Source of the DNA: a virus
Length of the DNA stretch: 64,000 bases
Virus record (IMG/VR): IMGVR_UViG_3300042691_031577
Coordinates: 32,001 to 96,000 of that record
Reading direction: 5' to 3' (one strand)
The notes under the pieces are model-generated. The model searched no databases, was not told where the DNA came from, and saw only the letters and a program-made list of their open reading frames with translations. Position numbers and translations under genes: made by a program. How positions within the stretch are numbered: position 1 is the first letter of the stretch; the number at the start of each line of letters is the position of its first letter. Positions 1 to 64,000 of the stretch are shown piece by piece.

Positions 1-48
1 ATTTAACTCATTGTGAGTTAAATCAATTGAAAATATATCCATAACTTA

Positions 49-291
49 TTATTTTGTTTGTTCTAAATATTGATTTTGTAGTTTAACTACCATAGTGTAA
101 ATAGCCTCTACGTCTTCTCCAAGGAAACTTGATCTCTTTATTAAAGTTAATAACACCTCTAACTCCTTAGAATTTAATTGATTTGGAGTTTGTTTAGTTT
201 GTGTTAGTTTAACCTGAGTAGAGTTAACTCCTTCAATATGATTAGCTGTAAAACTCATAACTGATTTAAAAAATTTTATGAATAAATCCAA
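49..291 (-). CDS. Hypothetical protein, possibly fibre-associated chaperone
   Basis: 80-aa ORF directly downstream of a fibre-like gene; helical C-terminus. Confidence 0.5.
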   Translation of the reverse strand: MDLFIKFFKSVMSFTANHIEGVNSTQVKLTQTKQTPNQLNSKELEVLLTLIKRSSFLGEDVEAIYTMVVKLQNQYLEQTK

Positions 292-1007
292 ATATTTTCG
301 TCTGTACCTATAAATATATTACCTCCTACTTGGTATCTTGCTGGTGCTGCTGTTGGTGATGTGCCTGCACCTATAACAGCTGCAGCTACAAAAGCATCAG
401 GAGTAAAAGAACTATTAGCACCATTAAATGAACTAGTAAATGCCCATCTTGTAGTACCACTATCAAATGCAAATAACTCACCTACATTTTGAGTACCTTG
501 TTGAACTACAATACCACCATCACCAGTTGTATTTGAACCAGAGGCTAATAATACAAATCTATCTGCTACTTCTAAGTTAGTAGTGTTTTGAAATGATGCT
601 GTACCTTGTACTGTTAAATTATTTGTAATAACAGCATTACCTGTGACTGTTAATAAAGTACCATCAAATGTTAAATTAGATTCACCATTAATAGTACCAC
701 CACCAGTTGCTGTTATTATTCTATTATCAACATTATTAGTAATAGCATTTGTTAAATTATTAACAGATGAAGCATATGAAGCTGAAGTACTATTTAAAGC
801 ATATGATGCACTAGTAGCATTTAAGGCATATGATGCTGAGGTACTATTTAGAGCATATGATGCACTAGTAGCATTTAGAGCGTAGGATGAACTTAAACCT
901 TGAGAAGCATATGATGCTGTACCTGATAAGTTTCCTAAAAATGATGAAGTAACTGATAATAATTCCGCATTACTACCTGATACTATGACTTTTTTCCATG
1001 TTGCCAT
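276..1007 (-). CDS. Tail fibre / virion structural protein with SYALN(A/S)TSA repeats
   Basis: Ser/Thr/Gly-rich; tandem 9-aa repeats; late promoter motif at 1030-1038. Confidence 0.65.
   Translation of the reverse strand: MATWKKVIVSGSNAELLSVTSSFLGNLSGTASYASQGLSSSYALNATSASYALNSTSASYALNATSASYALNSTSASYASSVNNLTNAITNNVDNRIITATGGGTINGESNLTFDGTLLTVTGNAVITNNLTVQGTASFQNTTNLEVADRFVLLASGSNTTGDGGIVVQQGTQNVGELFAFDSGTTRWAFTSSFNGANSSFTPDAFVAAAVIGAGTSPTAAPARYQVGGNIFIGTDENIWIYS
772..888. repeat. Tandem 27-bp coding repeat (about 4 units; SYALNATSA / SYALNSTSA alternate)
   Basis: gcatatga recurs every 27 nt within the fibre gene. Confidence 0.85.
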
Positions 1008-1040
1008 TATATATTACTTTAATGTTTGTTATAAATATGT

Positions 1041-1424
1041 TTAATTTTCTAATCCTACATAAAAAGATGAAGAAGTAAAGTATATGCTTCCAGCTACTGT
1101 TGAACCTGTTAATGGAGCTGATTGAGTGGCAAAATATACTATACTTTCACTAACTTTAAATGTTGTTTGACCTGTATTATTTTTAATTAAGAATATGTTA
1201 TTAGTAATAGTAGTAGTGTCTGAAGTTATAGATATTAATTCAGCACTAGCTGACTTAACTAAAAATAAATTACCAATGGGACTTACACTAGCAGTTACAC
1301 TACCTGATGTTATTTCATTTCCTTTTACTGTTAAATTAGTTAAACCACTACCATCGCCAAAAAATGACCCACTAAATGAACCGGATAACGGATATTGTAT
1401 TTGTTTACTGGTAATTAATGCCAT
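1041..1424 (-). CDS. Small virion/fibre-like structural protein
   Basis: GSFSGSFFGDGSGLTNL motif typical of phage fibre proteins. Confidence 0.55.
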   Translation of the reverse strand: MALITSKQIQYPLSGSFSGSFFGDGSGLTNLTVKGNEITSGSVTASVSPIGNLFLVKSASAELISITSDTTTITNNIFLIKNNTGQTTFKVSESIVYFATQSAPLTGSTVAGSIYFTSSSFYVGLEN

Positions 1425-2692
1425 TATGTGAATTTTCCTATTGCTACTACTTCGTCTGTTAAATTTAATGAATAACCTATAGATGATGTATTGAAAGTTG
1501 TCACTACATTTCCTCCACTTTCTAATAAAGATACAGCAGAAGAAGGAACGTATTGGCCGTTAATATAAAACACAAAGTTACTTACTGTTGTAGCTGGTAA
1601 ACTTGATCCTGCTGGTGGTTGTAATATAGATGCACTAGTAAATGTAGCGATATTAGGAACTGTTACAGAACCTGCTATTTTAGTAATATTGGTATTAATA
1701 TATTCTAAATCAGCATTACTTGCTCCTGTGCTTGTTACATTAGTTACATTAATTCCTCCTCCTATAAATGAAGTTGCACCTGTAGCATTTTTAGCTGCTG
1801 GTTTATTTGCAAATTTCATTTCATCTATATTTGTTGTTGTTCCTGCTCCGTCTATTACTTCTAAATTAAAAACCACTTGAGATGTTGTATAAAATTTACT
1901 ACGAGCTACTGCTAAATCTTTATTTACTGTATCAGGAATGATATATCCATTTAAAACAAGATTAAAAGTAGAGCGAGCCGCTCTATCTTCTCCTTGTTCT
2001 AATAAAGTAGTTGTAGTAAATGAATCTATTCTGGCTTTGAATTTCCATCTGTTTGGATCACCCCAATATGAATCAGAAGCAAATTCAATTGCTTCTACTA
2101 ACTTATTGTTTTGTTCAACATAATCTGTAAATACAACACATGAATATGTTAAAGTAACATAATCAGGTACAGCACTCATGTAATACTGTTCTGAGGGTAT
2201 TCTATTATTTATAACAGAGAATCTATCATATGCATTTCTGATATTGTACTTTGTACCTATAACTTGATATAAATGAGCTCTATTGCCGTCTAATTTATTT
2301 CCTAATGTTCTATTTTTTTCAACATTTTCACGTTTGAACATTATAAGAGGAGCTAATCCTTTTCCGTTAGCATCACGATAGAAACCATCTGCTTGAACTG
2401 ATTTCCAACGTTCTGGAGAGCCATAAATTACAGGAACTGTTATTTGTTGTCCGTTTTGTATTACAGATGGTTTTATAACACTTTCAAAATAATATAATAC
2501 AGCATAATCTAAATCTTCTAGTCCTATACTTACGTCTTTAACAGTGTCTCCTTTAAACGAAATATCTTTACCTCTATTTTTAGAAAATACAGTATTACTA
2601 ACAGGTTTTCCTTGATCTTTTAAATAAGGAATAACTTGTTCTTGACTAATTTCAGCTGCATTTTTAGGTATAGGTTTAAGAGATCTAGCCAT
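1424..2692 (-). CDS. Tail sheath stabiliser / tail terminator, T4 gp15-like, with C-terminal extension
   Basis: VPVIYGSPERW and VPDYVTLTY motifs; synteny with gp13/gp14-like genes. Confidence 0.65.
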   Translation of the reverse strand: MARSLKPIPKNAAEISQEQVIPYLKDQGKPVSNTVFSKNRGKDISFKGDTVKDVSIGLEDLDYAVLYYFESVIKPSVIQNGQQITVPVIYGSPERWKSVQADGFYRDANGKGLAPLIMFKRENVEKNRTLGNKLDGNRAHLYQVIGTKYNIRNAYDRFSVINNRIPSEQYYMSAVPDYVTLTYSCVVFTDYVEQNNKLVEAIEFASDSYWGDPNRWKFKARIDSFTTTTLLEQGEDRAARSTFNLVLNGYIIPDTVNKDLAVARSKFYTTSQVVFNLEVIDGAGTTTNIDEMKFANKPAAKNATGATSFIGGGINVTNVTSTGASNADLEYINTNITKIAGSVTVPNIATFTSASILQPPAGSSLPATTVSNFVFYINGQYVPSSAVSLLESGGNVVTTFNTSSIGYSLNLTDEVVAIGKFT

Positions 2693-3054
2693 TACTGTTG
2701 TTTTCTTTGTAATTCTAACATTTTATCTAATGCTAATATCATTTGGGCGGCTTTATATAAATAACTATTAGCGTCTTTAGCTACTTTAGCTATATCTTCA
2801 TTAGTAGAATATTTAAATGCCTGTACTTCTCTTCTGTATTTTAAAACATTTCTTCGTATTTCATCAAATTTAGGAAGTGCTTCAAACTCTTGTGTATAAG
2901 CGCCGGTTTCAGGATCCATAGAAGTTTTTATACTTTTATATCCTCTTTCAAAAGCCTCATCACCTTTTTTAGGTTTAAAAGCAGCTACTTTTTCACCACT
3001 TTTCCCAGTTACAGGGATTTCAGCTTCATTTAATATATCTAATAATTTAATCAT
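2692..3054 (-). CDS. Putative internal head protein with MIKLLDILNE leader (start reassigned from 3135)
   Basis: ATATTTA-N5-ATG immediately before 3054; shared leader motif. Confidence 0.6.
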   Translation of the reverse strand: MIKLLDILNEAEIPVTGKSGEKVAAFKPKKGDEAFERGYKSIKTSMDPETGAYTQEFEALPKFDEIRRNVLKYRREVQAFKYSTNEDIAKVAKDANSYLYKAAQMILALDKMLELQRKQQ

Positions 3055-3065
3055 GTTAATAAATA

Positions 3066-3602
3066 TTATAATCTTGTTTGAGTTATACCTAATATTTCTG
3101 GTCTCATATAATGGCATGTTACTATGATCGACCATGATGAACCAAAATTATCTGTGTTAGTTGAATAAGAATAGTTATAATCCTTACCTACAACTAACTG
3201 ATTTTCGTTTACATTGTCTACTTCATAGTAATCGTTATTCCATAAAACAACATCTCCTATCTCAGGTACTATGTTATATGTAAAGCCTCTAGCATCTGGG
3301 CCAAGTTCGGTGCTTAAGTCAATACCTGCGAGATCATCGCGTAAAAAGCGGCAAGTAATATTACGATTTATATCAGGTCCAAAATCATCTGTTGTTGAGA
3401 TAGTATCTCCGCGTTCAATTAAACAATTTAATAATACCGGGTCATTATATGTCTTTTTAGGAGCCTCACCATACATGTTAGGTAAAGAACGATCCAATAC
3501 TATTTTATAATATCCTACCTTTTGCTCAATGATATCATTGAGTAATTCTCTATTTATATGTCTAAATAGACTTATATCCCTATTTGCTCCAAATAAACTC
3601 AT
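3066..3602 (-). CDS. Neck / head-closure protein, T4 gp14-like
   Basis: MYGE...PEIGDVV..NNDYYEV pattern; lies between gp13- and gp15-like genes. Confidence 0.6.
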   Translation of the reverse strand: MSLFGANRDISLFRHINRELLNDIIEQKVGYYKIVLDRSLPNMYGEAPKKTYNDPVLLNCLIERGDTISTTDDFGPDINRNITCRFLRDDLAGIDLSTELGPDARGFTYNIVPEIGDVVLWNNDYYEVDNVNENQLVVGKDYNYSYSTNTDNFGSSWSIIVTCHYMRPEILGITQTRL

Positions 3603-3940
3603 TATAGGGTAGTTATTTTTTCTAAAGTTTTAAACCTAGGCATAAATTTTAATAATCCTGGAATTTTTTGGGTCGCTAAGGCTCTTCTTTTAATTTCTGC
3701 TATTGATTCTTTTGGATCTTTTCTCACAATATATTTCATATGCAGTAAAGCATATTCAGTTTGATCTGTAATTAAAGTATTTAGATAAGTATTTTGTTCT
3801 ACTTTAACAACAACAACTCCATCTATACCTCTAATTTCATTATAGATATCTACTTTATTTGCTTGTCTTTCTACTTTAATCATTACTTCTATTTCATATA
3901 TAGAAAGTACTTCAAGTAATAAATTTTGTAATTTTACCAT
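3602..3940 (-). CDS. Hypothetical protein with MVKLQNLLLE leader
   Basis: ORF; leader motif. Confidence 0.55.
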   Translation of the reverse strand: MVKLQNLLLEVLSIYEIEVMIKVERQANKVDIYNEIRGIDGVVVVKVEQNTYLNTLITDQTEYALLHMKYIVRKDPKESIAEIKRRALATQKIPGLLKFMPRFKTLEKITTL

Positions 3941-3943
3941 AGC

Positions 3944-5101
3944 TTAAAATATATAAATTCCCATTGGTACATTGATTAATGCTTTTTGCATGTTTTCAGC
4001 TTCCAATGCTTGGTTTTCTAATTGAGTTTTACGAGAAGCATCACTTAATGTAGCTCTTAAAACTTCTAATAATTTTTCTTTTTCAGTTCTAGCATCAGCT
4101 AATAAATCAGCTTGATTTAAAGTAACTTCAGCTCCAGGAATAGGTACTGTACTGTATTTACCTCTAATGTAGGCTAACATTTCTTTACATATTGCTAAAG
4201 TGTACTGATATATCCATTGTTTACCTACAGCATTAATAAAACCAAATGTAGGATTAGTATAAGGGACATTTGAAACGTCTGTTATTCTACCAGAACCTAA
4301 ACCACTACCACTAAGAGGGATTATACTATTTCTTTCATTTACTAATATATAATGAAAAAACATTTTTAGATCAGTAGTAGGAATAGGGAATATTCTTAAT
4401 TTATTGTTTATTAAGTCAAATGAGTAAGCTGATTTTCTAATCTGATCATTTAATTCAATAGCTTGTATTTTTTGAACATCAAAATATATAGGCATTAACA
4501 AAAAGTTAATACCAGGTGAAAATTGACCAAATCCAAATGTTTCTAATAATGATTGAATACCAGTACCTGTACCAGCATATGGGTCAAAATAACGAACTAT
4601 TGCTGGTGGTTCTTGGTAAAATACTTTCTTAACTTCAATAGATGATGTAATACCATATGAACTAGACATGATTGTTTTTAAATCATAATCCTGGACACCA
4701 GGAATCATATCAAATGAAGCTGTGTATTGAGTAATATTACCTCCTGAACCCGCTTCAACAGCATATGTTTGGGAAAGACGTACTGTACTACCTAAATTAG
4801 GGGTAACTACTTGGTTATTGAATGAAGAACCGGTTGAATTTCCTTGCATTGCAAAGAAGTTTTCACGTATTTTCCATTGGTATACTTCATTTCCGTAAAC
4901 TGTAATGGCTTCCTCAAATGCTGTGTAGAAATTAATGTCTTGCAATTCAATTTCCATTAATGGGTAACCTAATCTACGAGCACACCAATTTGCTACTTTA
5001 TCAGCTTCTTGTTGAAAAGACGCGTCATAATCATAGAAACCAAATGGGGTACTTCCAGGTACGAATGAACTTGAGCCAGGCCAAATAGGAATGTTTGCCA
5101 T
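3944..5101 (-). CDS. Neck / head-tail adaptor, T4 gp13-like
   Basis: RRLGYPLMEIEL and IPGAEVTLN..LLADARTEKEKL match gp13 terminal motifs. Confidence 0.8.
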   Translation of the reverse strand: MANIPIWPGSSSFVPGSTPFGFYDYDASFQQEADKVANWCARRLGYPLMEIELQDINFYTAFEEAITVYGNEVYQWKIRENFFAMQGNSTGSSFNNQVVTPNLGSTVRLSQTYAVEAGSGGNITQYTASFDMIPGVQDYDLKTIMSSSYGITSSIEVKKVFYQEPPAIVRYFDPYAGTGTGIQSLLETFGFGQFSPGINFLLMPIYFDVQKIQAIELNDQIRKSAYSFDLINNKLRIFPIPTTDLKMFFHYILVNERNSIIPLSGSGLGSGRITDVSNVPYTNPTFGFINAVGKQWIYQYTLAICKEMLAYIRGKYSTVPIPGAEVTLNQADLLADARTEKEKLLEVLRATLSDASRKTQLENQALEAENMQKALINVPMGIYIF

Positions 5102-5146
5102 ATTATATTATTGTAAATATTGTTATATCATATAAATATATGACTA

Positions 5147-6169
5147 TTATAGCTTAGTTATAATAACATAACCATGTCCTTGATTAATGTTACTAGAACC
5201 AGTAACAAATGATCCAGTATAGAATGTACCTCCACCACCACCAAATGAACTATTAGATGCTCCTGAATTTCCTCCAGCACCACCCCCTGAGTATCCACCT
5301 CCACCTCCAGCCCATCCTATAATATTAGGATCACCACTTGCATCACCATCAACAGCTCCACCACCTCCACCAAATCCACCCTCAACACCATTTATATTTG
5401 AAGTTGAACCAGTAGTACCACCTAACCAATTTCCAACTCTAGATAATCCTTGACCTCCATTAGCAGCTGAACCTGATGAATTAATACCTGCTCCTGGGGC
5501 TCCATATAAAATATTTCTATTACTTCTAAATCCACCACTACCATTAAACCCTCCTGAACCTGAAAATCCACTTCCTATATTTACTGTAGAGCCGGATGTG
5601 GTGTTAAATTTACCACTAGCTGTAGCTTGATTTGAAAATAAGTTAACTAAAGCACCAGCAGCACCACCACCACCACCTACAGCTAAATAATATGTTATAG
5701 AAGAACTATCATAAACAAATGTACCCCCACCACCTGATCCACCATTAAATGTTGCTGCTCCTGAACCTGTAAATCTATTTCCTCCTCTTTGTCCTACTAC
5801 AATTAATATTTTTTGATTTTGAGTTAAAGAAATATCTGTAGTTACAGATGCTCCAAATCCACCACTAAAATTTAATGTTGGGCTATTACCTCCAGCTGCA
5901 CCTGCTGCTACTATTCTATAAGTTGCTGTGGCTGGTACAGTCCATTCTTGAATACCTCGAATGGAAGCTGAAAAATATAATGATGATGTTACCCAAGAAG
6001 CGGTGGTAGCATATGAAGCTGTCAATTGTTGGTAAGTAGGACCTTGCCTACCTGTGGCTCCAGCATTAGTGAAAGTAAATGTTGTAAAATCATATAAAGA
6101 AGATGTATCTGGGGGTGATACAGGAGAAGGTGTACTTTGAGCAAAAAAACCAAATATAGGATAAATCAT
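5147..6169 (-). CDS. Glycine-rich adhesin-like protein with ALK/LTK-type glycine-rich domain
   Basis: FTNAGATGRQGPT, GIQEWTVPATATYRIVAAGAAGG, LIVVGQRG, polyG runs, GHGYVII. Confidence 0.7.
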   Translation of the reverse strand: MIYPIFGFFAQSTPSPVSPPDTSSLYDFTTFTFTNAGATGRQGPTYQQLTASYATTASWVTSSLYFSASIRGIQEWTVPATATYRIVAAGAAGGNSPTLNFSGGFGASVTTDISLTQNQKILIVVGQRGGNRFTGSGAATFNGGSGGGGTFVYDSSSITYYLAVGGGGGAAGALVNLFSNQATASGKFNTTSGSTVNIGSGFSGSGGFNGSGGFRSNRNILYGAPGAGINSSGSAANGGQGLSRVGNWLGGTTGSTSNINGVEGGFGGGGGAVDGDASGDPNIIGWAGGGGGYSGGGAGGNSGASNSSFGGGGGTFYTGSFVTGSSNINQGHGYVIITKL

Positions 6170-7410
6170 ATCAAATTCTTCACATTTACTAAATACAAAT
6201 TACTACTATCTAATGATACAAAAGTTAATATATCTGTTCCAGTTGTAGTTGTAGGAGTATAAGAAGATCCACTTGGTTGTTTAACTGTAGAAGGAAAACT
6301 AACTGTAGCAGATCCTGTAGTAGATAGTAGAAGTATACTTGATTGACCTGGTTTAATATTTGAAGGATTAATATGTGTATTTACTCCTGCTACTAACTGT
6401 AAAGTAAAGAAATTACCTGAGTTTAAATTTAATGATGCTGTGTTTGATGATATAGTTAAAGTTGTAACATTTCCTTGAGTAGAACCTGTGATAACAACAC
6501 TTTGATTAAGATTATTAATGAATGAGGATGATATACTGTTATTTGCCCAACTAGAAGTACCTAATAAAGACCCAGTTATACCATTAGTAACATTTAAAGT
6601 ACCTGTAATAGAGGTATTAATACCTATAGAAACATTTGAATCATTATCTATAATATTTGAATCATATAAATGGTCTCCACCCTGTCCTCTTAATACTCTG
6701 TATTGAGTAGGATAAATTACATTTGACAATGATCCAGTGTTACGAGGTCCTGACATGAATCCTCCACCATTATATGTGCTTCCACTAGCATTCTCGTAAA
6801 CAAAGTGATTTGTTTGAGAATCCCAAACAATAGAAGAAGTAGTATTCGATCCAGAATCATACACTTGAATACCTGAAAAACGAGCTGGTGTACCAGATGA
6901 GTTTAAAACAATATATTGATCTCCTATAATTACAGCTGATCCAGAAATATATTCTACATATCCAATAGAAGCAGATACTGCGTTTAATATATTTGTATTT
7001 ATGTTATTATTAACTAATAAATTTGAGGCTGTTAAATTTAGTCCACTGTTAATATTTGAAGCAAAAGATGATGTTATGCTATTATTTGCCCAACTAGAAG
7101 TTCCAAATAATGAACCTGTAAATCCTAAAGTTGATGTTGTAGATCCTGTTATTATTTGATTACCATTAAAGTTATTTGAACCTGTAGTAGCAAATGAACC
7201 TGTTGCAAATGAACCTGTACCTGGAGATCCAGCTGCTCCTGCTATTCCTTGAGGGCCGGGCGTTGCTACCTGTATTATATTGAGTGCGGGTTGGATAAGA
7301 CTAATTTCAATGTTACTGGTTTCATTAACAACTGTTATTTGGTTGTTATTATTTTGTACAGTAACACTATTAGTTGTGTTTACTATTTCAACTTGATTAG
7401 GTGTAGCCAT
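6166..7410 (-). CDS. Tail fibre protein
   Basis: Short collagen-like GPQGIAGAAGSPG; repeated TGSL(F/L)GTSSWANNSI. Confidence 0.65.
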   Translation of the reverse strand: MATPNQVEIVNTTNSVTVQNNNNQITVVNETSNIEISLIQPALNIIQVATPGPQGIAGAAGSPGTGSFATGSFATTGSNNFNGNQIITGSTTSTLGFTGSLFGTSSWANNSITSSFASNINSGLNLTASNLLVNNNINTNILNAVSASIGYVEYISGSAVIIGDQYIVLNSSGTPARFSGIQVYDSGSNTTSSIVWDSQTNHFVYENASGSTYNGGGFMSGPRNTGSLSNVIYPTQYRVLRGQGGDHLYDSNIIDNDSNVSIGINTSITGTLNVTNGITGSLLGTSSWANNSISSSFINNLNQSVVITGSTQGNVTTLTISSNTASLNLNSGNFFTLQLVAGVNTHINPSNIKPGQSSILLLSTTGSATVSFPSTVKQPSGSSYTPTTTTGTDILTFVSLDSSNLYLVNVKNLI

Positions 7411-7817
7411 TAATATGTTACTTGTTTAGAAATACTTATTCTACCTTCTAATATTCTTGTTCTAATACTTCCTGAGGTTATTTCTAAATCATAATATGCT
7501 TGGTCAGTAAATGTTAAAGCGTCTGTAGCTGCCCAACCAGCGTATATTCCTATACTACCTGATGTAGTTGGTTTTGTTTGGGTACTACCGGCAAAACATA
7601 AAAATACACTACCACTAGTTTTAGCAGGAGTAAGATCAGCTAAACTAGAGGTAAATGTTAAATAAGTTGTGCCACTACCACTATAACTTGAGCGTATTTG
7701 CATAGCTCCAGTATATCCTGTTAGGTCTATAGGATTACCATTAGAATCTTTATATTGAATTTCAAAATCTAAAGTAGCCCCTTGCTCTATTATAAATGAA
7801 TATTTTCCAGCTGACAT
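7410..7817 (-). CDS. Virion fibre-attachment protein (BppU-N-like Ig fold)
   Basis: IEQGAT...PIDLTGYT..MQIR...YYDLEI motif. Confidence 0.55.
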   Translation of the reverse strand: MSAGKYSFIIEQGATLDFEIQYKDSNGNPIDLTGYTGAMQIRSSYSGSGTTYLTFTSSLADLTPAKTSGSVFLCFAGSTQTKPTTSGSIGIYAGWAATDALTFTDQAYYDLEITSGSIRTRILEGRISISKQVTY

Positions 7818-7844
7818 GTGTTTTACTATAAATATTGGAAAATA

Positions 7845-8513
7845 CTATTTTCCGTATTCATAATCTAATATTTTACCAACTAGATCTGAGCGGTGGTTTT
7901 CTTTTAGTTTAACCCATTTTATTTCATCAATCTTTTTAGACATTTCAATAGCATATGTTAAACCATTCATTTGTCCGTCAGGTGTTTTGATGTCTGTTTG
8001 CTCATTATCGCCATTTACAACGATTTTACCGTTTTTACCTAAACGAGTTAATATGGCTAACATTTCGCCTTTAGTTAGGTTTTGAGCTTCTTCAACAATT
8101 AATATATCATCAATTGTTTTACCACGTATAAATTGTACTGGCATTGCTTTTACTTTGCCTTGTTCAATTAATTTAGATACTTCATTTTTGTCAACACAGC
8201 ATTTGTTTAAATTTTCAACTAATGCTTCCATGTATGGATCAAATTTTTCATTTAAAGCACCAGGTAAATAACCTAAACTTTTACCTACTTCAACTGCTGC
8301 GCGTGTGTTGTATATACAGTCAATTTGTTTTTTCTTTAAAAAATCTAATGCTGCGTTAGCACATACTAATGATTTTCCTGAACCTGCTCTACCTGTGATT
8401 ATTACTATTTGATTTTCAATAATTAATCGTTTGGCTTCTTTTTGTTCTTCATTTAATTGTAGGGCGTTGATTGCTTTAATTTCGCTTTTGCGTTCACGAT
8501 TTGGCTCCTTCAT
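7845..8513 (-). CDS. phoH: PhoH-family ATPase
   Basis: GRAGSGKS Walker A, LGYLPG, RGKT, EEAQN, LTRLG, GD..Q.D, HRS. Confidence 0.92.
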   Translation of the reverse strand: MKEPNRERKSEIKAINALQLNEEQKEAKRLIIENQIVIITGRAGSGKSLVCANAALDFLKKKQIDCIYNTRAAVEVGKSLGYLPGALNEKFDPYMEALVENLNKCCVDKNEVSKLIEQGKVKAMPVQFIRGKTIDDILIVEEAQNLTKGEMLAILTRLGKNGKIVVNGDNEQTDIKTPDGQMNGLTYAIEMSKKIDEIKWVKLKENHRSDLVGKILDYEYGK

Positions 8514-8541
8514 AATAACAATTATTTAATATAAATATAAC

Positions 8542-8568
8542 AAAAAAAGCCGAGCAATGCTCGGCTTT
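8542..8568 (-). terminator. Intrinsic terminator
   Basis: aaagccgagca-a-tgctcggcttt hairpin with T-run on minus strand. Confidence 0.8.
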
Positions 8569-8592
8569 CTTATATTTCTAAGTTAAGTTAGA

Positions 8593-8883
8593 TTAGATAT
8601 TTTCAATAAAGGTATATTCTGATTCGTCTGATATTTTGTTAATAAGTTGACGAAAATCACTACTGCTTAATTTATTTCCTGGTATTAGGTTAGGGTTTCT
8701 TGGGATGATTACGTCATTTACTATTGTATATACATCATCATGTGAAATTTCATTGTTGTTATAGTTATTATCCATATAAAATATAACTTTATCATATAAT
8801 GTATTTAATAAACTATTATTGTTTTCATTTATAATCCCAGCTAACTGCTGCATTCTTTTGATTTCATTAATTACTGTTTTCAT
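8593..8883 (-). CDS. Small protein with scaffold-like EIKRMQQLAGI leader
   Basis: ORF; first 20 aa shared with 12397..12753. Confidence 0.6.
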   Translation of the reverse strand: MKTVINEIKRMQQLAGIINENNNSLLNTLYDKVIFYMDNNYNNNEISHDDVYTIVNDVIIPRNPNLIPGNKLSSSDFRQLINKISDESEYTFIENI

Positions 8884-9433
8884 GTATATAAATATTATCA
8901 GACTTTACTCTATTATCAGTTATTGTAAGTGGTTGGGTATTAGTGTAGTGGAATGATCCGCCTTTAGCTAACGGATATATATGATCTATTTCCCAATATG
9001 AACCATAATTATCCCAATTTATTTCTGGTGTGAACATTGGTTCAAGGTATTCTTTGTATTCTTGTATTGTACAACCTAAATATTCAATACTACTTTGTGA
9101 TTTACCTTTTTTAAGGTGGTGGTTGATGAGAGCGTTGATTGCGTGGCGGAGACGGAATAGTGGGTCTGTATCCATTTTATACCTATTCCATTCGCGGTAG
9201 TAGTCTTTATTTGTATGATAATGTTCGTTTACTAATTTTTTATGGTATTCTTTGTTTTCTTCTCTCCATTTTGATGTACGAGTATTGTGTTCGTCTTTGT
9301 GAGTAGAATAATATTGTTTACCTTCTACTTTTTGACAGTCTACACAATAACGATGTAGTCCGTCTTTTTCTCCTTTGCGTTTCCAATATTGATCTAGTGG
9401 TTTATCAACACCACATTTTTTACATGTTTTCAT
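8867..9433 (-). CDS. HNH homing endonuclease with N-terminal Zn finger (start reassigned from 9481)
   Basis: CKKC...C..C, WEIDHIYPL..GG..HYTNTQPL...N; late promoter at 9439-9447. Confidence 0.85.
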   Translation of the reverse strand: MKTCKKCGVDKPLDQYWKRKGEKDGLHRYCVDCQKVEGKQYYSTHKDEHNTRTSKWREENKEYHKKLVNEHYHTNKDYYREWNRYKMDTDPLFRLRHAINALINHHLKKGKSQSSIEYLGCTIQEYKEYLEPMFTPEINWDNYGSYWEIDHIYPLAKGGSFHYTNTQPLTITDNRVKSDNIYIHENSN

Positions 9434-9449
9434 ACGTGTATAAATATAC

Positions 9450-9479
9450 AAAAGAAAGGCCGGACTACAAAGTCCGGCC
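9450..9479 (-). terminator. Intrinsic terminator after major capsid gene
   Basis: GGCCGGACT-TTGT-AGTCCGGCC-TTTCTTTT on minus strand. Confidence 0.85.
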
Positions 9480-9519
9480 ATTCTCTTTTTAACCTTACGG
9501 TTAGTTATGTTATACTAGA

Positions 9520-11115
9520 TTAAAGAGTATTTAAACCAGCAACATATACCTTCCCATAATAATCTGGACGTATCATCTTCTTAGCGTAACGAGTCATCAA
9601 ACCTTTACGTGGAGTGAAGGTATTTGGATCGTACAGAAGTGGAGTCATGATCAACGGAACGTATGGAGCGAATACAGCACCACACTCTAGGAACTGAGCA
9701 CCTTTGTAACCCATTAAGATTACGTTTTCAGTCATGTATGGATTTTTGTATACTTTGTAGCGGCTGTTTAAGCTACCGATTTTCTGGATACCAAAGTTGT
9801 ATTCCATTTTCTCACCATCACCATCTGATGCGAATCCAGGGATAGATTCTAAGATAGTTGCTACGGTAGGTGAAGTAACTAAGAAGTTAGCGCCACCACG
9901 TAGGGTTAACTGATGAATTTTGTTAGATACTTTCTGTAATTTGGTACCTAAAGTTTGGAACCAACCACCTTGAGTGTTATAGAAACCTAAAGCGTTGTTA
10001 GTTACACCACTAGCACCTACAGCTTGATTGTTAATTGCTGACCAGTATTCAGTTGTGAAAGCGTTTTCGATTAACATATCTAACAATTCAAGATCAATTT
10101 CCATTGAAATGTATTGTGATAAGATACCAGTTAATTCAGCTTCAGCGTCTACTGAATGGTAAGCGTTCAAATCTTGAGCGAATTCAGGTGTCCATTGAGC
10201 TTTCAATTTGCGTGTTTTAGCAACGATAGCTTCAGATTTTAACTGAACGTTAATTTCTGGGATAGAAATTGCTGAATTGCTAAGAGCGTTAGGATAACCA
10301 GCACCGCTAGCATCTTCGAAATCACCACGTGAAGTAGCTGTAGGTTGTACGTTGTAGAATAATACTACAGTTTGAGTAGGGTTATTAGATACTAATGAAC
10401 CAGTTACTACGAATGAAGCTGTGTTGTTGGCTACAGTAGTGTAAGTTTGTAAAATATCAGTAGCGGTAATTGAACCTGAAGTGAATACAAACGCGCGTAC
10501 ACCATTTTGGTCAGCAGCAGTAGGTAGAGGAACATTAATTACTTTGTAAGTAGAGAATGAAGATGTGTAATCAGCATCTAAGTTAAATGTAGCCCAGCTA
10601 GTTGAACCAGTTGTAGCAGCGATAGAAGCTGAGAATTGGTTAACAGAATAACCGAATCTACCAGCACCATATAATGAAGCTGAAGCGATATCAGTTACGT
10701 TTGTAGTTGCGTTAGCACCATACAATGAACCGTTAGTAGCGAATGGTTTTACACCAGTACCATATTTGAAATCAAGATAGAATACAAGACCTGAAGGTAA
10801 GTTCATAGGTTGTACACTAACGAATTCTTTTGCAGCGATTTCACCGAATACACGGCGAACTAATGGAAGGGCAACACCGTTCCAGCTCTCACCACTGTAA
10901 GTACCAGCACCAGATGCTTGAGTACCAGTTTGAGAAGTTTCTACTACTAATTGTTTTGCTTGATTTTCTAATAACATAGCCATTGTGTTACGGCTGTTAT
11001 TGTCTTTTAAACCTTCTAATAGGCCTGATTTTGCCCATTTGTCTTGAAGGCGTTTTGCGTCATCTTGAACCGATTTAAATTGGTTTGATGATTCTAATAA
11101 TTGTTGAATGTTCAT
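9520..11115 (-). CDS. Major capsid protein, T4 gp23-like
   Basis: VQPMNLPSGLVF, KTRKLKAQWTPEFAQDLNAYH..DAEAEL, APYVPL, F.PRKGLMTRY. Confidence 0.95.
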   Translation of the reverse strand: MNIQQLLESSNQFKSVQDDAKRLQDKWAKSGLLEGLKDNNSRNTMAMLLENQAKQLVVETSQTGTQASGAGTYSGESWNGVALPLVRRVFGEIAAKEFVSVQPMNLPSGLVFYLDFKYGTGVKPFATNGSLYGANATTNVTDIASASLYGAGRFGYSVNQFSASIAATTGSTSWATFNLDADYTSSFSTYKVINVPLPTAADQNGVRAFVFTSGSITATDILQTYTTVANNTASFVVTGSLVSNNPTQTVVLFYNVQPTATSRGDFEDASGAGYPNALSNSAISIPEINVQLKSEAIVAKTRKLKAQWTPEFAQDLNAYHSVDAEAELTGILSQYISMEIDLELLDMLIENAFTTEYWSAINNQAVGASGVTNNALGFYNTQGGWFQTLGTKLQKVSNKIHQLTLRGGANFLVTSPTVATILESIPGFASDGDGEKMEYNFGIQKIGSLNSRYKVYKNPYMTENVILMGYKGAQFLECGAVFAPYVPLIMTPLLYDPNTFTPRKGLMTRYAKKMIRPDYYGKVYVAGLNTL

Positions 11116-11140
11116 TTTGTTTAAAAATTAAATTAAATTG

Positions 11141-12178
11141 TTACTTAATAATGTTAGCTAGTTTTTGCATACGTGAAATAACGTCATTTGACTCTACGAT
11201 TTGTTTCTTAGGAGCAATACCTGCTGCTTTTGAAGCAAATCCTAAAGATTCCTTAATAGGTGATTTCTTTTTAACTGCGCTTAAAGTAGTTTCTAATGAT
11301 TCGTAAACCATTTTAGCTTCTTTAGGTGTAGTTGCTTTGTCGAATGATGCAATCACGTTTAATTTTTGAGATTCAGTTAAGTTTTTAGATTTGAAAATTT
11401 TGTTAACGTAAAGCAATTTAGCGTTTAATAAATTCACTTCATTTAATTCTTTACGAAGTGTATTAATTACGTTAATAGCTTCTTTCATTTCTTTTTTCTC
11501 TTCTTCTTTCTCTTTTTTCATAACTTTTTTCTTTTTAGCTTCTTCTAGTTCTTCATTTTCATCTAATGATTCTAGTTCAGCTAGTAATTCGTCAAGATTG
11601 ATTTCTTCTTCGTCAGACATTTCCATTTCTTCACCACCCATTTCATCACCCATGTCCATACTCATTTCTTCTTCACCGGCTTCAGCTCCCATTTCTCCTG
11701 TTTCCAATTCTTGGCTAACGATGTCTTTAATTAGATCTTTAAGATCTTCAATAGACATGTCTTTAACTTCCATTTCTTCTTCTTCAGTTTCTTCGGTTTC
11801 TTCTTCGCCTTCTTCTTCACCTTCTTCTTCTTTTTCTTCTTCTTTCTTAGCTTCTTCTAAAGTTTCTTCAGCTTCTAGTTCAGCTAAAATAGCAGATAGA
11901 TCGAATTCTTCTTCAAGATTGAAATCAAGATTAGCATCACTGTTTTCTTCGTGAGATGATGTAAATCCTTCTTCCATTTCTTTTTCGCCTTTTTTCATAG
12001 CTTCTTCTTCCATTCCATATTCTTCATCCATGTCCATCTCGTTTAATTTAGCGACTAACATGTTTTGAATACTTGGAGTCAAAGCTTCTTCAAGGGCTTC
12101 TTTTGCGTTTAACAACGCTGCTTCGCGAACGGCTTTAGCGTCAACGATAGCCTCTTCAAATAGTTTTTTGTTTGACAT
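11141..12178 (-). CDS. Prohead scaffold (core) protein
   Basis: Very acidic coiled coil with many L-x-E sites, directly upstream of capsid; ends RMQKLANIIK. Confidence 0.8.
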   Translation of the reverse strand: MSNKKLFEEAIVDAKAVREAALLNAKEALEEALTPSIQNMLVAKLNEMDMDEEYGMEEEAMKKGEKEMEEGFTSSHEENSDANLDFNLEEEFDLSAILAELEAEETLEEAKKEEEKEEEGEEEGEEETEETEEEEMEVKDMSIEDLKDLIKDIVSQELETGEMGAEAGEEEMSMDMGDEMGGEEMEMSDEEEINLDELLAELESLDENEELEEAKKKKVMKKEKEEEKKEMKEAINVINTLRKELNEVNLLNAKLLYVNKIFKSKNLTESQKLNVIASFDKATTPKEAKMVYESLETTLSAVKKKSPIKESLGFASKAAGIAPKKQIVESNDVISRMQKLANIIK

Positions 12179-12304
12179 TTTTGTCCTCCTTAAATTTGTT
12201 TTTGGAAATAAGATTATTAGGAATCTTAATAGAATTTTGTTTAAAATACCGAGCTATAATGCAGAATGATTATGAATAGCTCATTGCGGTCAAATATACA
12301 TATA
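12179..12304 (-). promoter_or_regulatory. Structured 5' leader of scaffold/capsid operon with strong Shine-Dalgarno
   Basis: Hairpins at 12248-12290 and 12209-12228; TAAGGAGG at 12185-12192. Confidence 0.55.
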
Positions 12305-12323
12305 TGAAAATAGCAAAAAACGC

Positions 12324-12355
12324 AAAAGAAATGCCTCCTTTTTAGGGGAGGCATT
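12324..12355 (-). terminator. Intrinsic terminator with CCUAAAAA loop
   Basis: AATGCCTCC-CCTAAAAA-GGAGGCATT-TCTTTT. Confidence 0.8.
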
Positions 12356-12396
12356 AGCCTAACGATACTATCGATAGGGGGGATATTATTTTATTT

Positions 12397-12753
12397 TTAC
12401 ATTTTGGTTATCATATCAAAATCACCTTGTGATTTGACTAACATTATATCTTTCATTTCTGCATCTTCTCCTGGTTCAGGAACATATCCTCCTGGGGGTT
12501 GGATAGGTTTACTTAATTCTATATTTAATATATCTGTTGGATTGTTATCTGACATTATGTCATAATGTTGGATTTGTGTTATTACTCCTGTTAAACCTTC
12601 ATAATATTCTATAGGATTTTCAAATCCATATGCATACATTACTTCAGGATTAAATCTTACTTTATCTCCTACTTTAAAATTAGAAGAATATTCTTCTTTA
12701 ATCAATCCAGCTAATTGCTGCATTCTTTTAATTTCATTTAGTTGTGTTTTCAT
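12397..12753 (-). CDS. Small protein with EIKRMQQLAGL leader and SH3/KOW-like body
   Basis: Leader shared with 8593..8883; FKVGDKVRF. Confidence 0.6.
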   Translation of the reverse strand: MKTQLNEIKRMQQLAGLIKEEYSSNFKVGDKVRFNPEVMYAYGFENPIEYYEGLTGVITQIQHYDIMSDNNPTDILNIELSKPIQPPGGYVPEPGEDAEMKDIMLVKSQGDFDMITKM

Positions 12754-12771
12754 AGTTACAAATATTATATT

Positions 12772-13392
12772 TTAACACAAAGCACATACTCCTGTTTGAG
12801 TACATATGATTTCTGTAATTAATTCGTTTACTTTACTATAATTTTTATCTGATTGATATTGTTTACCTTCAGATAATGTCATATATGCGTTTGGAGTACT
12901 AGGTACTGAAACTAAATCCCAGCATAGTAATTCAAAATCGTCTTGAACTTCAACAGTTTCACCTATTTGGCGTACTGAGCCCATACCTCTTGATGATATA
13001 CCTAATGGAATATTAGCTTTAATAATTTCTTGAGCGATTTTACCTGATGGAGTATTTAATAGAGTTAATTCTCCCATTACATCATTACCTTCCCACCATA
13101 TTTTAGTAATTAAGTGAGATACATTACTTAAATTAATGATAGATGATTCAGGGTGATCTAATTCACCTGTTGATGTTCTAGTTTTTAAAGGACCATTTAT
13201 ATATTTGTCTATTTGTTCCTTTAAAACATTAAGAGGATAAACACGACCATTACCGTTTTTAACACCGGCTTCTTGTAATTTACCTCTAACGCGCATCAAA
13301 CCATCGCCTAGTTTACTGTCTTTTCCTTCAGTAATAGGTTGTAGTTTGGCTACGTGGAACGGTATATGATCTACTAGTAATTGCTTATTCAT
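12772..13392 (-). CDS. Prohead core protease, T4 gp21-like
   Basis: N.NGRVYP, GELDHP, LNTPSG, GISSRGMGS, DLVSVPSTPNA. Confidence 0.95.
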   Translation of the reverse strand: MNKQLLVDHIPFHVAKLQPITEGKDSKLGDGLMRVRGKLQEAGVKNGNGRVYPLNVLKEQIDKYINGPLKTRTSTGELDHPESSIINLSNVSHLITKIWWEGNDVMGELTLLNTPSGKIAQEIIKANIPLGISSRGMGSVRQIGETVEVQDDFELLCWDLVSVPSTPNAYMTLSEGKQYQSDKNYSKVNELITEIICTQTGVCALC

Positions 13393-13394
13393 AA

Positions 13395-15152
13395 TTATAT
13401 TTCGTCATTTCTATCTAAGTAAAAATCGTCTTGGTCTTTACCATTAGATAATACTAATTTAATATCATTTCCGAAGGGCTCCACAGAAACTACTTCTACT
13501 TCTTCACCCATTACAAATTTACCTAAATCAGCTCCTAGTTTAAATTTATTACCTACCGATAATGAGCTTGCTTTAGCTTCATCCATTTGATGACCAGCTA
13601 CATCTGTCATATTATCACCACCAGGTAAAGTCGAATACTCTAACATATCATCCATACCACTATCGTATCTTTCGTCAGCGTTATATTGGAATATATTATC
13701 ATCTATTTCTTTAGCAATAGCATCTGAAAAATTATACTTCTTTTGATACATTTTGATCAATTCCAATACATCACTAGAGTCATAACTGTCTCTATTTTCA
13801 AGTTCGTCTATAATTTTTTTTGTTAAAGCATTTACATCAGTATTTTGATTTTCTTTTAAAGCTGCTTTTTTCATCTTTTCACCAGTAGCATCCATTTTCT
13901 TAACGCCACGAACTGTTTTAGCTACTAATGACATTATTTTGATACCGGTTTCTGGTTTATTGGTTTCTTTATTAGCTTTATTAGCAGATGCTTTATCTTT
14001 TTCAATTCCTTTTACGGGTTGCATTCCCATTTTCTTATCAACTACATTGCTCATGTTTTTATCAAGTAATTGCATCTGACGTGCATCTGCATTAGCTGAT
14101 TTACCACCAATATATTCTAGTTCGTATCCTTCTTTACCAGCCATTAATGAGTCAGTATAATAAAATGGATTCTTTTTTAGATTCTTAATTGCGATTTTTG
14201 CGGCTTCTTTTTTGGTTAAATCGTTATTTTTTTCAATTTCATAATCTATACCGATTAAAACTTCTTGACCGTTTAAATTGTCGATTTCAGAAAATTTAGA
14301 ATATAATTCTTTACCACTGGTGTTAGTAGTATAAGATTCATTCAATGACATTCTTTGCTCTAAGTCATCAATCATTTTCTTAATTTTCTCAGTTGGCGTT
14401 TTAGCATATATTTTCTTTAAGAAATTAAGCTCAGATTGGTCTATTTTTTTATCAACACCATATTTTTCTTCTGGGGTTTGTTTAGGTTTGATACTCATAC
14501 TAGCTGCTTTTCTTTCTGCTTCTGCTTCAGGGTCACCTGCTATTCCGTAGATATCAGCTTCTTTTAATGATTCGTATGGTGGTAAATCAAACTCAGTCCA
14601 TCCTAACCATGAACCTGCTTTTAAAGCAGCATCGTAATATTTTTCAGCTTTTAATAAATCACCTTCAGAGTATGCTTGTAATCCTTTTTCATAGTATTCT
14701 TCAGCTTGTACCATAGATTTCATATCAAAATCACGATCGCCATCAGTTGGATCAGATGAAAAATAAGGATTTTCGTTTTCTTCAGTATACATTCCTGTTT
14801 TACCTTTAATAGGATTTAATTCAACAACACCATTAACAGGTTCTGATATTCTATATATAGTATCATCTAATTCTGCTTTTAGTATATTATCAAAAAAAGC
14901 TAATTCAGGAAATACTTCTTTACCATTTAAGGTATAAGTATATTGATCATATTTTTCTAATTTTTCTTGATTTTTATCTTTAATATCAGCTTCAGTTAAG
15001 ATAGCTTTATTTCTTAATATTTTAACAGTATCATCAAATGATGTTGTATTAGTAACTAAATGAGGTAAAGTCATACGAACGTTACGCATAAATTGCGCTT
15101 GATTCATTTTACCTTCTTTTAAATCTATAAATTGTTGTTTTACACTTTTCAT
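13395..15152 (-). CDS. Large putative internal head polyprotein
   Basis: Head-module location; repeated ILTE/SLKE/SLNE/ALKE sites separating segments. Confidence 0.55.
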   Translation of the reverse strand: MKSVKQQFIDLKEGKMNQAQFMRNVRMTLPHLVTNTTSFDDTVKILRNKAILTEADIKDKNQEKLEKYDQYTYTLNGKEVFPELAFFDNILKAELDDTIYRISEPVNGVVELNPIKGKTGMYTEENENPYFSSDPTDGDRDFDMKSMVQAEEYYEKGLQAYSEGDLLKAEKYYDAALKAGSWLGWTEFDLPPYESLKEADIYGIAGDPEAEAERKAASMSIKPKQTPEEKYGVDKKIDQSELNFLKKIYAKTPTEKIKKMIDDLEQRMSLNESYTTNTSGKELYSKFSEIDNLNGQEVLIGIDYEIEKNNDLTKKEAAKIAIKNLKKNPFYYTDSLMAGKEGYELEYIGGKSANADARQMQLLDKNMSNVVDKKMGMQPVKGIEKDKASANKANKETNKPETGIKIMSLVAKTVRGVKKMDATGEKMKKAALKENQNTDVNALTKKIIDELENRDSYDSSDVLELIKMYQKKYNFSDAIAKEIDDNIFQYNADERYDSGMDDMLEYSTLPGGDNMTDVAGHQMDEAKASSLSVGNKFKLGADLGKFVMGEEVEVVSVEPFGNDIKLVLSNGKDQDDFYLDRNDEI

Positions 15153-15168
15153 GCGTATAAATATTATG

Positions 15169-15555
15169 TTATATGTTAAAATACTGGCTTTTTAATTTGT
15201 CTACAGCTTCTACAATATGGTCTAAAGCTTCTTCTAATAAGTAAAGATCGTCATTTAAATTATCTAATTTAGTAACTAGATTATCTAATTTAGACACGTT
15301 ATCTGGGTATTCAGCGACATCATACATTTCAACTACTTTGTAGTATTTTTGAGCTTTACTATCAAGAAATGATCTAGTTTGTTTTACTTTATCTAACAAA
15401 GAATTTATTTCATCTGGAGATTCAATGACGCTTTGTATGCTAATATCATATATTTTTGAACGTAATGTTCTAAATATATTTTCTGCTGTTGATTTTTCTT
15501 TTTCAGCAGATAATACAAATTCATCTATCTTTTCTGGTGTATATGATATATCCAT
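15169..15555 (-). CDS. Hypothetical helical protein
   Basis: 128-aa ORF, translationally coupled to upstream ORF. Confidence 0.6.
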   Translation of the reverse strand: MDISYTPEKIDEFVLSAEKEKSTAENIFRTLRSKIYDISIQSVIESPDEINSLLDKVKQTRSFLDSKAQKYYKVVEMYDVAEYPDNVSKLDNLVTKLDNLNDDLYLLEEALDHIVEAVDKLKSQYFNI

Positions 15556-15686
15556 TATCGTCCTTGTCCTCTATAGTTTTGTTCTGAGCTATCGTGTTTG
15601 TTAGTGCGTTTTTGAGCTTTGCCTTTTTTACGAACGCCAAAGCTTATTTTACGTGATTCTTTAGATGCTGCTTTTGCTTTTGCCAT
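15555..15686 (-). CDS. 43-aa basic protein ending YRGQGR (absent from ORF track)
   Basis: MAKAKAASKESRKISFGVRKKGKAQKRTNKHDSSEQNYRGQGR; TAATG overlaps at both ends. Confidence 0.75.
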   Translation of the reverse strand: MAKAKAASKESRKISFGVRKKGKAQKRTNKHDSSEQNYRGQGR

Positions 15687-16795
15687 TACTGGTAGATTGA
15701 TTTAATTTTATTGCTAATTTTATTTGATATTTCACTAATTTCATTTATAGCTTTTAAGCTACGCTTCCAATAGTTTGTACCATCTTCGTTTTCACTTAAT
15801 TCTTGTTTAATACGAGTAGTATATTCAATTAATTGATCTACTTCAGATAATTTACGTTTTACTTCACGAATACTTTTATGAAGCATTTCTGCTTTAGTTC
15901 TATATTTAACTTCGTTTTTAAATTTATTATACGATACTTCGTTTAATAATTCTTCTTTAATAAGATTATTCAACACTTCTTCTAAAGGATAATCAAATGG
16001 TTCTTCACCTGTTATTTTACTACTTTTAATATATTCTATTAAAGATTCAATATTATTAAAATAAGTATATCCTTCTTCTCTTCCTAAATTATCTATTTCT
16101 AAAACAAAATATGGTTTATCACCAGATGTAGTTTCTCCACATATTAAAGTCATAAATCCAGAACCATCTGCATAATCAACAGGTATTTGTACTCTGGCTA
16201 AATTTTTATTTTTACCTGAATAAACTATTTTAGCTTCTTCAAAAATAGGTTTTATTGCTGATAGTATATTATTTGCAGATTCTTGGTATTTAATATTTTG
16301 TTCATTCATTGCTGATTTTTTACCTTTCCAAAGTTCTTTATAATCTAACATTTTAGAATTTTTAGGCATACCTTTAACTGTTTTAAATCCCATTTTTTCA
16401 GCGTATTTAGTTGCTTTATTTTTCTTTTGTCCTTTAGGAGCAAAAGCATATGGGGTTTGAATAGGACCTGCTCCAACACCAATAGCGCCAGTAGCTGATT
16501 CTTCATTCATACCCATTAATTTTTTATACATAGATAAATCAGATAAGCTTTGACCTTCAGGATTCTTAGCTAAGTTATCTATTTGATCAATAGTTACTTC
16601 ACCTGAATCAAGTGCTTTTTTTAACCAAGTACCATTTATTATGTTATGTTTATATAAAAATGATTTAGCTTTATCATCATTTCTAGTATAAATATTTAAC
16701 CAATTATATAATGTATCCCAGTTACTAGATTCATTTTCAAGAACATTTTCTAGTTCTTCTTTAATAATCTGTTTTAATAAAGATACTTTCATCAT
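15686..16795 (-). CDS. Putative internal head polyprotein with LKQIIKEEL leader
   Basis: Leader motif; internal MNEE/MNEQ/LLNE sites. Confidence 0.55.
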   Translation of the reverse strand: MMKVSLLKQIIKEELENVLENESSNWDTLYNWLNIYTRNDDKAKSFLYKHNIINGTWLKKALDSGEVTIDQIDNLAKNPEGQSLSDLSMYKKLMGMNEESATGAIGVGAGPIQTPYAFAPKGQKKNKATKYAEKMGFKTVKGMPKNSKMLDYKELWKGKKSAMNEQNIKYQESANNILSAIKPIFEEAKIVYSGKNKNLARVQIPVDYADGSGFMTLICGETTSGDKPYFVLEIDNLGREEGYTYFNNIESLIEYIKSSKITGEEPFDYPLEEVLNNLIKEELLNEVSYNKFKNEVKYRTKAEMLHKSIREVKRKLSEVDQLIEYTTRIKQELSENEDGTNYWKRSLKAINEISEISNKISNKIKSIYQ

Positions 16796-17646
16796 TTAAT
16801 AGAATTTAACTCGTTAATTAATTGGTGGTACTGGAGTAAAGAGATGATATTTTCGTCCTTTACGTTTTGATTTTTATTAAGAGGCTGTAGTAAATTAATT
16901 ACTTCAGTTAATTTAATTTGAGTTGTTTTGTCATCAACACTTTTAACTAGTTCTGTTAATTCTTTAGTAATTAAAGCATACTGAGTGTTAACAAATTCTT
17001 TTAATGCTGTTGTGTTGGTAATATTGTTGATGTATTCTTTTAATACTGTTTTTTGCTTATTATTCAGAGTAGAATATTTTTTGTTAAATCTTTCTAGCAA
17101 TACTCTGTAAGCTAGTAAACGAGTACCTTTATCCATCTTAGCATATTCTTCAAGAATACGGTCTTTAACCTGATCTTTATTTACTTCTTTACGTGTGATA
17201 TGCTCCAGTAATGTTACTTTATTATCTATAATTTGATTAGGTTCAACAAACTCACTTGAGTTTTGAGCCTCTATTAAATTATACACAGCAGCATACTGTG
17301 AGTAGTGGTTGATTTTTGCTTTAAAAAATTCTTCTATATTGTAATGCTCGCGAATTTCTTTAATCAAATTATACTTTTCTTTACGTAAAGTAGATTTATT
17401 TAAACGCGATGATGCATTTAGAGTACTATTTATGAATATCTCCGCTTTACTTTCAGTAAGTGCTTTAGAGTTTACAAGAACTTGATACAATTTGTATTCT
17501 TTAGCTAATTCAGTTTTGTTAAAATATTTCTTAACTAAATCAATAGCTGCTGAGTCTTTGTTAGATATAGTATCGGATGCTATTTGTCTAACAAGTAGTT
17601 CAAATAATATGCCCGTGTTTTTAAATTTGTTGTGTTTAATTTTCAT
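16792..17646 (-). CDS. Head-module protein (putative prohead core component)
   Basis: KHNKFKNTGILFELL start; directly downstream of portal. Confidence 0.55.
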   Translation of the reverse strand: MKIKHNKFKNTGILFELLVRQIASDTISNKDSAAIDLVKKYFNKTELAKEYKLYQVLVNSKALTESKAEIFINSTLNASSRLNKSTLRKEKYNLIKEIREHYNIEEFFKAKINHYSQYAAVYNLIEAQNSSEFVEPNQIIDNKVTLLEHITRKEVNKDQVKDRILEEYAKMDKGTRLLAYRVLLERFNKKYSTLNNKQKTVLKEYINNITNTTALKEFVNTQYALITKELTELVKSVDDKTTQIKLTEVINLLQPLNKNQNVKDENIISLLQYHQLINELNSIK

Positions 17647-17680
17647 AAAAAAGTGTACACTATCTATAAATATGTAATAA

Positions 17681-19585
17681 TTATATGTCCTTAATATTTT
17701 CTTCAGATAATAAGTCAGAATCTAAATCAGGATTATATACTATATCTTTTCTTAAATGATTCATAGATTCAAGTAAATGCTTATTCTTATGTAGTTCAGT
17801 TAATGCTAATGGAGAACCACCTTTAGGTGTACCACTATCCATATCATTACTAGGTTTATTAGCAGTATATAGAGTATTCATGCCTTTTTTACCTAATCTA
17901 TCTTTACCTAATGGATCTTTCTGTGTGTTTATAATAGAAGATTTTTCTTTTGGACGACCTATTGGTGCTTTTTCATCATATCCACCAGGTATGTTTTGTT
18001 GTGCTTCCATTCCTGTTCTACCACGACCATACAGTGCTGCTAAGTCATGAGGTGTTCCGTATGATTTACCTGATTTAGCTGGGTCATTACCCTCGTTTTC
18101 GATTTGGCCTAAACGGAATGTACGTTTTTTATCTTCCATTACTAAATCACGTAATTCATCATATTGATCTTCTGATAGTTTAAATACATTATCATAAATC
18201 CAATCAGACGGGATTAAATTAGTATCTAATAAGTCTTTAGCTAATGCAACTTTTTCTTTCCATATAGCTATTTTCTCTTGATCATATATGATTGAAGGAG
18301 TAGTTAATGATAATTCAAAATTACCTAATGATTCACCATCGTATCCTTGAACATATAAATGAACTAATGCTATTTTATATAATTCGGATAATACAATACG
18401 TTGGATACGTTCTACTGTGCGAGCAAAACGAATATCTTCAGCTGCTAATGTTGCTTTACCTGTTAAATCTTTTTCAAATCCAAAAAACGCTTTAGGTACT
18501 TTAAGAGCAGCTAACATTTCATCACGTAAGAAATTTACGTCCTCAATAGCATTATACTCTAATCCTTTAATAGTATCGATTTTAGTATTTGAATTAGTAC
18601 CACGTTGAGGTATATAGAAATCCTCCATAACATTCATCATGTTATATTTAAGATTATATTCACCTGTGTTTTGGTCAATATAAGGAGTTTTCTTCATTTT
18701 TTGCTTTAAACGCTCCATATAACCATCAACCTCATTTGGTGGCATATTTCCAATATCAACGTAAAATACACGTTTTTCTGGGGCGCGAGTAATACGATGT
18801 AGTAACATCGCATCTTTCATTAAAATATATTGTTTATATGTTTTACGAGCTGGCTCTATGTATGATCTACCATATGGAAGATAGTTAGCATCTGCTAATA
18901 ATCTAAAGTGAGCTATTTCGTAGTTTTCAAATTTAATCTTTCCCTCTCTATCGTTTATACGGCTATTAATACCACCAGCAGCAATAACCATTGGATCTAT
19001 CTTAAAGCATACATAATTAGGATTTTCAGGATCAGTTCCTTCTTCACGAACCATATCATAAACTGATAATGGAGATACATTATATACTCCAAATTTTTCA
19101 GCTATGTCTAAGTGTAAATAAAAATCACCATACTTACACATATTTCTAATCCATACCCATAAATTAAATTCAATATTTAAAATATCGTAGAATAAATTAT
19201 ACAATATGCGTTGAATATTTTCGTCTGAACTTCTAATTTGAATTATTTCTCCTGTTTCATTTTTTAATGTAGCTTCATCAGCTACAATATCAAGAGCAGA
19301 GGCTATGATTGATTCTGTATCCATTGCTTCATAATCAGTATATAACTGAATACGAAGTGTTTGGTAATTCATTGTAGGATTATAAGGCATATTAGCTCCA
19401 TATCTATGGAGTTTAGTAAACCTATCAATCAGGGCATTTGTTTTTACGTTACCATATGCTTGAATGCGGTCAACATCTGTTGTTTTTAGTTGTTTTCCGC
19501 CTACATTTCTAATGATAACATCAGTACTAAATAGACGTCTTAATTGCCCAAATAGTCCCGTGTTATTTATATTATTTTCTGCCAT
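17681..19585 (-). CDS. Portal protein, T4 gp20-like
   Basis: RAPEKRVFYVDIGNMP, EDFYIPQR, ALKVP, EDIRFARTVERIQ. Confidence 0.93.
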   Translation of the reverse strand: MAENNINNTGLFGQLRRLFSTDVIIRNVGGKQLKTTDVDRIQAYGNVKTNALIDRFTKLHRYGANMPYNPTMNYQTLRIQLYTDYEAMDTESIIASALDIVADEATLKNETGEIIQIRSSDENIQRILYNLFYDILNIEFNLWVWIRNMCKYGDFYLHLDIAEKFGVYNVSPLSVYDMVREEGTDPENPNYVCFKIDPMVIAAGGINSRINDREGKIKFENYEIAHFRLLADANYLPYGRSYIEPARKTYKQYILMKDAMLLHRITRAPEKRVFYVDIGNMPPNEVDGYMERLKQKMKKTPYIDQNTGEYNLKYNMMNVMEDFYIPQRGTNSNTKIDTIKGLEYNAIEDVNFLRDEMLAALKVPKAFFGFEKDLTGKATLAAEDIRFARTVERIQRIVLSELYKIALVHLYVQGYDGESLGNFELSLTTPSIIYDQEKIAIWKEKVALAKDLLDTNLIPSDWIYDNVFKLSEDQYDELRDLVMEDKKRTFRLGQIENEGNDPAKSGKSYGTPHDLAALYGRGRTGMEAQQNIPGGYDEKAPIGRPKEKSSIINTQKDPLGKDRLGKKGMNTLYTANKPSNDMDSGTPKGGSPLALTELHKNKHLLESMNHLRKDIVYNPDLDSDLLSEENIKDI

Positions 19586-19614
19586 TTTATATACTTAATA
19601 TATTAATAAATATG

Positions 19615-21213
19615 TTAGCCTAATAACCAGCTAATATCTTCTACTCCACCAACACCATTATCTAGTTGGTATGGATTTTGAAATCCCGGTTGCATGTTAC
19701 TATACATTCCTGGGGTTTTAGTATTGCTTATATTTAAAACAGCTGCTCTAGTTAAATCTAAACCTTGAGCGCTAAATTTTAGACCAGTGTCACGAACAAA
19801 TAAACCAATACCTAATGCCATTGCCAAATCATCATTATATCCATTTTGCGCTTGTGCTTTACCATTTTGCCAAATAAACACACGTAGCTCTTCTAATAGA
19901 CGTTTAGAGTGAAAAATAAACGATCTTTCTCTAATGTACGTCTCCATCTTTGAGATGACAAGTGGTCTTGTACGAGTAGAGTTAGTAAAACCAGGAACTG
20001 TGTTATCGCTTTCCATTTTGGCCATCCATTTATCTATATTCATTTCACCATATGATCTAGGTGAATAATATAGATTAGGATATCCTCGTTCTATAATTGT
20101 ATTTACAACGTCCCATCCTATATTAGCGTTTTCTACTACGAGTAAAGCATTGTTGTATTCACCTGCTATAGAAACTAATACATGACCAAATTCACGGGTA
20201 CTAACCTGAGATTTGTATTCGGCTACTTGCTCACAATTTTCTAAATCAATAACATGGAATGTAGAATAGTCAGTTCCATCACCACGAGCAACGTCAGCAC
20301 ATACTATATAGTTTTTAGAGTAATTTGGATATTGCCATATCCATAAATCACCCCCCATTAATCGTCTTTCTATAGGATCTTGAATATATGTTTGCTCGTA
20401 AAATCCTAAAATTTCTGATTCTATTACAGTATTACCTGATCCTAAAAAGTCACAATCATATTCTTGAGCAAATTCACGAGGCGACATATTAGATCGTTCT
20501 CTTTGTTCCCATTCAGGGTCTACAGGGGCAACACGATCAGGGTGTAAATTCCATGGTAATTTAATTGCTTTAAAGTCGTTGTCACCAACTTCTGCTTCAG
20601 TATACATTCTATGAAACCAGTTACCTACACCATTAGGTGAAGATAAAGCTATAATACCACCACCAGTAGCAATTGTAGGTTTAATACTCGTGTATATTTT
20701 ATCAATACCCTCGATAAACGCAGCCTCATCCACTATTAGTAAAGATACTGCGTATGATCGACCAGCATCGGATGCTGCTGATGTAGCTACGATTTGAGAG
20801 TTATTAGCTAATTTAAGTGATAATTTGTTATCGGAAATAGGTTTTTGATTACCTCTTAACCAACTAGGAAGATTGTTATACATAAACTGTACTTTTTCAA
20901 CCATGCCTTTAGCGGTTTCTTGTTTAGTAGCGATACATAGTACTGTTTTATCTTTATGGAATAACATAGTCCATAATGAATATCCAGCTACTAGAGTTGA
21001 TATACCTAACTGGCGAGATTTATTGATGATAGTAAATCTATTATCTCGAATATCTTGTAATGTATCGGCCTGAAATGGATATAGGTGAAATAGTACTCGT
21101 CCTTTTACAGGATGGGTTATATAACAATATTTACGAAAAAAATGGATTGGATCAGTAGCACATTTAATGTATTCTTGCTTTATGATCTCCTTAATTTGTT
21201 GTTGATTACTCAT
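19615..21213 (-). CDS. Terminase large subunit, T4 gp17-like
   Basis: KSRQLGIST Walker A, LLIVDEAAF Walker B, SSPNG, QEYDCDF, DVARG, DDL nuclease motif. Confidence 0.95.
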   Translation of the reverse strand: MSNQQQIKEIIKQEYIKCATDPIHFFRKYCYITHPVKGRVLFHLYPFQADTLQDIRDNRFTIINKSRQLGISTLVAGYSLWTMLFHKDKTVLCIATKQETAKGMVEKVQFMYNNLPSWLRGNQKPISDNKLSLKLANNSQIVATSAASDAGRSYAVSLLIVDEAAFIEGIDKIYTSIKPTIATGGGIIALSSPNGVGNWFHRMYTEAEVGDNDFKAIKLPWNLHPDRVAPVDPEWEQRERSNMSPREFAQEYDCDFLGSGNTVIESEILGFYEQTYIQDPIERRLMGGDLWIWQYPNYSKNYIVCADVARGDGTDYSTFHVIDLENCEQVAEYKSQVSTREFGHVLVSIAGEYNNALLVVENANIGWDVVNTIIERGYPNLYYSPRSYGEMNIDKWMAKMESDNTVPGFTNSTRTRPLVISKMETYIRERSFIFHSKRLLEELRVFIWQNGKAQAQNGYNDDLAMALGIGLFVRDTGLKFSAQGLDLTRAAVLNISNTKTPGMYSNMQPGFQNPYQLDNGVGGVEDISWLLG

Positions 21214-21270
21214 ATACTACACAATGTGTTGTATATAAATATATAAGATTTATTATCTCAAATAAGATAT

Positions 21271-21933
21271 TTATTTTACTACAAGTATTACAGTTAAAAT
21301 AGCAGCAACAGCAGTTACGGCCTTAGTACTTAATTTTAAAAGCTTATTTTGAGTATTTACTTTAGTATACTCTTTATTTAAAGTATTATACTTTACATCT
21401 TGTAAAGATATGATATTTTGTTGTGCTGTATCTTTTATTTGGAACGAGTGTATAGTACTGTCTTTAATGACTATCTGTTGACCTAATACAGTGTTAATAC
21501 TATCAGCATATGATAAATCTTGTCTATCACCATCACAATATAATAGATCACGAGCAGCACCTACTGCTGATTCCTTAGGTAAAGAAAATGCTGTTTTATC
21601 TTCAGTTGGGTATCTGTCTACAAAAAATTTATGTAATGTATCTGAATTAGATAAATTAGGGTTATTTGCTTTTTTATTAGCTTCAGCTCTAGCTTTATTT
21701 CTTTCTTGGGCTAAATAAACTACTTGTTTTGCTAAAGCTGAGTCCTTTTTAGCTAAACCAGCAATAATTAAATTTTGTTCGTCTACAATTATTTTTTCAG
21801 AATCAATTACTTTATTCAAGCTATCTATTGTTTGTTGAAATTTAGCGTCCGACGGACCATTACAAACAGAATAAGTAGTAAGTAAAATACCTACTACTAT
21901 TCCTATTAATAACCATATTAATTTATTTGTCAT
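21271..21933 (-). CDS. Membrane-anchored coiled-coil protein, possibly spanin-like
   Basis: Hydrophobic N- and C-termini with coiled-coil middle. Confidence 0.45.
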   Translation of the reverse strand: MTNKLIWLLIGIVVGILLTTYSVCNGPSDAKFQQTIDSLNKVIDSEKIIVDEQNLIIAGLAKKDSALAKQVVYLAQERNKARAEANKKANNPNLSNSDTLHKFFVDRYPTEDKTAFSLPKESAVGAARDLLYCDGDRQDLSYADSINTVLGQQIVIKDSTIHSFQIKDTAQQNIISLQDVKYNTLNKEYTKVNTQNKLLKLSTKAVTAVAAILTVILVVK

Positions 21934-22826
21934 TTTATTATATTTGCTAACTTTTGGAACCGTTCCATTATTTCATCTTCAGATGGAGCGTTTTTTTCTT
22001 GTTCTACTTTATTTCTAACGTATTCGTTTGAATCAATTATACTTTGAACACGTTGTTCAAGAGATGCTTTTAATTTAGTTAAACGTTCTACTTCGCTTGA
22101 ACCTAATGATAAATCATCTCTACTTTTACCCATTTTTTTAGCTTGTGTTAATGCACTTTTAGTTCTAGCTAAACGTTCTTTAAATTTAGAATAATCCATC
22201 CAAGCATTATAATCTTCATCTGATAATCCTCCTACTGATGGTCTGTCCATTGGTAGTTCTGGCATTTCTGGCTCTTCCTCTTCTTCAGGTTGAGGCATAC
22301 CAGATGGGAAAAATTCACCTGTTCTTCCACCTATGAAAAAATCTTCCATACTGGGTGGTCCTGAGACTGTTTCAGGTTCACTAACTACTGTAGTCTCTCC
22401 CGTTTCATCATCCACTACTACTTCACCCATTTTAGCTATAACACCGGCATCTTTCAAACCATTCATTAACGCATTTGCTATTTGTGGACGAATAAAGTTA
22501 AATTGATCTTGGATATCTTTCTTTTCTACACCTGGATTCTCTTTAATGTAATTAATAACATCAGCTACTGACACACCACTAATCATTTTAGTAGCATATG
22601 GTGTGGTATCAAATTCAGGATCAACAATTTGGTATCCTTTAGCTTTACGAGCCATTTCCGTTACTTTTTTATATTTTTGTTGAAAAGCAGAAGATTTTTC
22701 TGTATTATCATCAGGATCAATTACTGACGATAAACCTTTAGTGGCATCTGTTGGATTTTTTAATGTATATAATCCTACTTCTGATATTACTTCTTTAACT
22801 ACGGCACGAATTTGTTTCGGGGTCAT
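21930..22826 (-). CDS. Putative internal head protein ending in scaffold-like ERFQKLANIIK (start likely 22826)
   Basis: Late motif overlaps the annotated start at 22853; IRAVVKEVISE leader. Confidence 0.55.
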   Translation of the reverse strand: MTPKQIRAVVKEVISEVGLYTLKNPTDATKGLSSVIDPDDNTEKSSAFQQKYKKVTEMARKAKGYQIVDPEFDTTPYATKMISGVSVADVINYIKENPGVEKKDIQDQFNFIRPQIANALMNGLKDAGVIAKMGEVVVDDETGETTVVSEPETVSGPPSMEDFFIGGRTGEFFPSGMPQPEEEEEPEMPELPMDRPSVGGLSDEDYNAWMDYSKFKERLARTKSALTQAKKMGKSRDDLSLGSSEVERLTKLKASLEQRVQSIIDSNEYVRNKVEQEKNAPSEDEIMERFQKLANIIK

Positions 22827-22858
22827 GATGTTTGCGTTTATTTCTGTATACATAAATA

Positions 22859-23383
22859 TTAGTTTATTTGGGAAAGTATTGAATTGATGCGTTCTTCTGT
22901 AGAACCTTTAATTTCTATTAATTTTTTAGGTGGATATTGTTGTAGTAAACCTTTTATAACAAAATCAATTTTTTGACGATATTCTGCATCCGTTATGCGC
23001 ACACCGTTGTCTTCAATATCAACGCCTTCAGGTGATACATAAATTATAACGTCATAATCACCTCTAATTATTAAAAATGATTCAATTAATTTTATTTTAT
23101 CTTCCCAACTAATTGACTTAGCACTCATAGTAAATGCACACACATCATATATTGTTCTGTCTGTCAATAAATCATCATGCATTAATTCTAAACTGCGTTC
23201 TGCCGCAAACACAAATTGTCCTTTAGTTGTTGAGTCGTCATTTAATAAGATTCCTTGATCACGTAAATATTTACTACGTTCTGTAGCTACATGATAATCT
23301 TTAAATTGTTCTAATTTGGCTAGCTCTTTAACTAAAGTGCTTTTGCCTACTGATACTGTTCCTGCTAATCCTATTCGTGCCAT
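22859..23383 (-). CDS. P-loop nucleotide kinase (AAA_28 / NadR-like)
   Basis: GTVSVGKST, TDRTIYD, EDNGVR. Confidence 0.75.
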   Translation of the reverse strand: MARIGLAGTVSVGKSTLVKELAKLEQFKDYHVATERSKYLRDQGILLNDDSTTKGQFVFAAERSLELMHDDLLTDRTIYDVCAFTMSAKSISWEDKIKLIESFLIIRGDYDVIIYVSPEGVDIEDNGVRITDAEYRQKIDFVIKGLLQQYPPKKLIEIKGSTEERINSILSQIN

Positions 23384-23389
23384 ATTTTT

Positions 23390-24073
23390 TTATATTTTAA
23401 ATTTCCAAATAAATCCTCCTGCTGTTTTTTGTTTACCTTTACAGCAAGCCTGTATATCTCCTTTTCCTATATATTTTTTAGCTTCAACAATTGAAGGCCA
23501 TTCTTGAATAAAATCACCTTCTAAATTATATTGGTTAATTGGTTTACTATTAGCTAATCTTACTCCTTTTATTATATTGTCTTTTTTTAATTTTATGTTA
23601 TTTTTATGACTTTCAGATTTAAATTTTCCTATAGCTGATTTTCTCATTTTTTCTTTTGTTATCTCAGATGGAAACTTTCCTATCATTGATATTCTTTTTT
23701 TATTTTTAGTTTCATTAGAAACTATTTTTCCTTTATTAGATTTACTAATTTTATTTTTAGTTTCTTCTGATCGAGGTCCTGTTCCTCTGTCGTATAATTC
23801 ACAAAACAATACTTGTTTCCAATCTCCATTTACTTGATCTAAATAATATTGTTTCCAATATATTTCTCTTTCATTTAATTGTTCTAAATTGCATTCTTCA
23901 ATTATTTCAAATATGTGTTGTTCCCAACCATATTTTTGATATGAATTATATAGTTTAGAACCTATATGAGATTTACTTTTATGTTTATGTTGGTATTTTC
24001 TATTTTGTATATTAATAGATTGTCCTACATAAATTTTACCTTTAGGATTTGTTATTTTATATATTCCTGTCAT
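23390..24073 (-). CDS. GIY-YIG homing endonuclease with NUMOD3/NUMOD1-like domains
   Basis: GIYKITN..GKIYVGQS; SEETKNKISKS repeats; KPINQYNLEG..I.EW.SI..A, KTAGGF.W. Confidence 0.88.
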   Translation of the reverse strand: MTGIYKITNPKGKIYVGQSINIQNRKYQHKHKSKSHIGSKLYNSYQKYGWEQHIFEIIEECNLEQLNEREIYWKQYYLDQVNGDWKQVLFCELYDRGTGPRSEETKNKISKSNKGKIVSNETKNKKRISMIGKFPSEITKEKMRKSAIGKFKSESHKNNIKLKKDNIIKGVRLANSKPINQYNLEGDFIQEWPSIVEAKKYIGKGDIQACCKGKQKTAGGFIWKFKI

Positions 24074-24097
24074 ATGATAATAAATATATAGGAATAC

Positions 24098-24346
24098 CTA
24101 TTTCCCGTTAGAAGGAGAAGTAAGTCCCAAAGCTCTAGCTCTCTGGTAGGAAACATATTTACCATTTGCTGGGTTTAAATATTTTTTATCTGTTTTATTG
24201 TCTTTAGTATTTTCTACAGTTCCTAAATACTCTTTAGGATAAGACGTAGTTGTTTCAATAGGTCCACTAGTGGATTTATTTAAATCATATTTCCAAACAC
24301 AAGTAGTACCATCATCATTAATAAACGTTCTTGTAAATTGTTTCAT
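24098..24346 (-). CDS. Hypothetical protein
   Basis: ORF with its own promoter at 24351-24382. Confidence 0.6.
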   Translation of the reverse strand: MKQFTRTFINDDGTTCVWKYDLNKSTSGPIETTTSYPKEYLGTVENTKDNKTDKKYLNPANGKYVSYQRARALGLTSPSNGK

Positions 24347-24350
24347 GTTA

Positions 24351-24382
24351 TAAAGATAAAAAAAGGGTCTTGACGACCCTAA
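24351..24382 (-). promoter_or_regulatory. Fused terminator / early-type promoter
   Basis: AGGGTC-GTCAA-GACCCT-T-run-TATCTTTA-N4-ATG on minus strand. Confidence 0.6.
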
Positions 24383-24385
24383 TTT

Positions 24386-24628
24386 TTAAACTCTTGCTCC
24401 TGTATTTTTACCTATAGCGGTTTTAAACCATGGTAATCCATTAGTATCACGTTTACGGTCTATCCAATCCTCTTTTGAATATTGAATACCGTAGATATAA
24501 TATTCTGCTAATTTCATGTTACCTTGAGGGATTAAGGCTGGGCCATCCCAGTTATGGAGCTTATTTACTCCTGTTGTGTCACTATAATGTAATATAGTAC
24601 CGTCTTTCGTTCTAAAAGTTCTTGTCAT
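24386..24628 (-). CDS. Hypothetical protein with LHNWDGPA motif
   Basis: Single H..DGPA beta-hairpin repeat common in phage proteins. Confidence 0.6.
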   Translation of the reverse strand: MTRTFRTKDGTILHYSDTTGVNKLHNWDGPALIPQGNMKLAEYYIYGIQYSKEDWIDRKRDTNGLPWFKTAIGKNTGARV

Positions 24629-24669
24629 ATTTTTACTTTCTTTTTTCGAAAGTTAATATTTCTTTTTCA

Positions 24670-25686
24670 CTAATCCAAGCCTGAAAGTTCGGTATCATCT
24701 TTCTTCAGATCTACCTCAATTTCTTTCATCGTGTCTGCTGCCCATTTCTTTTGAGCTGGGGTTAATTTATTATTAATGATGTTTTCTATAAATAGAAGGA
24801 AATTTTTATCGTCTAATTTATATACTTCAGCAAAGAATAATTCACGAACACGAGCATCTTCTATATTACTTTGGTTATATAAGTTTGATAAAGCATCATA
24901 AATAAATTTACCATATTGAAAATCACGAGGTTCGTTTGATACTTTATCTACTTTACCAACAATAGCTTTATTTTGTTCTTTATCAGTTCCAAATCCTTCT
25001 GTTCCTACTATTTCATATAATCCTTTTACTATCTCATGAAATAACATAGGAAAACATATAGCTCTTGCTTTAATAACAAATCTATCTTCTTCTTCATCAT
25101 ACACCATTTCAGATGATCCACCACTAATATTTTGTTTTTGACCAAGAGCCGCTAACATCATAGCGATAGCATTCTCATCATCATATATACCAAAAACTAG
25201 TTTCATTATTTCGTTGTATTTTTCAACTAATTCCGGACTTAAATCATCTAAATGTTCTCTAAATAATAAGAAACCAAAAGTTCCACGTACTGATGCGCCT
25301 TGAGTGATACCGTTGATTATACGGCGTTTTTTCTCCATAGCTTCGGTATCAGTTGATGGTATTTCGTCTATAGATATTTCATCTTCATCTTCATTTTGTT
25401 GAACTTGACCCATACTTACTATTTTAGCATCTATTTTTACATTAGCATAATCTAAAATAGGGTAAGCTTCTCTAGCCATAATTTCAGCTATCATTGCTAA
25501 TTCAATACGGTAATCAGATTCAGCCTCAATAATTTGACTTAGTAATTCCTGAGAACGCATCATTGTTTGCATTAGATTTTTGTTACCTAACATAGCACGC
25601 AATGATTCACCTGACTTACCTTTTAAGGCAGCCATTGTTTCAGGGCTGAATATATCTTCGTATTCTACTTCTAATAAACGTTTCAT
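24670..25686 (-). CDS. Hypothetical protein with MKRLLE leader
   Basis: 338-aa ORF; KRRIINGITQGAS, FHEIVKG. Confidence 0.6.
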   Translation of the reverse strand: MKRLLEVEYEDIFSPETMAALKGKSGESLRAMLGNKNLMQTMMRSQELLSQIIEAESDYRIELAMIAEIMAREAYPILDYANVKIDAKIVSMGQVQQNEDEDEISIDEIPSTDTEAMEKKRRIINGITQGASVRGTFGFLLFREHLDDLSPELVEKYNEIMKLVFGIYDDENAIAMMLAALGQKQNISGGSSEMVYDEEEDRFVIKARAICFPMLFHEIVKGLYEIVGTEGFGTDKEQNKAIVGKVDKVSNEPRDFQYGKFIYDALSNLYNQSNIEDARVRELFFAEVYKLDDKNFLLFIENIINNKLTPAQKKWAADTMKEIEVDLKKDDTELSGLD

Positions 25687-26159
25687 TATTTTGTTTTTTT
25701 AGCTTTCATAAAACGAGCAGTAATCTTATCAATCATTTCCTCTTCCTTTAAATTTTTAGGAGCAGGTTTTACATCAGGATTACCAATTCTTCTACGTTTA
25801 GGTTCGTCTGGAGTCACTTTAGGTCTAGGTAAAACTGCTGGTTCACTTGGTGTAGTAGCTGGTTTAGGTTGATTTTCGTTTAGTTCTTTACGAATTATTT
25901 CACGAATAGCTTCGCGTAGTTGTTTAATTTTCATATTTTCTTTTAATTTAGTTCTAGGTAATTTCATTCCTGCTACCGCAAAATTTGATGGAATTAGGTT
26001 TAGGCGTTGCTCTAATGCATTATCAGGAGCAATGGCGCGTTTTTCAACCCATAACCATTTAAGATATTGTGGATCAATTATCATTATATCAGATACTAAT
26101 CGGTTTTTATATTTACCAAATGGTATTTTAGATGATAATGTTAAAGTAACAGGGATCAT
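25686..26159 (-). CDS. Fusion: PFGKYK/YLKWL domain (DUF3820 / exonuclease X C-terminal-like) plus leader-bearing Pro-rich protein
   Basis: IPFGKYKN...DPQYLKWL; internal MKIKQLREAIREIIRKELNE starting at 25934. Confidence 0.55.
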   Translation of the reverse strand: MIPVTLTLSSKIPFGKYKNRLVSDIMIIDPQYLKWLWVEKRAIAPDNALEQRLNLIPSNFAVAGMKLPRTKLKENMKIKQLREAIREIIRKELNENQPKPATTPSEPAVLPRPKVTPDEPKRRRIGNPDVKPAPKNLKEEEMIDKITARFMKAKKTK

Positions 26160-27511
26160 GCCAATAAATATTCAGCAACATATATTCCATGCGCTCCTGA
26201 TACTGTGATACCACGAGCTGATAAAGCATCACCAACAAAATGCACATTTGGATATTCAGTTAATGCTAAACTATTATAATCAACTAATGGTTCAGGACTT
26301 AAATATTTTACCTCGGGTATATACATGCCCCAGTCATCACCAAAGTTAAATACTTCATTCATTTGTTCAATAAAGTTAGTTATATAAAATGCATACTTAC
26401 CTAATACTTTATCAAAATCTTCTAAATCATCAGTTTGATATGCTGATACAACTGCGCCTTCTGATGTTATACCTGGCGTACGAGTTTTATTTGGTGAATA
26501 ATATAATCCTTTACCATCAACTTGTAACTGTCCTACTACATGACGTGACCACTCAAACGGATTTTCAATACCTTTAATTTCCATTAATATACCAAAATTA
26601 GTCATATCATTGCGATACTCTTCACCTTTTTTCGCATGACCATTGTAAGTAATATCACCATAAGTTTCTTCAACAGCCACATAGGCAGCGTTATTGTTAG
26701 TACAAAAACTACGCAAAGATACGTTATCAAATTTTTGATATAGTTTAAAATCATAAGAGACATCAATTAATTTTTGGAAATATTTTTGTGGTGCTTCAAA
26801 ACGAACACCTATTTGAACTGATTTGGGTTCAGTTGGTAATTTATAATCATTTGATAGCTGTTGAGCAAAGTCAATACCTGATTTACCTACAGCAAATATG
26901 AGAGTATCATATTCGATCTCAGTGTTAATATAAGGTCTAAAATTAGCCAATCCGCTTTCTTTTCCTAATTTATCAAATCTATCTACTATTGTATTATCGA
27001 CAAATAATACTATTTGTTTATCAAAATCAATAGATGTAACTTCACAATTCCAACAAAATTTAACACCTTTATCTAACAAATATTGATACCATGCTTTAGC
27101 AATCTCGTGCAAGAAATTGGATCCTATGTGCCATACAGGAAACATTCTTAAACCAAAATATGGTTTAATAAATTCAGGTTCTTCCTGAGGATCAGACATG
27201 AATATTTCTTCTGGTTTAGGATGGAAACGAGTAAAATTATCTACTACTTGTTTCATTAATTCCATTGCTTTGTCCTCACCACAATATTTTGATAATTGAC
27301 CTCCAATTGCTGTGTGATAAGTAAGTTTACCATCTGACCACCCACCTGCTCCTAACATACCTGTCATTACCTCTTCAGGTAAACGATTATGTGGGTCGTT
27401 GCCTTTATCTATGATAGTGATTAATTCACCTGGGTATCCATTGTCTACTAATTTGGTAGCGGCATTTATACCTGCAACACCAGCACCTACGATTACTATT
27501 TTTTTATTCAT
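26156..27511 (-). CDS. FAD/NAD(P)-dependent oxidoreductase
   Basis: IVIVGAGVAG Rossmann motif, GAGGWSDGKL, GVRFE, RSFC, FVGD...RG. Confidence 0.85.
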   Translation of the reverse strand: MNKKIVIVGAGVAGINAATKLVDNGYPGELITIIDKGNDPHNRLPEEVMTGMLGAGGWSDGKLTYHTAIGGQLSKYCGEDKAMELMKQVVDNFTRFHPKPEEIFMSDPQEEPEFIKPYFGLRMFPVWHIGSNFLHEIAKAWYQYLLDKGVKFCWNCEVTSIDFDKQIVLFVDNTIVDRFDKLGKESGLANFRPYINTEIEYDTLIFAVGKSGIDFAQQLSNDYKLPTEPKSVQIGVRFEAPQKYFQKLIDVSYDFKLYQKFDNVSLRSFCTNNNAAYVAVEETYGDITYNGHAKKGEEYRNDMTNFGILMEIKGIENPFEWSRHVVGQLQVDGKGLYYSPNKTRTPGITSEGAVVSAYQTDDLEDFDKVLGKYAFYITNFIEQMNEVFNFGDDWGMYIPEVKYLSPEPLVDYNSLALTEYPNVHFVGDALSARGITVSGAHGIYVAEYLLA

Positions 27512-27553
27512 ACTTTATAAATTTAATATCTTTATTTTGACTTTCAAACTAAG

Positions 27554-27627
27554 GTGGCCCACCTTTTAGGGGTGGGCCACAGCTCCATAATTTTATCTCT
27601 TACGAGCGACCGGCTATGAATCGGTCT
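27554..27627 (-). ncRNA. Candidate structured RNA: pseudoknot, GNRA hairpin and terminal hairpin
   Basis: GACCG/CGGTC stem; loop UCAUAGC complementary to GCUGUGG; CUC-GUAA-GAG; 10-bp hairpin with CCUAAAA loop. Confidence 0.5.
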
Positions 27628-27642
27628 ATAAATTATTTATTT

Positions 27643-28014
27643 TTATATCATCTTTATATTAGCTACAAATTCTTTTACGTAATTATCTATTTTATTTTTC
27701 TGTTTTTCGGCTTCTTCTTTAGTAAATAATGTTACTTTAATATCCCCCATAGGATGATTAAATAAATCATTTTTAGTTTTATATTGAGCCGGGATACTAC
27801 TCCCGTCTTTGTATGTACCTATAAAATATCGTCTAACTTTATCTCCATATATTTTATCAACGTTTATATCGTTAATATTTACTTCTAAGTCTTTTAACTT
27901 ATTTATAGTTTTTTCTACTTGTTGATATTTTTTAAGATCCTCTACAGGAATTAACTCAATGTAGTATTTTTTATTACTATCTATTTCTTGGATTATGTTT
28001 ACTAACTTAATCAT
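27643..28014 (-). CDS. Hypothetical protein with MIKLVNIIQE leader
   Basis: Leader motif. Confidence 0.6.
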   Translation of the reverse strand: MIKLVNIIQEIDSNKKYYIELIPVEDLKKYQQVEKTINKLKDLEVNINDINVDKIYGDKVRRYFIGTYKDGSSIPAQYKTKNDLFNHPMGDIKVTLFTKEEAEKQKNKIDNYVKEFVANIKMI

Positions 28015-28451
28015 TATTGTACATTATATTCGTTATTACCAATTTTTAGTTTAGTAATAGTATTAACGTTTATCATTCTGTATCCACCTGTTTTTACATC
28101 ATATACAGGAATTAATCCTTTTTCATCTGGATTGTAAGGTAATTCGCCACCTTTTAAATAAACTTTAACACCTAAACGAGCATTCATTACGCGAGTAGTA
28201 CCATCTTTTTTAATAAAAGTTACAGTAAAAAACTTACCTTTAGTATCTTTAATTAATTGTTTAGCTTGTTCTTTAGTAATAGACCCAGCTGGGGTTTCAG
28301 GAGTTTCAGCTTCTGATGGTGCTTCTTCTGGTGAAGGAACATTAGCTGGTTCTTGTCCCGGTCCTGGGGTAATAGGAGGTAAATCTTCTTGTTCTTTAAG
28401 ATATTGAGATATAGTTTCTCTGATTAATTGGCGTAATACTTTGCTGTTCAT
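28014..28451 (-). CDS. Leader plus WYL-like/Sm-like SH3 barrel protein
   Basis: LRQLIRETISQYLKE; FFTVTFIKKDGTTRVM, VYDVKTGGYRMIN. Confidence 0.6.
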   Translation of the reverse strand: MNSKVLRQLIRETISQYLKEQEDLPPITPGPGQEPANVPSPEEAPSEAETPETPAGSITKEQAKQLIKDTKGKFFTVTFIKKDGTTRVMNARLGVKVYLKGGELPYNPDEKGLIPVYDVKTGGYRMINVNTITKLKIGNNEYNVQ

Positions 28452-28498
28452 TTTTATTGTTTTTTACAAAGATAATAAAGGTACCTTGCCAATAAATA

Positions 28499-29236
28499 TT
28501 ATAAAGCTATATTCTCAGCTGTTTTTTCAGATACAGTGTGATATCTACCGCATTTTTTACATTGCATTTGTACACGAATTGTTCCTAATGCTGACATTCT
28601 ACGTTTAGAGAATGTCCATTTATTTGAACCGCATGTAGGGCAATCTGTTTTGTCTTCACTAACGCTACTTTTTTCAGGAAAATGTGGTGCTAATTTATTG
28701 TATACTTTTTCTAACAATTCAACATCACCTTTACAATATTCTACCATTTTTTCCATGGCTTCTTTATCTTTATTTAAGACAATGTCTTTCCATAAATTAA
28801 AACCAGTGCTGATTTTAGCACCTAAACCTAAAAACTGAGCAATGTAATCTAATTTATTGCTATTAAATTTAAATTTAGATCTGGCGTATTTTAACGTATC
28901 TATTGTAGTATATGACGGAAATAAAGAGATGCCATGATATAGGCATCTAGTTCTAACCCACGGTAAATCGTATTTATCACCGTTATGTCCTACTAATTCA
29001 TCAGCTTCATTAGCTATTTTAATGAATTTTTCTAGTAGACTTTTATCGTTTTGTTTAGCATCCCAAGTTAAAGAGTGTACTTCTTTTTCGTCAGCCCATT
29101 TGTAACAAATACAAATGATAGCTCTTTCTTTTATAATATTGTCGTGACCTATATTTAATCTATAACCTGCGGTCCAAAACAAACCAATGTTTGGGCTTGT
29201 TTCAATATCAAAAAAGAGTCTTTTTACTTTACTCAT
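28499..29236 (-). CDS. RNase H-like (DnaQ/YprB-type) 3'-5' exonuclease with C-terminal Zn ribbon
   Basis: FDIETS, GHNGDKYD, IDTL, YCKGDV, CPTC...CKKC. Confidence 0.85.
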   Translation of the reverse strand: MSKVKRLFFDIETSPNIGLFWTAGYRLNIGHDNIIKERAIICICYKWADEKEVHSLTWDAKQNDKSLLEKFIKIANEADELVGHNGDKYDLPWVRTRCLYHGISLFPSYTTIDTLKYARSKFKFNSNKLDYIAQFLGLGAKISTGFNLWKDIVLNKDKEAMEKMVEYCKGDVELLEKVYNKLAPHFPEKSSVSEDKTDCPTCGSNKWTFSKRRMSALGTIRVQMQCKKCGRYHTVSEKTAENIAL

Positions 29237-29282
29237 ATGATTTTTTTTAAAATATAAAACTTATTTTTTGCCTATCCAAATT

Positions 29283-29810
29283 TTAGGCAGCAGGAGTTTC
29301 CTCAGGTGCTGGCGTTTCTTCAGGGGTAGGTACTTCTGAAGGTGGGGCTTCAGGTGTTGGAGGAATACTTCCTGCTTCTAAATCAGCTTTAATATCAGTA
29401 TTACGTTGTGATGCTAATTCTTCTGCTGACTCTTTAGGAGCATAATTTAGTTCAAGTAAATCTGCTATTGCTTGTGATGCTCTTTCAGATTCTCCTATGT
29501 TAATTGGATTATATTTTTTTCCAGATACTTTTACAACAAAATTATTTTTTCCTAAATATATCATTGTAAAGTCTTGTCCATTAATTAACCCAATACCAAA
29601 TGTAGTTGGTTTAGGAGCTATTAATGAAACATCTGCTATATATCGTCCAAAAGCAGGTGACATTAATTCTTCTAATGTTTTCTTCAAACCAGGAAAGCGA
29701 TGTATTAAATACATTGCTTTTTCAGCTTGTTTTTGTTGCTGTTCTTCTTCCTTTAAAGCCATACGAACAGCTTTTTTAATATATTTTTCTAATAACAGAG
29801 TCTTATTCAT
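29283..29810 (-). CDS. Hypothetical protein with leader (..MALKEEE) and Pro/Glu tail
   Basis: ORF; leader-like N-terminus. Confidence 0.6.
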
Positions 29811-30270
29811 CGTCTCTTAATTCATGAAAACCTTGAGCTGCTTGCTCAATATAGTTTTCAGCATTGGTAATATGATCTTGAATCCATCCTGGGATGTTAC
29901 GTTCTACTGTTCCTATCTTTTGAGACAATTCCATAGCTGCTTTAGCAATAGCTTCTAAACTATTTTGAGCCATAGCAACTTCATGATCCATACCTTCTTT
30001 TTTAATATTTTTAGATATTGTCTTACGGCGATTTAAAAGATATTTATCTGTTTTATCAACTTTACCGTCATTGTTTATATCTTTATCTTCTTTACCTACT
30101 GGGTCTAAAGCTTCTTCTTTTTTACCTTTACCCATGGCTTTAGCTGTAGCTATAGGACCTGCTTTTTCAGGAGACATCCCTGAGTCAACTAAGGCATCGT
30201 AAATTTCTCCACGCTTTTTCTTTTGGCTAGGAGTCATTTTTTTCTCTAGTAAATCGATTAATTTTATCAT
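29803..30270 (-). CDS. Leader-bearing protein with Dx[DN]xDG Ca-binding loop
   Basis: MIKLIDLLE; [12 protein letters not shown]. Confidence 0.6.
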
Positions 30271-30644
30271 TTTAAAAAGCGTAATTTATAGATGGTTGAA
30301 TTAATAAGAGCAACAACTTCATCAATTTGATTTTGAATATATGAATCTTGGCAAAGCATTGTTCTACTTTTTTCAATATAAGAACAAAGTACAGTAAAAT
30401 ACATAATGATACCTTCACAGCTTTGATATTCTTGTAAAGCAACATTTGTATACCCAGTAACGATACCGTATTTACCTTGATATGATTCTACTATACCGTC
30501 AGTTATACCTACAATTTCATCATAATATTCATTTAATGCTTTATGAGCAGCAAATGAAGGTGTTTGTAGATGAAATACATGAGCCTGCGTACGAGACGCC
30601 ATTAACGTAGAAACAAATTGACCCATTAATGCGTTATGTTCCAT
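30267..30644 (-). CDS. Ferritin/Dps-like four-helix protein (DUF5856-like)
   Basis: [20 protein letters not shown]......D...E.YQG, YKLRFL. Confidence 0.7.
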
Positions 30645-30648
30645 TATT

Positions 30649-31332
30649 TTATTTTTTAACTACTTTTTTTAGTATAGCACCAGCTACTTTTTGACCTGCT
30701 TCTTTTGAACCGTATTTTTTAGCTGCTGATTTAGCTATTTTGGCAAATCCTTTACCAGGTTTACCTACGTCTTCACCTTTTTCAAAGCGAGCTTCTTCCA
30801 TTTTTTTATCATCGCCTTTTGGTAGACCTTTTTTGTAACTTCTATATGCGCTACCTATTGCTGCTCCTATTCCACCTACAGTTCCAGCAGCTGCTGCAAT
30901 TTGTCCTATGAGTTCTCCTACTGAGATATTCATGGATTTGGCTAAATCTGTAAGAGGTCCCATAATTTCTGACGAGAGACCTTCGTTTATTTTTTTAGCT
31001 TCGTCTAATTCTTTTTTTTCAGATTTTTTAGGACCTTTAGAATTTTTATCCATTGTTTTTTTCTGGTCTTCTAGATCTTTTTTCTTAGTTTGTAATTCTT
31101 TAATACTAGCTTCCATATCATCCATCATATCACCTATAATTTCTGAGGAAACATAATATTTTAAACCATCCATTGATGTTAATGCTGTTTTAACAGACAT
31201 AGCATCTTTAATATCTTCGTCTACTTTTTTAATTTTAGCTTCCAAAGCAGCTATATCACCAGCCTCGTCTATCATTTTGATACGGTCAGCAATTGCTTCT
31301 TTAATTAATTTCTTTAATTCGGATTGTTTCAT
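30649..31332 (-). CDS. Putative internal head protein with LKKLIKEAI leader
   Basis: Leader motif; internal LDEA/INEG/MEEA sites. Confidence 0.55.
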   Translation of the reverse strand: MKQSELKKLIKEAIADRIKMIDEAGDIAALEAKIKKVDEDIKDAMSVKTALTSMDGLKYYVSSEIIGDMMDDMEASIKELQTKKKDLEDQKKTMDKNSKGPKKSEKKELDEAKKINEGLSSEIMGPLTDLAKSMNISVGELIGQIAAAAGTVGGIGAAIGSAYRSYKKGLPKGDDKKMEEARFEKGEDVGKPGKGFAKIAKSAAKKYGSKEAGQKVAGAILKKVVKK

Positions 31333-31355
31333 GGTATTGTTATTTTATATAAATA

Positions 31356-33950
31356 TTAACTATTTTTTATTTCTTCAATATGTTTTTTCAATTCGTCAAC
31401 TCTATCAGGATTACGTTCGATATATTCATTGAATATATAATTGCGTATTTCTGTTAAATTACGTTGTCTTAATGCGGCTACCAAATTAGCAGGACTATCT
31501 AATTGAAATGCACCGTTTTGTGTTAATAACCAGTGGCTATTTCCTGGTTGGGCTACTATAGATGCTACTAAATTGCCTGATTCTAATTGGATACCATATA
31601 TGGCACTAGGGCCTACTATTCGTACATAATCAACGTGACCCAAATTACCTAATAGATTATCGCGGCGTGATACTCCTCTATCTGTATTTAAATTTCCTCT
31701 AGTAGAATCACCGAAGAATTTAGCACGGATATTTACAGGTAATTGGTTAAATGAATTTAATAAATTACTATTTTCTAAAGTAGTTTGTAAATCATCACTT
31801 ATATTACCTTCAATTGGTCTATTAGCACCACCTGCTGGTCTTCCTCTTCTACCGGTTCCTGCTGCTGGTACTCGTTCACCTGCTCCTAATTGAGCTGGTG
31901 TTGGGCGAGGAGTAGTTGTTCTAGGAGCTCTAGCTTGTAATACTCTTCCTGTTTTTTCTGATATTCTAAAACTTTCTGCAGGGTTAGCTGTGTTTACAAT
32001 GTATATTTTGTTATCTACTACTTTTAATCTATATGTAGAATCTTCTGTGTATGGTAAATCAGGGATACTAGCTAATGCTAGTTTATCTTTATATCCTACT
32101 TGCCATTGGTTTTGTGAAAATATACTTCTAGTAGTATTGTTGTCCAATTTTATATTATTATCATTTAAAAATTGTTTATATGCTAAACCTACTTCAGGAC
32201 TATAAGAAAATCTTATTTCTTCCATTTTATCTGTTTCATCCGAATATCTAAAAGCTTTAAACTTAAAAGAAGAAGGAATATCAAACACGTATAAGTTTCC
32301 ATCATACGTAGATATACCTTCTACTCCTCTCATCAATTTACTTTTAGGAACATTAGATAATATCTTAGAAGAAATTTCACTATTAAATAAAGGTGATTTA
32401 TTAAAAATAGAAGTTATTAAATTATTTTGAACTTCTTCATTTGATGCTGCTTCTTCAACAAATTTATTTTTAGCAGCTATTACATTTTCATTACTAGTAT
32501 CAGCAGGAATAATACTGTTTCCTTCAACTTGGTATATTTTAAGTCTATTTCCTGAGGTATCAAAAAGTACTTCAGTATCTCCTATTTTTATTATTTTCTT
32601 TGATATATCGTTAGATGTTCTAGCTTTATCAATAATTCCGCTTATTGCGGTATTATCTAAATTGTTTGCCTGTATAGCACGTGCTAGTGAATCTAAAGGT
32701 ATATCACTTATGTTTGGGTAATCAAATAAATATTTTTGTGTTCTTTTAGATAATTTAACATCCTTATATGTTTCTTCTTCAGTAATAACGTCAATGTATG
32801 TTCCTGTTCTATCGTATGATATATTTACTATAGTTCTACCATCTTCAGTTACATAAAGATTATAATTACTATCAGTAGGTACTTTACCAGTTTTAACTAA
32901 AGCTTTAGCAAAATCAAAGTTAAACTCTTTGTTCAAGATATTTTCTCCAGTAACATTTATAGGATGACCGGGAGCATTAACTTTTGCTAATAATGATTTT
33001 TGGTATTCTGGTTTAAATATTTCTATCTGTTTTAATAAATTATCAAAACCAAGAATCCACGGATTTTGAAATATCCATTCTGCTAATTTATCATATTTAG
33101 GAAGAACTTTAACAATAAATGAGTCAGTAGATAAATCCCTAAATAATTCATTGCTTGAATATCTACTTGCTATATAAGAACCTCTTACAGATATGTAAAG
33201 TTTTTTCTCTTCAAAATCTAAATCATTAGCCCATTCTCTAAAACTAATACCATTTTTAAATCTTTTTTCTACATTTATTTCTGCTTGACTTATAGGAATA
33301 TGCTTAAGAATACTTTTTACATTATCTATAGAATTTAAATAAGGTACTTCATCAAGTAATTTATCAAAATCCATTTCTTTAGATTCATGAGGACTATTTT
33401 TACGATTAGTATAAACATATCGTCCATTATTTCTTGCTTGAATAGCAACGAAACTAAGAGGATCACTATCTGGGAGATTGGTATTTCTAACTAAGTAAAA
33501 GTTAGGATATCCTCTTCCGGGGTCAAATCGATAATTTCCAAATGATCCTCTAGTAATACACCATCTTTCTCCAGCACCATATCTTACACATTTTCCTTCT
33601 ACATCACCGTTATATATAACAATACCATCTTCATTATACACCATATCTGGAGTAGGTACTATAGTAACTTTTTCTTTTTCAAAGCCTGGTTTAGATGAAA
33701 CTATTTTTAGTAGTTGTTTTAATGAGTACTTACTTAAATCTTTTTCAGAGACGTTTGGGTCTTGCTTAAATTTAGTATCAAAAACAGTAATAGCCTTTTT
33801 AATTTCATCATCAGAAATAGTTATATTAAAGTCTTCTGCTTCTTCCTTAAATTTCTGGGTTAATGCTTGTACCACTTTTTCACTCATTGCCTCAGTTAGA
33901 AAAGGCCAATTAAGTACTACATGTTCTATTAATATGTGTATATTATTCAT
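31356..33950 (-). CDS. Large hypothetical protein (864 aa) with YG.G.RWCIT motif and RRGRP AT-hook
   Basis: Long ORF; FLTE near N-terminus, NLTE near C-terminus. Confidence 0.65.
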   Translation of the reverse strand: MNNIHILIEHVVLNWPFLTEAMSEKVVQALTQKFKEEAEDFNITISDDEIKKAITVFDTKFKQDPNVSEKDLSKYSLKQLLKIVSSKPGFEKEKVTIVPTPDMVYNEDGIVIYNGDVEGKCVRYGAGERWCITRGSFGNYRFDPGRGYPNFYLVRNTNLPDSDPLSFVAIQARNNGRYVYTNRKNSPHESKEMDFDKLLDEVPYLNSIDNVKSILKHIPISQAEINVEKRFKNGISFREWANDLDFEEKKLYISVRGSYIASRYSSNELFRDLSTDSFIVKVLPKYDKLAEWIFQNPWILGFDNLLKQIEIFKPEYQKSLLAKVNAPGHPINVTGENILNKEFNFDFAKALVKTGKVPTDSNYNLYVTEDGRTIVNISYDRTGTYIDVITEEETYKDVKLSKRTQKYLFDYPNISDIPLDSLARAIQANNLDNTAISGIIDKARTSNDISKKIIKIGDTEVLFDTSGNRLKIYQVEGNSIIPADTSNENVIAAKNKFVEEAASNEEVQNNLITSIFNKSPLFNSEISSKILSNVPKSKLMRGVEGISTYDGNLYVFDIPSSFKFKAFRYSDETDKMEEIRFSYSPEVGLAYKQFLNDNNIKLDNNTTRSIFSQNQWQVGYKDKLALASIPDLPYTEDSTYRLKVVDNKIYIVNTANPAESFRISEKTGRVLQARAPRTTTPRPTPAQLGAGERVPAAGTGRRGRPAGGANRPIEGNISDDLQTTLENSNLLNSFNQLPVNIRAKFFGDSTRGNLNTDRGVSRRDNLLGNLGHVDYVRIVGPSAIYGIQLESGNLVASIVAQPGNSHWLLTQNGAFQLDSPANLVAALRQRNLTEIRNYIFNEYIERNPDRVDELKKHIEEIKNS

Positions 33951-34159
33951 TGTGATTTGTTAACTTTAGAGCGCAATAAGAAATATAACCCAAGAAACAA
34001 CCCCGCAGCTAGGTAAAAAAGTAAATCCGTAATCCAATAAGAACCGGTCAAGGTCATTATTAGTTTGAACAACACGTCGAATCCAAGAGGATTGAAAAAC
34101 ATTGCTGCCATTAGGCAGAAAGTTGCTAAGTTGCTTAAAAATTGTTTTCTCCAGGTCAT
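33947..34159 (-). CDS. Small membrane protein
   Basis: Two hydrophobic segments; ATGA overlap with downstream gene. Confidence 0.55.
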   Translation of the reverse strand: MTWRKQFLSNLATFCLMAAMFFNPLGFDVLFKLIMTLTGSYWITDLLFYLAAGLFLGLYFLLRSKVNKSQ

Positions 34160-34190
34160 TAATTTTGTTTCTACTACCAGGTTCCATATA

Positions 34191-34613
34191 TTATTTATTT
34201 AAACGAACAGTAGCAGCTTTAGTATTTTTTACAAACTGTTTGCCTTTTTTGCTACCGGCTACTTTTTTTCGTGATGTAGCAGCACGTTCGGCTTTAGTTA
34301 AACTTTGAGCCTTTTTACGTGGTAAACAACGCGTGGTTGCTTTACCTTTTTTCATTGTCCCGCAAGGTCCCGTAATATTACCTTGTGTATCTATTCTTAC
34401 CCAATCTTCTTTTTTAAACCAATCACGAAGTGATTCATGCATGTCCAAATCATCTTCTTCCATTAAACCTTTACATACTTTAACAGCACGACCAGAAAGA
34501 TAAGCGGATGGTTTTTCACCAGCAGCTATACGACGATTATAATAAGCTTTGCCTTTAGGGCATAGCTTTTTTTCTGTTAATATTTCGTTTAGTATGTCTG
34601 TTAGTTTAATCAT
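34191..34613 (-). CDS. Basic protein with MIKLTDILNE leader (DUF5872-like C-terminal part)
   Basis: SLRDWFKKEDWV, PCG, RCLP..KA. Confidence 0.6.
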   Translation of the reverse strand: MIKLTDILNEILTEKKLCPKGKAYYNRRIAAGEKPSAYLSGRAVKVCKGLMEEDDLDMHESLRDWFKKEDWVRIDTQGNITGPCGTMKKGKATTRCLPRKKAQSLTKAERAATSRKKVAGSKKGKQFVKNTKAATVRLNK

Positions 34614-34870
34614 GATTTATGTATCTTTAGTTTTAACGTACCTGTACCTTTAATAACGCGATGCCAAGTATGTCTCTCAATAAATATTGGCTGATTCATG
34701 GAAGTCGGCAGCTGGTTATCAAGCTGTATTTTCCAGTCAGTTTCACCTATAATTTGCAGTGTGCGATTTTCATCATCGCGATGCCACATTAATTCGATAG
34801 GATCTATATTTTCGTTAAATTCACGAATAATGTAGGTATCTGTAGTTTCTAAATCAGTATAGGGATGCAT
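34610..34870 (-). CDS. Small cupin-like protein
   Basis: WHRD.E.R and WHRVIKG motifs. Confidence 0.6.
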   Translation of the reverse strand: MHPYTDLETTDTYIIREFNENIDPIELMWHRDDENRTLQIIGETDWKIQLDNQLPTSMNQPIFIERHTWHRVIKGTGTLKLKIHKS

Positions 34871-35115
34871 TACTTCTTAGGATGAAACCAATTACTACAA
34901 TATTTTGATGGGTCTTTGATAGATTCTTTGGTTTTTGGATTTATTAAATCCTCAGTACCCATAAGTTTTTGGTAATACTTATTTTTACATTTGTGTTTAC
35001 CTTCTTCCTGATAATGGTATTCACATACGTGACAACCAAAGCCTATGGATGAATACATGTATGATGGGTATTCCTCACCTTCATGTTCTTTTAATATATC
35101 TGTTAGTTTAATCAT
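34870..35115 (-). CDS. Cys-rich small protein with MIKLTDILKE leader
   Basis: CHVC...C...YCSNW. Confidence 0.65.
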   Translation of the reverse strand: MIKLTDILKEHEGEEYPSYMYSSIGFGCHVCEYHYQEEGKHKCKNKYYQKLMGTEDLINPKTKESIKDPSKYCSNWFHPKK

Positions 35116-35466
35116 TTGTTTAATCGTTTAGTTTTTTCTTTAGATGCTTCTTTACGTTTAGTAATATATTCTAATCCTCTTTTTAATCTTGCTTTTACTT
35201 CAGGATCTTTTGCTTTACCATAAGCTGCTCTAACACGTTGGTGAATTAAATTAATAATTTGTGATTGTCTAGCGTGTGATTTAGATTTGAATGATGTTTT
35301 AGATAATGTATCTTTTATATCTTGAACTGTTTTAAATTTAACACGAACAGTATCAGATGGATCTTCATCTGTGTATAAGCGACGACCTGATCCTTTAGGT
35401 TTTTTACCTGTGCCTACTTTAGGGTCTCTTTCTAATAATAAATCTGTTAGTTTGATCATTTGTTTA
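35098..35466. repeat. 25-bp direct repeats (35098-35122 and 35442-35466, 24/25 identical) flanking one gene; 17-bp core also at 34597-34613
   Basis: atctgttagttt(a/g)atcatttgttta. Confidence 0.85.
35112..35459 (-). CDS. Basic protein with MIKLTDLLLE leader
   Basis: GTGKKPKGSGRRLYTDEDP. Confidence 0.65.
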   Translation of the reverse strand: MIKLTDLLLERDPKVGTGKKPKGSGRRLYTDEDPSDTVRVKFKTVQDIKDTLSKTSFKSKSHARQSQIINLIHQRVRAAYGKAKDPEVKARLKRGLEYITKRKEASKEKTKRLNK

Positions 35467-35471
35467 TTTAT

Positions 35472-36086
35472 TTAAATACTGTATAAATGCTCTACTACAG
35501 TACGTTTTACTATTCTTCTAACAGCATTTACCTGTTCTATTTTACTTTTAGCAGTTATATCACCATTTTTCCAATAATTAACAGCTTGTTGATATGATTC
35601 ATTTATATGTTCCATTCGTTTTTGAATATTGGCTTCTGCTACATCTTCAATACGATTCATAACTACTGAATATTCAGGTGTATTATCAATTTTATATTGG
35701 TTATTGAATAAATCTTGTAATTTATTTATAAATGATTGTGATTTATAAATATTGGTTTTGGTATCAGTATTACCTGATATCTCTATAGATTTAGGATGTT
35801 TATTTTGAATAAAATCTGCTAATATTTTATATGAAGTAGCAGTTATTTGTTTCCACGCTTCTGGTGTAGTGTTTTGATTATTATCTGTAAAAGACCAAGC
35901 TATGGTCCATTTATTGTTTTGTATATCTATTCTTCTAAAGTAATATTCTGCTTCAATATCTTGTCCATTTCCTACAACGTATTTAGTATCAGATATTTTT
36001 TCTATATTAGGTAAAGGTTTATCGAACATTTCTAATATTCGACTTAACTCTTCTTTAATATATTTTTTTAAATATGTTACTTTCAT
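35472..36086 (-). CDS. Hypothetical protein with LKKYIKEELSRILE leader
   Basis: Leader motif; late promoter at 36091-36099. Confidence 0.6.
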   Translation of the reverse strand: MKVTYLKKYIKEELSRILEMFDKPLPNIEKISDTKYVVGNGQDIEAEYYFRRIDIQNNKWTIAWSFTDNNQNTTPEAWKQITATSYKILADFIQNKHPKSIEISGNTDTKTNIYKSQSFINKLQDLFNNQYKIDNTPEYSVVMNRIEDVAEANIQKRMEHINESYQQAVNYWKNGDITAKSKIEQVNAVRRIVKRTVVEHLYSI

Positions 36087-36100
36087 TACTTATAAATATC

Positions 36101-36748
36101 CTACCAATAACCGCTAAAGCTGGTCTTAAAACCCAAGAGCTTGCTGTACCTGGGGAGCCTACAACTCCAATACGACGCCTTAGTTCTGTCTTTTTTATTT
36201 TTACAATCATGACGAGCAGCAAACGCTTTACGTGCTTTTGGGTTATTTAATTTAGCACGTAATCCTGTAGTATCACCAAACGATACTTTTTTAATTCCGC
36301 CTCCTGGTTTACGAACGTAAACGTAGAATTTTTTAGATCCACCACGTTTTGGTTTACCAATAGGCGGTGTTTTTTTCTTTTGTTTAGCGGCCTCAGTAAT
36401 TAATTCATCAATACTGATTGGATAATCAAGTGGAACAGTTATCCCATTATATTCACCAAACTCACCTATATTAGATTCTAATAATTCAGCATCGTCTTCA
36501 ACTACAGATAATAAACCTTTGTTGTATAATTCACGTGCTTCACGGAATAATTCAAAATAATTTTTAGATAATGGGCGGTAAACATTATGAATTAACATTT
36601 TACCTTCTCTGATGTGGTATTTTAATCCTTCAGATAAAACTAAATTATTAGTAGATTCTGTTAGGACTAATTTAGGACCATTACACCCACAATCATCTTC
36701 TTTAAATAATTCTTCTTGTATTATTTGGCGTAGTGTTGATATTTTCAT
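36101..36748 (-). CDS. Leader-bearing protein with basic C-terminal domain (KKVSFGD / F.ARH.C / YWSC)
   Basis: LRQIIQEEL leader; internal LITE. Confidence 0.65.
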   Translation of the reverse strand: MKISTLRQIIQEELFKEDDCGCNGPKLVLTESTNNLVLSEGLKYHIREGKMLIHNVYRPLSKNYFELFREARELYNKGLLSVVEDDAELLESNIGEFGEYNGITVPLDYPISIDELITEAAKQKKKTPPIGKPKRGGSKKFYVYVRKPGGGIKKVSFGDTTGLRAKLNNPKARKAFAARHDCKNKKDRTKASYWSCRLPRYSKLLGFKTSFSGYW

Positions 36749-36761
36749 ACCAATAAATATA

Positions 36762-37346
36762 TTACTTAATACTGTCCTTAAGTTTTTGTATGTATTCTTG
36801 AATATCTTTAATTATTTCTTGCTCATCTACACCTTTACCTTTCCATTCTTCAACATCTCCACTTTCAGTTACGAATGAACCTTCGTTAATACCTAATGAT
36901 AATTCAAGTAGTATATCTTCCATTTCTTTAATATGTACTTCAACACCGCGAGATAATATGCTTTTTTGGTATTCCTCAAATTTACCTATGCGTTTTAGTT
37001 CGGTTTCATGCGCTATAACGCAATCAGAACATTTTTTATGGATACTGTACATATGTTTATCTAAACGGCCTTTATTCATGGCTCGTTTACATTCAGGGCA
37101 TGTTAGCGGCATTTGTAATATACTCTTAACCAAATCTAGTTTAGTTATGGTCATCTTTATACCATTTTTAATGGTCCATGTTTTGCCATTTTCTTCCCAC
37201 ACATCACCCTCTTTATAGTCTGTTTGTGCTTTGGTATAACCTACTTGTGTTACAGTTTTATCTGTATAATTTTTAGAAACTAAGTTACGCAAACGTTGCA
37301 CATCGCGTTCCTTAAATTCTTTTTTCAATAACGATTCATTGCTCAT
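36762..37346 (-). CDS. Hypothetical Zn-ribbon protein
   Basis: KEGDVWEENGKTWTIKNG; CPEC...CSDC. Confidence 0.65.
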   Translation of the reverse strand: MSNESLLKKEFKERDVQRLRNLVSKNYTDKTVTQVGYTKAQTDYKEGDVWEENGKTWTIKNGIKMTITKLDLVKSILQMPLTCPECKRAMNKGRLDKHMYSIHKKCSDCVIAHETELKRIGKFEEYQKSILSRGVEVHIKEMEDILLELSLGINEGSFVTESGDVEEWKGKGVDEQEIIKDIQEYIQKLKDSIK

Positions 37347-37350
37347 AACT

Positions 37351-38214
37351 TTATTTTATAAATTTCTTTATAGGAGTATCATATATTCCCTCATATTTTT
37401 TTCCAAAATCTCTTAACAATACACCTGCTTTAGCATTTGCTTCATTTTCGATATCACTACCAGTCTTACCACTTTCATAATTTATTTTTCCATCTTCATC
37501 TTGTTTACGATGGATTAATTCATGAGCTAATGTACGAAAAATATCAGCCATGTTTCTATCGCCTACGTAAACCCATATTTCATTAGTATTAGGAGAAAAA
37601 TACCCAAACGAACGTTGTTTTTTAACATGATCAGTATCGTCTGAGAATTGTATCTTAGGGATTTGGGCTAATCCTAAGTCTTCTTTAACGTAATTAATAA
37701 ATTCGTTTACTAAATTAACTTCATCTTCTTGGCTTCCATCTTCCTTTATTTTAGGATTAATAATAGCTACTAATGCCTCAGGAATAAGATTTAATGCTTT
37801 ATGTAATGATAATATAAATTCACCATTAACCAAATAATACTTATCACTATCATAATTTAGTATTAATGCTTTAGGTAGTGGTTTTAAATTTTTAACAGCC
37901 TTTAAATAAGGAACAGGGTCTATTTTATGTTCTTTAGCGTATAGCAATGCTTGACCCAAGCTTTTAATATTGTACGAATTAGTATTTTCTAATTTAGACC
38001 AAACGTCATCAATTAATACTACGTCATTAGCACCGTTAAAAGCTAATTGTAAATCCTCTACAGGAAAATTAAAAACTAATGCTGCTTTATTTAAAGCACT
38101 TAAATTATCCTCAACATATTGGTGATTATCATCATCTTCAAAATTATTTGGGGGAGATTCATGTAATTGAAATGCTTTATTCCACCACTCTTTACTAAAT
38201 ATATTTTTATCCAT
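37351..38214 (-). CDS. Protein with C-terminal zincin (HExxH) metallopeptidase-like domain
   Basis: RTLAHELIHRKQ...E.EAN. Confidence 0.65.
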   Translation of the reverse strand: MDKNIFSKEWWNKAFQLHESPPNNFEDDDNHQYVEDNLSALNKAALVFNFPVEDLQLAFNGANDVVLIDDVWSKLENTNSYNIKSLGQALLYAKEHKIDPVPYLKAVKNLKPLPKALILNYDSDKYYLVNGEFILSLHKALNLIPEALVAIINPKIKEDGSQEDEVNLVNEFINYVKEDLGLAQIPKIQFSDDTDHVKKQRSFGYFSPNTNEIWVYVGDRNMADIFRTLAHELIHRKQDEDGKINYESGKTGSDIENEANAKAGVLLRDFGKKYEGIYDTPIKKFIK

Positions 38215-38239
38215 AAATAATTAATATGGTATAAATATA

Positions 38240-39028
38240 CTACTCTGCTAGTTTAACGGATACAGGCAATGACTGGCTATAAGGTACATCATCTGGGTTT
38301 TCTAATTTATATATATCGTATATTTTGGTAAACATTTCAAAATTTTTATCAATATCACCAATTACTTTTAATTGCCACCCAGCTCCTTGTATTTTTTCAC
38401 CTTTTTTATCCTCGCCACGAGTAGCTGCTTTTAACCATATGATTCCCGTATCAGTTACATGCTCATCATGAGTCTCGTTCCATGCTTTAGTGTAGGCAGC
38501 TAACTGTAAATCGTAGCTAGTGTGTAGTGAATTGGATGTTTTAATATCTAATAACCATAATTTACCACGTAATCTTACAATTAAGTCGGCTGTTCCTGCG
38601 TATTCATGTTGATCTGAGAATAAATGGTATTCTGCTGCTACTAACTCAGGTTTTTCACGGTTCCAAAATTCAGTAAAACGTAAGATCATTTTCCAAACAT
38701 CTAGCGCATAGTTAACGTGACCGTTTTCTTCAATCCACACTATTTCTTCACCGTTTATAAATTTTTCAACAGCATTGTGTACTTGTGTACCTTCAGCAGC
38801 GGCTTTAGATGCTATAATATCACTATTATGACCTACATCTTTTAACCAATTATGAAAAAATTGATTTTTAGGAAAGTAATTTAATATCGTTGATACTGAA
38901 GGGTAATATTTGTCATTGCGTTTATAAAAACGTTGGTCTAAAATATTAATTTGTTTATTGTCTTCACTGTATTGAATAATGCGTTTAATTTTGGGATCTT
39001 TGATCACATTGAAATTTTTATCTATCAT
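38240..39028 (-). CDS. PD-(D/E)xK exonuclease (Cas4/RecB-like)
   Basis: YPSVSTIL, GTQVH, YAGTADL, LDIKTS, QLAAY. Confidence 0.85.
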   Translation of the reverse strand: MIDKNFNVIKDPKIKRIIQYSEDNKQINILDQRFYKRNDKYYPSVSTILNYFPKNQFFHNWLKDVGHNSDIIASKAAAEGTQVHNAVEKFINGEEIVWIEENGHVNYALDVWKMILRFTEFWNREKPELVAAEYHLFSDQHEYAGTADLIVRLRGKLWLLDIKTSNSLHTSYDLQLAAYTKAWNETHDEHVTDTGIIWLKAATRGEDKKGEKIQGAGWQLKVIGDIDKNFEMFTKIYDIYKLENPDDVPYSQSLPVSVKLAE

Positions 39029-39978
39029 ATATTATCTAATTTTTTTACTAATAAACTTTGGAATGTTAGTGGTAATGTATTTTCTATAATATTAAGAAAA
39101 TTTTCAAATCCTATTGTGTTTGCATCTTTACCATCTAACTCTACCAAGTATACTTCTTTACCAAAGGACATTAACATTTCACAATGTTTTAAAGCATCCT
39201 TAATAGCATCTTTATCTAATGCTATGTATATTTTTTGTACATCAGACGATACTAATTTTTTCATTAGTATTTCATGTATTACCTTACCAAATAATGGAAT
39301 ACAATTACGTTTAATTGTTAGAAAATCAAACATACCTTCTACTAATATTATAGGAGCACTCCAATTAATGTATAGTTCCATACCAATTATATTTTTAACA
39401 GGTACAGATGGGTTATCATATTTTCTACTTAAGGTATCTGAGTAGTCTCGTGCTATAAAATAATTTAGTTGACCTAATCCATCATAAGACGGTATAATAA
39501 TTCTATTAGTATACTTGCCTTCTGCACAAAATCCAATATTGTATTTTAAAATATCCATCTCCGTCAATCCTCTATTTTTAATGTATTTAATCGCATGTTT
39601 TGCGGCTAATTTTATGGATTTATCGGTTGTATTAACATTATAAAGAGGAATAAATTCAGCAGGTAATTTTGTATTAGTTTCTGTAGTTTGTTTAGTTTTA
39701 CCTGGTCTAATTATTAGGTTTAGTTCTTTAGTTTTATCTTCAGGCGCGTCTAATTTCTTTAATAATGATTTTATTGTTTTACCTTTAGAACTATTTTTTG
39801 GTGGGCACGTCCAACAATGCCATGGATTTTCATTTTTTTCATTGGTGTCAAGTTGAACCTCTAGTTTACGTTTGTGGTGATTACAAAAGGGACAATGAAA
39901 TGCTACATTGCCCTTACTAGTAGGATGACCTTTACCTAGTACGGATTCAAGTAATATAAGTAAAGCTTGATTTTCCAT
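39025..39978 (-). CDS. DNA primase (Zn finger plus TOPRIM)
   Basis: CPFC..H...HCWTC, RIIIP, LVEGMFD, ALDKDA, KDAN. Confidence 0.88.
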   Translation of the reverse strand: MENQALLILLESVLGKGHPTSKGNVAFHCPFCNHHKRKLEVQLDTNEKNENPWHCWTCPPKNSSKGKTIKSLLKKLDAPEDKTKELNLIIRPGKTKQTTETNTKLPAEFIPLYNVNTTDKSIKLAAKHAIKYIKNRGLTEMDILKYNIGFCAEGKYTNRIIIPSYDGLGQLNYFIARDYSDTLSRKYDNPSVPVKNIIGMELYINWSAPIILVEGMFDFLTIKRNCIPLFGKVIHEILMKKLVSSDVQKIYIALDKDAIKDALKHCEMLMSFGKEVYLVELDGKDANTIGFENFLNIIENTLPLTFQSLLVKKLDNI

Positions 39979-40002
39979 TTTGATGGAATATACAAACTTT
40001 AT

Positions 40003-40464
40003 TTAGCCAATCAAATCTTTTGTGTAAAACTTTCCAAGAATATTATCATTAATCCATTTGGTTGAATCTTCTAATACTCCATACTGGAATAGGTATTTGC
40101 ACTCGTAATATGTTAATTCTTTCTTGGTTTTGCAAAGTTTTAATATTACTCGTATGAATTTATCTTTAGGATATTTCTTTAGATCCTCTTTTATTTCTTG
40201 TGACGAACCATAATATGTTTTCCAGTCACTTGGTTTTACTACTAATTTAGTTTGTTTAGTTCTACCACGTGTAACTGGTAAGTTGGCTAATTCTTTTTTA
40301 CCTAATTTAACATTATTTTTATGAAAGAAATTTTTCTTACCAATATAACTACGACCTGTTTCTAAGTTAGTAGTCATGTAAATATAACCCTCATATTGGG
40401 TTGGGTCAAATGATTCGTCGTTAATTAAATCTTCAACTGTCAAAACTAATTGTATTTGAAACAT
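40003..40464 (-). CDS. GIY-YIG-fold nuclease-like protein
   Basis: GYIYMTTN..GRSYIGKK, YYGSS, E...N.NI. Confidence 0.7.
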   Translation of the reverse strand: MFQIQLVLTVEDLINDESFDPTQYEGYIYMTTNLETGRSYIGKKNFFHKNNVKLGKKELANLPVTRGRTKQTKLVVKPSDWKTYYGSSQEIKEDLKKYPKDKFIRVILKLCKTKKELTYYECKYLFQYGVLEDSTKWINDNILGKFYTKDLIG

Positions 40465-40465
40465 A

Positions 40466-41005
40466 TTATATATCTAATATTTTTATATTGTCTTGTTTAT
40501 CATATCCAAAATTTTCTCTGTTTGCATCAATTCCATACATTTCTCTTTTAACTTTAGATAATTTAGATAAATACGTAATTAATTTATTATAAAATTTTTT
40601 ATTATTATTATCTTTTAAAATATCTTTAATAACTTTTATAGCATCTTTATTATTATTTTCTAAATGTCTAAATAAATAAGCTACTATATCTATATTACTA
40701 AAACTAGGAGTCTCAAACACTATTTCTTGTTTAAGACTATCAACGTCTTTTCTAAATTTATCTACATCTAGTTTTTGTTGAATCATATATCCTTTTTCGT
40801 AGTTTACTTTTTCAATTTTAGCAAACAGATCAGGATATTTTTTACCTAATTGTTCTTCTTCTTGAACATCATATATACTTTCATTACTTAATCTATCAAA
40901 TACTTTTATAACTAAATCAGGACGGGTTGATAGGTTGTATACGTCTTTATACGTACCGCTACCCATTCTTGGTTTTTGTTTTGTATTTAATTCATTAAAC
41001 ATCAT
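40466..41005 (-). CDS. Minimal protein-kinase-like protein
   Basis: GSGTYKDVY Gly loop, VIKV, DANRENFG catalytic loop, ILD. Confidence 0.65.
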   Translation of the reverse strand: MMFNELNTKQKPRMGSGTYKDVYNLSTRPDLVIKVFDRLSNESIYDVQEEEQLGKKYPDLFAKIEKVNYEKGYMIQQKLDVDKFRKDVDSLKQEIVFETPSFSNIDIVAYLFRHLENNNKDAIKVIKDILKDNNNKKFYNKLITYLSKLSKVKREMYGIDANRENFGYDKQDNIKILDI

Positions 41006-42014
41006 ATTTAACAATAAAAGCCATGTCTGTATTTGGTGATATAAGAATAGGTTTGGCTAATTTAGCTACCGCTAATAAATCATCATCATCGTTATATAAA
41101 CCAATAGATGTTACATAAGGAGAAAAATCAGATCCCGTAGCAAAATCTTTTAAAGTTCCATCATTATAATAAAATACTGAACTAGATATGCTAGCGCTTG
41201 TTATTGTTCCAGCTTGCATTGATGGATTATAACTAGCATTAAATTCACTTTCCTTAACTATACACCTTACTTCAGTTTCATAAATAGTGTAATCATTTTG
41301 AAATTCAACTCCAATAGGAAATACAGGAGAACTTAAGAAATTAATATAATCGTTGTTAGTTATAACACACATTCCTTGACCATAAAATATATTACCTATA
41401 TGAATAGGAACAAAATCACTTCCGTCTTCGGTTAGATATGATGATGTAAGATAGCTAGATGATATATAACCTGTAGATAAAGCATAATATGGGTTTACAT
41501 ATAAACTATCTACATATAATGTAGGAATATAAGTAACATCGTATAAATTACCTTGTCCATCATCAATCATTACTATTAAAGATGAAGATACTCTAAAACT
41601 ATATGGCAAAATACTGTTACCGTATAAATCACTACTAATACCTAATAGACCTATTCTATCTCCAGAACTTGAAGGAAAATTTTTAATTATATTTAATTCT
41701 CCATATTTGTAATAAGATGAAGTAGGTCTTTGAGAAGAGGCTGATTCGTAATATACTGATACCGCTAATGATTGTGTGTTTAGTGAACTAGTATAAGATT
41801 GGTAATAAAGTTGGTTAGCTATTGTATAAACTAAAGATTGGTATTCTCCATTAGTTGTAGTTGAACCACTAGTTGAAAATGATGTATTAGTACCTATATA
41901 GTAGGTAATATATCCATCATTGGGAGTAGCATTATAAGAGAATGACCATAGCTTATTAGCTGTGTAGGGGGTTACTGTAGTATCCGATTTGAAAAGCTGT
42001 TTGAACGCGCTCAT
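40995..42014 (-). CDS. Baseplate/tail structural protein
   Basis: C-terminal YVTSIGLYND..DLLAVAKLAKP (tail-collar-like); paralogue of 42024..43010. Confidence 0.6.
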   Translation of the reverse strand: MSAFKQLFKSDTTVTPYTANKLWSFSYNATPNDGYITYYIGTNTSFSTSGSTTTNGEYQSLVYTIANQLYYQSYTSSLNTQSLAVSVYYESASSQRPTSSYYKYGELNIIKNFPSSSGDRIGLLGISSDLYGNSILPYSFRVSSSLIVMIDDGQGNLYDVTYIPTLYVDSLYVNPYYALSTGYISSSYLTSSYLTEDGSDFVPIHIGNIFYGQGMCVITNNDYINFLSSPVFPIGVEFQNDYTIYETEVRCIVKESEFNASYNPSMQAGTITSASISSSVFYYNDGTLKDFATGSDFSPYVTSIGLYNDDDDLLAVAKLAKPILISPNTDMAFIVKYDV

Positions 42015-42023
42015 GCATTTTTA

Positions 42024-43010
42024 TTAGTAATCTAATTTAATTCTAATTAATGCCTCTTTAGTAAAATCTTTAACTAATGGTCTTGATAATTTAGCTACAG
42101 CTAATAATTCATTATTATCATTGTACATACCAACAGTTGTAATATACGTTTGTGGATTATTAACTAAGCTAGTATATAATAAATTACCATTTGAATCTAT
42201 AATAGAAGGATTAGTAGTATAATTAAATTCACTATTTTTTACACGAGTAAAGAAATAACGAGAAGATACTGTTTCTGCTGATTTAGCAGTCATTGGATTT
42301 CCTGCTACTCCTGAAGCTGAAATAGCATTAAATATTTTTCCTTGATTGTTATTACTAGCAAATGATTTAGTAACAGGTGCAACAAAAGATGCTACTGAGT
42401 TAGACCCACTTGCTTTTAAAACTACAATGTTAAGATCAGGAAACATAAATCCATAATATGTTGAAGCAGCACTTGAAGTAAAAGCTGATCCATTACTACC
42501 ACTGATTATATTGTAATATCTGTTTTCGCCAATAAAATTAGCTGTACTAGATTCGTTACTGTCATCTGTTAAAAATATTTGAGCACTACCTGATCTAAGC
42601 CTTATATTTAAGGCTCCAGGAAGTAATGATTCTTTATATCTAGCTCTTGAATAATTAATAACATATATATCTTCTGCTGTTGTAGTTCCATCAAAACTAA
42701 AATTTACAGTTTCAGTACCGTAAACTAAATTTCTATACTGTCCGTAAACAATACGACTTGGAGATGAGCCTGTTACAGATGAATTAATTAAAGCTGAGCC
42801 TGAACCGTATAAATTACCATATTGTACAGTAAATTGAACAGATGATGAAGGATTAGAAGTAACTAAATCGTATACATTCAAATAATATTCTGTGTTACTA
42901 CTTGCTGTAAAGAATGTAGATAATGTATTAGCATCATTACTAAATAAACCTCTTACTACGGTTTCTGAACTTACTACTGAATCGTCTTGTGCGTATCTTA
43001 TAAATGACAT
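42024..43010 (-). CDS. Baseplate/tail structural protein
   Basis: YITTVGMYNDNNELLAVAKLSRP. Confidence 0.6.
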   Translation of the reverse strand: MSFIRYAQDDSVVSSETVVRGLFSNDANTLSTFFTASSNTEYYLNVYDLVTSNPSSSVQFTVQYGNLYGSGSALINSSVTGSSPSRIVYGQYRNLVYGTETVNFSFDGTTTAEDIYVINYSRARYKESLLPGALNIRLRSGSAQIFLTDDSNESSTANFIGENRYYNIISGSNGSAFTSSAASTYYGFMFPDLNIVVLKASGSNSVASFVAPVTKSFASNNNQGKIFNAISASGVAGNPMTAKSAETVSSRYFFTRVKNSEFNYTTNPSIIDSNGNLLYTSLVNNPQTYITTVGMYNDNNELLAVAKLSRPLVKDFTKEALIRIKLDY

Positions 43011-43022
43011 ATTTTATTATTT

Positions 43023-43676
43023 TTAGATTTTATTTACAACTAAAGGAATAGTAATTCTAGCACCACTATCTCTACCTACTACTGTAATAGTTGTAGTTAA
43101 TGATGTCAATGTTGTGCCATATAATGTATTGATTGTTGTACCTGTAATGGTAAACGATGTTCCTACTTGGGTTACAGATAATGTAGCTCCAGTTGTTGTA
43201 TTTAAAGTAGTTCCAGGAGTTGTTGTGGTTATACCAGTACCTTGGAAAGATGATAATAATCTTCCGTCTGCTACAGTAACTGTGTATCCACTACTTTCAA
43301 ATGTACTAGTGGCTCCTAGATAATTTAATGTTTGAGGAGTAATAGTTAATGAAGCTCCTTGTTTAATGGTAATACTATTGTACCCAATATTAATAACAGG
43401 TAATTTAGCTGTTCCACGTGGAAGTGTTACTAATTTATATCTCATCATTTGAGTATCATTAGGTATAGCTTCTAATACAGGGGTAGCCTCAATAGCTTGT
43501 CCATAATATGCTGAGCCTGATGGATGATCAGGATTATATAATGTATAATCAATCTCGTCATCTGCTAAAGCAAATTGAGTTATTTGAAATGAACCATCAT
43601 TACGCGCTAATAATTGGCGTCCTTTTGTGGTTAAAATTGCGTCTACTGTTATTGTTGTAGGATTTAATATAGCCAT
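43023..43676 (-). CDS. Baseplate/tail structural protein
   Basis: DAILTTKGRQLLA..F.ITQFALADDEIDY; Thr-rich C-terminus. Confidence 0.6.
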   Translation of the reverse strand: MAILNPTTITVDAILTTKGRQLLARNDGSFQITQFALADDEIDYTLYNPDHPSGSAYYGQAIEATPVLEAIPNDTQMMRYKLVTLPRGTAKLPVINIGYNSITIKQGASLTITPQTLNYLGATSTFESSGYTVTVADGRLLSSFQGTGITTTTPGTTLNTTTGATLSVTQVGTSFTITGTTINTLYGTTLTSLTTTITVVGRDSGARITIPLVVNKI

Positions 43677-43703
43677 TTGTGTATATTTTTACTGTTATAA
43701 ATA

Positions 43704-46700
43704 TTATAATATTCCGTTTTCTTTTAAAGTTTCAACAACGCCATTTAAATTAGTGGCTAATTCAGGAGACATATATTGTGGTGTCATATACCCTGGGGCA
43801 TTACCTACTAATTTGGGGGCGTTTATTACTAGTTTAGATGGGTCTATTTGATATTCTCTAATTAAATATCCATTATTAATAGTAGTTGCTGTTAAATTAG
43901 TTGAAATTGATTTATCTAAATAAAGATAAAGATAAAAAAATGCTGGGGTAAATATTACAGGAGGAGTCATATCAAAAGATATTATATTGTATACATAATC
44001 TTCATTTTGTAAAAATCTAATTTCTTGACCTACTTTAGGTATAGTTGGTATAGGAGTGTCGTATCCACCAACTCCAGCAAAACTTTGAGATGTTATATCT
44101 TGAGCCCATGGATAATTTAAATCACTATAAATTGTTCCAGCATTTTTTGAATAATAAAATATAGACGCTAAATCACTAGAAGCTGTTAATACATTTCTAC
44201 TATTAGCTCCAAAAGACCAAGATGCCTCTAATCGAGTAAGTTGTCTTTTATTAATAATACTACCAGTACTATTACTTTCATAAAATGCTAAAGAAGCGGT
44301 CACCCACTGAGGATATCCAAGAGTAGTATTACTTCCTGATTCATTAGTTAATATGACTTTAGGCCATAATAAAGCAGGTCTATATACTGTTGTTGATTGA
44401 TCTAAATCTGTTTGAGATGACCCAGCTGGGAGTGTAGTGATTTGTAAGTTAACAACACTATCTTTTACAAAATTATTAATTAAATTATAATAGTATGCTG
44501 AGCCTGTACTAAAATTTACAGTTGTTTGATTACCATCTTTATCAACTAAACTATTAATCCATAATGTTGATTTATTTACTAACTCAGGATAAGCACCTCT
44601 AATTTCTTTAAATGTTAAGAAAAATGCTTGAAATTTATCTATAGCTGATGTTAGACCAAAAGAACCTGAGTCACCGTTTGTAAATTCATTATATCGAGAC
44701 GATATTATTTTGCTACCATCGTGTCTAGAATTTTTATATGATGTTAAAGATAAATACGAATCTTGTAGTTCAGCTGAAGAAGATATAGAGCTTGTTTTTT
44801 GTTCTAAAACAATATCTGGTAATCCTGGATTTTCTATTATTTTTCTAACACTAGATGTTACACTGCTAGATACATTATTAAATAATACATTATAATCAGA
44901 TAAAGCAAATTTTTCAAGACTTATACTTTCAGTAACATCATGTTGTGAATTCCAAACATCAATATCTGTTAAGTATGGATTTTCATTACTTGGTATAAAG
45001 TAAGTATCGTATAAATTAACTTTACTACCGCTTATTTCTCCATCATAATATGCTGCTTTATCATCTGGTAGATTATCATATAAAAATCCATATTCTGATC
45101 CTATGCTTCCACTATTGATTTCACCCTCATGTATACTTTCAGTTGTGCTCGTAGTAGGGTTAGCATATGCAAACTTATTCCTTTCTAAAACAGGTGAATT
45201 AATTGTAATACCAGTAGATAAACTTGTACGAGCAGGTACAAAACTTTCTAGTGTTTTAAACAATGAATTATCAAAGAACTGAATTAAACGGATAAATCCG
45301 TTGTAATCTAAATAAGATGAAGTAAAACCAGAATATGAACCTGTTCCCTGTTCAAAATATATTTTGCGTTGAATATCTAAATCAGGATAAGTGTTGTAAT
45401 ATTGTTGTCTAGGATCTCCTATATATTCATCCATATCCCATGAAGGATTACTAGAAGATATAGATTGAGATATATATAAATCTATCTGTGTTTGGGGTGA
45501 AAACGATATATCTACAAACTGCAAATCATTATCTAAGTAATCTACAGACGATGTTGGAATTTGTTGGATAGTAGTTAAAGGAGATAAAACGCTTCCTGTA
45601 CTTATAGTATCAGATAATCTAACTTTGTTTGTACTATACCCTTTTAAATATTCAGTTTTTGACTCACCTCCATATTCTTTAACATTTAAAATACTACTAG
45701 TTACACCAAACATAGTTATTATGTTTTGTAAACCAGCTGTTGTTCCTTTAGTTTTAACTAATAGAGGTAAATTATGATATATTCGTTTATATAATTCGTA
45801 TGTTAAGTCTTTTCTAGGTATATTATTTAAGTAGCTACTTGTAGCCGAGAAATCAGTTAATGAACCACTATATATAAAACTACCGGTATTATTACCTACT
45901 ATATATTGTTCTAAACTTTCTCCTTCATTACTGTTAAATAAATCTATCCCTAATGATTTTAAAACTTGGTAAACTAAATCATTAGATATGCCTTTATTTG
46001 GATTATTATTAGCTAAATTAATGTCAGTTACTGATTTTAGTAGAATCCAAATATTATCAAAATAATGGCCTATCATATTTAGGAAAAGTAAATACTGGTT
46101 ATTATCCGGATCATCTCTTAAGTATGTAGGTATCCCATTGATTAAGTTATTTGCATTTAATTCATCATATATAGAAGCAGATGATATAGCATTATTAAAC
46201 CATACTGATGCTGATGTTGACCCTGTTGGAAATAACGTGTATGGTAGTGTTGAAGTGGATTTAGGCCAAGCGTATGATGTAGATTCAAAATAAAGATATG
46301 TTTCGTATCCATCAAAATTAGAAATAATATTATTAATACTAGCTGAGTATTTGTTAATCTCTAATTTAAGATAAGGATTAAAAGAGGCACTAGATGAATA
46401 ATTTAAAATAAGATTACTGTAGTCTTCTATATCTTTTACTTTATTGTAAAATCCATCCAAACGTTGTTCTACAGAACCAAAAAAGCTAAAATTATCATAA
46501 TCAGTATAATCAACATTAATAGCAATACTATTTGATGTTAAAGCATTTGATAATTTATTATAAGTATTAGATTGTGTGAGTTGTAATGATGAAAATAAGT
46601 TATTATATCCTGAGTATTGAGTAGATATTGTATTTATTTCTTTAGAAATAGGGATACTAAAATTAGCTCCTCTTAACATTAATGGTGGTGGAGGAGAGAT

Positions 46701-47459
46701 TAAAGTATCTAAATTAATACTAAAAGCATATGGGCTTACTTTTTCTTCAACTACCCATAAATCTGCTTTTTCAATAATATTATCTGGTAGAGGGTCATAA
46801 AGTTTAAATAGGATCTCATACCCAGCATCTATTTTATCTAAAGCTATGTTTACCGTTATAACTTGAGTATTTAAACCAAAGTTAACAAGATAATTAATAA
46901 AATAAGGAGATGAATTTATTTCATCTATTAAACTATTAGCAATAGTTTCTATTTCTTCATTTGATTTAGAAGTAGAAGCTATACTAATTTCTGTTCTATC
47001 AGCTGATATTCTTTTTAAGAAAAATGTATCATCAGGTGAACCTACTTTATTTTTAAAGAAATTATATTGTGTTCTAAATTCACCTGATCTATACCCAGAA
47101 TCTTGTAAATCTTTTACAGGATCGATTTCAATAGAGGTAAATGAAGAACCGGTATCCGGTGTATTAGAGTTTAATGTTCCTAAATCACTATTTGTTATTT
47201 GATTTTCTGAGTTAGGAGCAGGAGTAAATGCTGGGGTTAAACCTGAATCTGTTGGAAGTTTAAATTTACTGTAAGCGTAATCTAATCCTAATAATGAAGC
47301 CCCACTAACATCGTATATAAAATATTCTATATAATCTGTATCAGGATCAAAATAGTTTTGAATTTCTTGTACTCCAATTAATCTAATATCATCTATTGAG
47401 TATCTACTGACAATATCAGTATCTGTTATATTTCCTATTATCTGAATATTATTGGCCAT
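43704..47459 (-). CDS. Large baseplate wedge protein (gp7-like)
   Basis: 1251 aa; FLNMIGHYFD, LLVKTKGT..GL, FVPART; baseplate synteny. Confidence 0.6.
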   Translation of the reverse strand: MANNIQIIGNITDTDIVSRYSIDDIRLIGVQEIQNYFDPDTDYIEYFIYDVSGASLLGLDYAYSKFKLPTDSGLTPAFTPAPNSENQITNSDLGTLNSNTPDTGSSFTSIEIDPVKDLQDSGYRSGEFRTQYNFFKNKVGSPDDTFFLKRISADRTEISIASTSKSNEEIETIANSLIDEINSSPYFINYLVNFGLNTQVITVNIALDKIDAGYEILFKLYDPLPDNIIEKADLWVVEEKVSPYAFSINLDTLISPPPPLMLRGANFSIPISKEINTISTQYSGYNNLFSSLQLTQSNTYNKLSNALTSNSIAINVDYTDYDNFSFFGSVEQRLDGFYNKVKDIEDYSNLILNYSSSASFNPYLKLEINKYSASINNIISNFDGYETYLYFESTSYAWPKSTSTLPYTLFPTGSTSASVWFNNAISSASIYDELNANNLINGIPTYLRDDPDNNQYLLFLNMIGHYFDNIWILLKSVTDINLANNNPNKGISNDLVYQVLKSLGIDLFNSNEGESLEQYIVGNNTGSFIYSGSLTDFSATSSYLNNIPRKDLTYELYKRIYHNLPLLVKTKGTTAGLQNIITMFGVTSSILNVKEYGGESKTEYLKGYSTNKVRLSDTISTGSVLSPLTTIQQIPTSSVDYLDNDLQFVDISFSPQTQIDLYISQSISSSNPSWDMDEYIGDPRQQYYNTYPDLDIQRKIYFEQGTGSYSGFTSSYLDYNGFIRLIQFFDNSLFKTLESFVPARTSLSTGITINSPVLERNKFAYANPTTSTTESIHEGEINSGSIGSEYGFLYDNLPDDKAAYYDGEISGSKVNLYDTYFIPSNENPYLTDIDVWNSQHDVTESISLEKFALSDYNVLFNNVSSSVTSSVRKIIENPGLPDIVLEQKTSSISSSAELQDSYLSLTSYKNSRHDGSKIISSRYNEFTNGDSGSFGLTSAIDKFQAFFLTFKEIRGAYPELVNKSTLWINSLVDKDGNQTTVNFSTGSAYYYNLINNFVKDSVVNLQITTLPAGSSQTDLDQSTTVYRPALLWPKVILTNESGSNTTLGYPQWVTASLAFYESNSTGSIINKRQLTRLEASWSFGANSRNVLTASSDLASIFYYSKNAGTIYSDLNYPWAQDITSQSFAGVGGYDTPIPTIPKVGQEIRFLQNEDYVYNIISFDMTPPVIFTPAFFYLYLYLDKSISTNLTATTINNGYLIREYQIDPSKLVINAPKLVGNAPGYMTPQYMSPELATNLNGVVETLKENGIL

Positions 47460-47796
47460 TTCTACCCGATGTTAATGTCTGTATTGTTTGTTGTGCTGTT
47501 AAAACTTCTTGTCTTAAAGTAGTTATTTCTGCTAGTAACGCCTGAACGTCATCTGTGTTTAAATTAATTCCTAAATATTCCGCTTCTTTTTCTAAGATAA
47601 ATCTATGAGAATCTGCATCTCCTTCTTTAGGAATTTGAAAAAATAATTGTTCATATAACGTAAAAAAATCCTCTAATGTAAAACTAAGAGTATCTTCTCC
47701 TTGTGTAGTATCAATTAATTGAGAAAATTGAGTATCTACTACTTTAGGAAAATTATCTTTGTCAAATATCTGTTTTTGTATAGGTATTTTAGACAT
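47449..47796 (-). CDS. Hypothetical baseplate-cluster protein
   Basis: ORF in operon. Confidence 0.55.
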   Translation of the reverse strand: MSKIPIQKQIFDKDNFPKVVDTQFSQLIDTTQGEDTLSFTLEDFFTLYEQLFFQIPKEGDADSHRFILEKEAEYLGINLNTDDVQALLAEITTLRQEVLTAQQTIQTLTSGRNGQ

Positions 47797-48887
47797 TATC
47801 TTATAACTTTAAAATAATAATCTTGGTTTAAAACTAAAACTTCTTTATTAGACAATACTGTTTTAACTAGTAATTGATAATAACGTTCTGGTTGTAATCC
47901 ATTCATATAAACATCAAAATAATTGCCTTGTGAATCAGCACTTATTTTTGTATAATTAGTGTCGAAATCTACAATAATTTCTTCAGTATCCAAATCTTTT
48001 ATTGACCAATATGAAGAAGAAGGTAATATTTTATTATTCAAATATACGGAAGCAGTTTGGAAAGTCCTAGTAGGAAATTTATCTCTTACATTTACTCTAA
48101 AACGTTGTACTGAGTCTTGCTGATATTCGCTCTGATTATTTGTTATAGTAGCTACTATTAAATCAGATGTGATTTGCGTTAATGAACTACTATAAACTGA
48201 GTCATTCCAACGAATTTCTAAACAAGGTGGGTATATAGTATGAGTCTCTGCTGAAAAGTATTTAGTTTCAAATTTAGAAGCAGTGGTAAATTCTATAGAA
48301 TTTGAATGTTTTACTATAAATCCTTCATTAGAAATAGAAGAGCTTGACCATGCATTTACAGTATTGGTTACCTTTAATTCAATATCTTTTGAACTATTGT
48401 GACTGAAGGATTGGCTAGTTTCATATGACCCAGTAAACCATAATCCACCACCTGAATTAGAACCTGTGTATGAACCTGTTGTTCCTGCTGGGAATCCTAT
48501 GCCAAACCATGTACTTCCACTTATTTCATCTCTATATTTCCAACTAACACCATCAGTAGTTATGGGTGAATCAGCTAATTTACCAGTACCCACATTCCAA
48601 CTTCCGGATATAGGATAACCATATATTGTATAATCTAATGGAATTTCACTAGCATATGCTAGATATAGTTTTAGGTAGGCATCATACGTGCTTCCTGAAA
48701 TTTTATTGCTTATTACGTCTGTAATTTCGCTTTGTGGAAATTTTAATAACAAACGTGATACCTCATTGGTACTTGTTATTGTGTAAAATGTACTTAATTC
48801 TAATATTTCATCTAATCCTGAATTAAGACTATTATAATATGAATACAACGTGGCGCTTTTTTCAGGAAATATTTTATAAACTGCCAT
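47796..48887 (-). CDS. Virion structural protein (DNRLRE-like beta domain)
   Basis: N.GLDEILEL, SRLLLKF, W..GTG, YPP.LEIRW. Confidence 0.55.
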   Translation of the reverse strand: MAVYKIFPEKSATLYSYYNSLNSGLDEILELSTFYTITSTNEVSRLLLKFPQSEITDVISNKISGSTYDAYLKLYLAYASEIPLDYTIYGYPISGSWNVGTGKLADSPITTDGVSWKYRDEISGSTWFGIGFPAGTTGSYTGSNSGGGLWFTGSYETSQSFSHNSSKDIELKVTNTVNAWSSSSISNEGFIVKHSNSIEFTTASKFETKYFSAETHTIYPPCLEIRWNDSVYSSSLTQITSDLIVATITNNQSEYQQDSVQRFRVNVRDKFPTRTFQTASVYLNNKILPSSSYWSIKDLDTEEIIVDFDTNYTKISADSQGNYFDVYMNGLQPERYYQLLVKTVLSNKEVLVLNQDYYFKVIR

Positions 48888-48998
48888 AAATATAGTTTTT
48901 ATACATATAAATATGGCAGTTATAAATTTTTATTTATATATCGTAATTATCTATAAAATCAGGATATTCTTCCTCTATTACTTCCATAATTTGGTCAC

Positions 48999-49100
48999 TT
49001 AGTTAGCTTTTAAAGAAGCAATTACTTTACGATTTTCTTGTATACGTTTTATATTTTTTAAAACGTTTTTTCTGTTGCGTTTTTTAGGTTGACTTTTCAT
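48999..49100 (-). CDS. 33-aa very basic peptide (absent from ORF track)
   Basis: MKSQPKKRNRKNVLKNIKRIQENRKVIASLKAN; TAATG-coupled to lysin stop. Confidence 0.45.
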   Translation of the reverse strand: MKSQPKKRNRKNVLKNIKRIQENRKVIASLKAN

Positions 49101-49690
49101 TACTTAATATCAGCACTTTCAATTAAAGTATAAGTAAATGATGGGCCATGGATTTTAGCTGCTTCACGAGCAATAACCATGAATGCTTCAAAATCAGCTG
49201 CTTTTTTAAACACTTGACATCCTTCAGACCAGTTTTCTACATAAGTAGAATCAACACCTGCTTTATGAATATTAATACCAAAAATACCTTCTTGTATTTT
49301 AGTTTCATCATAAGTCATGTCTTTGTTTGCATCACGATAAACTTTAACTGGTTTAGCTTGTTTTAAAGCCTCATATTTACCTTGGTGTAAACCTAAAGTG
49401 TGTGAACCACGATATTGTCCTTCAACTAAACGAGCAACACCTGCTGCGTTGTGAAATTCTTTTACACCTTTAGTACCTGGATCAGTTGTGCACTGCCATT
49501 GTTTAAATACCCAGTTACCACCTACTTTGTAAGATACAGTCATTGTATCATCAAATACGTTTGTAACTTTGTTACCTGTTGCTGAGTTACGAACACCAAC
49601 AATATTTAGATCGTAATCTTTAGTTCCTTCGAACCATACATAACCTTTTGCTTTTACAGCTGCTTCGATTTGTTCTTTTGTGTATGCCAT
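49100..49690 (-). CDS. Putative endolysin with L,D-transpeptidase (YkuD)-like catalytic motif (start reassigned from 49741)
   Basis: TTDPG, GINIH...WSEGCQV; late promoter at 49711-49719. Confidence 0.65.
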   Translation of the reverse strand: MAYTKEQIEAAVKAKGYVWFEGTKDYDLNIVGVRNSATGNKVTNVFDDTMTVSYKVGGNWVFKQWQCTTDPGTKGVKEFHNAAGVARLVEGQYRGSHTLGLHQGKYEALKQAKPVKVYRDANKDMTYDETKIQEGIFGINIHKAGVDSTYVENWSEGCQVFKKAADFEAFMVIAREAAKIHGPSFTYTLIESADIK

Positions 49691-49733
49691 AATTATAAGA
49701 TTTATTTTCCTATAAATATGGTATATACATGTT

Positions 49734-50390
49734 TTATTCAAAAATTACTTTCATCTCGTAATTCTTAATTTCTTGACGACCAAAATCACTATTGAAAACA
49801 ACTCTCATAAAAATAGTAGCAGTATCCCCAATCATTTCATCATCTAAAAATATATTAATTCCCGGTTGATACGTGTACTTACTGTAAACTGCTAATATTG
49901 TACGAGCATATGGTTTTTCCCATCCTGTGAATTTTTTAGGTATTTGATATCCAACAATATTAGTGGGAGACATAAAATCAGATAAACCAGCCATTGTGTA
50001 AGTACGTGTCCCAACAGGAATTGGATCTTTAAAACGCTTATCCGTGTATAGTCCTAAAAATGAATATACTGGGTATCTATATCTAACTGTGTCAAACAAT
50101 ACAAAATAATCCGAATCAAAACCTACTTCAATTAATGGAACTTCATTGATTACGTATTTTGGAATTAATTCTGATAGTTCTCCTCTTATTGTAAAGTAAT
50201 TTAATCCAATATATTTTATATGGTGATATCCATTTAAATCAATTGAATCTTCTCCAGGACCTGAAATGTAAAAGAAGCCTTCACAGTTTCCATTTAAACA
50301 AGGGTAAGGCCCTTTTTCTTCTTCATCTTCTGGTTTAACACAAGAAAATAAACTAATGCTTAGTAAAGCAAATAAAATAATTTTTTTCAT
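49734..50390 (-). CDS. Lipoprotein of Bacteroidota type
   Basis: MKKIILFALLSISLFS-C lipobox followed by VKPEDEEE. Confidence 0.75.
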   Translation of the reverse strand: MKKIILFALLSISLFSCVKPEDEEEKGPYPCLNGNCEGFFYISGPGEDSIDLNGYHHIKYIGLNYFTIRGELSELIPKYVINEVPLIEVGFDSDYFVLFDTVRYRYPVYSFLGLYTDKRFKDPIPVGTRTYTMAGLSDFMSPTNIVGYQIPKKFTGWEKPYARTILAVYSKYTYQPGINIFLDDEMIGDTATIFMRVVFNSDFGRQEIKNYEMKVIFE

Positions 50391-50436
50391 AACCTTTTTT
50401 TGTAAACATAAGAAGAGGACTTTGCCCTCCTCATAT

Positions 50437-52260
50437 TTAAAGTATTACTACTCTTCCTTGTATGTCTGTATTAGGGTATCTAATCTCAAAAATAGAAGGA
50501 TCTAATGAAGGATAAATAACTCCATTACTTGTAGCTCCAGGAATATCATATCCATATAAAGAATAAGTAGCTCCTGTTGAATCTTGTTTATTTATTATTT
50601 CAACCTTTACTACTGACTGTACACCTCTTACTCTTAATAATTTAGATGTTATTTCAGATAATATAATAGGTTGATTAATTTGCCATTTATCTATATTAAA
50701 ATGATCTTGTAATGTTGATATACAGTTACTAATTACTTCGTTATTATTAGAACCAGCGGCGGTAGTGATATCAAAATTAACACCTATATTAATATAAAAT
50801 GCATCTTTAATATTAATAGCATCAGTTGTCATTCTGTACTCATTAATATAAGTAACTAAATTATTTTTTAAATTACTGGTTGCGTTGATTAATTGCTTGC
50901 TAGAATTATATGCTAGAACGTGCATATCTAATGCTAGTGAATTAGGTGTATTACCACTATTATCTGATGATAATGGTTGAGTGGCATATACTTTAGCTAT
51001 ACTTCCGTATTCTGAAGGTAAAGATAAGGCTCTTACTATGTAGTCTGTTTTAGTTACAGCTCTCATTTGAGATGAATAAGCATATAAAGCATTATTTCTA
51101 ATTTCTTCAACTTGATCTCCATCTCTACCACCAGTAGCAGGAGCAGGATTATTACTAACCACGCTTTGTAACACTTGGGTAGGTAAACCTATACCTGGTG
51201 GAGTTCCATTCTTAAAATATACTCCAGCGGTATCTATACGTGTTAAATCATTTGATGGTACGTTTGATGTTATACCACCACCAACTAAATATCTAACTTG
51301 TAGTGTAGTATTAGATGGAGCTAAACCATATTCTCTAGTAAAAAATACAGATGCTTTATTATAGTTATTAGACAAATCCGAAATTCCAGGAACTAATCCT
51401 AATTGAATATTATCTGGTGTAGGAATAATATTAGTATCAGAAGTATTAGATATTCCAGCTCCAAACTCTAGTTGTACTGTATTATCAGATAATAATCTAG
51501 ATACAAATCGTCTTGGGGTTCTTTGTAGTTGTAATAAATAAGGAACTTGAGAAGCATCTGATCCGGTATTGGCTATCTTTTGGTATACTGTTCCTTGAGC
51601 TAGATAAGGTACTTCATACCATTGGTTACTATCACTTCCTGTTACGTCTAAAATTTGTAATATATTAGTATCAGTTAAAGTAACAGTTTGAAATTTTTGT
51701 GGTGTGGTAAAAGTAGAAGTAGAAGTTTTTATTTCAGCTGATATAGCTTTAACTGTTTTTTTAATTAAAAAGAAATTACTATCTACAAAACTTACCTCAG
51801 CTCCTGTTAAATCAGTAAAGTCTACCGCTTCAGTTGTTATAAAATTTATTCCGGTAGAGGTTGAAGTTATATTTGTATTAGCTGGGATTATTAAACCATA
51901 TACTGTATTATTAGGTACAGTTTCTCCTGTTACTACATTTATAGTAGAAGGCATTATTTGATATACATCTAAGTCAACAGAAGAAGCATATGATGCTTTA
52001 GGTCTATATCCCATAACATAAGACATGGCATATAAATTTTCTTTTTCCTTAGCATATAATAAAAAGTTTTCTTGAATTTGTGTATCTAAATAAAATGACA
52101 TTACATCACCTACATAAGAGGCTAGTTCAATGAACATATTTCCTGGAGACGCATCCGAAAAATCGTTGTATGTATTTGGAAAATATGTTTTAGCGTAATT
52201 TATTAAATTCGCTTTAAAATCACCAAAACTCTTATTTATGTATGATATATTATTTGCCAT
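50437..52260 (-). CDS. Baseplate wedge protein, T4 gp6-like
   Basis: YVGDVMSFYLD, FGAG, Y.VGGG..SN, GG.DG..VEEIR, QMRAVTKTDY. Confidence 0.88.
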   Translation of the reverse strand: MANNISYINKSFGDFKANLINYAKTYFPNTYNDFSDASPGNMFIELASYVGDVMSFYLDTQIQENFLLYAKEKENLYAMSYVMGYRPKASYASSVDLDVYQIMPSTINVVTGETVPNNTVYGLIIPANTNITSTSTGINFITTEAVDFTDLTGAEVSFVDSNFFLIKKTVKAISAEIKTSTSTFTTPQKFQTVTLTDTNILQILDVTGSDSNQWYEVPYLAQGTVYQKIANTGSDASQVPYLLQLQRTPRRFVSRLLSDNTVQLEFGAGISNTSDTNIIPTPDNIQLGLVPGISDLSNNYNKASVFFTREYGLAPSNTTLQVRYLVGGGITSNVPSNDLTRIDTAGVYFKNGTPPGIGLPTQVLQSVVSNNPAPATGGRDGDQVEEIRNNALYAYSSQMRAVTKTDYIVRALSLPSEYGSIAKVYATQPLSSDNSGNTPNSLALDMHVLAYNSSKQLINATSNLKNNLVTYINEYRMTTDAINIKDAFYINIGVNFDITTAAGSNNNEVISNCISTLQDHFNIDKWQINQPIILSEITSKLLRVRGVQSVVKVEIINKQDSTGATYSLYGYDIPGATSNGVIYPSLDPSIFEIRYPNTDIQGRVVIL

Positions 52261-52262
52261 TT

Positions 52263-52673
52263 TTATTGAAATTCTATAGTAACTTGATCTGGGGTTCCTG
52301 AAATATTTAAGGTATAATTAACTGTTACGTTTATGGTATTTGTATCTTCGCTAAAAACCACATCAACATTGCTTATACTTGCTTGTGGGATATAAGTTGT
52401 AAATGAAGCAGCTACTCTATCTTGAATTATACTTTTAAGATTATCTGTCATCCCCTCAAATAATAGATCTTTTATATCAGCCCCAAAATTAGGGTTCATT
52501 ATTCTTTCACCTCTATTTGTTAATAAAAGATTAATAACGTTAGATTTTATTTGATCTTTAGTACTATATGTTTTATTAAATACCCCGGGTCCATTAAAAG
52601 GTAGAGATACCCCAATAGCAATATTTTTTTGCAAATCTAAGGGATCTATACGTGTTACTTGAGGTATGGGCAT
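52263..52673 (-). CDS. Baseplate wedge / sheath initiator, gp25-like
   Basis: IKSNVINLLLTNRGERIMNPNFG. Confidence 0.9.
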   Translation of the reverse strand: MPIPQVTRIDPLDLQKNIAIGVSLPFNGPGVFNKTYSTKDQIKSNVINLLLTNRGERIMNPNFGADIKDLLFEGMTDNLKSIIQDRVAASFTTYIPQASISNVDVVFSEDTNTINVTVNYTLNISGTPDQVTIEFQ

Positions 52674-52674
52674 G

Positions 52675-53016
52675 TTATCCTAAATTACTTAAACCGGCTT
52701 TATCCTGAGCAGTCATACTTAATGCAGCATCCATTATAAAATTAGTAAATGGATTTTCATTGGTTTTATCAACAACTAACGGTACACCGTTATTAGATAC
52801 AGTAGGTTGTTCAAAACCAAACATGGCTCCCATTTTACTTCTCAATTGTGCTCTTACATCACCTGCGGCTGAAACATCATTGCTAGTAAAATTAAATGTT
52901 TTATTTTCTTGCAATGGTTTTGCTGGTTTATTTTCATTTAAAATAGCATGTAATTCCTCGCGAACTGCTTCGGCTACTGCCTCTTTGATTAAATTTTTAA
53001 ATGTTTTTACATTCAT
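52675..53016 (-). CDS. Hypothetical protein with FKNLIKEAVAEAVREEL leader
   Basis: Leader motif; ATATTTA-N5-ATG. Confidence 0.6.
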   Translation of the reverse strand: MNVKTFKNLIKEAVAEAVREELHAILNENKPAKPLQENKTFNFTSNDVSAAGDVRAQLRSKMGAMFGFEQPTVSNNGVPLVVDKTNENPFTNFIMDAALSMTAQDKAGLSNLG

Positions 53017-53029
53017 ACGTATAAATATT

Positions 53030-54235
53030 TTAAGCTTGTAAATTTCGTTGGTCTATAATTATTTTTAATTGATCTATTAATATTTGTGGTTCTAATGTAT
53101 ACGAATAATCACTTTTAACTACTTCTACATTATCTTTATCAAACGCAGCTGCATAGTGGCGTTTAATGCTGTCTTTAACAAAAGTACGAGGATCTTGATC
53201 TTCTTTAATTCTTAATCTAAATCCTTTATAAATTTCATCTTTTGGTTGTTTAATATCATTTAATAATGCATTGAGATTATCAAGTGAATTTGTGTTTATA
53301 GTTTCTATATCTAATTTATTATCAACAGTTTTTAATTGAGCTTTTAAATCATTTAATTCATCAATTATAGGAATTAAAAGAGCAGTCAGTGTTGCTAATA
53401 CAATTTGGGCTAACGATAATTTCTTTTGAAGTTCTTCAATTAGCGGTAAAGGAGGAACTGGGAGTAGGAATAATAAAGGAATTAATATTTGAGTTACTGT
53501 GATTATAATTTGAATAATTTGTAAACTTTCTTGAATTCTTGTAAATGTTCTTTCATTATTATCTAAAACATTATAAGCTGAGTTACGACTTACCCGAGCA
53601 TTATCTAATTGTTCTGGGGTTTGAGCGTTATCTATTATATCGTTAGTATTGTCTACTAAAGTTTGAAGACTACTATTTTGAACTGCTAATTTAGAAATTA
53701 AAATAGTTCCACTCAATATTAAAAGAGGGGCAAATGATTTAGTTGTACTGCTTATTAAAGCAGAAATAGCTTTTGTTTTATTTGCTTTATTTCTAATATC
53801 TTTTCGTTTTTGTTTGTCCTTTTGTTTTTTCTGTTTATCTTTTCTACGTTTTTTAGGATCTTTAGTTATGCTTTGAATCTGATTTTCAGTATTTTGCTGT
53901 TGGTTATTTAATGATTCTTTTTCAGCAGCGTATCTAGCATTTTCACTTGCTACTGCTTCTTTATATTCTTCCTCGGTTAATGTAGGTTTAGTTGGAGGTT
54001 TAGGTTGATACTGATTTTCTAATTTATTTAGATTAGATTTATGTGTTACTTCTAATTCTAATTTTTTCTTTATTATATCTTCTAATTTTTGTTGAAGAAT
54101 TTGAACCTGTCCTAAAGCAGCAGATATTATTTTTTTCTTTGCTGCTTCTTTAACTTGATCACCAAAAGCACTAGGTAAGCCAGTACTGGTTAAAGTTTTA
54201 GTTATTCCTGGTGATATTAAAGATGATACGTTCAT
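53030..54235 (-). CDS. Coiled-coil protein with hydrophobic hairpin, baseplate-associated
   Basis: Follows gp5-like gene; long coiled coils and IIQIIITVTQILIPLLFLL segment. Confidence 0.5.
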   Translation of the reverse strand: MNVSSLISPGITKTLTSTGLPSAFGDQVKEAAKKKIISAALGQVQILQQKLEDIIKKKLELEVTHKSNLNKLENQYQPKPPTKPTLTEEEYKEAVASENARYAAEKESLNNQQQNTENQIQSITKDPKKRRKDKQKKQKDKQKRKDIRNKANKTKAISALISSTTKSFAPLLILSGTILISKLAVQNSSLQTLVDNTNDIIDNAQTPEQLDNARVSRNSAYNVLDNNERTFTRIQESLQIIQIIITVTQILIPLLFLLPVPPLPLIEELQKKLSLAQIVLATLTALLIPIIDELNDLKAQLKTVDNKLDIETINTNSLDNLNALLNDIKQPKDEIYKGFRLRIKEDQDPRTFVKDSIKRHYAAAFDKDNVEVVKSDYSYTLEPQILIDQLKIIIDQRNLQA

Positions 54236-55455
54236 TATGATATGAATACTTGGTTAGAAGCTATATATTTGTCAGTATTTTCAGGTTTAAACATATCTTT
54301 TACCTTTTCCAAATCAGTATTAAGACGGTCAGCAGCTGCTTTTAAAGTAGGAATAGGTGCTCCTGTACTATCAACTGATGGAGAAGCAGTAGTAGTAAAT
54401 GTTTGTAATGCTTTTACTAAATCAGATAATAAATCTATTACTTTAAAACCTAATAAAACGGGTTCAAGAGGTAAAGAACCATCTGTGTTTTTACCTAAAT
54501 ATATATCATTTGAAGTAAGTTGAATAGAATTTCCTACTAAATTAATTCCATTTCCTTTTAAGATAGTATTTGTTTTAGAAAATAACATCACTTCATCCTT
54601 TTTAGAATTAATTAATATTCTATCACCATTTAGTACAACTTGTGAACTATTATAAGAATCAGGTGATGTTGGTTCTCCAATTAATGGAGATTTTAAACCG
54701 GTAGAATCTATTTCTATAGGTAAAGCCTGAGTTGACGTTAAATAAATGGAAGAAGCATCTTTATTTATTCGTTCTGAGTATAAAGGTTGTGGGGTACTAT
54801 TAAAACTTAATCCGTTGGAAAGTATTAAAATAGGACTTCCATTGTCTCCTATTTTACTCCATTCGTTATAATTTGGGTTATCAGGATTACTATATAATCC
54901 AACGGTACTACCGAAACGAATAGATTGGCCTGTTCGACCAGATAATATATAATCGCCTTCATATGTTATTAAATTTTTTATATTTCCATTTTCATTATAT
55001 GTTTTTCCTAAAGGAGAATTACTATCAGAAGATTGAGCATTTTGTTCACTGTTTCCCCAAAGATTAACAGTACATAGCCAATATGATATATCTCCTTTAG
55101 TATCTTTTTTTGTTTGAGACCCTATAGATGCTCCTGGTAGTATAAGAATTATTTCACTTAATAAAGGATAGTCTTGAATATTACTGTAGAAAGGGTAAGC
55201 AATATCACATGTATTTAAAAAATCATCTGTCAAACTTCCATTTTCAGTTCGGCTAGCATAATAGTCTTTATAAAATACGGCTCCTACCCTTTTATTTGCT
55301 TTTTCATACATCTTGGCAGTAGGCAGATTAATACCAGTAACTACCCCAAAAACCTTTCCATATGAAGAAATAGAAGCTTCATTTTGCTCTGTAGTTTTTT
55401 TCTTTACAGGGTTGCTTATTTGGTTACTACCTTTTAAACCGTATTTTAAAGCCAT
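54235..55455 (-). CDS. Baseplate hub/spike protein, gp5-like
   Basis: YPLLSEII, EGD.ILSGRTGQSIRFGS, beta-helix-like C-terminus, EPVLLG. Confidence 0.65.
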   Translation of the reverse strand: MALKYGLKGSNQISNPVKKKTTEQNEASISSYGKVFGVVTGINLPTAKMYEKANKRVGAVFYKDYYASRTENGSLTDDFLNTCDIAYPFYSNIQDYPLLSEIILILPGASIGSQTKKDTKGDISYWLCTVNLWGNSEQNAQSSDSNSPLGKTYNENGNIKNLITYEGDYILSGRTGQSIRFGSTVGLYSNPDNPNYNEWSKIGDNGSPILILSNGLSFNSTPQPLYSERINKDASSIYLTSTQALPIEIDSTGLKSPLIGEPTSPDSYNSSQVVLNGDRILINSKKDEVMLFSKTNTILKGNGINLVGNSIQLTSNDIYLGKNTDGSLPLEPVLLGFKVIDLLSDLVKALQTFTTTASPSVDSTGAPIPTLKAAADRLNTDLEKVKDMFKPENTDKYIASNQVFIS

Positions 55456-55456
55456 T

Positions 55457-55846
55457 TTATTCTAAACGTTTTTGTAAATCTTTCTGAGCAGCCTCTAACA
55501 GTTTTGTACCTTCTTCCTTAATAGCATTTTGTTCGTCTAACAATAATTGAATTTCGCTCATATCTATCAACGATTCACTAGTTGAAGACGAATTATTAGT
55601 AGCTCGCTGTGCTATCCCAGCCATTTTTATTAATTGATCATTATTTTTTACGTTAACATCAATTAGATCTTTTATAGTAGGCATTAACATTACAGCAGAA
55701 CCAGCATTAGATGATGCAAGAGGCTTGATAGCCCCTATTAATTCATTGATCTGACTATCAACAGATTTATTATTTTTATGTATCTGCTTAAATATGTCTG
55801 ACAATGAAGTATTACCAAAAAGCGTTATATCATCAAAATTGGTCAT
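55457..55846 (-). CDS. Helical protein, possibly small terminase
   Basis: Coiled coil with VKNNDQLIKM; weak resemblance only. Confidence 0.35.
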   Translation of the reverse strand: MTNFDDITLFGNTSLSDIFKQIHKNNKSVDSQINELIGAIKPLASSNAGSAVMLMPTIKDLIDVNVKNNDQLIKMAGIAQRATNNSSSTSESLIDMSEIQLLLDEQNAIKEEGTKLLEAAQKDLQKRLE

Positions 55847-55875
55847 AATCGTTGTTTATTATAAATATGAGTTAT

Positions 55876-56580
55876 TTAGAACTTTATATATCCTGTAGAA
55901 TAATATTCATTATATAATTTAACTCTTAGGGTATTTAATTTTTTAGTTACCTTAGTTATTTGAGGAGTAGAGGCATCTGTTATTTCACGAATGTATATAT
56001 ATAAAGCTTTTTTATTAAATATTTCCAACGATTCTCTTTTTCGGAACAATTCCATAACGGCGTCTGCTGTTTTAGCATCCTGTGGTTTGGGGAATAATTT
56101 ATAAAGATACTTATCAACGTATTTTACGTATAAATCTATAAATAAGTTTAAATTGATATCATCTTCAGATTCCCTTATAGTCCTATCTAAAAACGATTTA
56201 TCTTCCTCAATTTCATCCATTTCTCCATGTTTCTGGAGTTTTTTATAATTATTGTTATTGTATATAATTAGGTATCGTTTAGCGATAGTTCCAAAATATG
56301 AATACGCTTTACCTTTTCCCTGAGCATATAGATGAAGTTTCTCTAGTAGAAATGTAACCACCTCGTGTTTTAATTCCTCAATAGTGTTTATATCTGTATA
56401 GTAGAATTTGAAGGTATGTATAATGTTTTCTGCTAATTTATAGAAAGCATACCTAATCTTATCATTGTAGATTCTATTCCTTTCGATTTCATCTGTAGTT
56501 TGTAAAAACTCCAGAATGGCGTCCTCAGTTTCTTGGGTAAAATATACACTAGGACCTGTCTTGTTTTGATTATTTTCCAT
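55876..56580 (-). CDS. Phage sigma factor, T4 gp55-like (late transcription)
   Basis: FYKLAENII, EVV.FLLEKL..Y....GKAYSYFGTIAKR (sigma region 2-like). Confidence 0.7.
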   Translation of the reverse strand: MENNQNKTGPSVYFTQETEDAILEFLQTTDEIERNRIYNDKIRYAFYKLAENIIHTFKFYYTDINTIEELKHEVVTFLLEKLHLYAQGKGKAYSYFGTIAKRYLIIYNNNNYKKLQKHGEMDEIEEDKSFLDRTIRESEDDINLNLFIDLYVKYVDKYLYKLFPKPQDAKTADAVMELFRKRESLEIFNKKALYIYIREITDASTPQITKVTKKLNTLRVKLYNEYYSTGYIKF

Positions 56581-56618
56581 TAATTACGATGGTAATAAGG
56601 AAAGATGTGGTAGCCAAG

Positions 56619-56891
56619 TTATTTTTTAGAAACGTTTTCTAAAAGTTCTTTTAGATCACTTATATCCTTAAATACTTCTTCTAGCTCGGCATCGCCTTCA
56701 ACGTACATACGTTCATCTATTTTAGATAAACTAGATATTAGCTGAGATGAAATAAAATCTATATTCTCAATATATTGTTGTTGTTGAATAACAACTTTTT
56801 CTAAAGTAGTATTTTTTCTAATTAAAAAATAAACACCTACTCCCAACAATTCAGCTAGGTGTACTCCTAATACCCATAAAAATATTTCCAT
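56619..56891 (-). CDS. Single-TM coiled-coil protein
   Basis: Hydrophobic N-terminus. Confidence 0.55.
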   Translation of the reverse strand: MEIFLWVLGVHLAELLGVGVYFLIRKNTTLEKVVIQQQQYIENIDFISSQLISSLSKIDERMYVEGDAELEEVFKDISDLKELLENVSKK

Positions 56892-56893
56892 AA

Positions 56894-57103
56894 TTATCCG
56901 TTATATGTTTGGTTAAAAGCAAAATCAAAATCGTCATGCTCAGTACTAACCAATTCTTTAACTTTTTCTAAGTGTTCTTTTAATTGTTCTACGGTTTCAA
57001 TAAGTTCCTCTTGGGACATACCGCGATTAACTTGAACTTGTAATTTATGTCCAATGTTTTGGGCTTGTGTTAAGCCGTCTATAACTTGATTTTTAAATCT
57101 CAT
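56894..57103 (-). CDS. Hypothetical protein
   Basis: ORF with late motif at 57121-57129. Confidence 0.6.
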   Translation of the reverse strand: MRFKNQVIDGLTQAQNIGHKLQVQVNRGMSQEELIETVEQLKEHLEKVKELVSTEHDDFDFAFNQTYNG

Positions 57104-57212
57104 AATTGTATATGTTTATATATAAATATACGTCGTTCCCCGTCCCCACTGTCTGTCTCTCCCTTTCCTACCTTTTTAACCAAACCCGTAGGCAAAAAAT
57201 ACTAAAAATCTT

Positions 57213-57401
57213 TTAGGTATCCAAACTTCCTTCATAGAAAGTAAGAAAAAGTTTAAAATCTTCTTCTAACTCGCTCATTGTTATATTTTCGTAGGCATCT
57301 TCATTATCATAATCGTAAATGCCACTAACATATTCCTTAATCTGTAGATCACGATCAACGAACATGTTTTTTAAATTTGATTCAACTTCAGGTAAAGTCA
57401 T
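57213..57401 (-). CDS. Small acidic hypothetical protein
   Basis: 62-aa ORF. Confidence 0.55.
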   Translation of the reverse strand: MTLPEVESNLKNMFVDRDLQIKEYVSGIYDYDNEDAYENITMSELEEDFKLFLTFYEGSLDT

Positions 57402-57404
57402 ATT

Positions 57405-58334
57405 TTAATTAGCTACGGTAAGTGTATCTCCATCAACATCAGTAATATAATACCCATCAAGCCCTGTGTTAAATAAGGTACATTCCATTTCATAAATAAC
57501 ACCTCTACTATCTATAGCCCGACAAATACCTCCGGTATCTTCATTTAGGCCTACTTCTTCTCCCACATCTTCTAAACTAAACGATATTGTTTCCTCTTCT
57601 CCATTCACAGTTAATATTTTACATTTAACAGAGTCACCTCTATCTAATTCCCCTACCCCTAATAATTCAGGATCAATTTCCCACTCATATTCTTCAGGAT
57701 TAAAATCCTCCATCATTTTTTTAGATATAATTTTATTATAGTCATTCATATTCAATGTTCGTCCTTCAGAGGCCATACTAATTATATTTTCGGCTACATC
57801 ATGAAGATCCATATCTGTTTTAGCATCTTCACGAGCATACTCAAGTAAACGAATAAATAAAGGTACATCTAATTTAATAACGTCTTTTGGATTTTCCACC
57901 TCTTTTAGCGCACTGCCTTTCCCATTCGCCTTTTTATCCGTATATACGCTTTTAGGCGATTTAACTTGGTTTATTTTAGAGGAACGCCTCAACACTTGAT
58001 TAACCATGTCGATAGCTTGAGGATCAATAAATTCAATTGAGAAAGTACCATTCAATTTATCATCTTCAATAGCATAGCTATCAATAGCTATTCCTAATTT
58101 TTCAAGGCGATTGATGAATGCTGCTTTATCTTCGGATTTAATAGTGAATTTTTTAATTTCACTTAATCCCTGTTTTTTCTGGGATAAATAATTTTTAACC
58201 CCATCTTTGTACATGTTGTACATTTTAATAACCTCAACTGGATTATTTTTAATTTGTTGGAGCTTTTCAAGTGGACCAGCCAAACTAGGGGTATTTGACA
58301 TGTATTGGAATAATTCCTCGTAATAATTCTTCAT
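57405..58334 (-). CDS. Multi-segment late protein (putative internal head polyprotein)
   Basis: ATATTTA-N5-ATG; LSE/LKE/MME-delimited segments; DVPLFIRLLEYARED. Confidence 0.55.
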   Translation of the reverse strand: MKNYYEELFQYMSNTPSLAGPLEKLQQIKNNPVEVIKMYNMYKDGVKNYLSQKKQGLSEIKKFTIKSEDKAAFINRLEKLGIAIDSYAIEDDKLNGTFSIEFIDPQAIDMVNQVLRRSSKINQVKSPKSVYTDKKANGKGSALKEVENPKDVIKLDVPLFIRLLEYAREDAKTDMDLHDVAENIISMASEGRTLNMNDYNKIISKKMMEDFNPEEYEWEIDPELLGVGELDRGDSVKCKILTVNGEEETISFSLEDVGEEVGLNEDTGGICRAIDSRGVIYEMECTLFNTGLDGYYITDVDGDTLTVAN

Positions 58335-58345
58335 ATTAATAAATA

Positions 58346-58385
58346 TTTGGAGACTTAAAGAAAAAATTTTATCTTTACATCATAA
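58346..58385 (+). promoter_or_regulatory. Early-type promoter for the tRNA-like RNA
   Basis: TTTG-N20-TATCTTTA-CATCATAA, same pattern as minus-strand early promoters. Confidence 0.65.
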
Positions 58386-58395
58386 TAAATAAAAT

Positions 58396-58513
58396 AGTCA
58401 GGTGGCGAAAGGATCGGGATATCCCGGTCGTGGTAGACGCAGGTCGTAGGTAGCACCGTTTGCAAACAGCCTTAACGTGGTAAACATTACAGGTTCGAAT
58501 CCTGTCCTGACTA
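58396..58513 (+). ncRNA. tRNA-like RNA (Leu-type frame, hairpin inserted in D-loop, no canonical anticodon arm)
   Basis: Acceptor AGTCAGG/CCTGACT-A, T-arm ACAGG-TTCGAAT-CCTGT, D-stem GCG...GGTAGACGC. Confidence 0.75.
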
Positions 58514-58882
58514 CAATATAAGTATATACTTTTGTCGACACAAAAAGATCGTTTAAAAGAGTTCTTTGACATCTTGCAAAATTTCCCAAAAGGGGTTAGT
58601 CCGAAAATGCGAACGCAAAAATTGGAGATATACGTATATACTGTCGATGGCGAAGAGGTGTTTGCGAGTTGTGAATACGTCACATTAAATTTTGTACCAA
58701 CATCATCCCGCGCATGGACCGCGGCTAGCATGGGGACAGATCGCTATTAGATCGCCGGCGGGCCGCTATCGCCTGCACTTCCCTAGATCTCTTTTGCCCG
58801 GCGGGTGATTTTTTATCGAGCGCGCTAGCTCGCGTAAATATTGCTTTATACTAGCACACCTGCGATCATATGCGATAGAGAC

Positions 58883-58916
58883 AAAAGAGCGCATGCTTTT
58901 ATGTTCGCATGCGCTC
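58883..58916 (-). terminator. Intrinsic terminator ending the early region
   Basis: GAGCGCATGC-N10-GCATGCGCTC-TTTT. Confidence 0.75.
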
Positions 58917-58940
58917 AATCGTTTAAACCGTATGTTCTTA

Positions 58941-59336
58941 TTATCCGAATATAATGTCTTGATAGAATACGGTCTGCAGCATTACATCAGCTGTTTCCGC
59001 ATCATCATTTTCAGTAATCATATTCGTCAGATGTTCTATTGGTGTCTGAGCTACTCTCTCATGAACGTCCGATAGATCAATTGTACTATTCATTTCACCA
59101 TCACCTTCTTCATCTATTATAGTTAATGATTTACCTAAACGAAGTACCTCTAATAAAACATCCTCGTAACAGATTCCTTGATCGGGATTCTTTGATTTGA
59201 GGCTCTGCTTAGCGGCTTGATAATCTTGCTCATCTGTTTCTAAGATGAGACCGTAGCCTGAAATGTAAGACAATCCGTTACATAATGCATTGTGGAACAT
59301 TTCTTCTGATTCTTGTGGTGTTAAAATTATTTTCAT
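58941..59336 (-). CDS. Acidic early protein (start reassigned from 59423)
   Basis: MKIILTPQ; promoter at 59351-59390; ends DAETADVMLQTVFYQDIIFG. Confidence 0.7.
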   Translation of the reverse strand: MKIILTPQESEEMFHNALCNGLSYISGYGLILETDEQDYQAAKQSLKSKNPDQGICYEDVLLEVLRLGKSLTIIDEEGDGEMNSTIDLSDVHERVAQTPIEHLTNMITENDDAETADVMLQTVFYQDIIFG

Positions 59337-59510
59337 TTGTTTGTTAATTATTATGAGATAAAGATAGTGGACGAGCTTTGCCCGTCCACTTTTCCTTAAA
59401 ACAACTAAACAATAATCAAACAAACAATCAATTATTAAACATTATGAAATTGAATTTCGGTGTGATAAATGCTACTATAGCTAAGTTTTCCGGATCCGCT
59501 ATTATTTTTA

Positions 59511-59726
59511 TCATTGCATTAGCCCTTTCATTCTTAGGATCTGATGTCTTAATTTCTCGATCTCCTCTTTCTGCTCGCCCATAATCATAAAACACATAAA
59601 TGTAATTGCCATCATCAATACTAAGAAACCAATGATAAAATCTTGATCGCTTTGTGCTTTAACAAACATTAAATACAGTGAGATAAAGCCTAATACTACA
59701 CTGATAATTCCGTTTAAAATTTTCAT
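59511..59726 (-). CDS. Small two-TM membrane protein
   Basis: Two hydrophobic helices; own promoter. Confidence 0.7.
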   Translation of the reverse strand: MKILNGIISVVLGFISLYLMFVKAQSDQDFIIGFLVLMMAITFMCFMIMGEQKEEIEKLRHQILRMKGLMQ

Positions 59727-59785
59727 ATCGTTTTGTTTTTAATTGTGATGTAAAGGTAAGTGGCGAGCTTTGACTCGCCAAACAA

Positions 59786-59974
59786 TTAGTACATTTGATT
59801 TTTACAAAAGCGAGTAGTTCGGAATTTTGATTTACTCGTTGAACAAGAAGACATTACCGCAATACCTAGTATAAGTAAAACCCATACTACAAATAAAGCT
59901 TTAGCTTTGAATTGATGATTTTTTGTTACTTCGAAATCACCGTTCTCTAATTTTGTTACGTTAAAATCTGACAT
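59786..59974 (-). CDS. Small membrane protein / possible lipoprotein
   Basis: TM segment ending MSSC; own promoter. Confidence 0.65.
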   Translation of the reverse strand: MSDFNVTKLENGDFEVTKNHQFKAKALFVVWVLLILGIAVMSSCSTSKSKFRTTRFCKNQMY

Positions 59975-60036
59975 AATATTTTTGTTTTAATTGTGATATA
60001 AATGTAATAAAAAAGGCTCTGACGAGCCTTAAATAA

Positions 60037-60216
60037 TTAACCTTGAATCATTATTCCGTTTTCAAATATAACCCAAGCATAATTTGAATAATGATCATTG
60101 GGTTCCATTAACTCTAACTCAGTTAGAACATCATTTAATTCTTCTCTAGTACATGTAGTAGTTAAATTAGAATAAATGTCACTTGGATTTGGGAAAATTA
60201 GATAAGTGTTTTTCAT
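60037..60216 (-). CDS. 59-aa early protein (absent from ORF track)
   Basis: MKNTYLIFPNPSDIY...WVIFENGIMIQG; promoter at 60226. Confidence 0.7.
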   Translation of the reverse strand: MKNTYLIFPNPSDIYSNLTTTCTREELNDVLTELELMEPNDHYSNYAWVIFENGIMIQG

Positions 60217-60273
60217 ATCGTTATTAATTGTGATATAAAAATAAATGGGTAGTCTTGACTACCCAAATATTAA

Positions 60274-60507
60274 TTAATAATCTAAATTAAATGTAATGAC
60301 TTTAGGTCCTATATACTTACCTTCATCATCGAAGATATCATCATCGTCTTCATCAAAATTATCACAACATAAGTCATCGTCTAAATCAATGTCTTCTTCT
60401 TGTAATTCTAATTTGACTGTGTAATCAGTAGGATCAGTGTTTTTTAAACATATTACTGTTTCTGGATCTTGTTGAGATAGTATCTCAATTAATTCTTTTA
60501 CTTTCAT
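60274..60507 (-). CDS. Acidic early protein
   Basis: MKVKELIEILSQQDPE; Asp-rich; promoter at 60522. Confidence 0.7.
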   Translation of the reverse strand: MKVKELIEILSQQDPETVICLKNTDPTDYTVKLELQEEDIDLDDDLCCDNFDEDDDDIFDDEGKYIGPKVITFNLDY

Positions 60508-60565
60508 TGTTTTATTTATTTAATTGTGATGTAAATATAAACAACGAATTTTGACTAAACAACAA

Positions 60566-60727
60566 TTATTTCAATCGATATTGAAGTGTATCATTTACAT
60601 TGTACTTAGCTGTGCTATAAACAGTGTATGTTAAGGTATCATTCGCTGATTTAGCCTCATACTGGAAACTACCATTGCTGTACCCACAGCATGATATTAT
60701 GATTATTTTTGCTATTAATATTTTCAT
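60566..60727 (-). CDS. 53-aa early protein (absent from ORF track)
   Basis: MKILIAKIIIISCCGYSNGSF...; TATCTTTA-N4-ATG. Confidence 0.55.
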   Translation of the reverse strand: MKILIAKIIIISCCGYSNGSFQYEAKSANDTLTYTVYSTAKYNVNDTLQYRLK

Positions 60728-60739
60728 GATATAAAGATA

Positions 60740-60928
60740 TTATCCTTTACCTTCTTCATAGATATCATAACTAGGATCATTATCATTTTCTTCTAGTTCT
60801 TGATCTAGAGACAAAAAATCACCTTTGAGTGCTTTATCTAAAGCTTCTTCTTCATTGTTTGCTTCAACAACATAAGTGTAAATAGACGTTATAGGTCTAA
60901 TTTCATTTACAATAAATCTTTTTGACAT
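60740..60928 (-). CDS. Small early protein (VEA..EEEAL..A motif)
   Basis: Own promoter at 60942. Confidence 0.7.
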   Translation of the reverse strand: MSKRFIVNEIRPITSIYTYVVEANNEEEALDKALKGDFLSLDQELEENDNDPSYDIYEEGKG

Positions 60929-60982
60929 AGTATTTTTATTTAATTGTGATGTAAAAATAACAAAAAAATCTTGACAAACAAC

Positions 60983-61010
60983 AAAAAAAGCGCCTCATTT
61001 CTGAGACGCT
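60983..61010 (-). terminator. Intrinsic terminator
   Basis: AGCGTCTCA-GAAA-TGAGGCGCT-T-run. Confidence 0.75.
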
Positions 61011-61037
61011 CTGTCTAATAAAAAACAACTATAACAA

Positions 61038-61433
61038 TCAAGAAACAACTTCTGCTTTAACTACCTTAGGCCTACCCGGTTTGATCTGAATACCGGCTGC
61101 TAGCTTCTCAGCGCGCGCCTGCATTCTTTGTTGACGGGCTGATCCCTCTACAGCTGGCCTACCTCTGCGCAACAAACCTTCTTCACGCAAACGAGTTTTT
61201 TCAGCAATACGAATCTGTCTAGGTGAATTTGGATCCACCGGTCTACCTTTTTTCTTGGTAACACCCTCGTTTGTGATGTTGATGACAACATTCTCAGTTT
61301 GGGGTTCCACCTCTTGTTTGCCTGCGATTGCAGCTTCGATTTCGGCTTTTTTCATTCCGGTAATGTCAATACCTAATGATTTTGCTTCTGCTTTCATTGC
61401 GTTGAATAACGCTAATCCGTTTTGATTTTTCAT
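61038..61433 (-). CDS. Triple AT-hook-like (GRP) DNA-binding protein
   Basis: KKGRP, RRGRP, PGRP; paralogue of 62772..63035. Confidence 0.7.
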   Translation of the reverse strand: MKNQNGLALFNAMKAEAKSLGIDITGMKKAEIEAAIAGKQEVEPQTENVVINITNEGVTKKKGRPVDPNSPRQIRIAEKTRLREEGLLRRGRPAVEGSARQQRMQARAEKLAAGIQIKPGRPKVVKAEVVS

Positions 61434-61474
61434 AACCTTTATTTTTTTATTAATTGTGATTTAAATGTACAAAA

Positions 61475-61651
61475 TTAGTTTTGACCATCAAGTTCTTTTC
61501 GCTCAGCAACTAGATACTCGATTTGATCAACAGGCATAGTCATGATCAATTGTCTTAACATTTGATCTTCCATCCCTACTTCTCTGATGATGTTTTCCAT
61601 TGTTTCACCATCTACTTCTTTTAATGCGTTGATAATTTCTTGTGTGTTCAT
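61475..61651 (-). CDS. 58-aa early protein (absent from ORF track)
   Basis: MNTQEIINALKEVDGETMENIIREVGMEDQMLRQL...; promoter at 61663. Confidence 0.7.
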   Translation of the reverse strand: MNTQEIINALKEVDGETMENIIREVGMEDQMLRQLIMTMPVDQIEYLVAERKELDGQN

Positions 61652-61702
61652 AATCGTTTTTATTTATGATATAAAGATAATACAAATAACTGTGCCTGAC
61701 AC

Positions 61703-61727
61703 AAAAAAAGCGCTCATAGAGCGCTTT
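61703..61727 (-). terminator. Intrinsic terminator
   Basis: AAAGCGCTC-TAT-GAGCGCTTT-TTTT. Confidence 0.75.
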
Positions 61728-61730
61728 AAT

Positions 61731-62144
61731 TTAAATTACTTCGTGCCATCCGTGAACGTTCCAATCTTTTTCTGTTTGACGATTTTCACTGAATTGAGTT
61801 AGATCATCTACTAGATAAAGACAACTGTCGCCACTCACGTAGATGTAGGCTTTGTCTTTAGGTACGGAAAAATCACTATCGATGTGCAAAACGCAATACA
61901 TATCTTTTTTGATTTTGTATTCTTCTCCGAATATCTCTTTACCTATCTTCTTGAGCAATGATTTGAATTCTTGATTGTCTTTTAAAAATTGTTCCCATTG
62001 TTTGCCTATACAATCATAACGATTATGCTCGTAATTTAATGCAGGCAAATTCTCAATTTTGATTAATTCAGTAAATGATAATTTACTTTTTCCGTGACCT
62101 AAAAAGGCCTTAGCAGCAGTGCTGCTGTTGATTGCTGTTGTCAT
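61731..62144 (-). CDS. Hypothetical early protein
   Basis: 137 aa; promoter at 62162. Confidence 0.7.
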   Translation of the reverse strand: MTTAINSSTAAKAFLGHGKSKLSFTELIKIENLPALNYEHNRYDCIGKQWEQFLKDNQEFKSLLKKIGKEIFGEEYKIKKDMYCVLHIDSDFSVPKDKAYIYVSGDSCLYLVDDLTQFSENRQTEKDWNVHGWHEVI

Positions 62145-62185
62145 AATTCAAAGAACTTATTAATTGTGATGTAAATATAATAAAA

Positions 62186-62389
62186 TTACTTTGATCTACC
62201 AATATTTCTGAAGCTGCTTCGTTGTTTAAAAAATTTACTGTCGGACAAAGGAGCCCTCTTTGGAGCTGGAGCCCCAGGCCCTCCAGACCATCCTTCCCTC
62301 AGCTTCCCTCTTCTACACGCCGGACAAGGATCCCCAGGATCGTACGATAAAAATTGCTTAGAGCATTTATTACACTTAGTTCTCACCAT
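62186..62389 (-). CDS. Small Zn-ribbon protein with basic tail
   Basis: CNKC...CPAC. Confidence 0.55.
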   Translation of the reverse strand: MVRTKCNKCSKQFLSYDPGDPCPACRRGKLREGWSGGPGAPAPKRAPLSDSKFFKQRSSFRNIGRSK

Positions 62390-62399
62390 AATACATAAT

Positions 62400-62424
62400 A
62401 AAAATGGCGCTCAGATAAGCGCCA
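62400..62424 (-). terminator. Intrinsic terminator
   Basis: TGGCGCT-N6-AGCGCCA-TTTTT. Confidence 0.7.
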
Positions 62425-62432
62425 AAACCGTA

Positions 62433-62669
62433 CTAATAATCATCAAATAGATCATCATCCTCATCTACATCGTCCCATACACCTTCTTCGGCGTCCGTCT
62501 CTAATTCATCGATCTCTTCTAATTCAGCAATCATGCTATTTACTTGCTGACCCATGTATTCTAAGTCAATGTTGGTGATTACGGTATTAGATTCCATCGC
62601 TTCATCTAATATGTTATTGATTTCCTCTTCTGCTTTACGCAGGTGTCTTAATATTTTTTCCTTATTCAT
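62433..62669 (-). CDS. Highly acidic small protein
   Basis: C-terminus EEIDELETDAEEGVWDDVDEDDDLFDDY. Confidence 0.7.
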   Translation of the reverse strand: MNKEKILRHLRKAEEEINNILDEAMESNTVITNIDLEYMGQQVNSMIAELEEIDELETDAEEGVWDDVDEDDDLFDDY

Positions 62670-62717
62670 GGTACAAAATTTTAGATAAATATAATAAAAA
62701 GGAATAAAAAAACAAAG

Positions 62718-62751
62718 AAAAAACCGCCTGCAGGCAAAAAGTCTACAGGCG
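62718..62751 (-). terminator. Intrinsic terminator
   Basis: CGCCTGTAGAC-TTTTT-GCCTGCAGGCG-GTTTTTT. Confidence 0.7.
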
Positions 62752-62771
62752 ATTTAGGTAAAAAACCGTTA

Positions 62772-63035
62772 CTAAGCAGCAACGGTTTCGGTTTGTTTTT
62801 TCGGACGTCCGGGACCTACTTTCTCACCGTTAGCAATACGCGCTGCGCGATCAGCTAATTTTTGCTGGCGTTTGCTTGTAGTTGATGCTGGACGACCTCT
62901 TTTAATTTGATCACCATTAGCGATTCGCTCTGCGCGAGCAGCTAATACTTGTTGACGCTTTGAACCTTCAACTGTTGGACGACCTTTACGTTTTGATTCT
63001 GTTGCAGTAGCAACTGTTGTGTTTTCTGTACTCAT
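62772..63035 (-). CDS. Triple AT-hook-like (GRP) DNA-binding protein
   Basis: RKGRP, KRGRP, PGRP separated by repeated SKRQQ..A.RA.RIANG helices. Confidence 0.72.
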   Translation of the reverse strand: MSTENTTVATATESKRKGRPTVEGSKRQQVLAARAERIANGDQIKRGRPASTTSKRQQKLADRAARIANGEKVGPGRPKKQTETVAA

Positions 63036-63424
63036 AACCTTTATTATTTATTTTTTAAATTTAACGATGTAAATATACGACTTGAGTTTTGCCTTCCAAC
63101 ATTTTTTGTTGCAAAAAATTCGTAGTAAAAAGAAATTGGCTACAAGATACAAACAAAAGCTTTGCCAAGCACAAAGATAGCCTGCACAAAAGTGCTAGGT
63201 TTTCTAAAAATTTGTTCGTACATTGGTAATCATTTTCTGGATTACTACAGTTGCTAAATTGTTTGTTGGTGATTATTGTCTGAACCTACCACAGTTTACA
63301 TATTTGTTTGTTCGTACTGACTATAACCGTTGGCGGTGCTACAAAGGGCTGTGCTACTAGGTTGAGTAACTCACGGGCTACTTAGACGAATTCATCGTTT
63401 GAACAACAATAAATATACGAGAAC

Positions 63425-63453
63425 AAAAAAAGACAACCATTACAGTTGTCTTT
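63425..63453 (-). terminator. Intrinsic terminator
   Basis: AAAGACAAC-TGTAATG-GTTGTCTTT-TTTT. Confidence 0.75.
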
Positions 63454-63483
63454 CCTTAACTAAATTTGCGCGTTTGCTTTGCG

Positions 63484-63747
63484 TTATCTGTGCGGCTTAT
63501 ATTCCTTCGCCATCCTATCCGCTCCTAATCCTTCATACTTAAGTAATGCGTTAGCAATATACATTTGAAAACGTTGAATTGTTTTACATTCATTAATTGC
63601 TTTTAAAATTGACTGTTTGTCTTTGTCGTTGATGTTTTTTGACTGAACAAATTCGATTGTGTTTTGCTTTGCAAAATTCAGATCGGCTGTGTTGAATACT
63701 ACTTCTGAAATCTGTTCAAAAATAGACTTGATTTGTACTTTTGACAT
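63484..63747 (-). CDS. Hypothetical early protein
   Basis: 87 aa; promoter at about 63760-63800. Confidence 0.7.
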   Translation of the reverse strand: MSKVQIKSIFEQISEVVFNTADLNFAKQNTIEFVQSKNINDKDKQSILKAINECKTIQRFQMYIANALLKYEGLGADRMAKEYKPHR

Positions 63748-64000
63748 GTTGTTTGTTGTTTATGATGTAAATGTAGGCAAAAAATCTTGCCAAAACAACA
63801 AAAAAGAACAAAAAGAACGTAAAAAATTGGTACAAAATGCGTGAAAAGTATATCTGGATATATGGTCGAGTTGTAAGATGGGTGTTGGTGTGTACAATTT
63901 TCTCGATCTGCACCAATTCATCACCACCAATCACCACAACTCATTCCACCCATCACCCTAATCTTATTTTTCGAGCGCCCGAAACTCTCTTTTCAATTTC

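Follow-up and report, generated by a model that had tools for sequence, protein, structure and literature searches.

Introduction

In bacteriophage T4, the internal proteins IPI, IPII and IPIII and the Alt protein carry a capsid-targeting sequence (CTS) that the prohead protease gp21 cleaves off (Mullaney and Black 1996, reviewed in PMC9026906 and PMC3012670). Residues 4 and 7 of IPIII are needed for targeting, and residues 8 and 10 for processing (PMC9026906). The giant phages phiKZ, 201phi2-1 and SPN3US have many head proteins that are cut after Glu by a gp21-related protease; their propeptides harbor several redundant sites, and paralogues with identical N-termini are found (PMC5694885, PMC9026906). 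The virion of Atu_ph07, whose lineage is distant from the phage examined here, contains 131 proteins (PMC6102473).

The DNA examined in this study (64,000 nucleotides, hereafter the window) comes from an uncultured T4-like lake phage, and the host group of these uncultured aquatic T4-like phages is probably Bacteroidota. An earlier note on this DNA had described two classes of N-terminal leader shared by about 20 unrelated proteins. The leaders are real and N-terminal and both classes exist; our count is about 17, and a third class had been overlooked. In literature searches we found neither these leader classes nor an expansion of the CTS repertoire described for Flavobacterium-type T4-like phages.

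Leader classes in the window

The leader-bearing genes, about 17 in number, are all on the minus strand between 2.7 and 53 kb. Each begins with a short amphipathic N-terminal leader, and the bodies are otherwise unrelated to one another. Class A leaders have the form MIKLxDILxE (10 aa), class B leaders the form M-x4-LKxxIKE (12-13 aa), and class C leaders, with starts at 8883 and 12753, the form MKTxxNEIKRMQQLAGxIxE (20 aa). Phi-x-x-Phi-Phi-x-E is common to all classes, and an (L/I)-x-E motif ends the leader in all strong members. The genes are as follows (a slash marks the putative cut site):

2692-3054, minus strand: class A leader MIKLLDILNE/A on a basic 110-aa body; late-type box 4 nt before the ATG
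3602-3940, minus strand: class A-like leader MVKLQNLLLE/V, by leader sequence
27643-28014, minus strand: class A leader MIKLVNIIQE/I, by leader sequence
29803-30270, minus strand: class A leader MIKLIDLLE/KK, ahead of a second Met, by leader sequence
34191-34613, minus strand: class A leader MIKLTDILNE/ILTE/ on a basic 4-Cys body; weak DUF5872 match
34870-35115, minus strand: class A leader MIKLTDILKE/H, followed by 71 aa with four Cys; the gene boundary contains a DNA repeat
35112-35459, minus strand: class A leader MIKLTDLLLE/R on a very basic body (pI 10.5), by leader sequence; DNA repeat
15686-16795, minus strand: head-cluster protein of 369 aa and several modules, with Phi-N-E joints inside and the class B leader MMKVSLLKQIIKE/E, by sequence comparison
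21930-22826, minus strand: class B-like leader MTPKQIRAVVKE/V, a weaker member; late-type box 25 nt upstream
25686-26159, minus strand: ORF with an internal leader-like stretch at Met76 (MKIKQLREAIRE), an uncertain member
28014-28451, minus strand: class B leader MNSKVLRQLIRE/T, joined through a linker to a beta-barrel resembling WYL_2 (Pfam WYL_2, E 1e-8)
29283-29810, minus strand: weak leader MNKTLLLE/K; body homologous to the C-terminal module of an 841-aa protein of phage immuto
30649-31332, minus strand: class B leader MKQSELKKLIKE/A, body basic and 215 aa long; a late-type box lies 16 nt upstream
35472-36086, minus strand: class B leader MKVTYLKKYIKE/E; ATG 5 nt downstream of a late-type box
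36101-36748, minus strand: class B leader MKISTLRQIIQE/E, body basic and with four Cys; ATG 4 nt downstream of a late-type box
52675-53016, minus strand: class B leader MNVKTFKNLIKE/A, within the baseplate module, by leader sequence and neighbours
8593-8883, minus strand: class C leader MKTVINEIKRMQQLAGIINE/N, body acidic; ATG 4 nt downstream of a late-type box
12397-12753, minus strand: class C leader MKTQLNEIKRMQQLAGLIKE/E, body acidic and 98 aa long; the gene is flanked by those of the protease and the scaffold

The seven class A starts proposed previously (3054, 3940, 28014, 30270, 34613, 35115 and 35459) were recovered on the minus strand, with Glu at position 9 instead of 10 in 30270. 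Class B is clear at 16795, 28451, 31332, 36086, 36748 and 53016 and weaker at 22826 and 29810; the candidate at 25934, already marked as internal, corresponds to Met76 of an ORF whose N-terminal part matches ExoX-like_C. The WYL-like barrel of 28014-28451 stands, as do the Cys-rich bodies (four Cys each in 34613, 35115 and 36748) and the basic ones (mature pI 10.1-10.5 in 34613 and 35459). For the Ca-loop body there is a dockerin-like match of 29803-30270, below threshold.

Searches of Pfam and PHROGs yielded no family that covers the leaders, and for the tagged bodies mostly no match or families of unknown function. In the ESM Atlas, 36101-36748 fell into virus-only hypothetical clusters and nothing else; the class C protein 12397-12753 had no tblastn match among 50,697 records of cultured phages, and 21930-22826 had no orthologue among the three compared genomes. 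The AF2 model of 28014-28451 has a helix at residues 3-22 and a low-confidence stretch at 23-56 ahead of the barrel, tentatively suggesting that the leader may be a helix followed by a flexible linker and a globular body.

A tight regular expression matched 13 of 2,408 N-terminal start positions and 2 of 32,056 internal ones (about 86-fold), and a mean of 0.06 proteins in shuffled sequences. The expression was composed after the matches were known, and the contrast between N-terminal and internal positions is independent of that. The loose form Phi-x-x-Phi-Phi-x-E was enriched just 2.4-3.9-fold at N-termini in the window and 3.0-fold at those of T4, where the matches include probable non-packaged proteins such as a DNA-ligase-like ORF. 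Because this similar enrichment comes with likely false matches, the loose expression was dropped as a counting tool; for the same reason, the evidence rests on the near-identical leader families and the weak members 22826 and 29810 may be false.

An unsupervised search for N-termini shared by unrelated bodies recovered classes A, B and C in the window genome and, in T4, exactly the CTS group of 4 ORFs. By this measure the groups comprise 6(+1), 4 and 2 genes in the window genome, which is 66% complete, against the single group of 4 in T4. The earlier description of an expanded mechanism is true, to a modest extent.

The leaders do not resemble Sec, Tat or lipoprotein signal peptides: no basic N-region is followed by an unbroken hydrophobic stretch of at least about 10 residues, and a charged or polar residue occurs every 2-3 positions (K3, D6, N/K9, E10). 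In immuto, true signal-peptide-like N-termini formed a separate group in the unsupervised search.

Comparison with T4 and giant phages

As in the T4 CTS, an N-terminal leader of 10-20 residues is found on unrelated bodies and has (L/I)-x-E at its end, the genome contains a gene for a gp21-family protease, and the cargo set varies among related phages. The T4 arrangement of hydrophobic residues at 4, 7 and 8 and Glu at 10 is found in class A (L4, I/L7, L/I8, E10) in the register of MKTYQEFIAE, as a pattern match only. T4 gp24 (MAKINELLRE/S) and gp23 (FGSFLTE/A) also fit Phi-x-x-Phi-Phi-x-E. The sequences differ, however: MIKLxDILxE, LKxxIKE and EIKRMQQLAGxIxE here, MKTYQEFIAE in T4. The likeness is thus one of pattern and register, not of demonstrable homology, and only class C shares the MKT start. 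Further differences are that one genome has at least three leader classes, swapped between orthologues, that about 17 genes are tagged against a group of 4 in T4, and that among the bodies tagged elsewhere are lysozymes, an M23 peptidase, NUDIX, a kinase and an exonuclease.

Giant phages have in common with the window phage a gp21-related protease cutting many head proteins after Glu (proposed here), several redundant sites per propeptide, and paralogues alike in their N-termini. Their motif is, however, (S/A/G)-x-E and their propeptides often exceed 100 residues, whereas the window leaders are compact tags of 10-20 aa with a hydrophobic P3, reused on unrelated bodies.

Head-module proteins and the protease

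Four further genes of the head module are relevant:

9520-11115, minus strand: major capsid protein (gp23-like; phrog_138, E 5e-73), used as reference substrate
11141-12178, minus strand: acidic scaffold-like protein in the gp22 position, by synteny with immuto and the related genome G004
12772-13392, minus strand: gp21-family prohead protease, the proposed processing enzyme (phrog_207, E 9e-54; PDB 5JBL, T4 prohead protease, E 2e-19)
13395-15152, minus strand: 585-aa head-module protein, a candidate with a conserved Phi-x-x-Phi-x-E/GK at residue 13

The phrog_207 and 5JBL matches assign ORF 12772-13392 to the Peptidase S77/T4 gp21 prohead protease family by sequence, in agreement with the previous assignment; His85 and Ser140 (T4 numbering) are kept, being invariant in a five-way alignment. 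The protease has a conserved Phi-Phi-x-E/(G/S)K site of its own near the N-terminus. The major capsid protein begins MNIQQLLE/S, and its KQLVVE/T aligns at the FLTE/A site of T4 gp23. The scaffold-like protein contains 21 Phi-x-E sites and has no PHROG match. The 585-aa protein, absent from the earlier list, matches no PHROG family; its site is kept N-terminally in the orthologues from the window, G004 and immuto. The capsid protein, the protease and the 585-aa protein thus carry conserved sites comparable to known or proposed gp21 sites. Proteins with such sites are structural or core components with fixed roles, whereas the tagged proteins of the window are mostly small, accessory and of unknown function. 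The location of the class C gene 12397-12753 is reminiscent of the prohead core genes 67 and 68 in the T4 gene order.

Gene context and DNA-level signals

A strict leader was found in 13 of the 100 ORFs on the late or structural side and in 0 of the 60 in the early small-ORF region (p = 0.002). Equal frequency on early ORFs, which the earlier note had taken as the outcome that would speak against its reading, was not observed. The leader genes lie in late gene strings: a late-promoter-like box, ATATTTAT, precedes 8 of them and is shared with the terminase, the portal and structural-module genes. Speaking against a capsid role, replication-type genes, for instance a DNA polymerase exonuclease subunit, are interspersed among them. 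The gene ending at 53016 is conserved inside the baseplate module, and the two genes directly downstream encode baseplate wedge subunits; because of this location it fits a head role poorly, and we consider it doubtful as head cargo.

Leader conservation acts at the protein level, since synonymous usage in class A leaders is the same as in gene bodies for 5 of 7 codons and the leader genes have no upstream DNA in common. The two exceptions, codons 6 and 7, are biased at the nucleotide level (GAC, and 95% ATA) in a way that protein selection does not explain. This bias would be in line with the view that the motif has no sorting role and reflects a general gene-start bias, be it favoured codons, an mRNA operator or common N-terminal helices, in a genome that is AT-rich and lacks Shine-Dalgarno sites. 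The roughly threefold enrichment of the loose pattern at T4 N-termini, probable non-CTS proteins included, points the same way; furthermore, as several leader genes begin 4-6 nt past the promoter-like box, their first codons may matter for leaderless translation. Against this view, synonymous usage equals that of gene bodies at the remaining five codons, near-identical leaders of 10-20 aa recur on unrelated bodies, early ORFs of the same genome lack them, matches are near background in prokaryotes, and the same elements occur at internal module joints (see below). Altogether, we regard a mere gene-start bias as very unlikely.

Direct repeats (84% identical over 45 nt) are found at three gene boundaries between 34.6 and 35.5 kb. 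They raise the possibility that leader-coding DNA acts mainly as a brief stretch of homology through which recombination shuffles gene cassettes, with an incidental peptide, and the different leaders found on orthologues would agree with this. Beyond the trio, however, leaders differ at synonymous sites and flanks are unshared, and conservation tracks the amino-acid pattern across distant genomes. As the whole explanation, recombination homology is very improbable; it is compatible with capsid targeting as a secondary effect.

Orthologues, leader swapping and module joints

Comparison with G004 and with immuto, a cultured relative that carries the same leaders (host Flavobacterium sp. LMO8), indicates that the leaders are portable. 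The G004 orthologues of 2692-3054 and 3602-3940 begin MKLLDLLKE and MGLLGKILLNE, respectively. That of 30270 appeared to be leaderless, and this was only apparent: the same leader was found on a GTG start. In other cases the class differs. The body of 28014-28451 (class B here) is 78% identical to a G004 protein bearing a class C leader, and the C-terminal domain of 36101-36748 (class B here) matches a G004 protein with a class A leader. A fourth class, D, occurs in immuto, whose tagged ORFs include those at positions 24569, 81525, 102294, 109856, 113188 and 123355 of MW353175. The earlier description of the leaders as swappable is therefore well founded, since orthologous bodies bear different leader classes and the leaders head dozens of unrelated metagenomic bodies.

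Similar elements are found inside proteins. In the protein starting at 16795, the module that follows an internal ...MGMNE/ES is homologous to the region right after the N-terminal leaders of two relatives' proteins, a 73-aa protein of immuto and a 169-aa protein of G004. Likewise, the 29810-type module of the 841-aa immuto protein comes after an internal class-B-like joint, KSELKE/IMLE/. In both cases a Phi-x-E site marks the exact boundary of homology. Enrichment of Phi-N-E per protein was not significant after correction for 161 ORFs (best p = 0.004, for 16795).

Spread in viral and prokaryotic sequences

The same leaders were detected on dozens of unrelated proteins in more than 200 viral contig stretches, nearly always at gene starts. 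Relevant observations are:

(i). A degenerate DNA scan for class A matched at least 120 viral contigs. An ORF of at least 40 aa was opened by 147 of 148 matches, and 139 of the 148 had no upstream in-frame ATG. After removal of the first 12 aa, 154 proteins fell into 67 BLAST clusters, 51 of them singletons.

(ii). For class C, 72 of 99 matches lay exactly 6 aa after Met, and 85 proteins formed 58 clusters. A Phi-x-E was present within 4 aa of LAG in 76 of 84 proteins, compared with 3.4% at control positions; Glu was absent from the search pattern, so the cut site was not imposed.

(iii). The leaders are phage-specific. In 596 Gb of prokaryotic genomes there were just 89 matches, 25 of them start-like, which is near background, and several of the start-like matches sit on phage-like MAG contigs.

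(iv). The leaders travel with gp21. A homologue was found in 18 of 31 leader-bearing records, including 11 of the 11 that are at least 78% complete, and gp21 was the sole partner found in every near-complete leader-bearing genome.

Portable tags are not necessarily capsid signals. The leader might instead address its protein to another phage or host machine (a modifying enzyme, a chaperone or a regulated protease) or act as an oligomerisation helix, so that the proteins would act in the infected cell without being loaded into capsids. Many tagged bodies elsewhere are indeed enzymes (an ATP-grasp protein in addition to the NUDIX, kinase and exonuclease bodies), and 53016 lies within the baseplate module. 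However, no radical-SAM gene (PF04055) was detected in the window genome (G000) or in five complete leader-bearing relatives, while control genomes were all positive, and gp21 is the only constant partner. The leaders also carry the gp21 motif at their end even in class C, whose search pattern did not demand it, share the register of the T4 CTS, and contain the Phi-x-E site with which module boundaries coincide. We therefore consider an address to another machine improbable.

Discussion

Our favoured interpretation is that the leaders serve as capsid-targeting propeptides of the T4 type, at about three times the number found in T4, and that the protease encoded at 12772-13392 removes them. Every computational test run agrees with this reading, which the earlier note had advanced, and we consider it likely; packaging, cleavage and delivery are putative, as are the cargo functions proposed in that note (host takeover, anti-defence and DNA condensation). 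A tagged protein would be made late, and its amphipathic N-terminal helix would bring it into the prohead during assembly and bind the prohead core, in class A presumably with hydrophobic residues 4, 7 and 8 as contact face. The protease would then cut after the Glu of Phi-x-E, freeing the mature body inside the head, and that body could leave the head with the DNA at the next infection. The lineage would use at least three interchangeable leader classes here and a fourth in immuto, and the same cut motif may also join modules within larger head proteins. Because the cultured relative immuto carries the same leaders, the prediction is directly testable.

A more novel, if rather unlikely, reading is that classes A, B and C, together with D in immuto, make up an address code in which each class sets copy number, head position or release order, and that phages retune their cargo by leader swap. 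If so, about one tenth of the genes of the lineage would encode proteins delivered with the DNA. Cell-wall hydrolases, nucleases and kinases would be among these proteins, and part of the set would be made as polyproteins with this motif as their cut site.

If capsid targeting is the correct interpretation, it would not be peculiar to T-even coliphages and would represent a general, modular way of loading cargo in a large group of uncultured aquatic T4-like phages, with several interchangeable tags and hundreds of different cargoes. The leaders would provide ready-made packaging tags for the engineering of such phages. They would also permit listing, from sequence only, the proteins that reach the host cell ahead of all phage gene expression, and such proteins would be prime candidates for anti-defence and takeover factors.

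Leader classes and their specificity

Recurring leaders on otherwise unrelated proteins, read in the earlier note as a capsid cargo system with classes A and B, were confirmed, and the N-termini it named are present in the window. Its class B list holds for six gene starts, with weaker members at 22826 and 29810; the leader-like stretch at 25934, given there as internal, is Met76 of a longer ORF. A third class (C) was absent from that list. Phi-x-x-Phi-Phi-x-E is common to all classes.

Leader classes (start positions of minus-strand genes)
Class A, MIKLxDILxE: 3054, 3940, 28014, 30270, 34613, 35115, 35459
Class B, M-x4-LKxxIKE: 16795, 28451, 31332, 36086, 36748, 53016
Class C, 20-residue MKTxxNEIKRMQQLAGxIxE: 8883, 12753

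A tight regular expression gave 13 matches within the first 14 start positions, compared with 2 in 32,056 internal positions and a mean of 0.06 on shuffled proteins. A loose expression was enriched just 2.4-3.9-fold across the window phage and three relatives; in a T4-species genome it was enriched 3.0-fold, and some of the matches there are probably not packaged proteins. Because the loose expression is much less specific, the case rests on near-identical leader families. When ORFs with common first 10 residues but unrelated bodies were sought without supervision, T4 yielded exactly its known capsid targeting sequence (CTS) group of 4 ORFs, and the genome of the window phage yielded class A (6, plus 3054), class B (4) and class C (2).

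The 864-aa protein at 31356-33950, which has no family, starts with MNNIHILIE, a 9-residue Phi-Phi-E start resembling T4 gp21 LIE-9 and the MIKLIDLLE of 30270; this large protein, too, may be a tagged cargo. A fourth recurring leader, MENFDLKKFLVENKLT, not seen in the window, opens four ORFs with unrelated bodies in the cultured Flavobacterium phage immuto (L001:1803-2318; MW353175 positions 103806, 117631 and 118632).

Genome setting and the prohead protease

The window is bases 32001-96000 of one 110,141-bp viral contig (estimated completeness 66%), with a GC content of about 31% and almost all genes on the minus strand. Among cultured phages, vB_FspM_immuto, a T4-like Flavobacterium myovirus, is nearest, with about 70% nucleotide identity across the head genes.

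Head module, in order
19615-21213, terminase
17681-19585, portal
284-aa gene
15686-16795, 369-aa gene
585-aa gene
12772-13392, gp21-type protease (PHROG 207 and 5JBL matches)
118-aa gene
11141-12178, acidic scaffold-like gene
9520-11115, major capsid protein

The late region also contains a GIY-YIG-type homing endonuclease (23390-24073) and an endonuclease VII/HNH-like gene (8867-9433), the latter flanked by the capsid gene and a class C gene.

The assignment of gp21 to 12772 was borne out: the gene matches PHROG 207 (E 9e-54) as well as 5JBL, the solved structure of the T4 prohead protease (E 2e-19), and keeps His85 and Ser140 (T4 numbering). A gp21 homologue was found in 18 of 31 leader-bearing records, including each of the 11 with a completeness of 78% or more; records without it are fragments. 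A different role, in which the leaders are a common tag for a radical-SAM enzyme, finds no support since PF04055 is absent from the six genomes examined, namely that of the window phage and five complete relatives.

A jumbo phage genome of 368,758 bp with terminal repeats, which also has a class A leader gene, shows a gp21-like match (G002:C1:71505-72404) in a 367-aa open frame, much longer than the ~205-aa proteases of other relatives.

Likeness to processed head proteins

In the T4 internal protein IPIII, targeting needs residues 4 and 7 and processing needs residues 8 and 10, and CTS propeptides comprise 10-19 residues (PMC9026906). Class A has Leu4, Ile/Leu7, Leu/Ile8 and Glu10 at the mapped positions. 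The common motif also fits T4-species gp24 (MAKINELLRE/S, the slash marking a known or proposed cut), gp23 (FGSFLTE/A) and two ORFs starting MKTYQEFIAE, and the window capsid protein has KQLVVE/T aligned at the T4 gp23 site. What links the leaders to the T4 CTS is a pattern rather than demonstrable homology. Near its N-terminus the protease has a conserved Phi-x-E/GK, as does the 585-aa head protein.

The class C search pattern ended at LAG, without the Phi-x-E; a Phi-x-E nevertheless lies at most 4 residues from LAG in 76 of 84 class C proteins, versus 3.4% at control positions. Many have a second QLNE site shortly after the first, resembling the redundant cut sites described for giant-phage propeptides (PMC5694885).

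Conservation, exchange and spread of leaders

Leaders differ by synonymous changes, and their upstream DNA is not common to them. Among 137 dereplicated metagenomic leaders, class A codons 2, 3, 4, 8 and 10 follow the codon choice of gene bodies. In metagenomic leaders L005-L124, codon 7 (Ile) is ATA in 95% versus 46% in gene bodies, and codon 6 (Asp) is GAC in 64% versus 17%. This bias is a local nucleotide constraint, perhaps caused by avoidance of promoter-like ATATTT, because GAT ATT TTA would look like a late box. DNA repeats at gene boundaries occur only in the trio at 34.6-35.5 kb, where direct repeats (34572-34628, 35086-35142, 35430-35474; best pair 84% identical over 45 nt) cross the start codons of three adjoining class A genes, consistent with a recent duplication or with cassettes recombining at the leader.

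Leader class differs between orthologous bodies. In the viral record G004, a class C leader heads a protein sharing 78% identity with the WYL_2-like body of 28014-28451, which has a class B leader in the window, and a class A leader heads the protein matched by the class B-tagged body of 36101-36748. The 369-aa head-cluster protein contains a conserved module whose start directly follows an internal ...MGMNE/ES; one protein of immuto (73 aa) and one of G004 (169 aa) have this module directly behind their N-terminal leader. The tagged genes 30270 and 29810, separate in the window, correspond to two modules of one 841-aa immuto protein, and the joint between them is an internal class-B-like KSELKE/IMLE/. 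Homology boundaries therefore coincide with predicted cleavage sites.

A degenerate DNA pattern for class A matched at least 120 viral contigs. Among the matches listed, 147 of 148 begin an ORF 40 aa or longer and 139 of 148 have no in-frame ATG upstream; 154 class A proteins, stripped of their first 12 residues, formed 67 BLAST clusters (51 singletons). The class C scan returned 92 stretches, the motif beginning exactly 6 residues past Met in 72 of 99 matches, and 85 proteins gave 58 body clusters. As a control, 596 Gb of prokaryotic genomes contained the class A pattern only 89 times, 45 of them within longer ORFs; only 25 resemble gene starts, several on phage-like MAG contigs. Two contigs assigned to bacterial MAGs are clearly of phage origin: L313 carries gp21 and portal homologues alongside a class A leader, and L321 contains a tandem of three class A ORFs.

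Most tagged bodies lack any Pfam match; those matched are enzymes, among them two lysozyme types, an M23 peptidase, a cell-wall hydrolase, NUDIX, an RNase T-type exonuclease, a zeta-toxin/AAA_33 kinase and a RimK-type ATP-grasp. One enzyme resembling 5'-nucleotidases, with a YCDMDGVL motif, has a class-B-like leader in immuto (MW353175 109856-110455) and a class A leader in another viral genome (G005:C1:154408-154917), whose P-loop protein at 158114-158875 is likewise tagged.

Expression context

The terminase, portal and structural-module genes and eight leader genes are preceded by the late-promoter-like box ATATTTAT, with the remaining leader genes further along these gene strings. The box stops just 4-6 nt short of the ATG in about 12 genes, including those on the minus strand at 3054, 8883, 12753, 15152, 26159, 36748, 53016 and 58334; given that short spacing, their mRNAs may be leaderless or nearly so. 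In a second group of genes the box is 14-30 nt upstream. The earlier proposal also withstood the comparison that it had itself named as refuting, leaders being equally common on early ORFs: strict leaders open 13 of 100 ORFs on the late side of the genome and 0 of 60 in the region of early small ORFs (p = 0.002).

Interpretation

In a single-sequence AlphaFold2 model of 28014-28451 (mean pLDDT 65), a helix (residues 3-22) is connected to a beta-barrel by a low-confidence linker (23-56), which fits a tag on a tether but is weak evidence. Against a packaging role, the leader gene at 53016 has a conserved place within the baseplate module, membership of 22826 and 29810 is weak, and replication-type genes are interspersed among leader genes. 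No virion proteome of a close relative, nor any publication describing these leaders, was found in the literature. On sequence grounds, the best available reading is that these are probably T4-type capsid-targeting leaders processed by gp21. This kind of system is already known from T4; what is new is the sequence of the leaders, their division into several interchangeable classes, the putative enzyme cargoes, the wide metagenomic spread, and a leader repertoire per genome about threefold larger than that of T4.

Follow-up and report, generated by a model that had tools for sequence, protein, structure and literature searches.

A phage RNA element in which a covarying pseudoknot competes with a predicted terminator upstream of an oxidoreductase operon

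Known compact RNAs and the architecture of the phage element

When a phage carries a riboswitch class, this is usually a copy of one from a host, and the pathway involved can normally be told from what a riboswitch binds. Three families with compact aptamers, preQ1-I, SAM-II and SAM-V, combine a short P1 with a 3' tail rich in A and a 3' strand complementary to the P1 loop, and in each of them the aptamer abuts the expression platform. We describe here a ~90-base RNA element on the minus strand (27627-27554) of a viral sequence that shares with these families, which were compared by description only, the short P1, an A-rich stretch and the pairing of the loop with a 3' strand. Throughout the text the window denotes the whole 64,000-nt stretch of DNA that was analyzed, positions 32,001 to 96,000 of IMG/VR record IMGVR_UViG_3300042691_031577, and coordinates are those of the window. 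The element differs from preQ1-I, SAM-II and SAM-V in that its pseudoknot is longer (6-7 bp), its linker of 15-27 nt tolerates a hairpin, an extra 3-bp helix (X:Y) makes it a kissing-loop complex, and it has no Rfam match. Specifically, Rfam 15 gave no matches at gathering thresholds anywhere in the window, and at E <= 10 the region 27480-27680 gave chance-level matches far below threshold with no riboswitch or ribozyme family among them. This agrees with the preliminary description of the locus, which could not place the RNA in a known riboswitch or ribozyme class.

In the guanidine-IV (mepA) riboswitch, which is a validated system, a ligand-promoted kissing loop blocks completion of the terminator stem, which leads to read-through (PMC11611296). 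The phage element resembles this system in that two hairpin loops would kiss, hinder a terminator and allow read-through, a behavior that in the phage element is predicted from sequence. Guanidine-IV is a transcriptional ON switch under kinetic control, and the same is proposed below for the phage element. The two differ in that the phage RNA has no sequence or model match to the mepA motif (cmscan, E <= 10), in that its X:Y helix is distinct from the terminator and competes with it for the Y strand, and in that it is found in phages, where it lies upstream of a promoter.

A further comparison is with PeSLs, the composite terminator/promoter stem-loop motifs of T4-like phages (PMC4122927). As in these motifs, the locus described here has a predicted stem-loop terminator fused to a promoter-like motif at a cassette boundary, with variable flanking genes and signs of recombination. 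However, PeSLs are without a pseudoknot domain and are dispersed in many copies, whereas the present element is single-copy, is tied to one gene, and has a covarying fold that competes with the terminator. The T4 gene 32 mRNA pseudoknot, mentioned in PMC10690425 as an autoregulatory operator, is likewise an H-type pseudoknot that lies between genes of a large myovirus and precedes a specific one of them. In contrast to our element, where the downstream gene codes for a flavoenzyme and the platform is a predicted terminator, that operator controls translation of SSB via its own protein product. Note that PMC10690425, a 2023 catalogue built on IMG/VR, reports >8,000 unnamed candidate structured RNAs and that the present motif may be among them; our literature search by motif string and topic, with the tables of that catalogue outside the comparison, did not find a description of the motif.

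The element occupies an intergenic gap on the minus strand that is bordered on its 5' side by the stop codon (27645-27643) of a 123-aa ORF and on its 3' side by the ATG (27511) of an oxidoreductase gene. P1, the pseudoknot and a GC-rich hairpin could all be read from the sequence. Ahead of P1 is a conserved, single-stranded 5' flank (27627-27635; ..AAnnUAU followed by the A of AGA) made up of invariant or nearly invariant alignment columns, in which the UAA is in relatives often the stop codon of the upstream gene and the AGA shows no variation across the alignment. The P1 hairpin (27608-27626) has the arms GACCG (27626-27622) and CGGUC (27612-27608), which are 94% paired among copies, and by sequence reading a 9-nt loop AUUCAUAGC (27621-27613). 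This loop contains the 5' strand of the pseudoknot, UCAUAGC (27613-27619), which pairs with GCUGUGG (27583-27577) in 7 bp that include two G-U pairs. The two strands are separated by a length-variable linker (27588-27607) that consists of an invariant G (27607), a GNRA mini-hairpin CUC-GUAA-GAG (27606-27597) and an A-rich part (27596-27588). The linker is followed by X (UGG, 27585-27587), which is the 5' strand of the 3-bp helix P2, by an A and the 3' pseudoknot strand (together 27577-27584, in which the A, G, G, U and G are invariant), and by Y (CCA, 27573-27575), which completes P2 as its 3' strand and also contributes to the 5' arm of the final hairpin, P3.

P3 (27554-27580) has a 10-bp stem and a 7-nt loop, with GUGGCCCACC (27580-27571) as its 5' arm and GGUGGGCCAC (27563-27554) as its 3' arm, and the GUGG of the 5' arm is common to the pseudoknot strand. 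A terminator scan picked up this hairpin with 10 pairs, 8 of them G-C, and the tail CUUAGUUUG (27545-27553). It is a GC-rich stem-loop with a U-tract directly after it, as expected of an intrinsic (Rho-independent) terminator. Folding of a 98-nt stretch gave -33.3 kcal/mol as compared to -18.9 +/- 2.8 kcal/mol in 200 shuffles (z = -5.1), and the GC content of the element is 50.6% versus 31.2% for the window, which is in the top 1% among 77-nt windows. The preliminary description had reported a 7-bp H-type pseudoknot with two G-U pairs, a 3' pseudoknot strand running into the 5' arm of the final hairpin in the manner of riboswitch platforms, a weak U-tract, and a GC-rich island in AT-rich DNA. 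All of these features are present in the window copy as they were reported, and its tail is indeed weaker than in most relatives.

Covariation and two mutually exclusive folds

Homologues were collected in several steps. A search of viral contigs with the oxidoreductase protein gave 580 related stretches, 80 of which were taken, and the element was recognizable by blastn in ~60 of these 80. An RNA pattern made from both pseudoknot strands brought in at least 119 more viral stretches, sampled in fresh and marine waters, and a covariance model (R1) combined with an nhmmer profile then yielded 186 copies, of which 148 are distinct. When 54 homologues were folded with RNAalifold, the consensus that the program chose was the pseudoknot pairing itself. 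In this 54-sequence alignment the pseudoknot helix is 99.4% paired and shows compensatory changes at three of its six pairs (C-G to U-A, A-U to U-A and G-C to A-U). P1, the pseudoknot and P3 jointly have 93% standard pairs versus 27-57% with slid partners, and their covariation score was reached in none of 500 shuffles. The variable pair of P1, which occurs as A-U, C-G, U-A and G-C, covaries and, at 1.64 bits, exceeds every other column pair in mutual information, and the P3 stem also covaries, often with G-U at positions where X pairs in Watson-Crick fashion.

By parsing all copies on fixed anchors we found the additional X:Y helix, in which the 3 nt just 5' of A-GCUGUGG pair with nt +2 to +4 after this strand. 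X and Y occur as 13 complementary types, including UGG/CCA, UGC/GCA, GAC/GUC, GAG/CUC, GGU/ACC, GGA/UCC, GGG/CCC, UAG/CUA, GGC/GCC and UGA/UCA. They are fully paired in 83.8% of the 148 distinct copies versus 20% with shuffled partners; the maximum in 2000 shuffles was 30%, and slid partners gave <= 17.6%. The three X:Y pairs rank second to fourth in mutual information, directly behind the variable pair of P1. Note that shuffle-based covariation statistics such as these ignore phylogeny and that the 13 compensatory types of X:Y are the stronger argument. Since pairing of X with Y places the pseudoknot strand in a closed 9-nt loop, the fold is an intramolecular kissing complex of the P1 and P2 loops. 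The fold put forward in the preliminary description was therefore right as to P1, the pseudoknot and P3 and incomplete in that it missed this covarying 3-bp helix. Its inserted GNRA hairpin is present in the window, but it is not a conserved part of the RNA: the hairpin occurs in just 30 of the 148 distinct copies and is thus an optional insertion. The check that it had proposed, a covariance model built from phage homologues, brought out compensatory changes in P1, the pseudoknot and P3 as well as in X:Y.

Several unpaired nucleotides are invariant as well, specifically the AGA before P1, AUU at the start of the loop, the G after P1, the A before the pseudoknot strand and the GC after it. A 26-nt core has 97% pairwise identity versus 51% at third codon positions of the adjacent gene, a gap that is partly due to how the copies were found, and the core is under strong purifying selection. 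As far as can be judged from its sequence, the element has the conserved, aptamer-like domain with covariation and invariant unpaired nucleotides that is expected of riboswitches in general. Three other pairings were tried and rejected. An AU helix that encloses P1 in the minimum-energy fold of the window copy requires pairing of the 5' flank with the linker, which is no better than with shuffled partners. A helix between the flank and the tail is likewise unsupported when pairing energies are compared with those of shuffled partners. An alternative pairing of the loop, UUCAUA with UAUGGA, is complete in 16 of the 148 copies and is lost wherever X differs, and is thus a lineage-specific pairing.

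Small ribozymes are common in phages, and this raises the alternative that the element is a self-cleaving ribozyme of pistol-like topology that processes a polycistronic transcript ahead of the oxidoreductase cassette. As in pistol, the P1 loop engages a strand immediately 5' of a second hairpin in a pseudoknot of 6 bp, and there are many invariant unpaired nucleotides. However, pistol has a P2 that encloses the pseudoknot strand and P3, and this defining helix, between the linker/X and the tail, is unsupported here (-0.70 kcal/mol versus -0.96 kcal/mol with shuffled partners), with X pairing inside the P3 arm instead. No ribozyme family of Rfam 15 was matched even at E <= 10, and a ribozyme would have no evident need for a competing terminator fold. 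We therefore consider self-cleavage to be highly improbable.

The pairings that are supported by covariation fall into two states, with state A comprising P1, the pseudoknot and X:Y, and state B comprising P1 and the terminator P3. As Y and the pseudoknot strand are common to both folds, states A and B cannot coexist. When the 3' half was folded for every copy, Y was inside P3 in 90.5% of copies, and at least three of the six pseudoknot-strand nucleotides were inside the P3 stem in 82% of copies, so that the overlap with the terminator arm seen in the window copy is general. All six are inside the stem in 20% of copies; these are marine lineages in which the stem AGCUGUGGCCUCC/GGGGGUCACAGCU is followed by seven U. 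At least five U are present within 9 nt after the stem in 82% of relatives, and the median energy of the P3 hairpin in relatives is -18.8 kcal/mol. The element thereby has an expression platform that excludes the aptamer-like fold through the shared Y and pseudoknot strands, as riboswitches generally do. Selection is maintaining both folds, which we predict from these sequence comparisons to be a kissing-loop antiterminator and an intrinsic terminator. In the window copy state A is ~15 kcal/mol less stable than state B, which indicates that state A could matter only during transcription or when it is stabilized (kinetic control). One lineage, with X = GGG and Y = CCC (L135, L107, L164 and L190), has no ordinary P3 after Y; in this lineage a CCCC that follows the loop region and a GGGG ~25 nt further on may form a helix instead, enclosing the -7 box of the promoter-like motif described below, and this lineage may have a different expression platform.

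The competition between the two folds also bears on the alternative that P3 terminates constitutively and that the upstream domain is a structured 3' end or a small RNA, such as a stability element, a protein decoy or a trans-acting sRNA, with termination unaffected. The position of the element at the 3' end of the upstream unit, a few nt from a stop codon, and the promoter that follows it are compatible with such a role, and the conserved 5' flank could be a processing site. However, once P3 has formed it bars X:Y and much of the pseudoknot, so the terminated RNA would not display the conserved fold. Furthermore, there is no conserved promoter upstream of the element, and the element travels with the downstream gene and not with any upstream gene. 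We consider this alternative to be unlikely.

Distribution, gene association and the downstream promoter

The gene downstream of the element codes for a 451-aa FAD/NAD(P)-binding oxidoreductase (26156-27511, minus strand; Pfam and PHROG matches) and belongs to an operon of three tightly overlapping genes. The association is exclusive: in 185 of the 186 copies this same oxidoreductase follows within 2 kb and in the same orientation, and in the one remaining copy the contig breaks off first. Position upstream of this gene, which had been described from the window alone, is thus a consistent link to one gene of the kind expected for riboswitches. Among loci that were found by the RNA pattern alone, the oxidoreductase is directly downstream in 82 of the 111 with a scored downstream gene. 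In contrast, the upstream genes fall into 37 unrelated clusters, with the element starting a few nt from the upstream stop codon, and besides the oxidoreductase we found no partner gene that is consistently linked to the element. A coupling to upstream translation was considered and rejected. The upstream gene has a stop codon that begins 8 nt ahead of AGA in 55 of 145 copies (38%), and as a conserved UAA will be in frame in about one third of cases by chance, this gives no support for translation coupling. A leader peptide was rejected as well, since X varies and the AUG overlapping it in the window is therefore not conserved.

The Pfam and NCBIfam matches of the oxidoreductase cover only the N-terminal dinucleotide-binding (Rossmann) motif, and a sequence search of the PDB gave no match. 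The AF2 model of this 3NLC/COG2509-like flavoprotein (pLDDT 88) has as its closest fold 3NLC (TM 0.70), the uncharacterized FAD protein VP0956 of Vibrio, and the next fold matches are generic flavin monooxygenases and dehydrogenases. A tblastn search of GenBank phages found only relatives of ~25% identity, in Campylobacter myoviruses, where they are annotated as 'NAD(FAD)-utilizing dehydrogenases', and in gut phage contigs. With a family match by the N-terminal motif only and with remote fold and phage relatives, the gene gives no firm clue to a ligand. Two small neighboring proteins carry recognizable domains, specifically a WYL_2 (Sm-like SH3) domain in the product of 28014-28451 and an ExoX-like C-terminal motif in that of 25686-26159, both on the minus strand. 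The 123-aa ORF directly upstream of the element (27643-28014) has no family match.

The element is in effect confined to phages. A pattern scan of one genome for each of 185,579 bacterial and archaeal species gave 67 matches, 66 of which are at chance level by the model, and the sole model match in cellular genomes is on a 1.9-kb contig binned with a Maribacter MAG. With one tiny MAG contig as the sole non-viral copy, there is no host pathway that would point to a ligand. A blastn search of GenBank phages with the element region gave no match. The source record is a 110-kb viral contig, estimated to be 66% complete, that codes for T4-like head, portal, terminase and baseplate proteins. A single copy of the element was found in the window, and there is no second one elsewhere in the record. 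Nearly all genes of the window are on the minus strand; in 1-64000 this holds for 67 of 69 ORFs >= 100 aa, with structural, replication and nucleotide genes co-oriented. This strand bias places the element inside one very long co-oriented array.

A promoter-like motif separates P3 from the oxidoreductase gene (27518-27548, minus strand), consisting of TTTG (27548-27545), a 19-nt spacer and TAAATTTA (27525-27518), with 6 nt remaining to the ATG at 27511. The separate downstream promoter of the preliminary description is thereby borne out as a conserved motif, since TTTG-N19/20-TAnnTT[TA][AG] is found downstream of 107 of the 148 distinct copies versus one in shuffled and none in reverse-complement controls. 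The distance from the motif to the ATG ranges among copies from ~5 nt to >20 nt, and in compact lineages the TTTG sits within the terminator loop. A fixed internal spacing, a variable distance to the ATG and a TTTG in the terminator loop fit better with a promoter than with an RNA signal. The Bacteroidetes sigma-A consensus consists of a -33 TTTG and a -7 TANNTTTG, and in F. johnsoniae the last base of the -7 box is a nearly invariant G (PMC6847099). TTTG with a 19-20 nt spacing is present in 106 of the 107 matching copies, and the motif resembles the Bacteroidetes consensus except for the last base of its -7 box, which is A and not G. Judged from these motifs, a flavobacterial host is plausible. 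Note that a promoter between the terminator and the gene would leave the element outside the 5' UTR of the gene's own transcript. Thus, while the element is located upstream of the gene on the same strand, only read-through transcripts would carry it, and it could act only on transcription that arrives from upstream, which is unusual for a riboswitch.

Four other composites of a GC-rich hairpin and TTTG-N18-21-TAnnTTTA precede genes in the window (62716-62686, 60267-60236, 59782-59751 and 9471-9441, all on the minus strand), sometimes with the hairpin in the promoter spacer or with the TTTG in the hairpin loop. These composites look like PeSL cassettes with a Bacteroidetes-like -33/-7 promoter. 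In three relatives (L040, L041 and L052) the oxidoreductase itself is found behind a plain hairpin GGCCUUAGGGCC and the promoter motif, with the P1/pseudoknot/P2 domain deleted and the 5' flank UAACAUAU kept, ~80 nt upstream of the start at 3001. These loci would be natural controls that lack the aptamer-like domain. The plain composites elsewhere, together with the relatives that lack P1, the pseudoknot and P2, indicate that this domain is an add-on to an ordinary terminator.

Rearranged copies are also observed. Locus L078 (1591-1932 and 2222-2312) has a tandem duplication, in which a duplicate of the oxidoreductase N-terminus, truncated to 90 aa, comes after the first copy. Only the P1 half is kept at L056 (2452-2518) and L140 (4588-4628), and at L039 (1449-1536) a complete second copy precedes a small gene of another kind. 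Second and partial copies along with the tandem duplication are signs of recombination at the element. In ~30 copies a Pyr_excise-like gene (pyrimidine-dimer DNA glycosylase, T4 endonuclease V; phrog_624/phrog_1183) is located between the element and the oxidoreductase (L008:2483-3034, L154:13430-13837 and ~28 other loci), after the promoter and in an operon with the oxidoreductase, and in a few copies a homing-endonuclease-like or other small gene takes its place. The glycosylase-like insert is a hint of a possible link between the cassette and DNA damage or repair.

These observations lead to the alternative that the locus is a DNA-level recombination cassette only, a PeSL-like composite used for gene shuffling whose upstream part has no function as RNA. 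The highly variable upstream neighbors, the partial copies, the tandem duplication with a truncated oxidoreductase, the similar hairpin-promoter composites elsewhere in the window and the description of PeSLs in T4-like phages (PMC4122927) would all fit with this. However, the compensatory changes are strand-specific and conserved G-U pairs are present, so that it is RNA helices that are being maintained. The element is also found in one copy per genome, unlike the dispersed PeSLs, and conservation of its core goes far beyond what homology for recombination needs. A purely DNA-level role is accordingly very unlikely.

A candidate conditional terminator at a phage cassette boundary

The two folds and their mutual exclusion make it probable that the element is a conditional transcription terminator of some kind. 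Our main reading, to which we give a probability of roughly 0.4, is that it is a cis-acting, riboswitch-like conditional terminator with a small-molecule trigger that is located at the 5' boundary of the oxidoreductase cassette. By analogy, the invariant unpaired nucleotides and the exclusive gene association would be those seen in metabolite riboswitches. The more specific proposal of a phage-only riboswitch class, in which a kissing-loop aptamer binds a small molecule and gates read-through at a terminator/promoter boundary, is a tentative one. The putative ligand may be a flavin, a nicotinamide cofactor or a signal derived from nucleotides, tied to the reaction of the oxidoreductase.

According to this riboswitch-like reading, an ordinary terminator/promoter boundary would have gained a sensor domain whose folding competes with the terminator stem for its 5' arm. 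When RNA polymerase arrives from the upstream genes, P1 would emerge first, followed by X, the pseudoknot strand and Y. P1 and P2 (X:Y) would then fold and a kissing interaction of 6-7 bp would join their loops, giving state A, which would occupy the Y and pseudoknot strands that are needed for the 5' arm of P3. Should state A hold for long enough, P3 would not nucleate and polymerase would read through into the oxidoreductase operon. A small molecule would most likely stabilize state A via the invariant unpaired nucleotides around the kissing helix. Should state A not be held, we infer that the more stable P3 together with its U-tract would end transcription shortly ahead of the promoter that belongs to the gene. 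Read in this way, the switch would be ON for read-through.

What weighs most against the riboswitch reading is that a promoter-like motif separates the switch from the gene. An alternative is a two-state terminator that works without a metabolite, in which the fold is read by a phage or host protein, acts on RNA polymerase or simply delays P3, with read-through following the infection programme (for example early versus late). An element that lies between transcription units and upstream of a promoter is in a sensible place for temporal control of read-through, and the evidence for two exclusive folds applies equally to such a terminator. The restriction to phages and an oxidoreductase function that suggests no ligand are also in its favor. 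However, the invariant unpaired nucleotides around a compact pseudoknot resemble small aptamers more than protein operators, and no candidate partner gene besides the oxidoreductase is consistently linked to the element. We regard a trigger without a metabolite as doubtful, though less so than a constitutive terminator with a structured 3' end.

If the riboswitch-like reading is true, then the metabolic state of the infected cell would set how strongly the phage expresses a flavoenzyme operon, and in some lineages the coupled operon includes a pyrimidine-dimer glycosylase-like gene. A class that is confined to phages and tied to a phage-specific flavoenzyme would be unusual, and if the element is a riboswitch its ligand would give a handle on the oxidoreductase. 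The element would also add a very small natural kissing-loop antiterminator in which alternative helices show three-way covariation among X, Y and the terminator strand, and it would illustrate the acquisition of a sensor by an otherwise ordinary terminator/promoter boundary cassette of large myoviruses. Were the trigger a protein or kinetic, the element would still offer an abundant and clean system in which a pseudoknot and a terminator compete during transcription.

Follow-up and report, generated by a model that had tools for sequence, protein, structure and literature searches.

It is decades since stable tRNA-like RNAs of the phages T4 and T5 became known, and no function has been assigned to them. 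RNA1 and RNA2 of T5 (NC_005859, 30501-30644 and 32959-33083), annotated as "tRNA-like stable RNA with unknown functions", are encoded among tRNA genes of the phage and measure 125-144 nt. RNA1 comprises an acceptor, a 3-bp D stem, the D-loop GAAUUGGUAGA and then a T-arm, with about 80 nt replacing the anticodon arm, while RNA2 carries the T-arm core CAGG-TTCGAAT-CCTG together with an internal T-arm-like hairpin. The T4 species 1 RNA encoded by rnaC (139 nt; NC_000866, 70908-71046) is likewise a stable phage RNA from a tRNA cluster; its interior is large and structured, and its end is formed by a canonical T-arm (CCGGG-TTCGAAT-CCCGG) and then an acceptor-like 3' strand. A comparable design was engineered by Ponchon and Dardel, in whose tRNA scaffold the acceptor, T and D arms are kept and an insert replaces the anticodon stem-loop; the fusion is recognized by E. 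coli factors and the embedded RNA is protected (PMC3753655). Here we describe a 118-nt RNA gene of an uncultured lake phage that follows the same design rule. On our best reading its closest known relatives in layout are T5 RNA1/RNA2 and T4 rnaC, all of which have in common with it a tRNA-like acceptor and T-arm around a large non-tRNA interior.

The gene lies on the plus strand at positions 58396..58513 of the window, the 64,000-nucleotide stretch of phage DNA that was analyzed, and its limits, from the acceptor 5' end to the discriminator A, were set from the sequence and from family membership. The tRNA-like features listed in the original prediction (7-bp acceptor, discriminator A, T-arm and Leu-type D-arm within 118 nt) can all be read directly from the DNA. 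The acceptor 5' strand AGUCAGG (AGTCAGG in the DNA; 58396..58402) pairs at seven of seven positions with the 3' strand CCUGACU (58506-58512), with A-U as pair 1-72 and U-A as pair 3-70. U8 and G9 are followed by a Leu-type D-arm (58403..58440 in total), in which GCG (58405-07) pairs with CGC (58438-40), the loop contains GG at 58432-33, and GGTAGA precedes the closing strand of the stem. The T-arm ACAGG-UUCGAAU-CCUGU occupies 58489..58505 and runs directly into the acceptor 3' end (58506..58514), which consists of the 3' strand, the discriminator A at 58513 and a C at 58514. This C is followed by AA, so that a complete CCA is not encoded, as had been noted before, and a T is found at the -1 position (58395). 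Three hallmarks of canonical tRNAs are therefore present in this RNA, namely the 7-bp acceptor, a T-arm with a UUCRANN loop and a D-arm with GG.

Two regions depart from this layout. The D-loop contains about 20 extra nucleotides, and the hairpin reported there (58412..58429) is recovered in both the MFE and the centroid fold; its strands GATCGGGA and TCCCGGTC include one G.U pair, and since the loop as originally drawn would have only 2 nt, the predicted hairpin is effectively one of 7 bp closing the 4-nt loop AUAU. Between the D- and T-arms, no 5-bp/7-nt anticodon arm with U33 and purine 37 was found within 58441-58488, in agreement with the earlier description of this segment. ARAGORN with default settings called no tRNA in the window, Rfam at gathering thresholds gave no match across the whole window, and the Rfam tRNA model RF00005 reached 16.8 bits versus a cut-off of 29 and covered 58442-58513 only. 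This interior, which we refer to as the cargo, starts with a 17-nt block, AGGUCGUAGGUAGCACC, at the position of the anticodon arm (58441..58457), for which RNAalifold predicts a bulged hairpin with the 5-nt loop AGGUA. It continues, at the position of a class II variable arm, with the helix GUUUGC/GUAAAC (58458-63 with 58480-85), which is supported by covariation and RNAalifold and encloses a conserved 16-nt loop (58464-79). The palindrome GTTTGCAAAC to which attention had been drawn does exist at 58458-58467, but it is not conserved, and GTAAAC at 58480-58485 is the pairing partner of its first half. Folding of the single sequence is not significant (z = -1.53; 18 of 200 shuffles fold equally well), and the proposed structure of the 118-nt RNA draws its support from comparison, not from single-sequence folding.

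The original prediction regarded the locus as a single tRNA whose decoding half had diverged. Instead, 58396-58513 belongs to a very large family of phage elements that share a constant frame, and it is not a one-off remodeled tRNA. Six paralogues, this copy included, are present in this genome; they share the acceptor sequence and a canonical T-arm around unrelated interiors of 69-143 nt, and the cargo of this copy is unrelated to those of the other five. The exact 3' 22-mer of the element was found in at least 119 IMG/VR viral contigs, and the matches listed comprise at least 179 distinct elements in at least 148 cargo (insert) classes. Among cellular genome records, the 22-mer occurs in 18 only, all of them MAG contigs, so that it does not represent a host tRNA.

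The frame common to the family is made up of the acceptor AGUCAGG/CCUGACU (or a compensated variant), U8, the T-arm (A/G)CAGG-UUCGAAU-CCUG(U), and the discriminator A with a C after it. The frame features of this copy are all present and identical to the family consensus, and it also has the Leu-type D-arm of the family (GCG ... GGUAGA CGC). U8 is found in 96% of the family and the T-loop TTCGAAT in 83%, D-stem positions 10-12 are mostly GCG or GUG, and the discriminator is A in 94% of members (76% of the 45 members in which it was not fixed by the search). The flanks resemble those of tRNAs: U at -1 is seen in 82% of the family versus 71% of genuine tRNAs from the same loci, and C after the discriminator, followed by A or T, in 97% versus 93%. 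Acceptor variants include G.U intermediates as well as fully compensated forms, and variants with U4.G69 exist. On the best reading, this constant frame of acceptor, U8, D-arm with its GG, T-arm, discriminator A and following C derives from a leucine (class II) tRNA.

Constant ends of 25-26 nt flank the variable middles, and the family has two insertion sites, the anticodon/variable region and the D-loop; the latter is occupied in seven of 185 members, this copy being one of them. Some cargos carry an internal T-arm-like hairpin. When 165 members were run through ARAGORN, 38 were called as tRNAs, and the anticodons assigned to them are arbitrary. Family-wide, the folding energy of the cargos is only mildly better than that of shuffles (mean z = -0.73), and the signal for variable-arm spacing is weak (a 2-nt gap in 26% versus 9% of shuffles; a gap of 3 nt or less in 59% versus 51%). 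Rfam scans at gathering and at permissive thresholds, which covered the window and 12 element-rich loci, assigned no cargo to a known family.

Ten further distinct sequences contain the central cargo of this copy, giving a class of n = 11. The exact cargo 21-mer had no match in viral contigs, and the orthologues were retrieved only with a shorter shared motif; most matches to a 17-mer were discarded because no tRNA-like scaffold surrounded them and they looked coding-like by eye. In the alignment of the 11 sequences, all 293 of 293 scored base-pair cells are paired. Eleven pairs are changed on both sides, distributed over the acceptor (three of seven pairs), the cargo helix (four of six, with every cell paired) and the T stem (four of five). 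None of 500 shuffles reached the observed value, and slid controls gave 0-3. RNAalifold independently predicted the same structure, cargo helix included. As compensatory changes keep all helices paired in the 11 sequences, we conclude that selection acts on the RNA structure. This bears out the proposal that the acceptor/elbow half is under selection, and the acceptor and T stems covary among homologues as had been anticipated. The 17-nt block is identical in 11/11 sequences, an invariance that is partly circular because the block was used as search query (13-17 nt of it were imposed by the search patterns), and covariation within the block is not possible because it never varies.

The D-loop insert varies among homologues, again as anticipated, in that this copy alone has it: the hairpin is absent from 10/10 same-class orthologues, no similar hairpin was seen in other members, and it is specific to this copy. 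Discriminators also differ within the class, with G in L156 and L195 and U in L150. Four carriers of the same cargo were compared with this phage (L154, L150, L151 and L156), and they share 0-1 proteins with it locally. A true relative, L126, shares six of seven ORFs at 69-88% identity and has, at the same site, four elements with other cargos. Thus, cargo of the same class is found in phages with unrelated local genes, and different cargo is found at the same site in close relatives. The central insert is a conserved module that has not decayed, and the four compared carriers are not relatives of this phage.

Compared with the T5 RNAs, the 118-nt RNA has the same D-loop as RNA1, the T-arm core of RNA2 and, in some family members, a similar internal hairpin. 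The T5 RNAs differ in having other acceptor sequences and cargos, and two or three such RNAs are known from one coliphage, whereas here one frame carries at least 148 classes in at least 119 uncultured contigs. T4 rnaC differs further: it is without a Leu-type D-arm, its acceptor contains two U.U mismatches, it has no sequence similarity to the element, and it is a single gene and not a multi-cargo family. Neither megablast nor blastn matched the locus to any of 50,697 phage records, and blastn revealed no homology to the T4 and T5 RNAs in these records, the consensus of the D-loop and T-arm alone being shared. The engineered scaffold is man-made and has one insertion site; in the natural family, the D-loop is used as well, and the cargo replaces the anticodon and the variable region.

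With class II tRNA-Leu (RF00005), the 118-nt RNA shares the 7-bp acceptor, U8, the 3-bp D stem with a Leu-type loop (GAAUUGGUAGA, which we take to be identical to that of E. coli tRNA-Leu), the discriminator A, the T-arm and, immediately preceding the latter, a helix at the place of the long variable arm. It differs in lacking the 5-bp/7-nt anticodon arm and U33 and in having A-U as pair 1-72. YrlA and Y RNAs (with Ro60/Rsr) and tmRNA are alike in being non-decoding and in joining a tRNA-like acceptor/T-arm module to another domain. There was no Rfam match to Y RNA, YrlA or tmRNA, ARAGORN (-m) found no tmRNA in the window, and the 118-nt RNA is without G3.U70. In the 110-kb contig, which is 66% complete, no TROVE/Ro60 gene (PF05731) was matched.

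The original prediction gave the element its own early-type promoter, back-to-back with a late promoter. The motif behind the first, TTTACATCATAATAAA (58374..58389, plus strand), ends 6 nt ahead of the RNA's first base and recurs upstream of minus-strand genes: at least 10 small genes of that strand have the form TTTACATCA(C/T)AAT(T/A)AA at a distance of 15-25 nt ahead of their start codons, TTTACATC is 43-fold enriched in intergenic DNA, and a 15-mer is identical to a copy at genome position 98579. From this recurrence, which is the support for the early-type promoter, TTTACATCATAATAAA is a putative promoter; a sigma-70 consensus scan was negative for plus-strand sites upstream of the element. 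As for the late promoter, its support is an enriched ATATTTAT motif; the T4-type sequence TATAAATA lies upstream of only two of 119 ORFs and was rejected as unused in this genome. The Bacteroidota-type motif TAnnTTTG showed no enrichment on the gene strand. Downstream, a terminator-like hairpin with a T run (58794..58818, plus strand) might mark the end of the primary transcript, and RNA contigs extend from the 3' part of the element into 58632-58679.

Two metatranscriptome runs of one study contain the element, and one contig spans 58395-58516 without a mismatch. In one run, the depth of a cargo-specific bin was about 250 versus 2-33 for neighboring DNA, i.e. about 10-fold over the flanks, in data that are assembled contigs of a single study, do not reveal strand, ends, CCA or stability and may include DNA. 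Uncovered stretches and depth differences in run X16 were left out of this evidence. The RNA contigs are colinear with the gene and show no sign of splicing, so that a normal tRNA generated by removal of the inserts, the outcome that would have spoken against a tRNA mimic, was not seen. "Skipping" joints in RNA contigs begin and end inside the shared frame, one of them, for which the bridging letters are printed, contains a different cargo, and we read such joints as other family members in the sample.

The genomic surroundings point to no fixed partner. Across about 120 loci, no neighboring protein family lies near more than 14, the top clusters being DUF932, terminase and T5orf172. In the 110-kb contig (66% complete), genes for TROVE, a CCA-adding enzyme or RtcB were not found, and a search for T4 Rnl1 gave no match, as did its controls. 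A TGT/DpdA-like gene considered beside the tRNA island had no Pfam or PHROG support and was dropped. Identity or complementarity of the cargo to its own phage genome extends over 10-12 nt at the longest exact match, the same as for shuffles. The 17-nt block, searched as a mimic or complement of a conserved host RNA, was at chance level, with matches in three of 121 genomes versus four for the reversed control; these genomes are from the phylum of a Bacteroidota MAG in which the scaffold 22-mer occurs.

Taken together, the element is probably a small RNA that has a tRNA frame, does not decode and works through its insert, and among the options offered originally, a scaffold for a small RNA fits best. 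The phage would transcribe the gene from its own promoter-like motif, another copy of which precedes each of the small minus-strand genes located farther along in the window. Host tRNA-maturation enzymes would then process the transcript, with RNase P generating the 5' end, followed by 3' trimming and CCA addition, and the tRNA elbow fold would give a stable RNA. The working part would be the cargo held by this frame at the anticodon/variable-arm place, i.e. the 17-nt hairpin block and the 6-bp helix with its conserved 16-nt loop, with a second, copy-specific hairpin in the D-loop. This RNA would not read codons; the cargo would most likely serve in host takeover or counter-defense, as a decoy or protein-binding module that binds a factor of the host or of the phage.

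Alternatively, the frame itself could be active through charging, in which case host LeuRS would leucylate the RNA, which would serve as a non-decoding aminoacyl carrier or LeuRS sink, and the cargo would tune or target it. The features that LeuRS needs are kept (discriminator A, U8, GG of the D-loop and the T-loop) and the D-loop GAAUUGGUAGA is of the Leu type. The frame also fits the rule established for the Aquifex enzyme, for which A73 and tertiary nucleotides of the D-loop are crucial, while affinity drops only 2.5-fold when the entire anticodon stem-loop is deleted (PMC2377443). However, the same features are needed merely for tRNA-like folding and processing, and the roughly 20 extra D-loop nucleotides sit just before the GG, in a region whose geometry matters for LeuRS. 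Equally, the G and U discriminators within the class and the U4.G69 variants of the family speak against charging, a G4-U69 pair being very damaging for Aquifex LeuRS (PMC2377443). Charging leaves the at least 148 cargo classes unexplained, and we consider it unlikely.

Slightly less likely still is that, as originally suggested, the frame, through its acceptor and elbow, serves as a decoy or sponge for a tRNA-targeting defense nuclease or a tRNA-binding host protein, with the cargo being secondary. Such a role would suit a frame sequence that is nearly invariant across many phages, a gene with its own copy of a promoter-like motif shared with a cluster of small minus-strand genes, and a slot between two conserved genes that varies among relatives in the manner common for accessory or arms-race loci. 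Yet it fails to explain why cargo is conserved with compensatory changes in locally unrelated phages or why one phage has six different cargos. The best-known tRNA nucleases act on the anticodon loop. Since no anticodon-like loop is kept, a decoy for anticodon nucleases is not favored.

A decaying pseudo-tRNA, or a repeat acting at the DNA level (for example as a recombination handle or as the boundary of a cassette), in either case without a function as RNA, appears improbable. The constant 25-26-nt ends around variable middles do resemble cassette boundaries and could promote recombination, and the cargo at this slot differs between close relatives. Against this stand the compensatory changes that keep all helices in 11 sequences, frame variation via G.U intermediates, which is meaningful only on the RNA strand, flanks that match tRNA processing signals, and the presence of the element in RNA libraries. 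The ends could also act in cargo exchange at the DNA level, alongside an RNA function.

An interrupted tRNA gene, whose transcript would lose the D-loop hairpin and some of the middle to yield a working tRNA, can be largely dismissed as the least probable reading: ARAGORN in intron mode does propose Leu(taa) with a 46-nt intron, but with a poor stem and at the expense of the real D-arm, four of four natural orthologues run without the D-loop hairpin are still not called, and the RNA contigs are colinear, with "skipping" joints that read as other family members. Many artificial deletion variants are also called as tRNAs by ARAGORN; these calls scatter over many anticodons, and the commonest, Tyr(gta), relies on a loop that lacks U33 and on a stem containing a C.C mismatch and two G.U pairs, so that the deletion scan is too permissive to discriminate. 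To our knowledge, no small-intron tRNA splicing system exists in bacteria or their phages.

Returning to the non-decoding small RNA with a working insert, a wider and more tentative possibility is that phages infecting freshwater bacteria, possibly Bacteroidota, maintain a horizontally exchanged library of well over 100 RNA modules on one tRNA-Leu-derived frame that is matured by the host and possibly charged. Such a library might be the RNA counterpart of hypervariable accessory-protein islands, supplying aptamers or decoys against host factors or defenses, and the "stable RNAs" of T4 and T5 might be isolated representatives of this strategy. The family described here has the layout of these stable RNAs and is large enough for comparative work. 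The old question of their function is now testable, because the cargo classes can be used as bait and the covarying helices provide mutant/rescue pairs. The trick of the engineered tRNA scaffold is thus one that nature uses, and the family points to a layer of RNA-based accessory functions in phages that is overlooked or mislabeled by gene callers and tRNA finders.

The RNA gene at window 58396-58513 (plus strand, 118 nt; hereafter the window copy) combines the constant parts of a Leu-type tRNA, which we refer to as the frame, with a variable insert, the cargo. As read from the sequence, its acceptor stem pairs AGTCAGG (58396-58402) perfectly with CCTGACT (58506-58512), the T-arm is ACAGG-TTCGAAT-CCTGT (58489-58505), and U8-G9 precede a 3-bp D stem (GCG/CGC) with GGTAGA ahead of its closing strand. 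The D-loop carries a GC-rich hairpin (58412-58429) with one G.U pair, effectively 7 bp with a 4-nt loop, and the three bases after the discriminator A (58513) are CAA, so that CCA is not encoded. In all these features the site was described correctly in the original prediction, which had also anticipated that a tRNA finder would fail to assign it: ARAGORN at default settings made zero tRNA calls across the whole window. No Rfam family matched in the window at curated thresholds, and the window copy scored 16.8 bits against the general Rfam tRNA model (cut-off 29), with the match covering the 3' part only. The folding energy of the single sequence (z = -1.53) was not significant alone.

Rather than a one-off remodelled tRNA, the element is one of six same-frame elements in its own genome, a 110-kb IMG/VR phage contig (66% complete, 31% G+C), and part of a wider family. 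The six elements (69, 83, 107, 118, 143, and 143 nt) have the same acceptor sequence, discriminator A, and canonical T-arm, and their interiors are unrelated. The five paralogues lie on the minus strand outside the window, at whole-contig positions 63-205 and 327-469 (143 nt each), 96113-96195 (83 nt), 98335-98441 (107 nt), and 108203-108271 (69 nt); window coordinates equal these minus 32000. The 69-nt paralogue has a normal-looking cloverleaf, yet the loop of its 'anticodon' hairpin is only 4-6 nt. The contig also encodes a genuine tRNA-Glu (703-775) and a tRNA-Leu(UAA) truncated by the contig start.

An exact 22-mer comprising the 3' part of the T-arm and the acceptor 3' strand matched at least 119 viral contigs, and its copy number per contig reached six. 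A second, structure-based scan of the fetched loci, in which the acceptor sequence was left free, yielded 165 elements with the AGTCAGG/CCTGACT acceptor, just 38 of which were recognised by ARAGORN at default settings, with scattered and partly odd anticodons (ata, agg, cta, two- or four-base). Among the matches listed, the family comprised 179 distinct sequences in 148 cargo classes (126 of them singletons), and element lengths ranged continuously from ~70 to 180 nt around a constant part of acceptor, U8, G9, Leu-type D-arm, T-arm, A, and then C. In a cellular collection of 185,579 species, the 22-mer occurred in 18 genome records only, all of them MAG contigs (about half binned as Bacteroidota), indicating that it does not mark a host tRNA. 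Frame evolution is that of an RNA helix: acceptors across the family include the wobble variants G1.U72, U4.G69, and G5.U68 as well as the fully compensated forms GGTCAGG/CCTGACC, AGTTAGG/CCTAACT, AGTCAAG/CTTGACT, and AGCCGGG/CTCGGCT. Compensatory changes were likewise seen in orthologues of other paralogues of the source genome, e.g. CGACA/TGTCG compared with CTACA/TGTAG.

The cargo of the window copy is itself a conserved module. None of the first 119 loci held an orthologue of it, and an exact 21-mer of the cargo gave zero matches. Three orthologues were recovered with AGGTCGYAGGTAG, a motif common to the window copy and another member, when anchored to the T-loop, and the 17-mer alone retrieved further ones from viral and metagenome contigs, giving a cargo class of 11 distinct sequences. 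In their alignment, all 293 of 293 scored base-pair cells were standard pairs, and 11 pairs were changed on both sides (three in the acceptor, four in the T stem, and four in a long-range helix of the cargo that joins 58458-58463 to 58480-58485, plus strand). None of 500 column shuffles matched the observed covariation, and a slid-partner control gave 0-3 double-changed pairs. Unguided RNAalifold returned the same cargo helix, plus a bulged hairpin with a 5-nt AGGUA loop in a 17-nt block; the invariance of this block is partly imposed by the search patterns, whereas the helix and the other conserved blocks are free of that effect. From 5' to 3', the D-arm is followed by a short invariant hairpin at the anticodon-arm position, the cargo helix (6 bp with a conserved 16-18-nt loop) at the class II variable-arm position, 3 nt, and the T-arm. 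In line with the original prediction, the acceptor and T stems covary while the D-loop insert varies; the palindrome noted there between the D- and T-arms is not conserved, and its first half forms the 5' side of the covarying helix. A motif, AGGTCG(C/T)AGGTAG, connects this cargo class to a second one of 120-198 nt.

The D-loop hairpin is an addition specific to the window copy, being absent from all ten orthologues, including that with the nearest cargo (L230), and without a similar hairpin elsewhere in the family among the matches listed. Some insert occupies the same position in six other members (among the matches listed), which makes the D-loop a second site of display, used rarely. Sub-modules are repeated across elements that otherwise differ, such as the 161-nt element of L126 and the 160-nt element of L028, which have the D-loop insert motif GTACAAAGAGTAAT(A/G)GTATGTGC in common, and the L104, L155, and L147-type elements. 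In 5 of 148 cargo classes (shuffle expectation 0.05), the cargo contains a second hairpin of T-arm type, with a 4-bp stem, a G-C closing pair, and a TTCRANN loop. Visual inspection showed comparable hairpins in L035, L026, L042, L086, L092, L028, L155, and L076, those of L155 and L076 lying in D-loop inserts, and T5 RNA2 has one as well; some cargo modules are thus pieces of tRNA themselves.

The cargo moves between phages, as the four carriers compared (L154, L150, L151, and L156) have only 0-1 neighbouring proteins in common with the source phage locally. L126, in contrast, is a genuine relative, with matches for 6 of 7 ORFs (69-88% identity), and the slot between the same two conserved genes measures 2.6 kb in L126 (412-3000) and 606 bp in the source phage (window 58335-58940); in the former it contains a real tRNA and four frame elements bearing other cargos, in the latter the window copy alone. 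The slot is a gain-and-loss hot spot. Frame elements and tRNAs of another phage surround a near-threshold match to the Rfam 'freshwater-1' RNA (L021:4124-4186; 70.1 bits, cut-off 72). A TGT/DpdA-like identity found no support for a 354-aa ORF by the tRNA island (whole contig 1872-2936, minus; L240:376-1437), for which Pfam and PHROG gave no match up to E = 0.01.

Several signs point to tRNA-like production and processing of the RNA. Upstream of the window copy, the promoter-like TTTACATCATAATAAA ends 6 nt before the gene. The motif recurs on the minus strand (window 59750-64000 and further; genome 91753-99056), where at least 10 small genes have it 15-25 nt ahead of their ATG in the form GGCAAG or GTCAAA, ~16 nt, then TTTACATCACAATTAA, in keeping with the early-type promoter proposed originally, although promoter function is putative. 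The T4-type late promoter TATAAATA is not used in this genome. The sequence ATATTTAT shows enrichment across 20 intergenic regions. A U directly precedes the first nucleotide in 82% of the frame family (among the matches listed) compared with 71% of genuine tRNAs of the same loci, and C directly follows the discriminator in 97% (among the matches listed) compared with 93%, followed by A or T. Downstream, a terminator-like hairpin (58794-58808, plus strand) continues into a T run to 58818. The region 58530-58940, GC-rich and dense in palindromes, holds this hairpin and an inverted repeat of 10 perfect base pairs (~58880-58910), which would act as terminator for the minus-strand gene 58941-59423. 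A putative short ORF of 48 codons on the plus strand (ATG 58607, stop 58751-58753) had no Pfam match.

DNA of the window copy was found in freshwater metagenomes of several studies, and the element occurred in two metatranscriptome runs of one study, where one contig spans 58395-58516 with no mismatch. Depth in the cargo-specific bin was ~250 compared with 2-33 for neighbouring DNA in one run, with a slight excess in the other; such contigs, which are blind to strand, ends, and level and come from an RNA library that may include DNA, hint at transcription. The contig joints that 'skip' the cargo start and end within the shared frame, and the sole one with printed bridging letters carries a different cargo; we therefore attribute these joints to further members of the family present in the sample and not to splicing. 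In run X15, an RNA contig (depth ~251) joins the frame 3' end ...CCTGACTAC to CAC and then 58412 onward (58412-58514), reading A-C-C-A-C after the discriminator where the genome has A-C-A-A. This joint may reflect non-templated CCA joined to a fragment starting in the D-loop, or it may be an assembly or library chimera.

This kind of RNA is known already. T5 RNA1, annotated as 'tRNA-like stable RNA with unknown functions', has an acceptor stem, the same D-loop sequence as the window copy, a different stretch of ~80 nt, and a T-arm; T5 RNA2 has the T-arm core in common with the family, and T4 rnaC ends 3' in a canonical T-arm and acceptor-like strand. Full-text searches yielded no description of the frame-plus-many-cargos family, which appears neither in a survey from 2023 covering 10,006 candidate viral RNAs nor in a 2020 review of non-canonical tRNAs. 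In engineered tRNA scaffolds, the acceptor stem, T-arm, and D-arm are retained, so that the fusion is recognised by E. coli factors, and the RNA of interest takes the place of the anticodon stem-loop and is thereby protected (PMC3753655); the phage family obeys the same design rule.

Rfam scans of the window and 12 element-rich loci assigned none of the cargos to a known RNA family, and no neighbouring protein recurred across loci among the matches listed. The source contig, 66% complete, contained no Ro60, CCA-adding enzyme, or RtcB genes. Complementarity of cargos to the phage's own genome was at chance level, and no mimicry of conserved host RNA was detected in 121 genomes from the phylum to which one scaffold-carrying Bacteroidota MAG belongs. 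A live rival explanation is that the frame serves leucylation: it retains the LeuRS requirements, and LeuRS tolerates absence of the anticodon arm (PMC2377443), although the D-loop insert of the window copy and the discriminator G or U in orthologues argue against this role. We favour a factor-binding role for the cargo on three grounds: blocks of loop sequence are conserved across phages whose local genes are unrelated, six different cargos are maintained by a single phage, and the slot differs among close relatives, like accessory loci.
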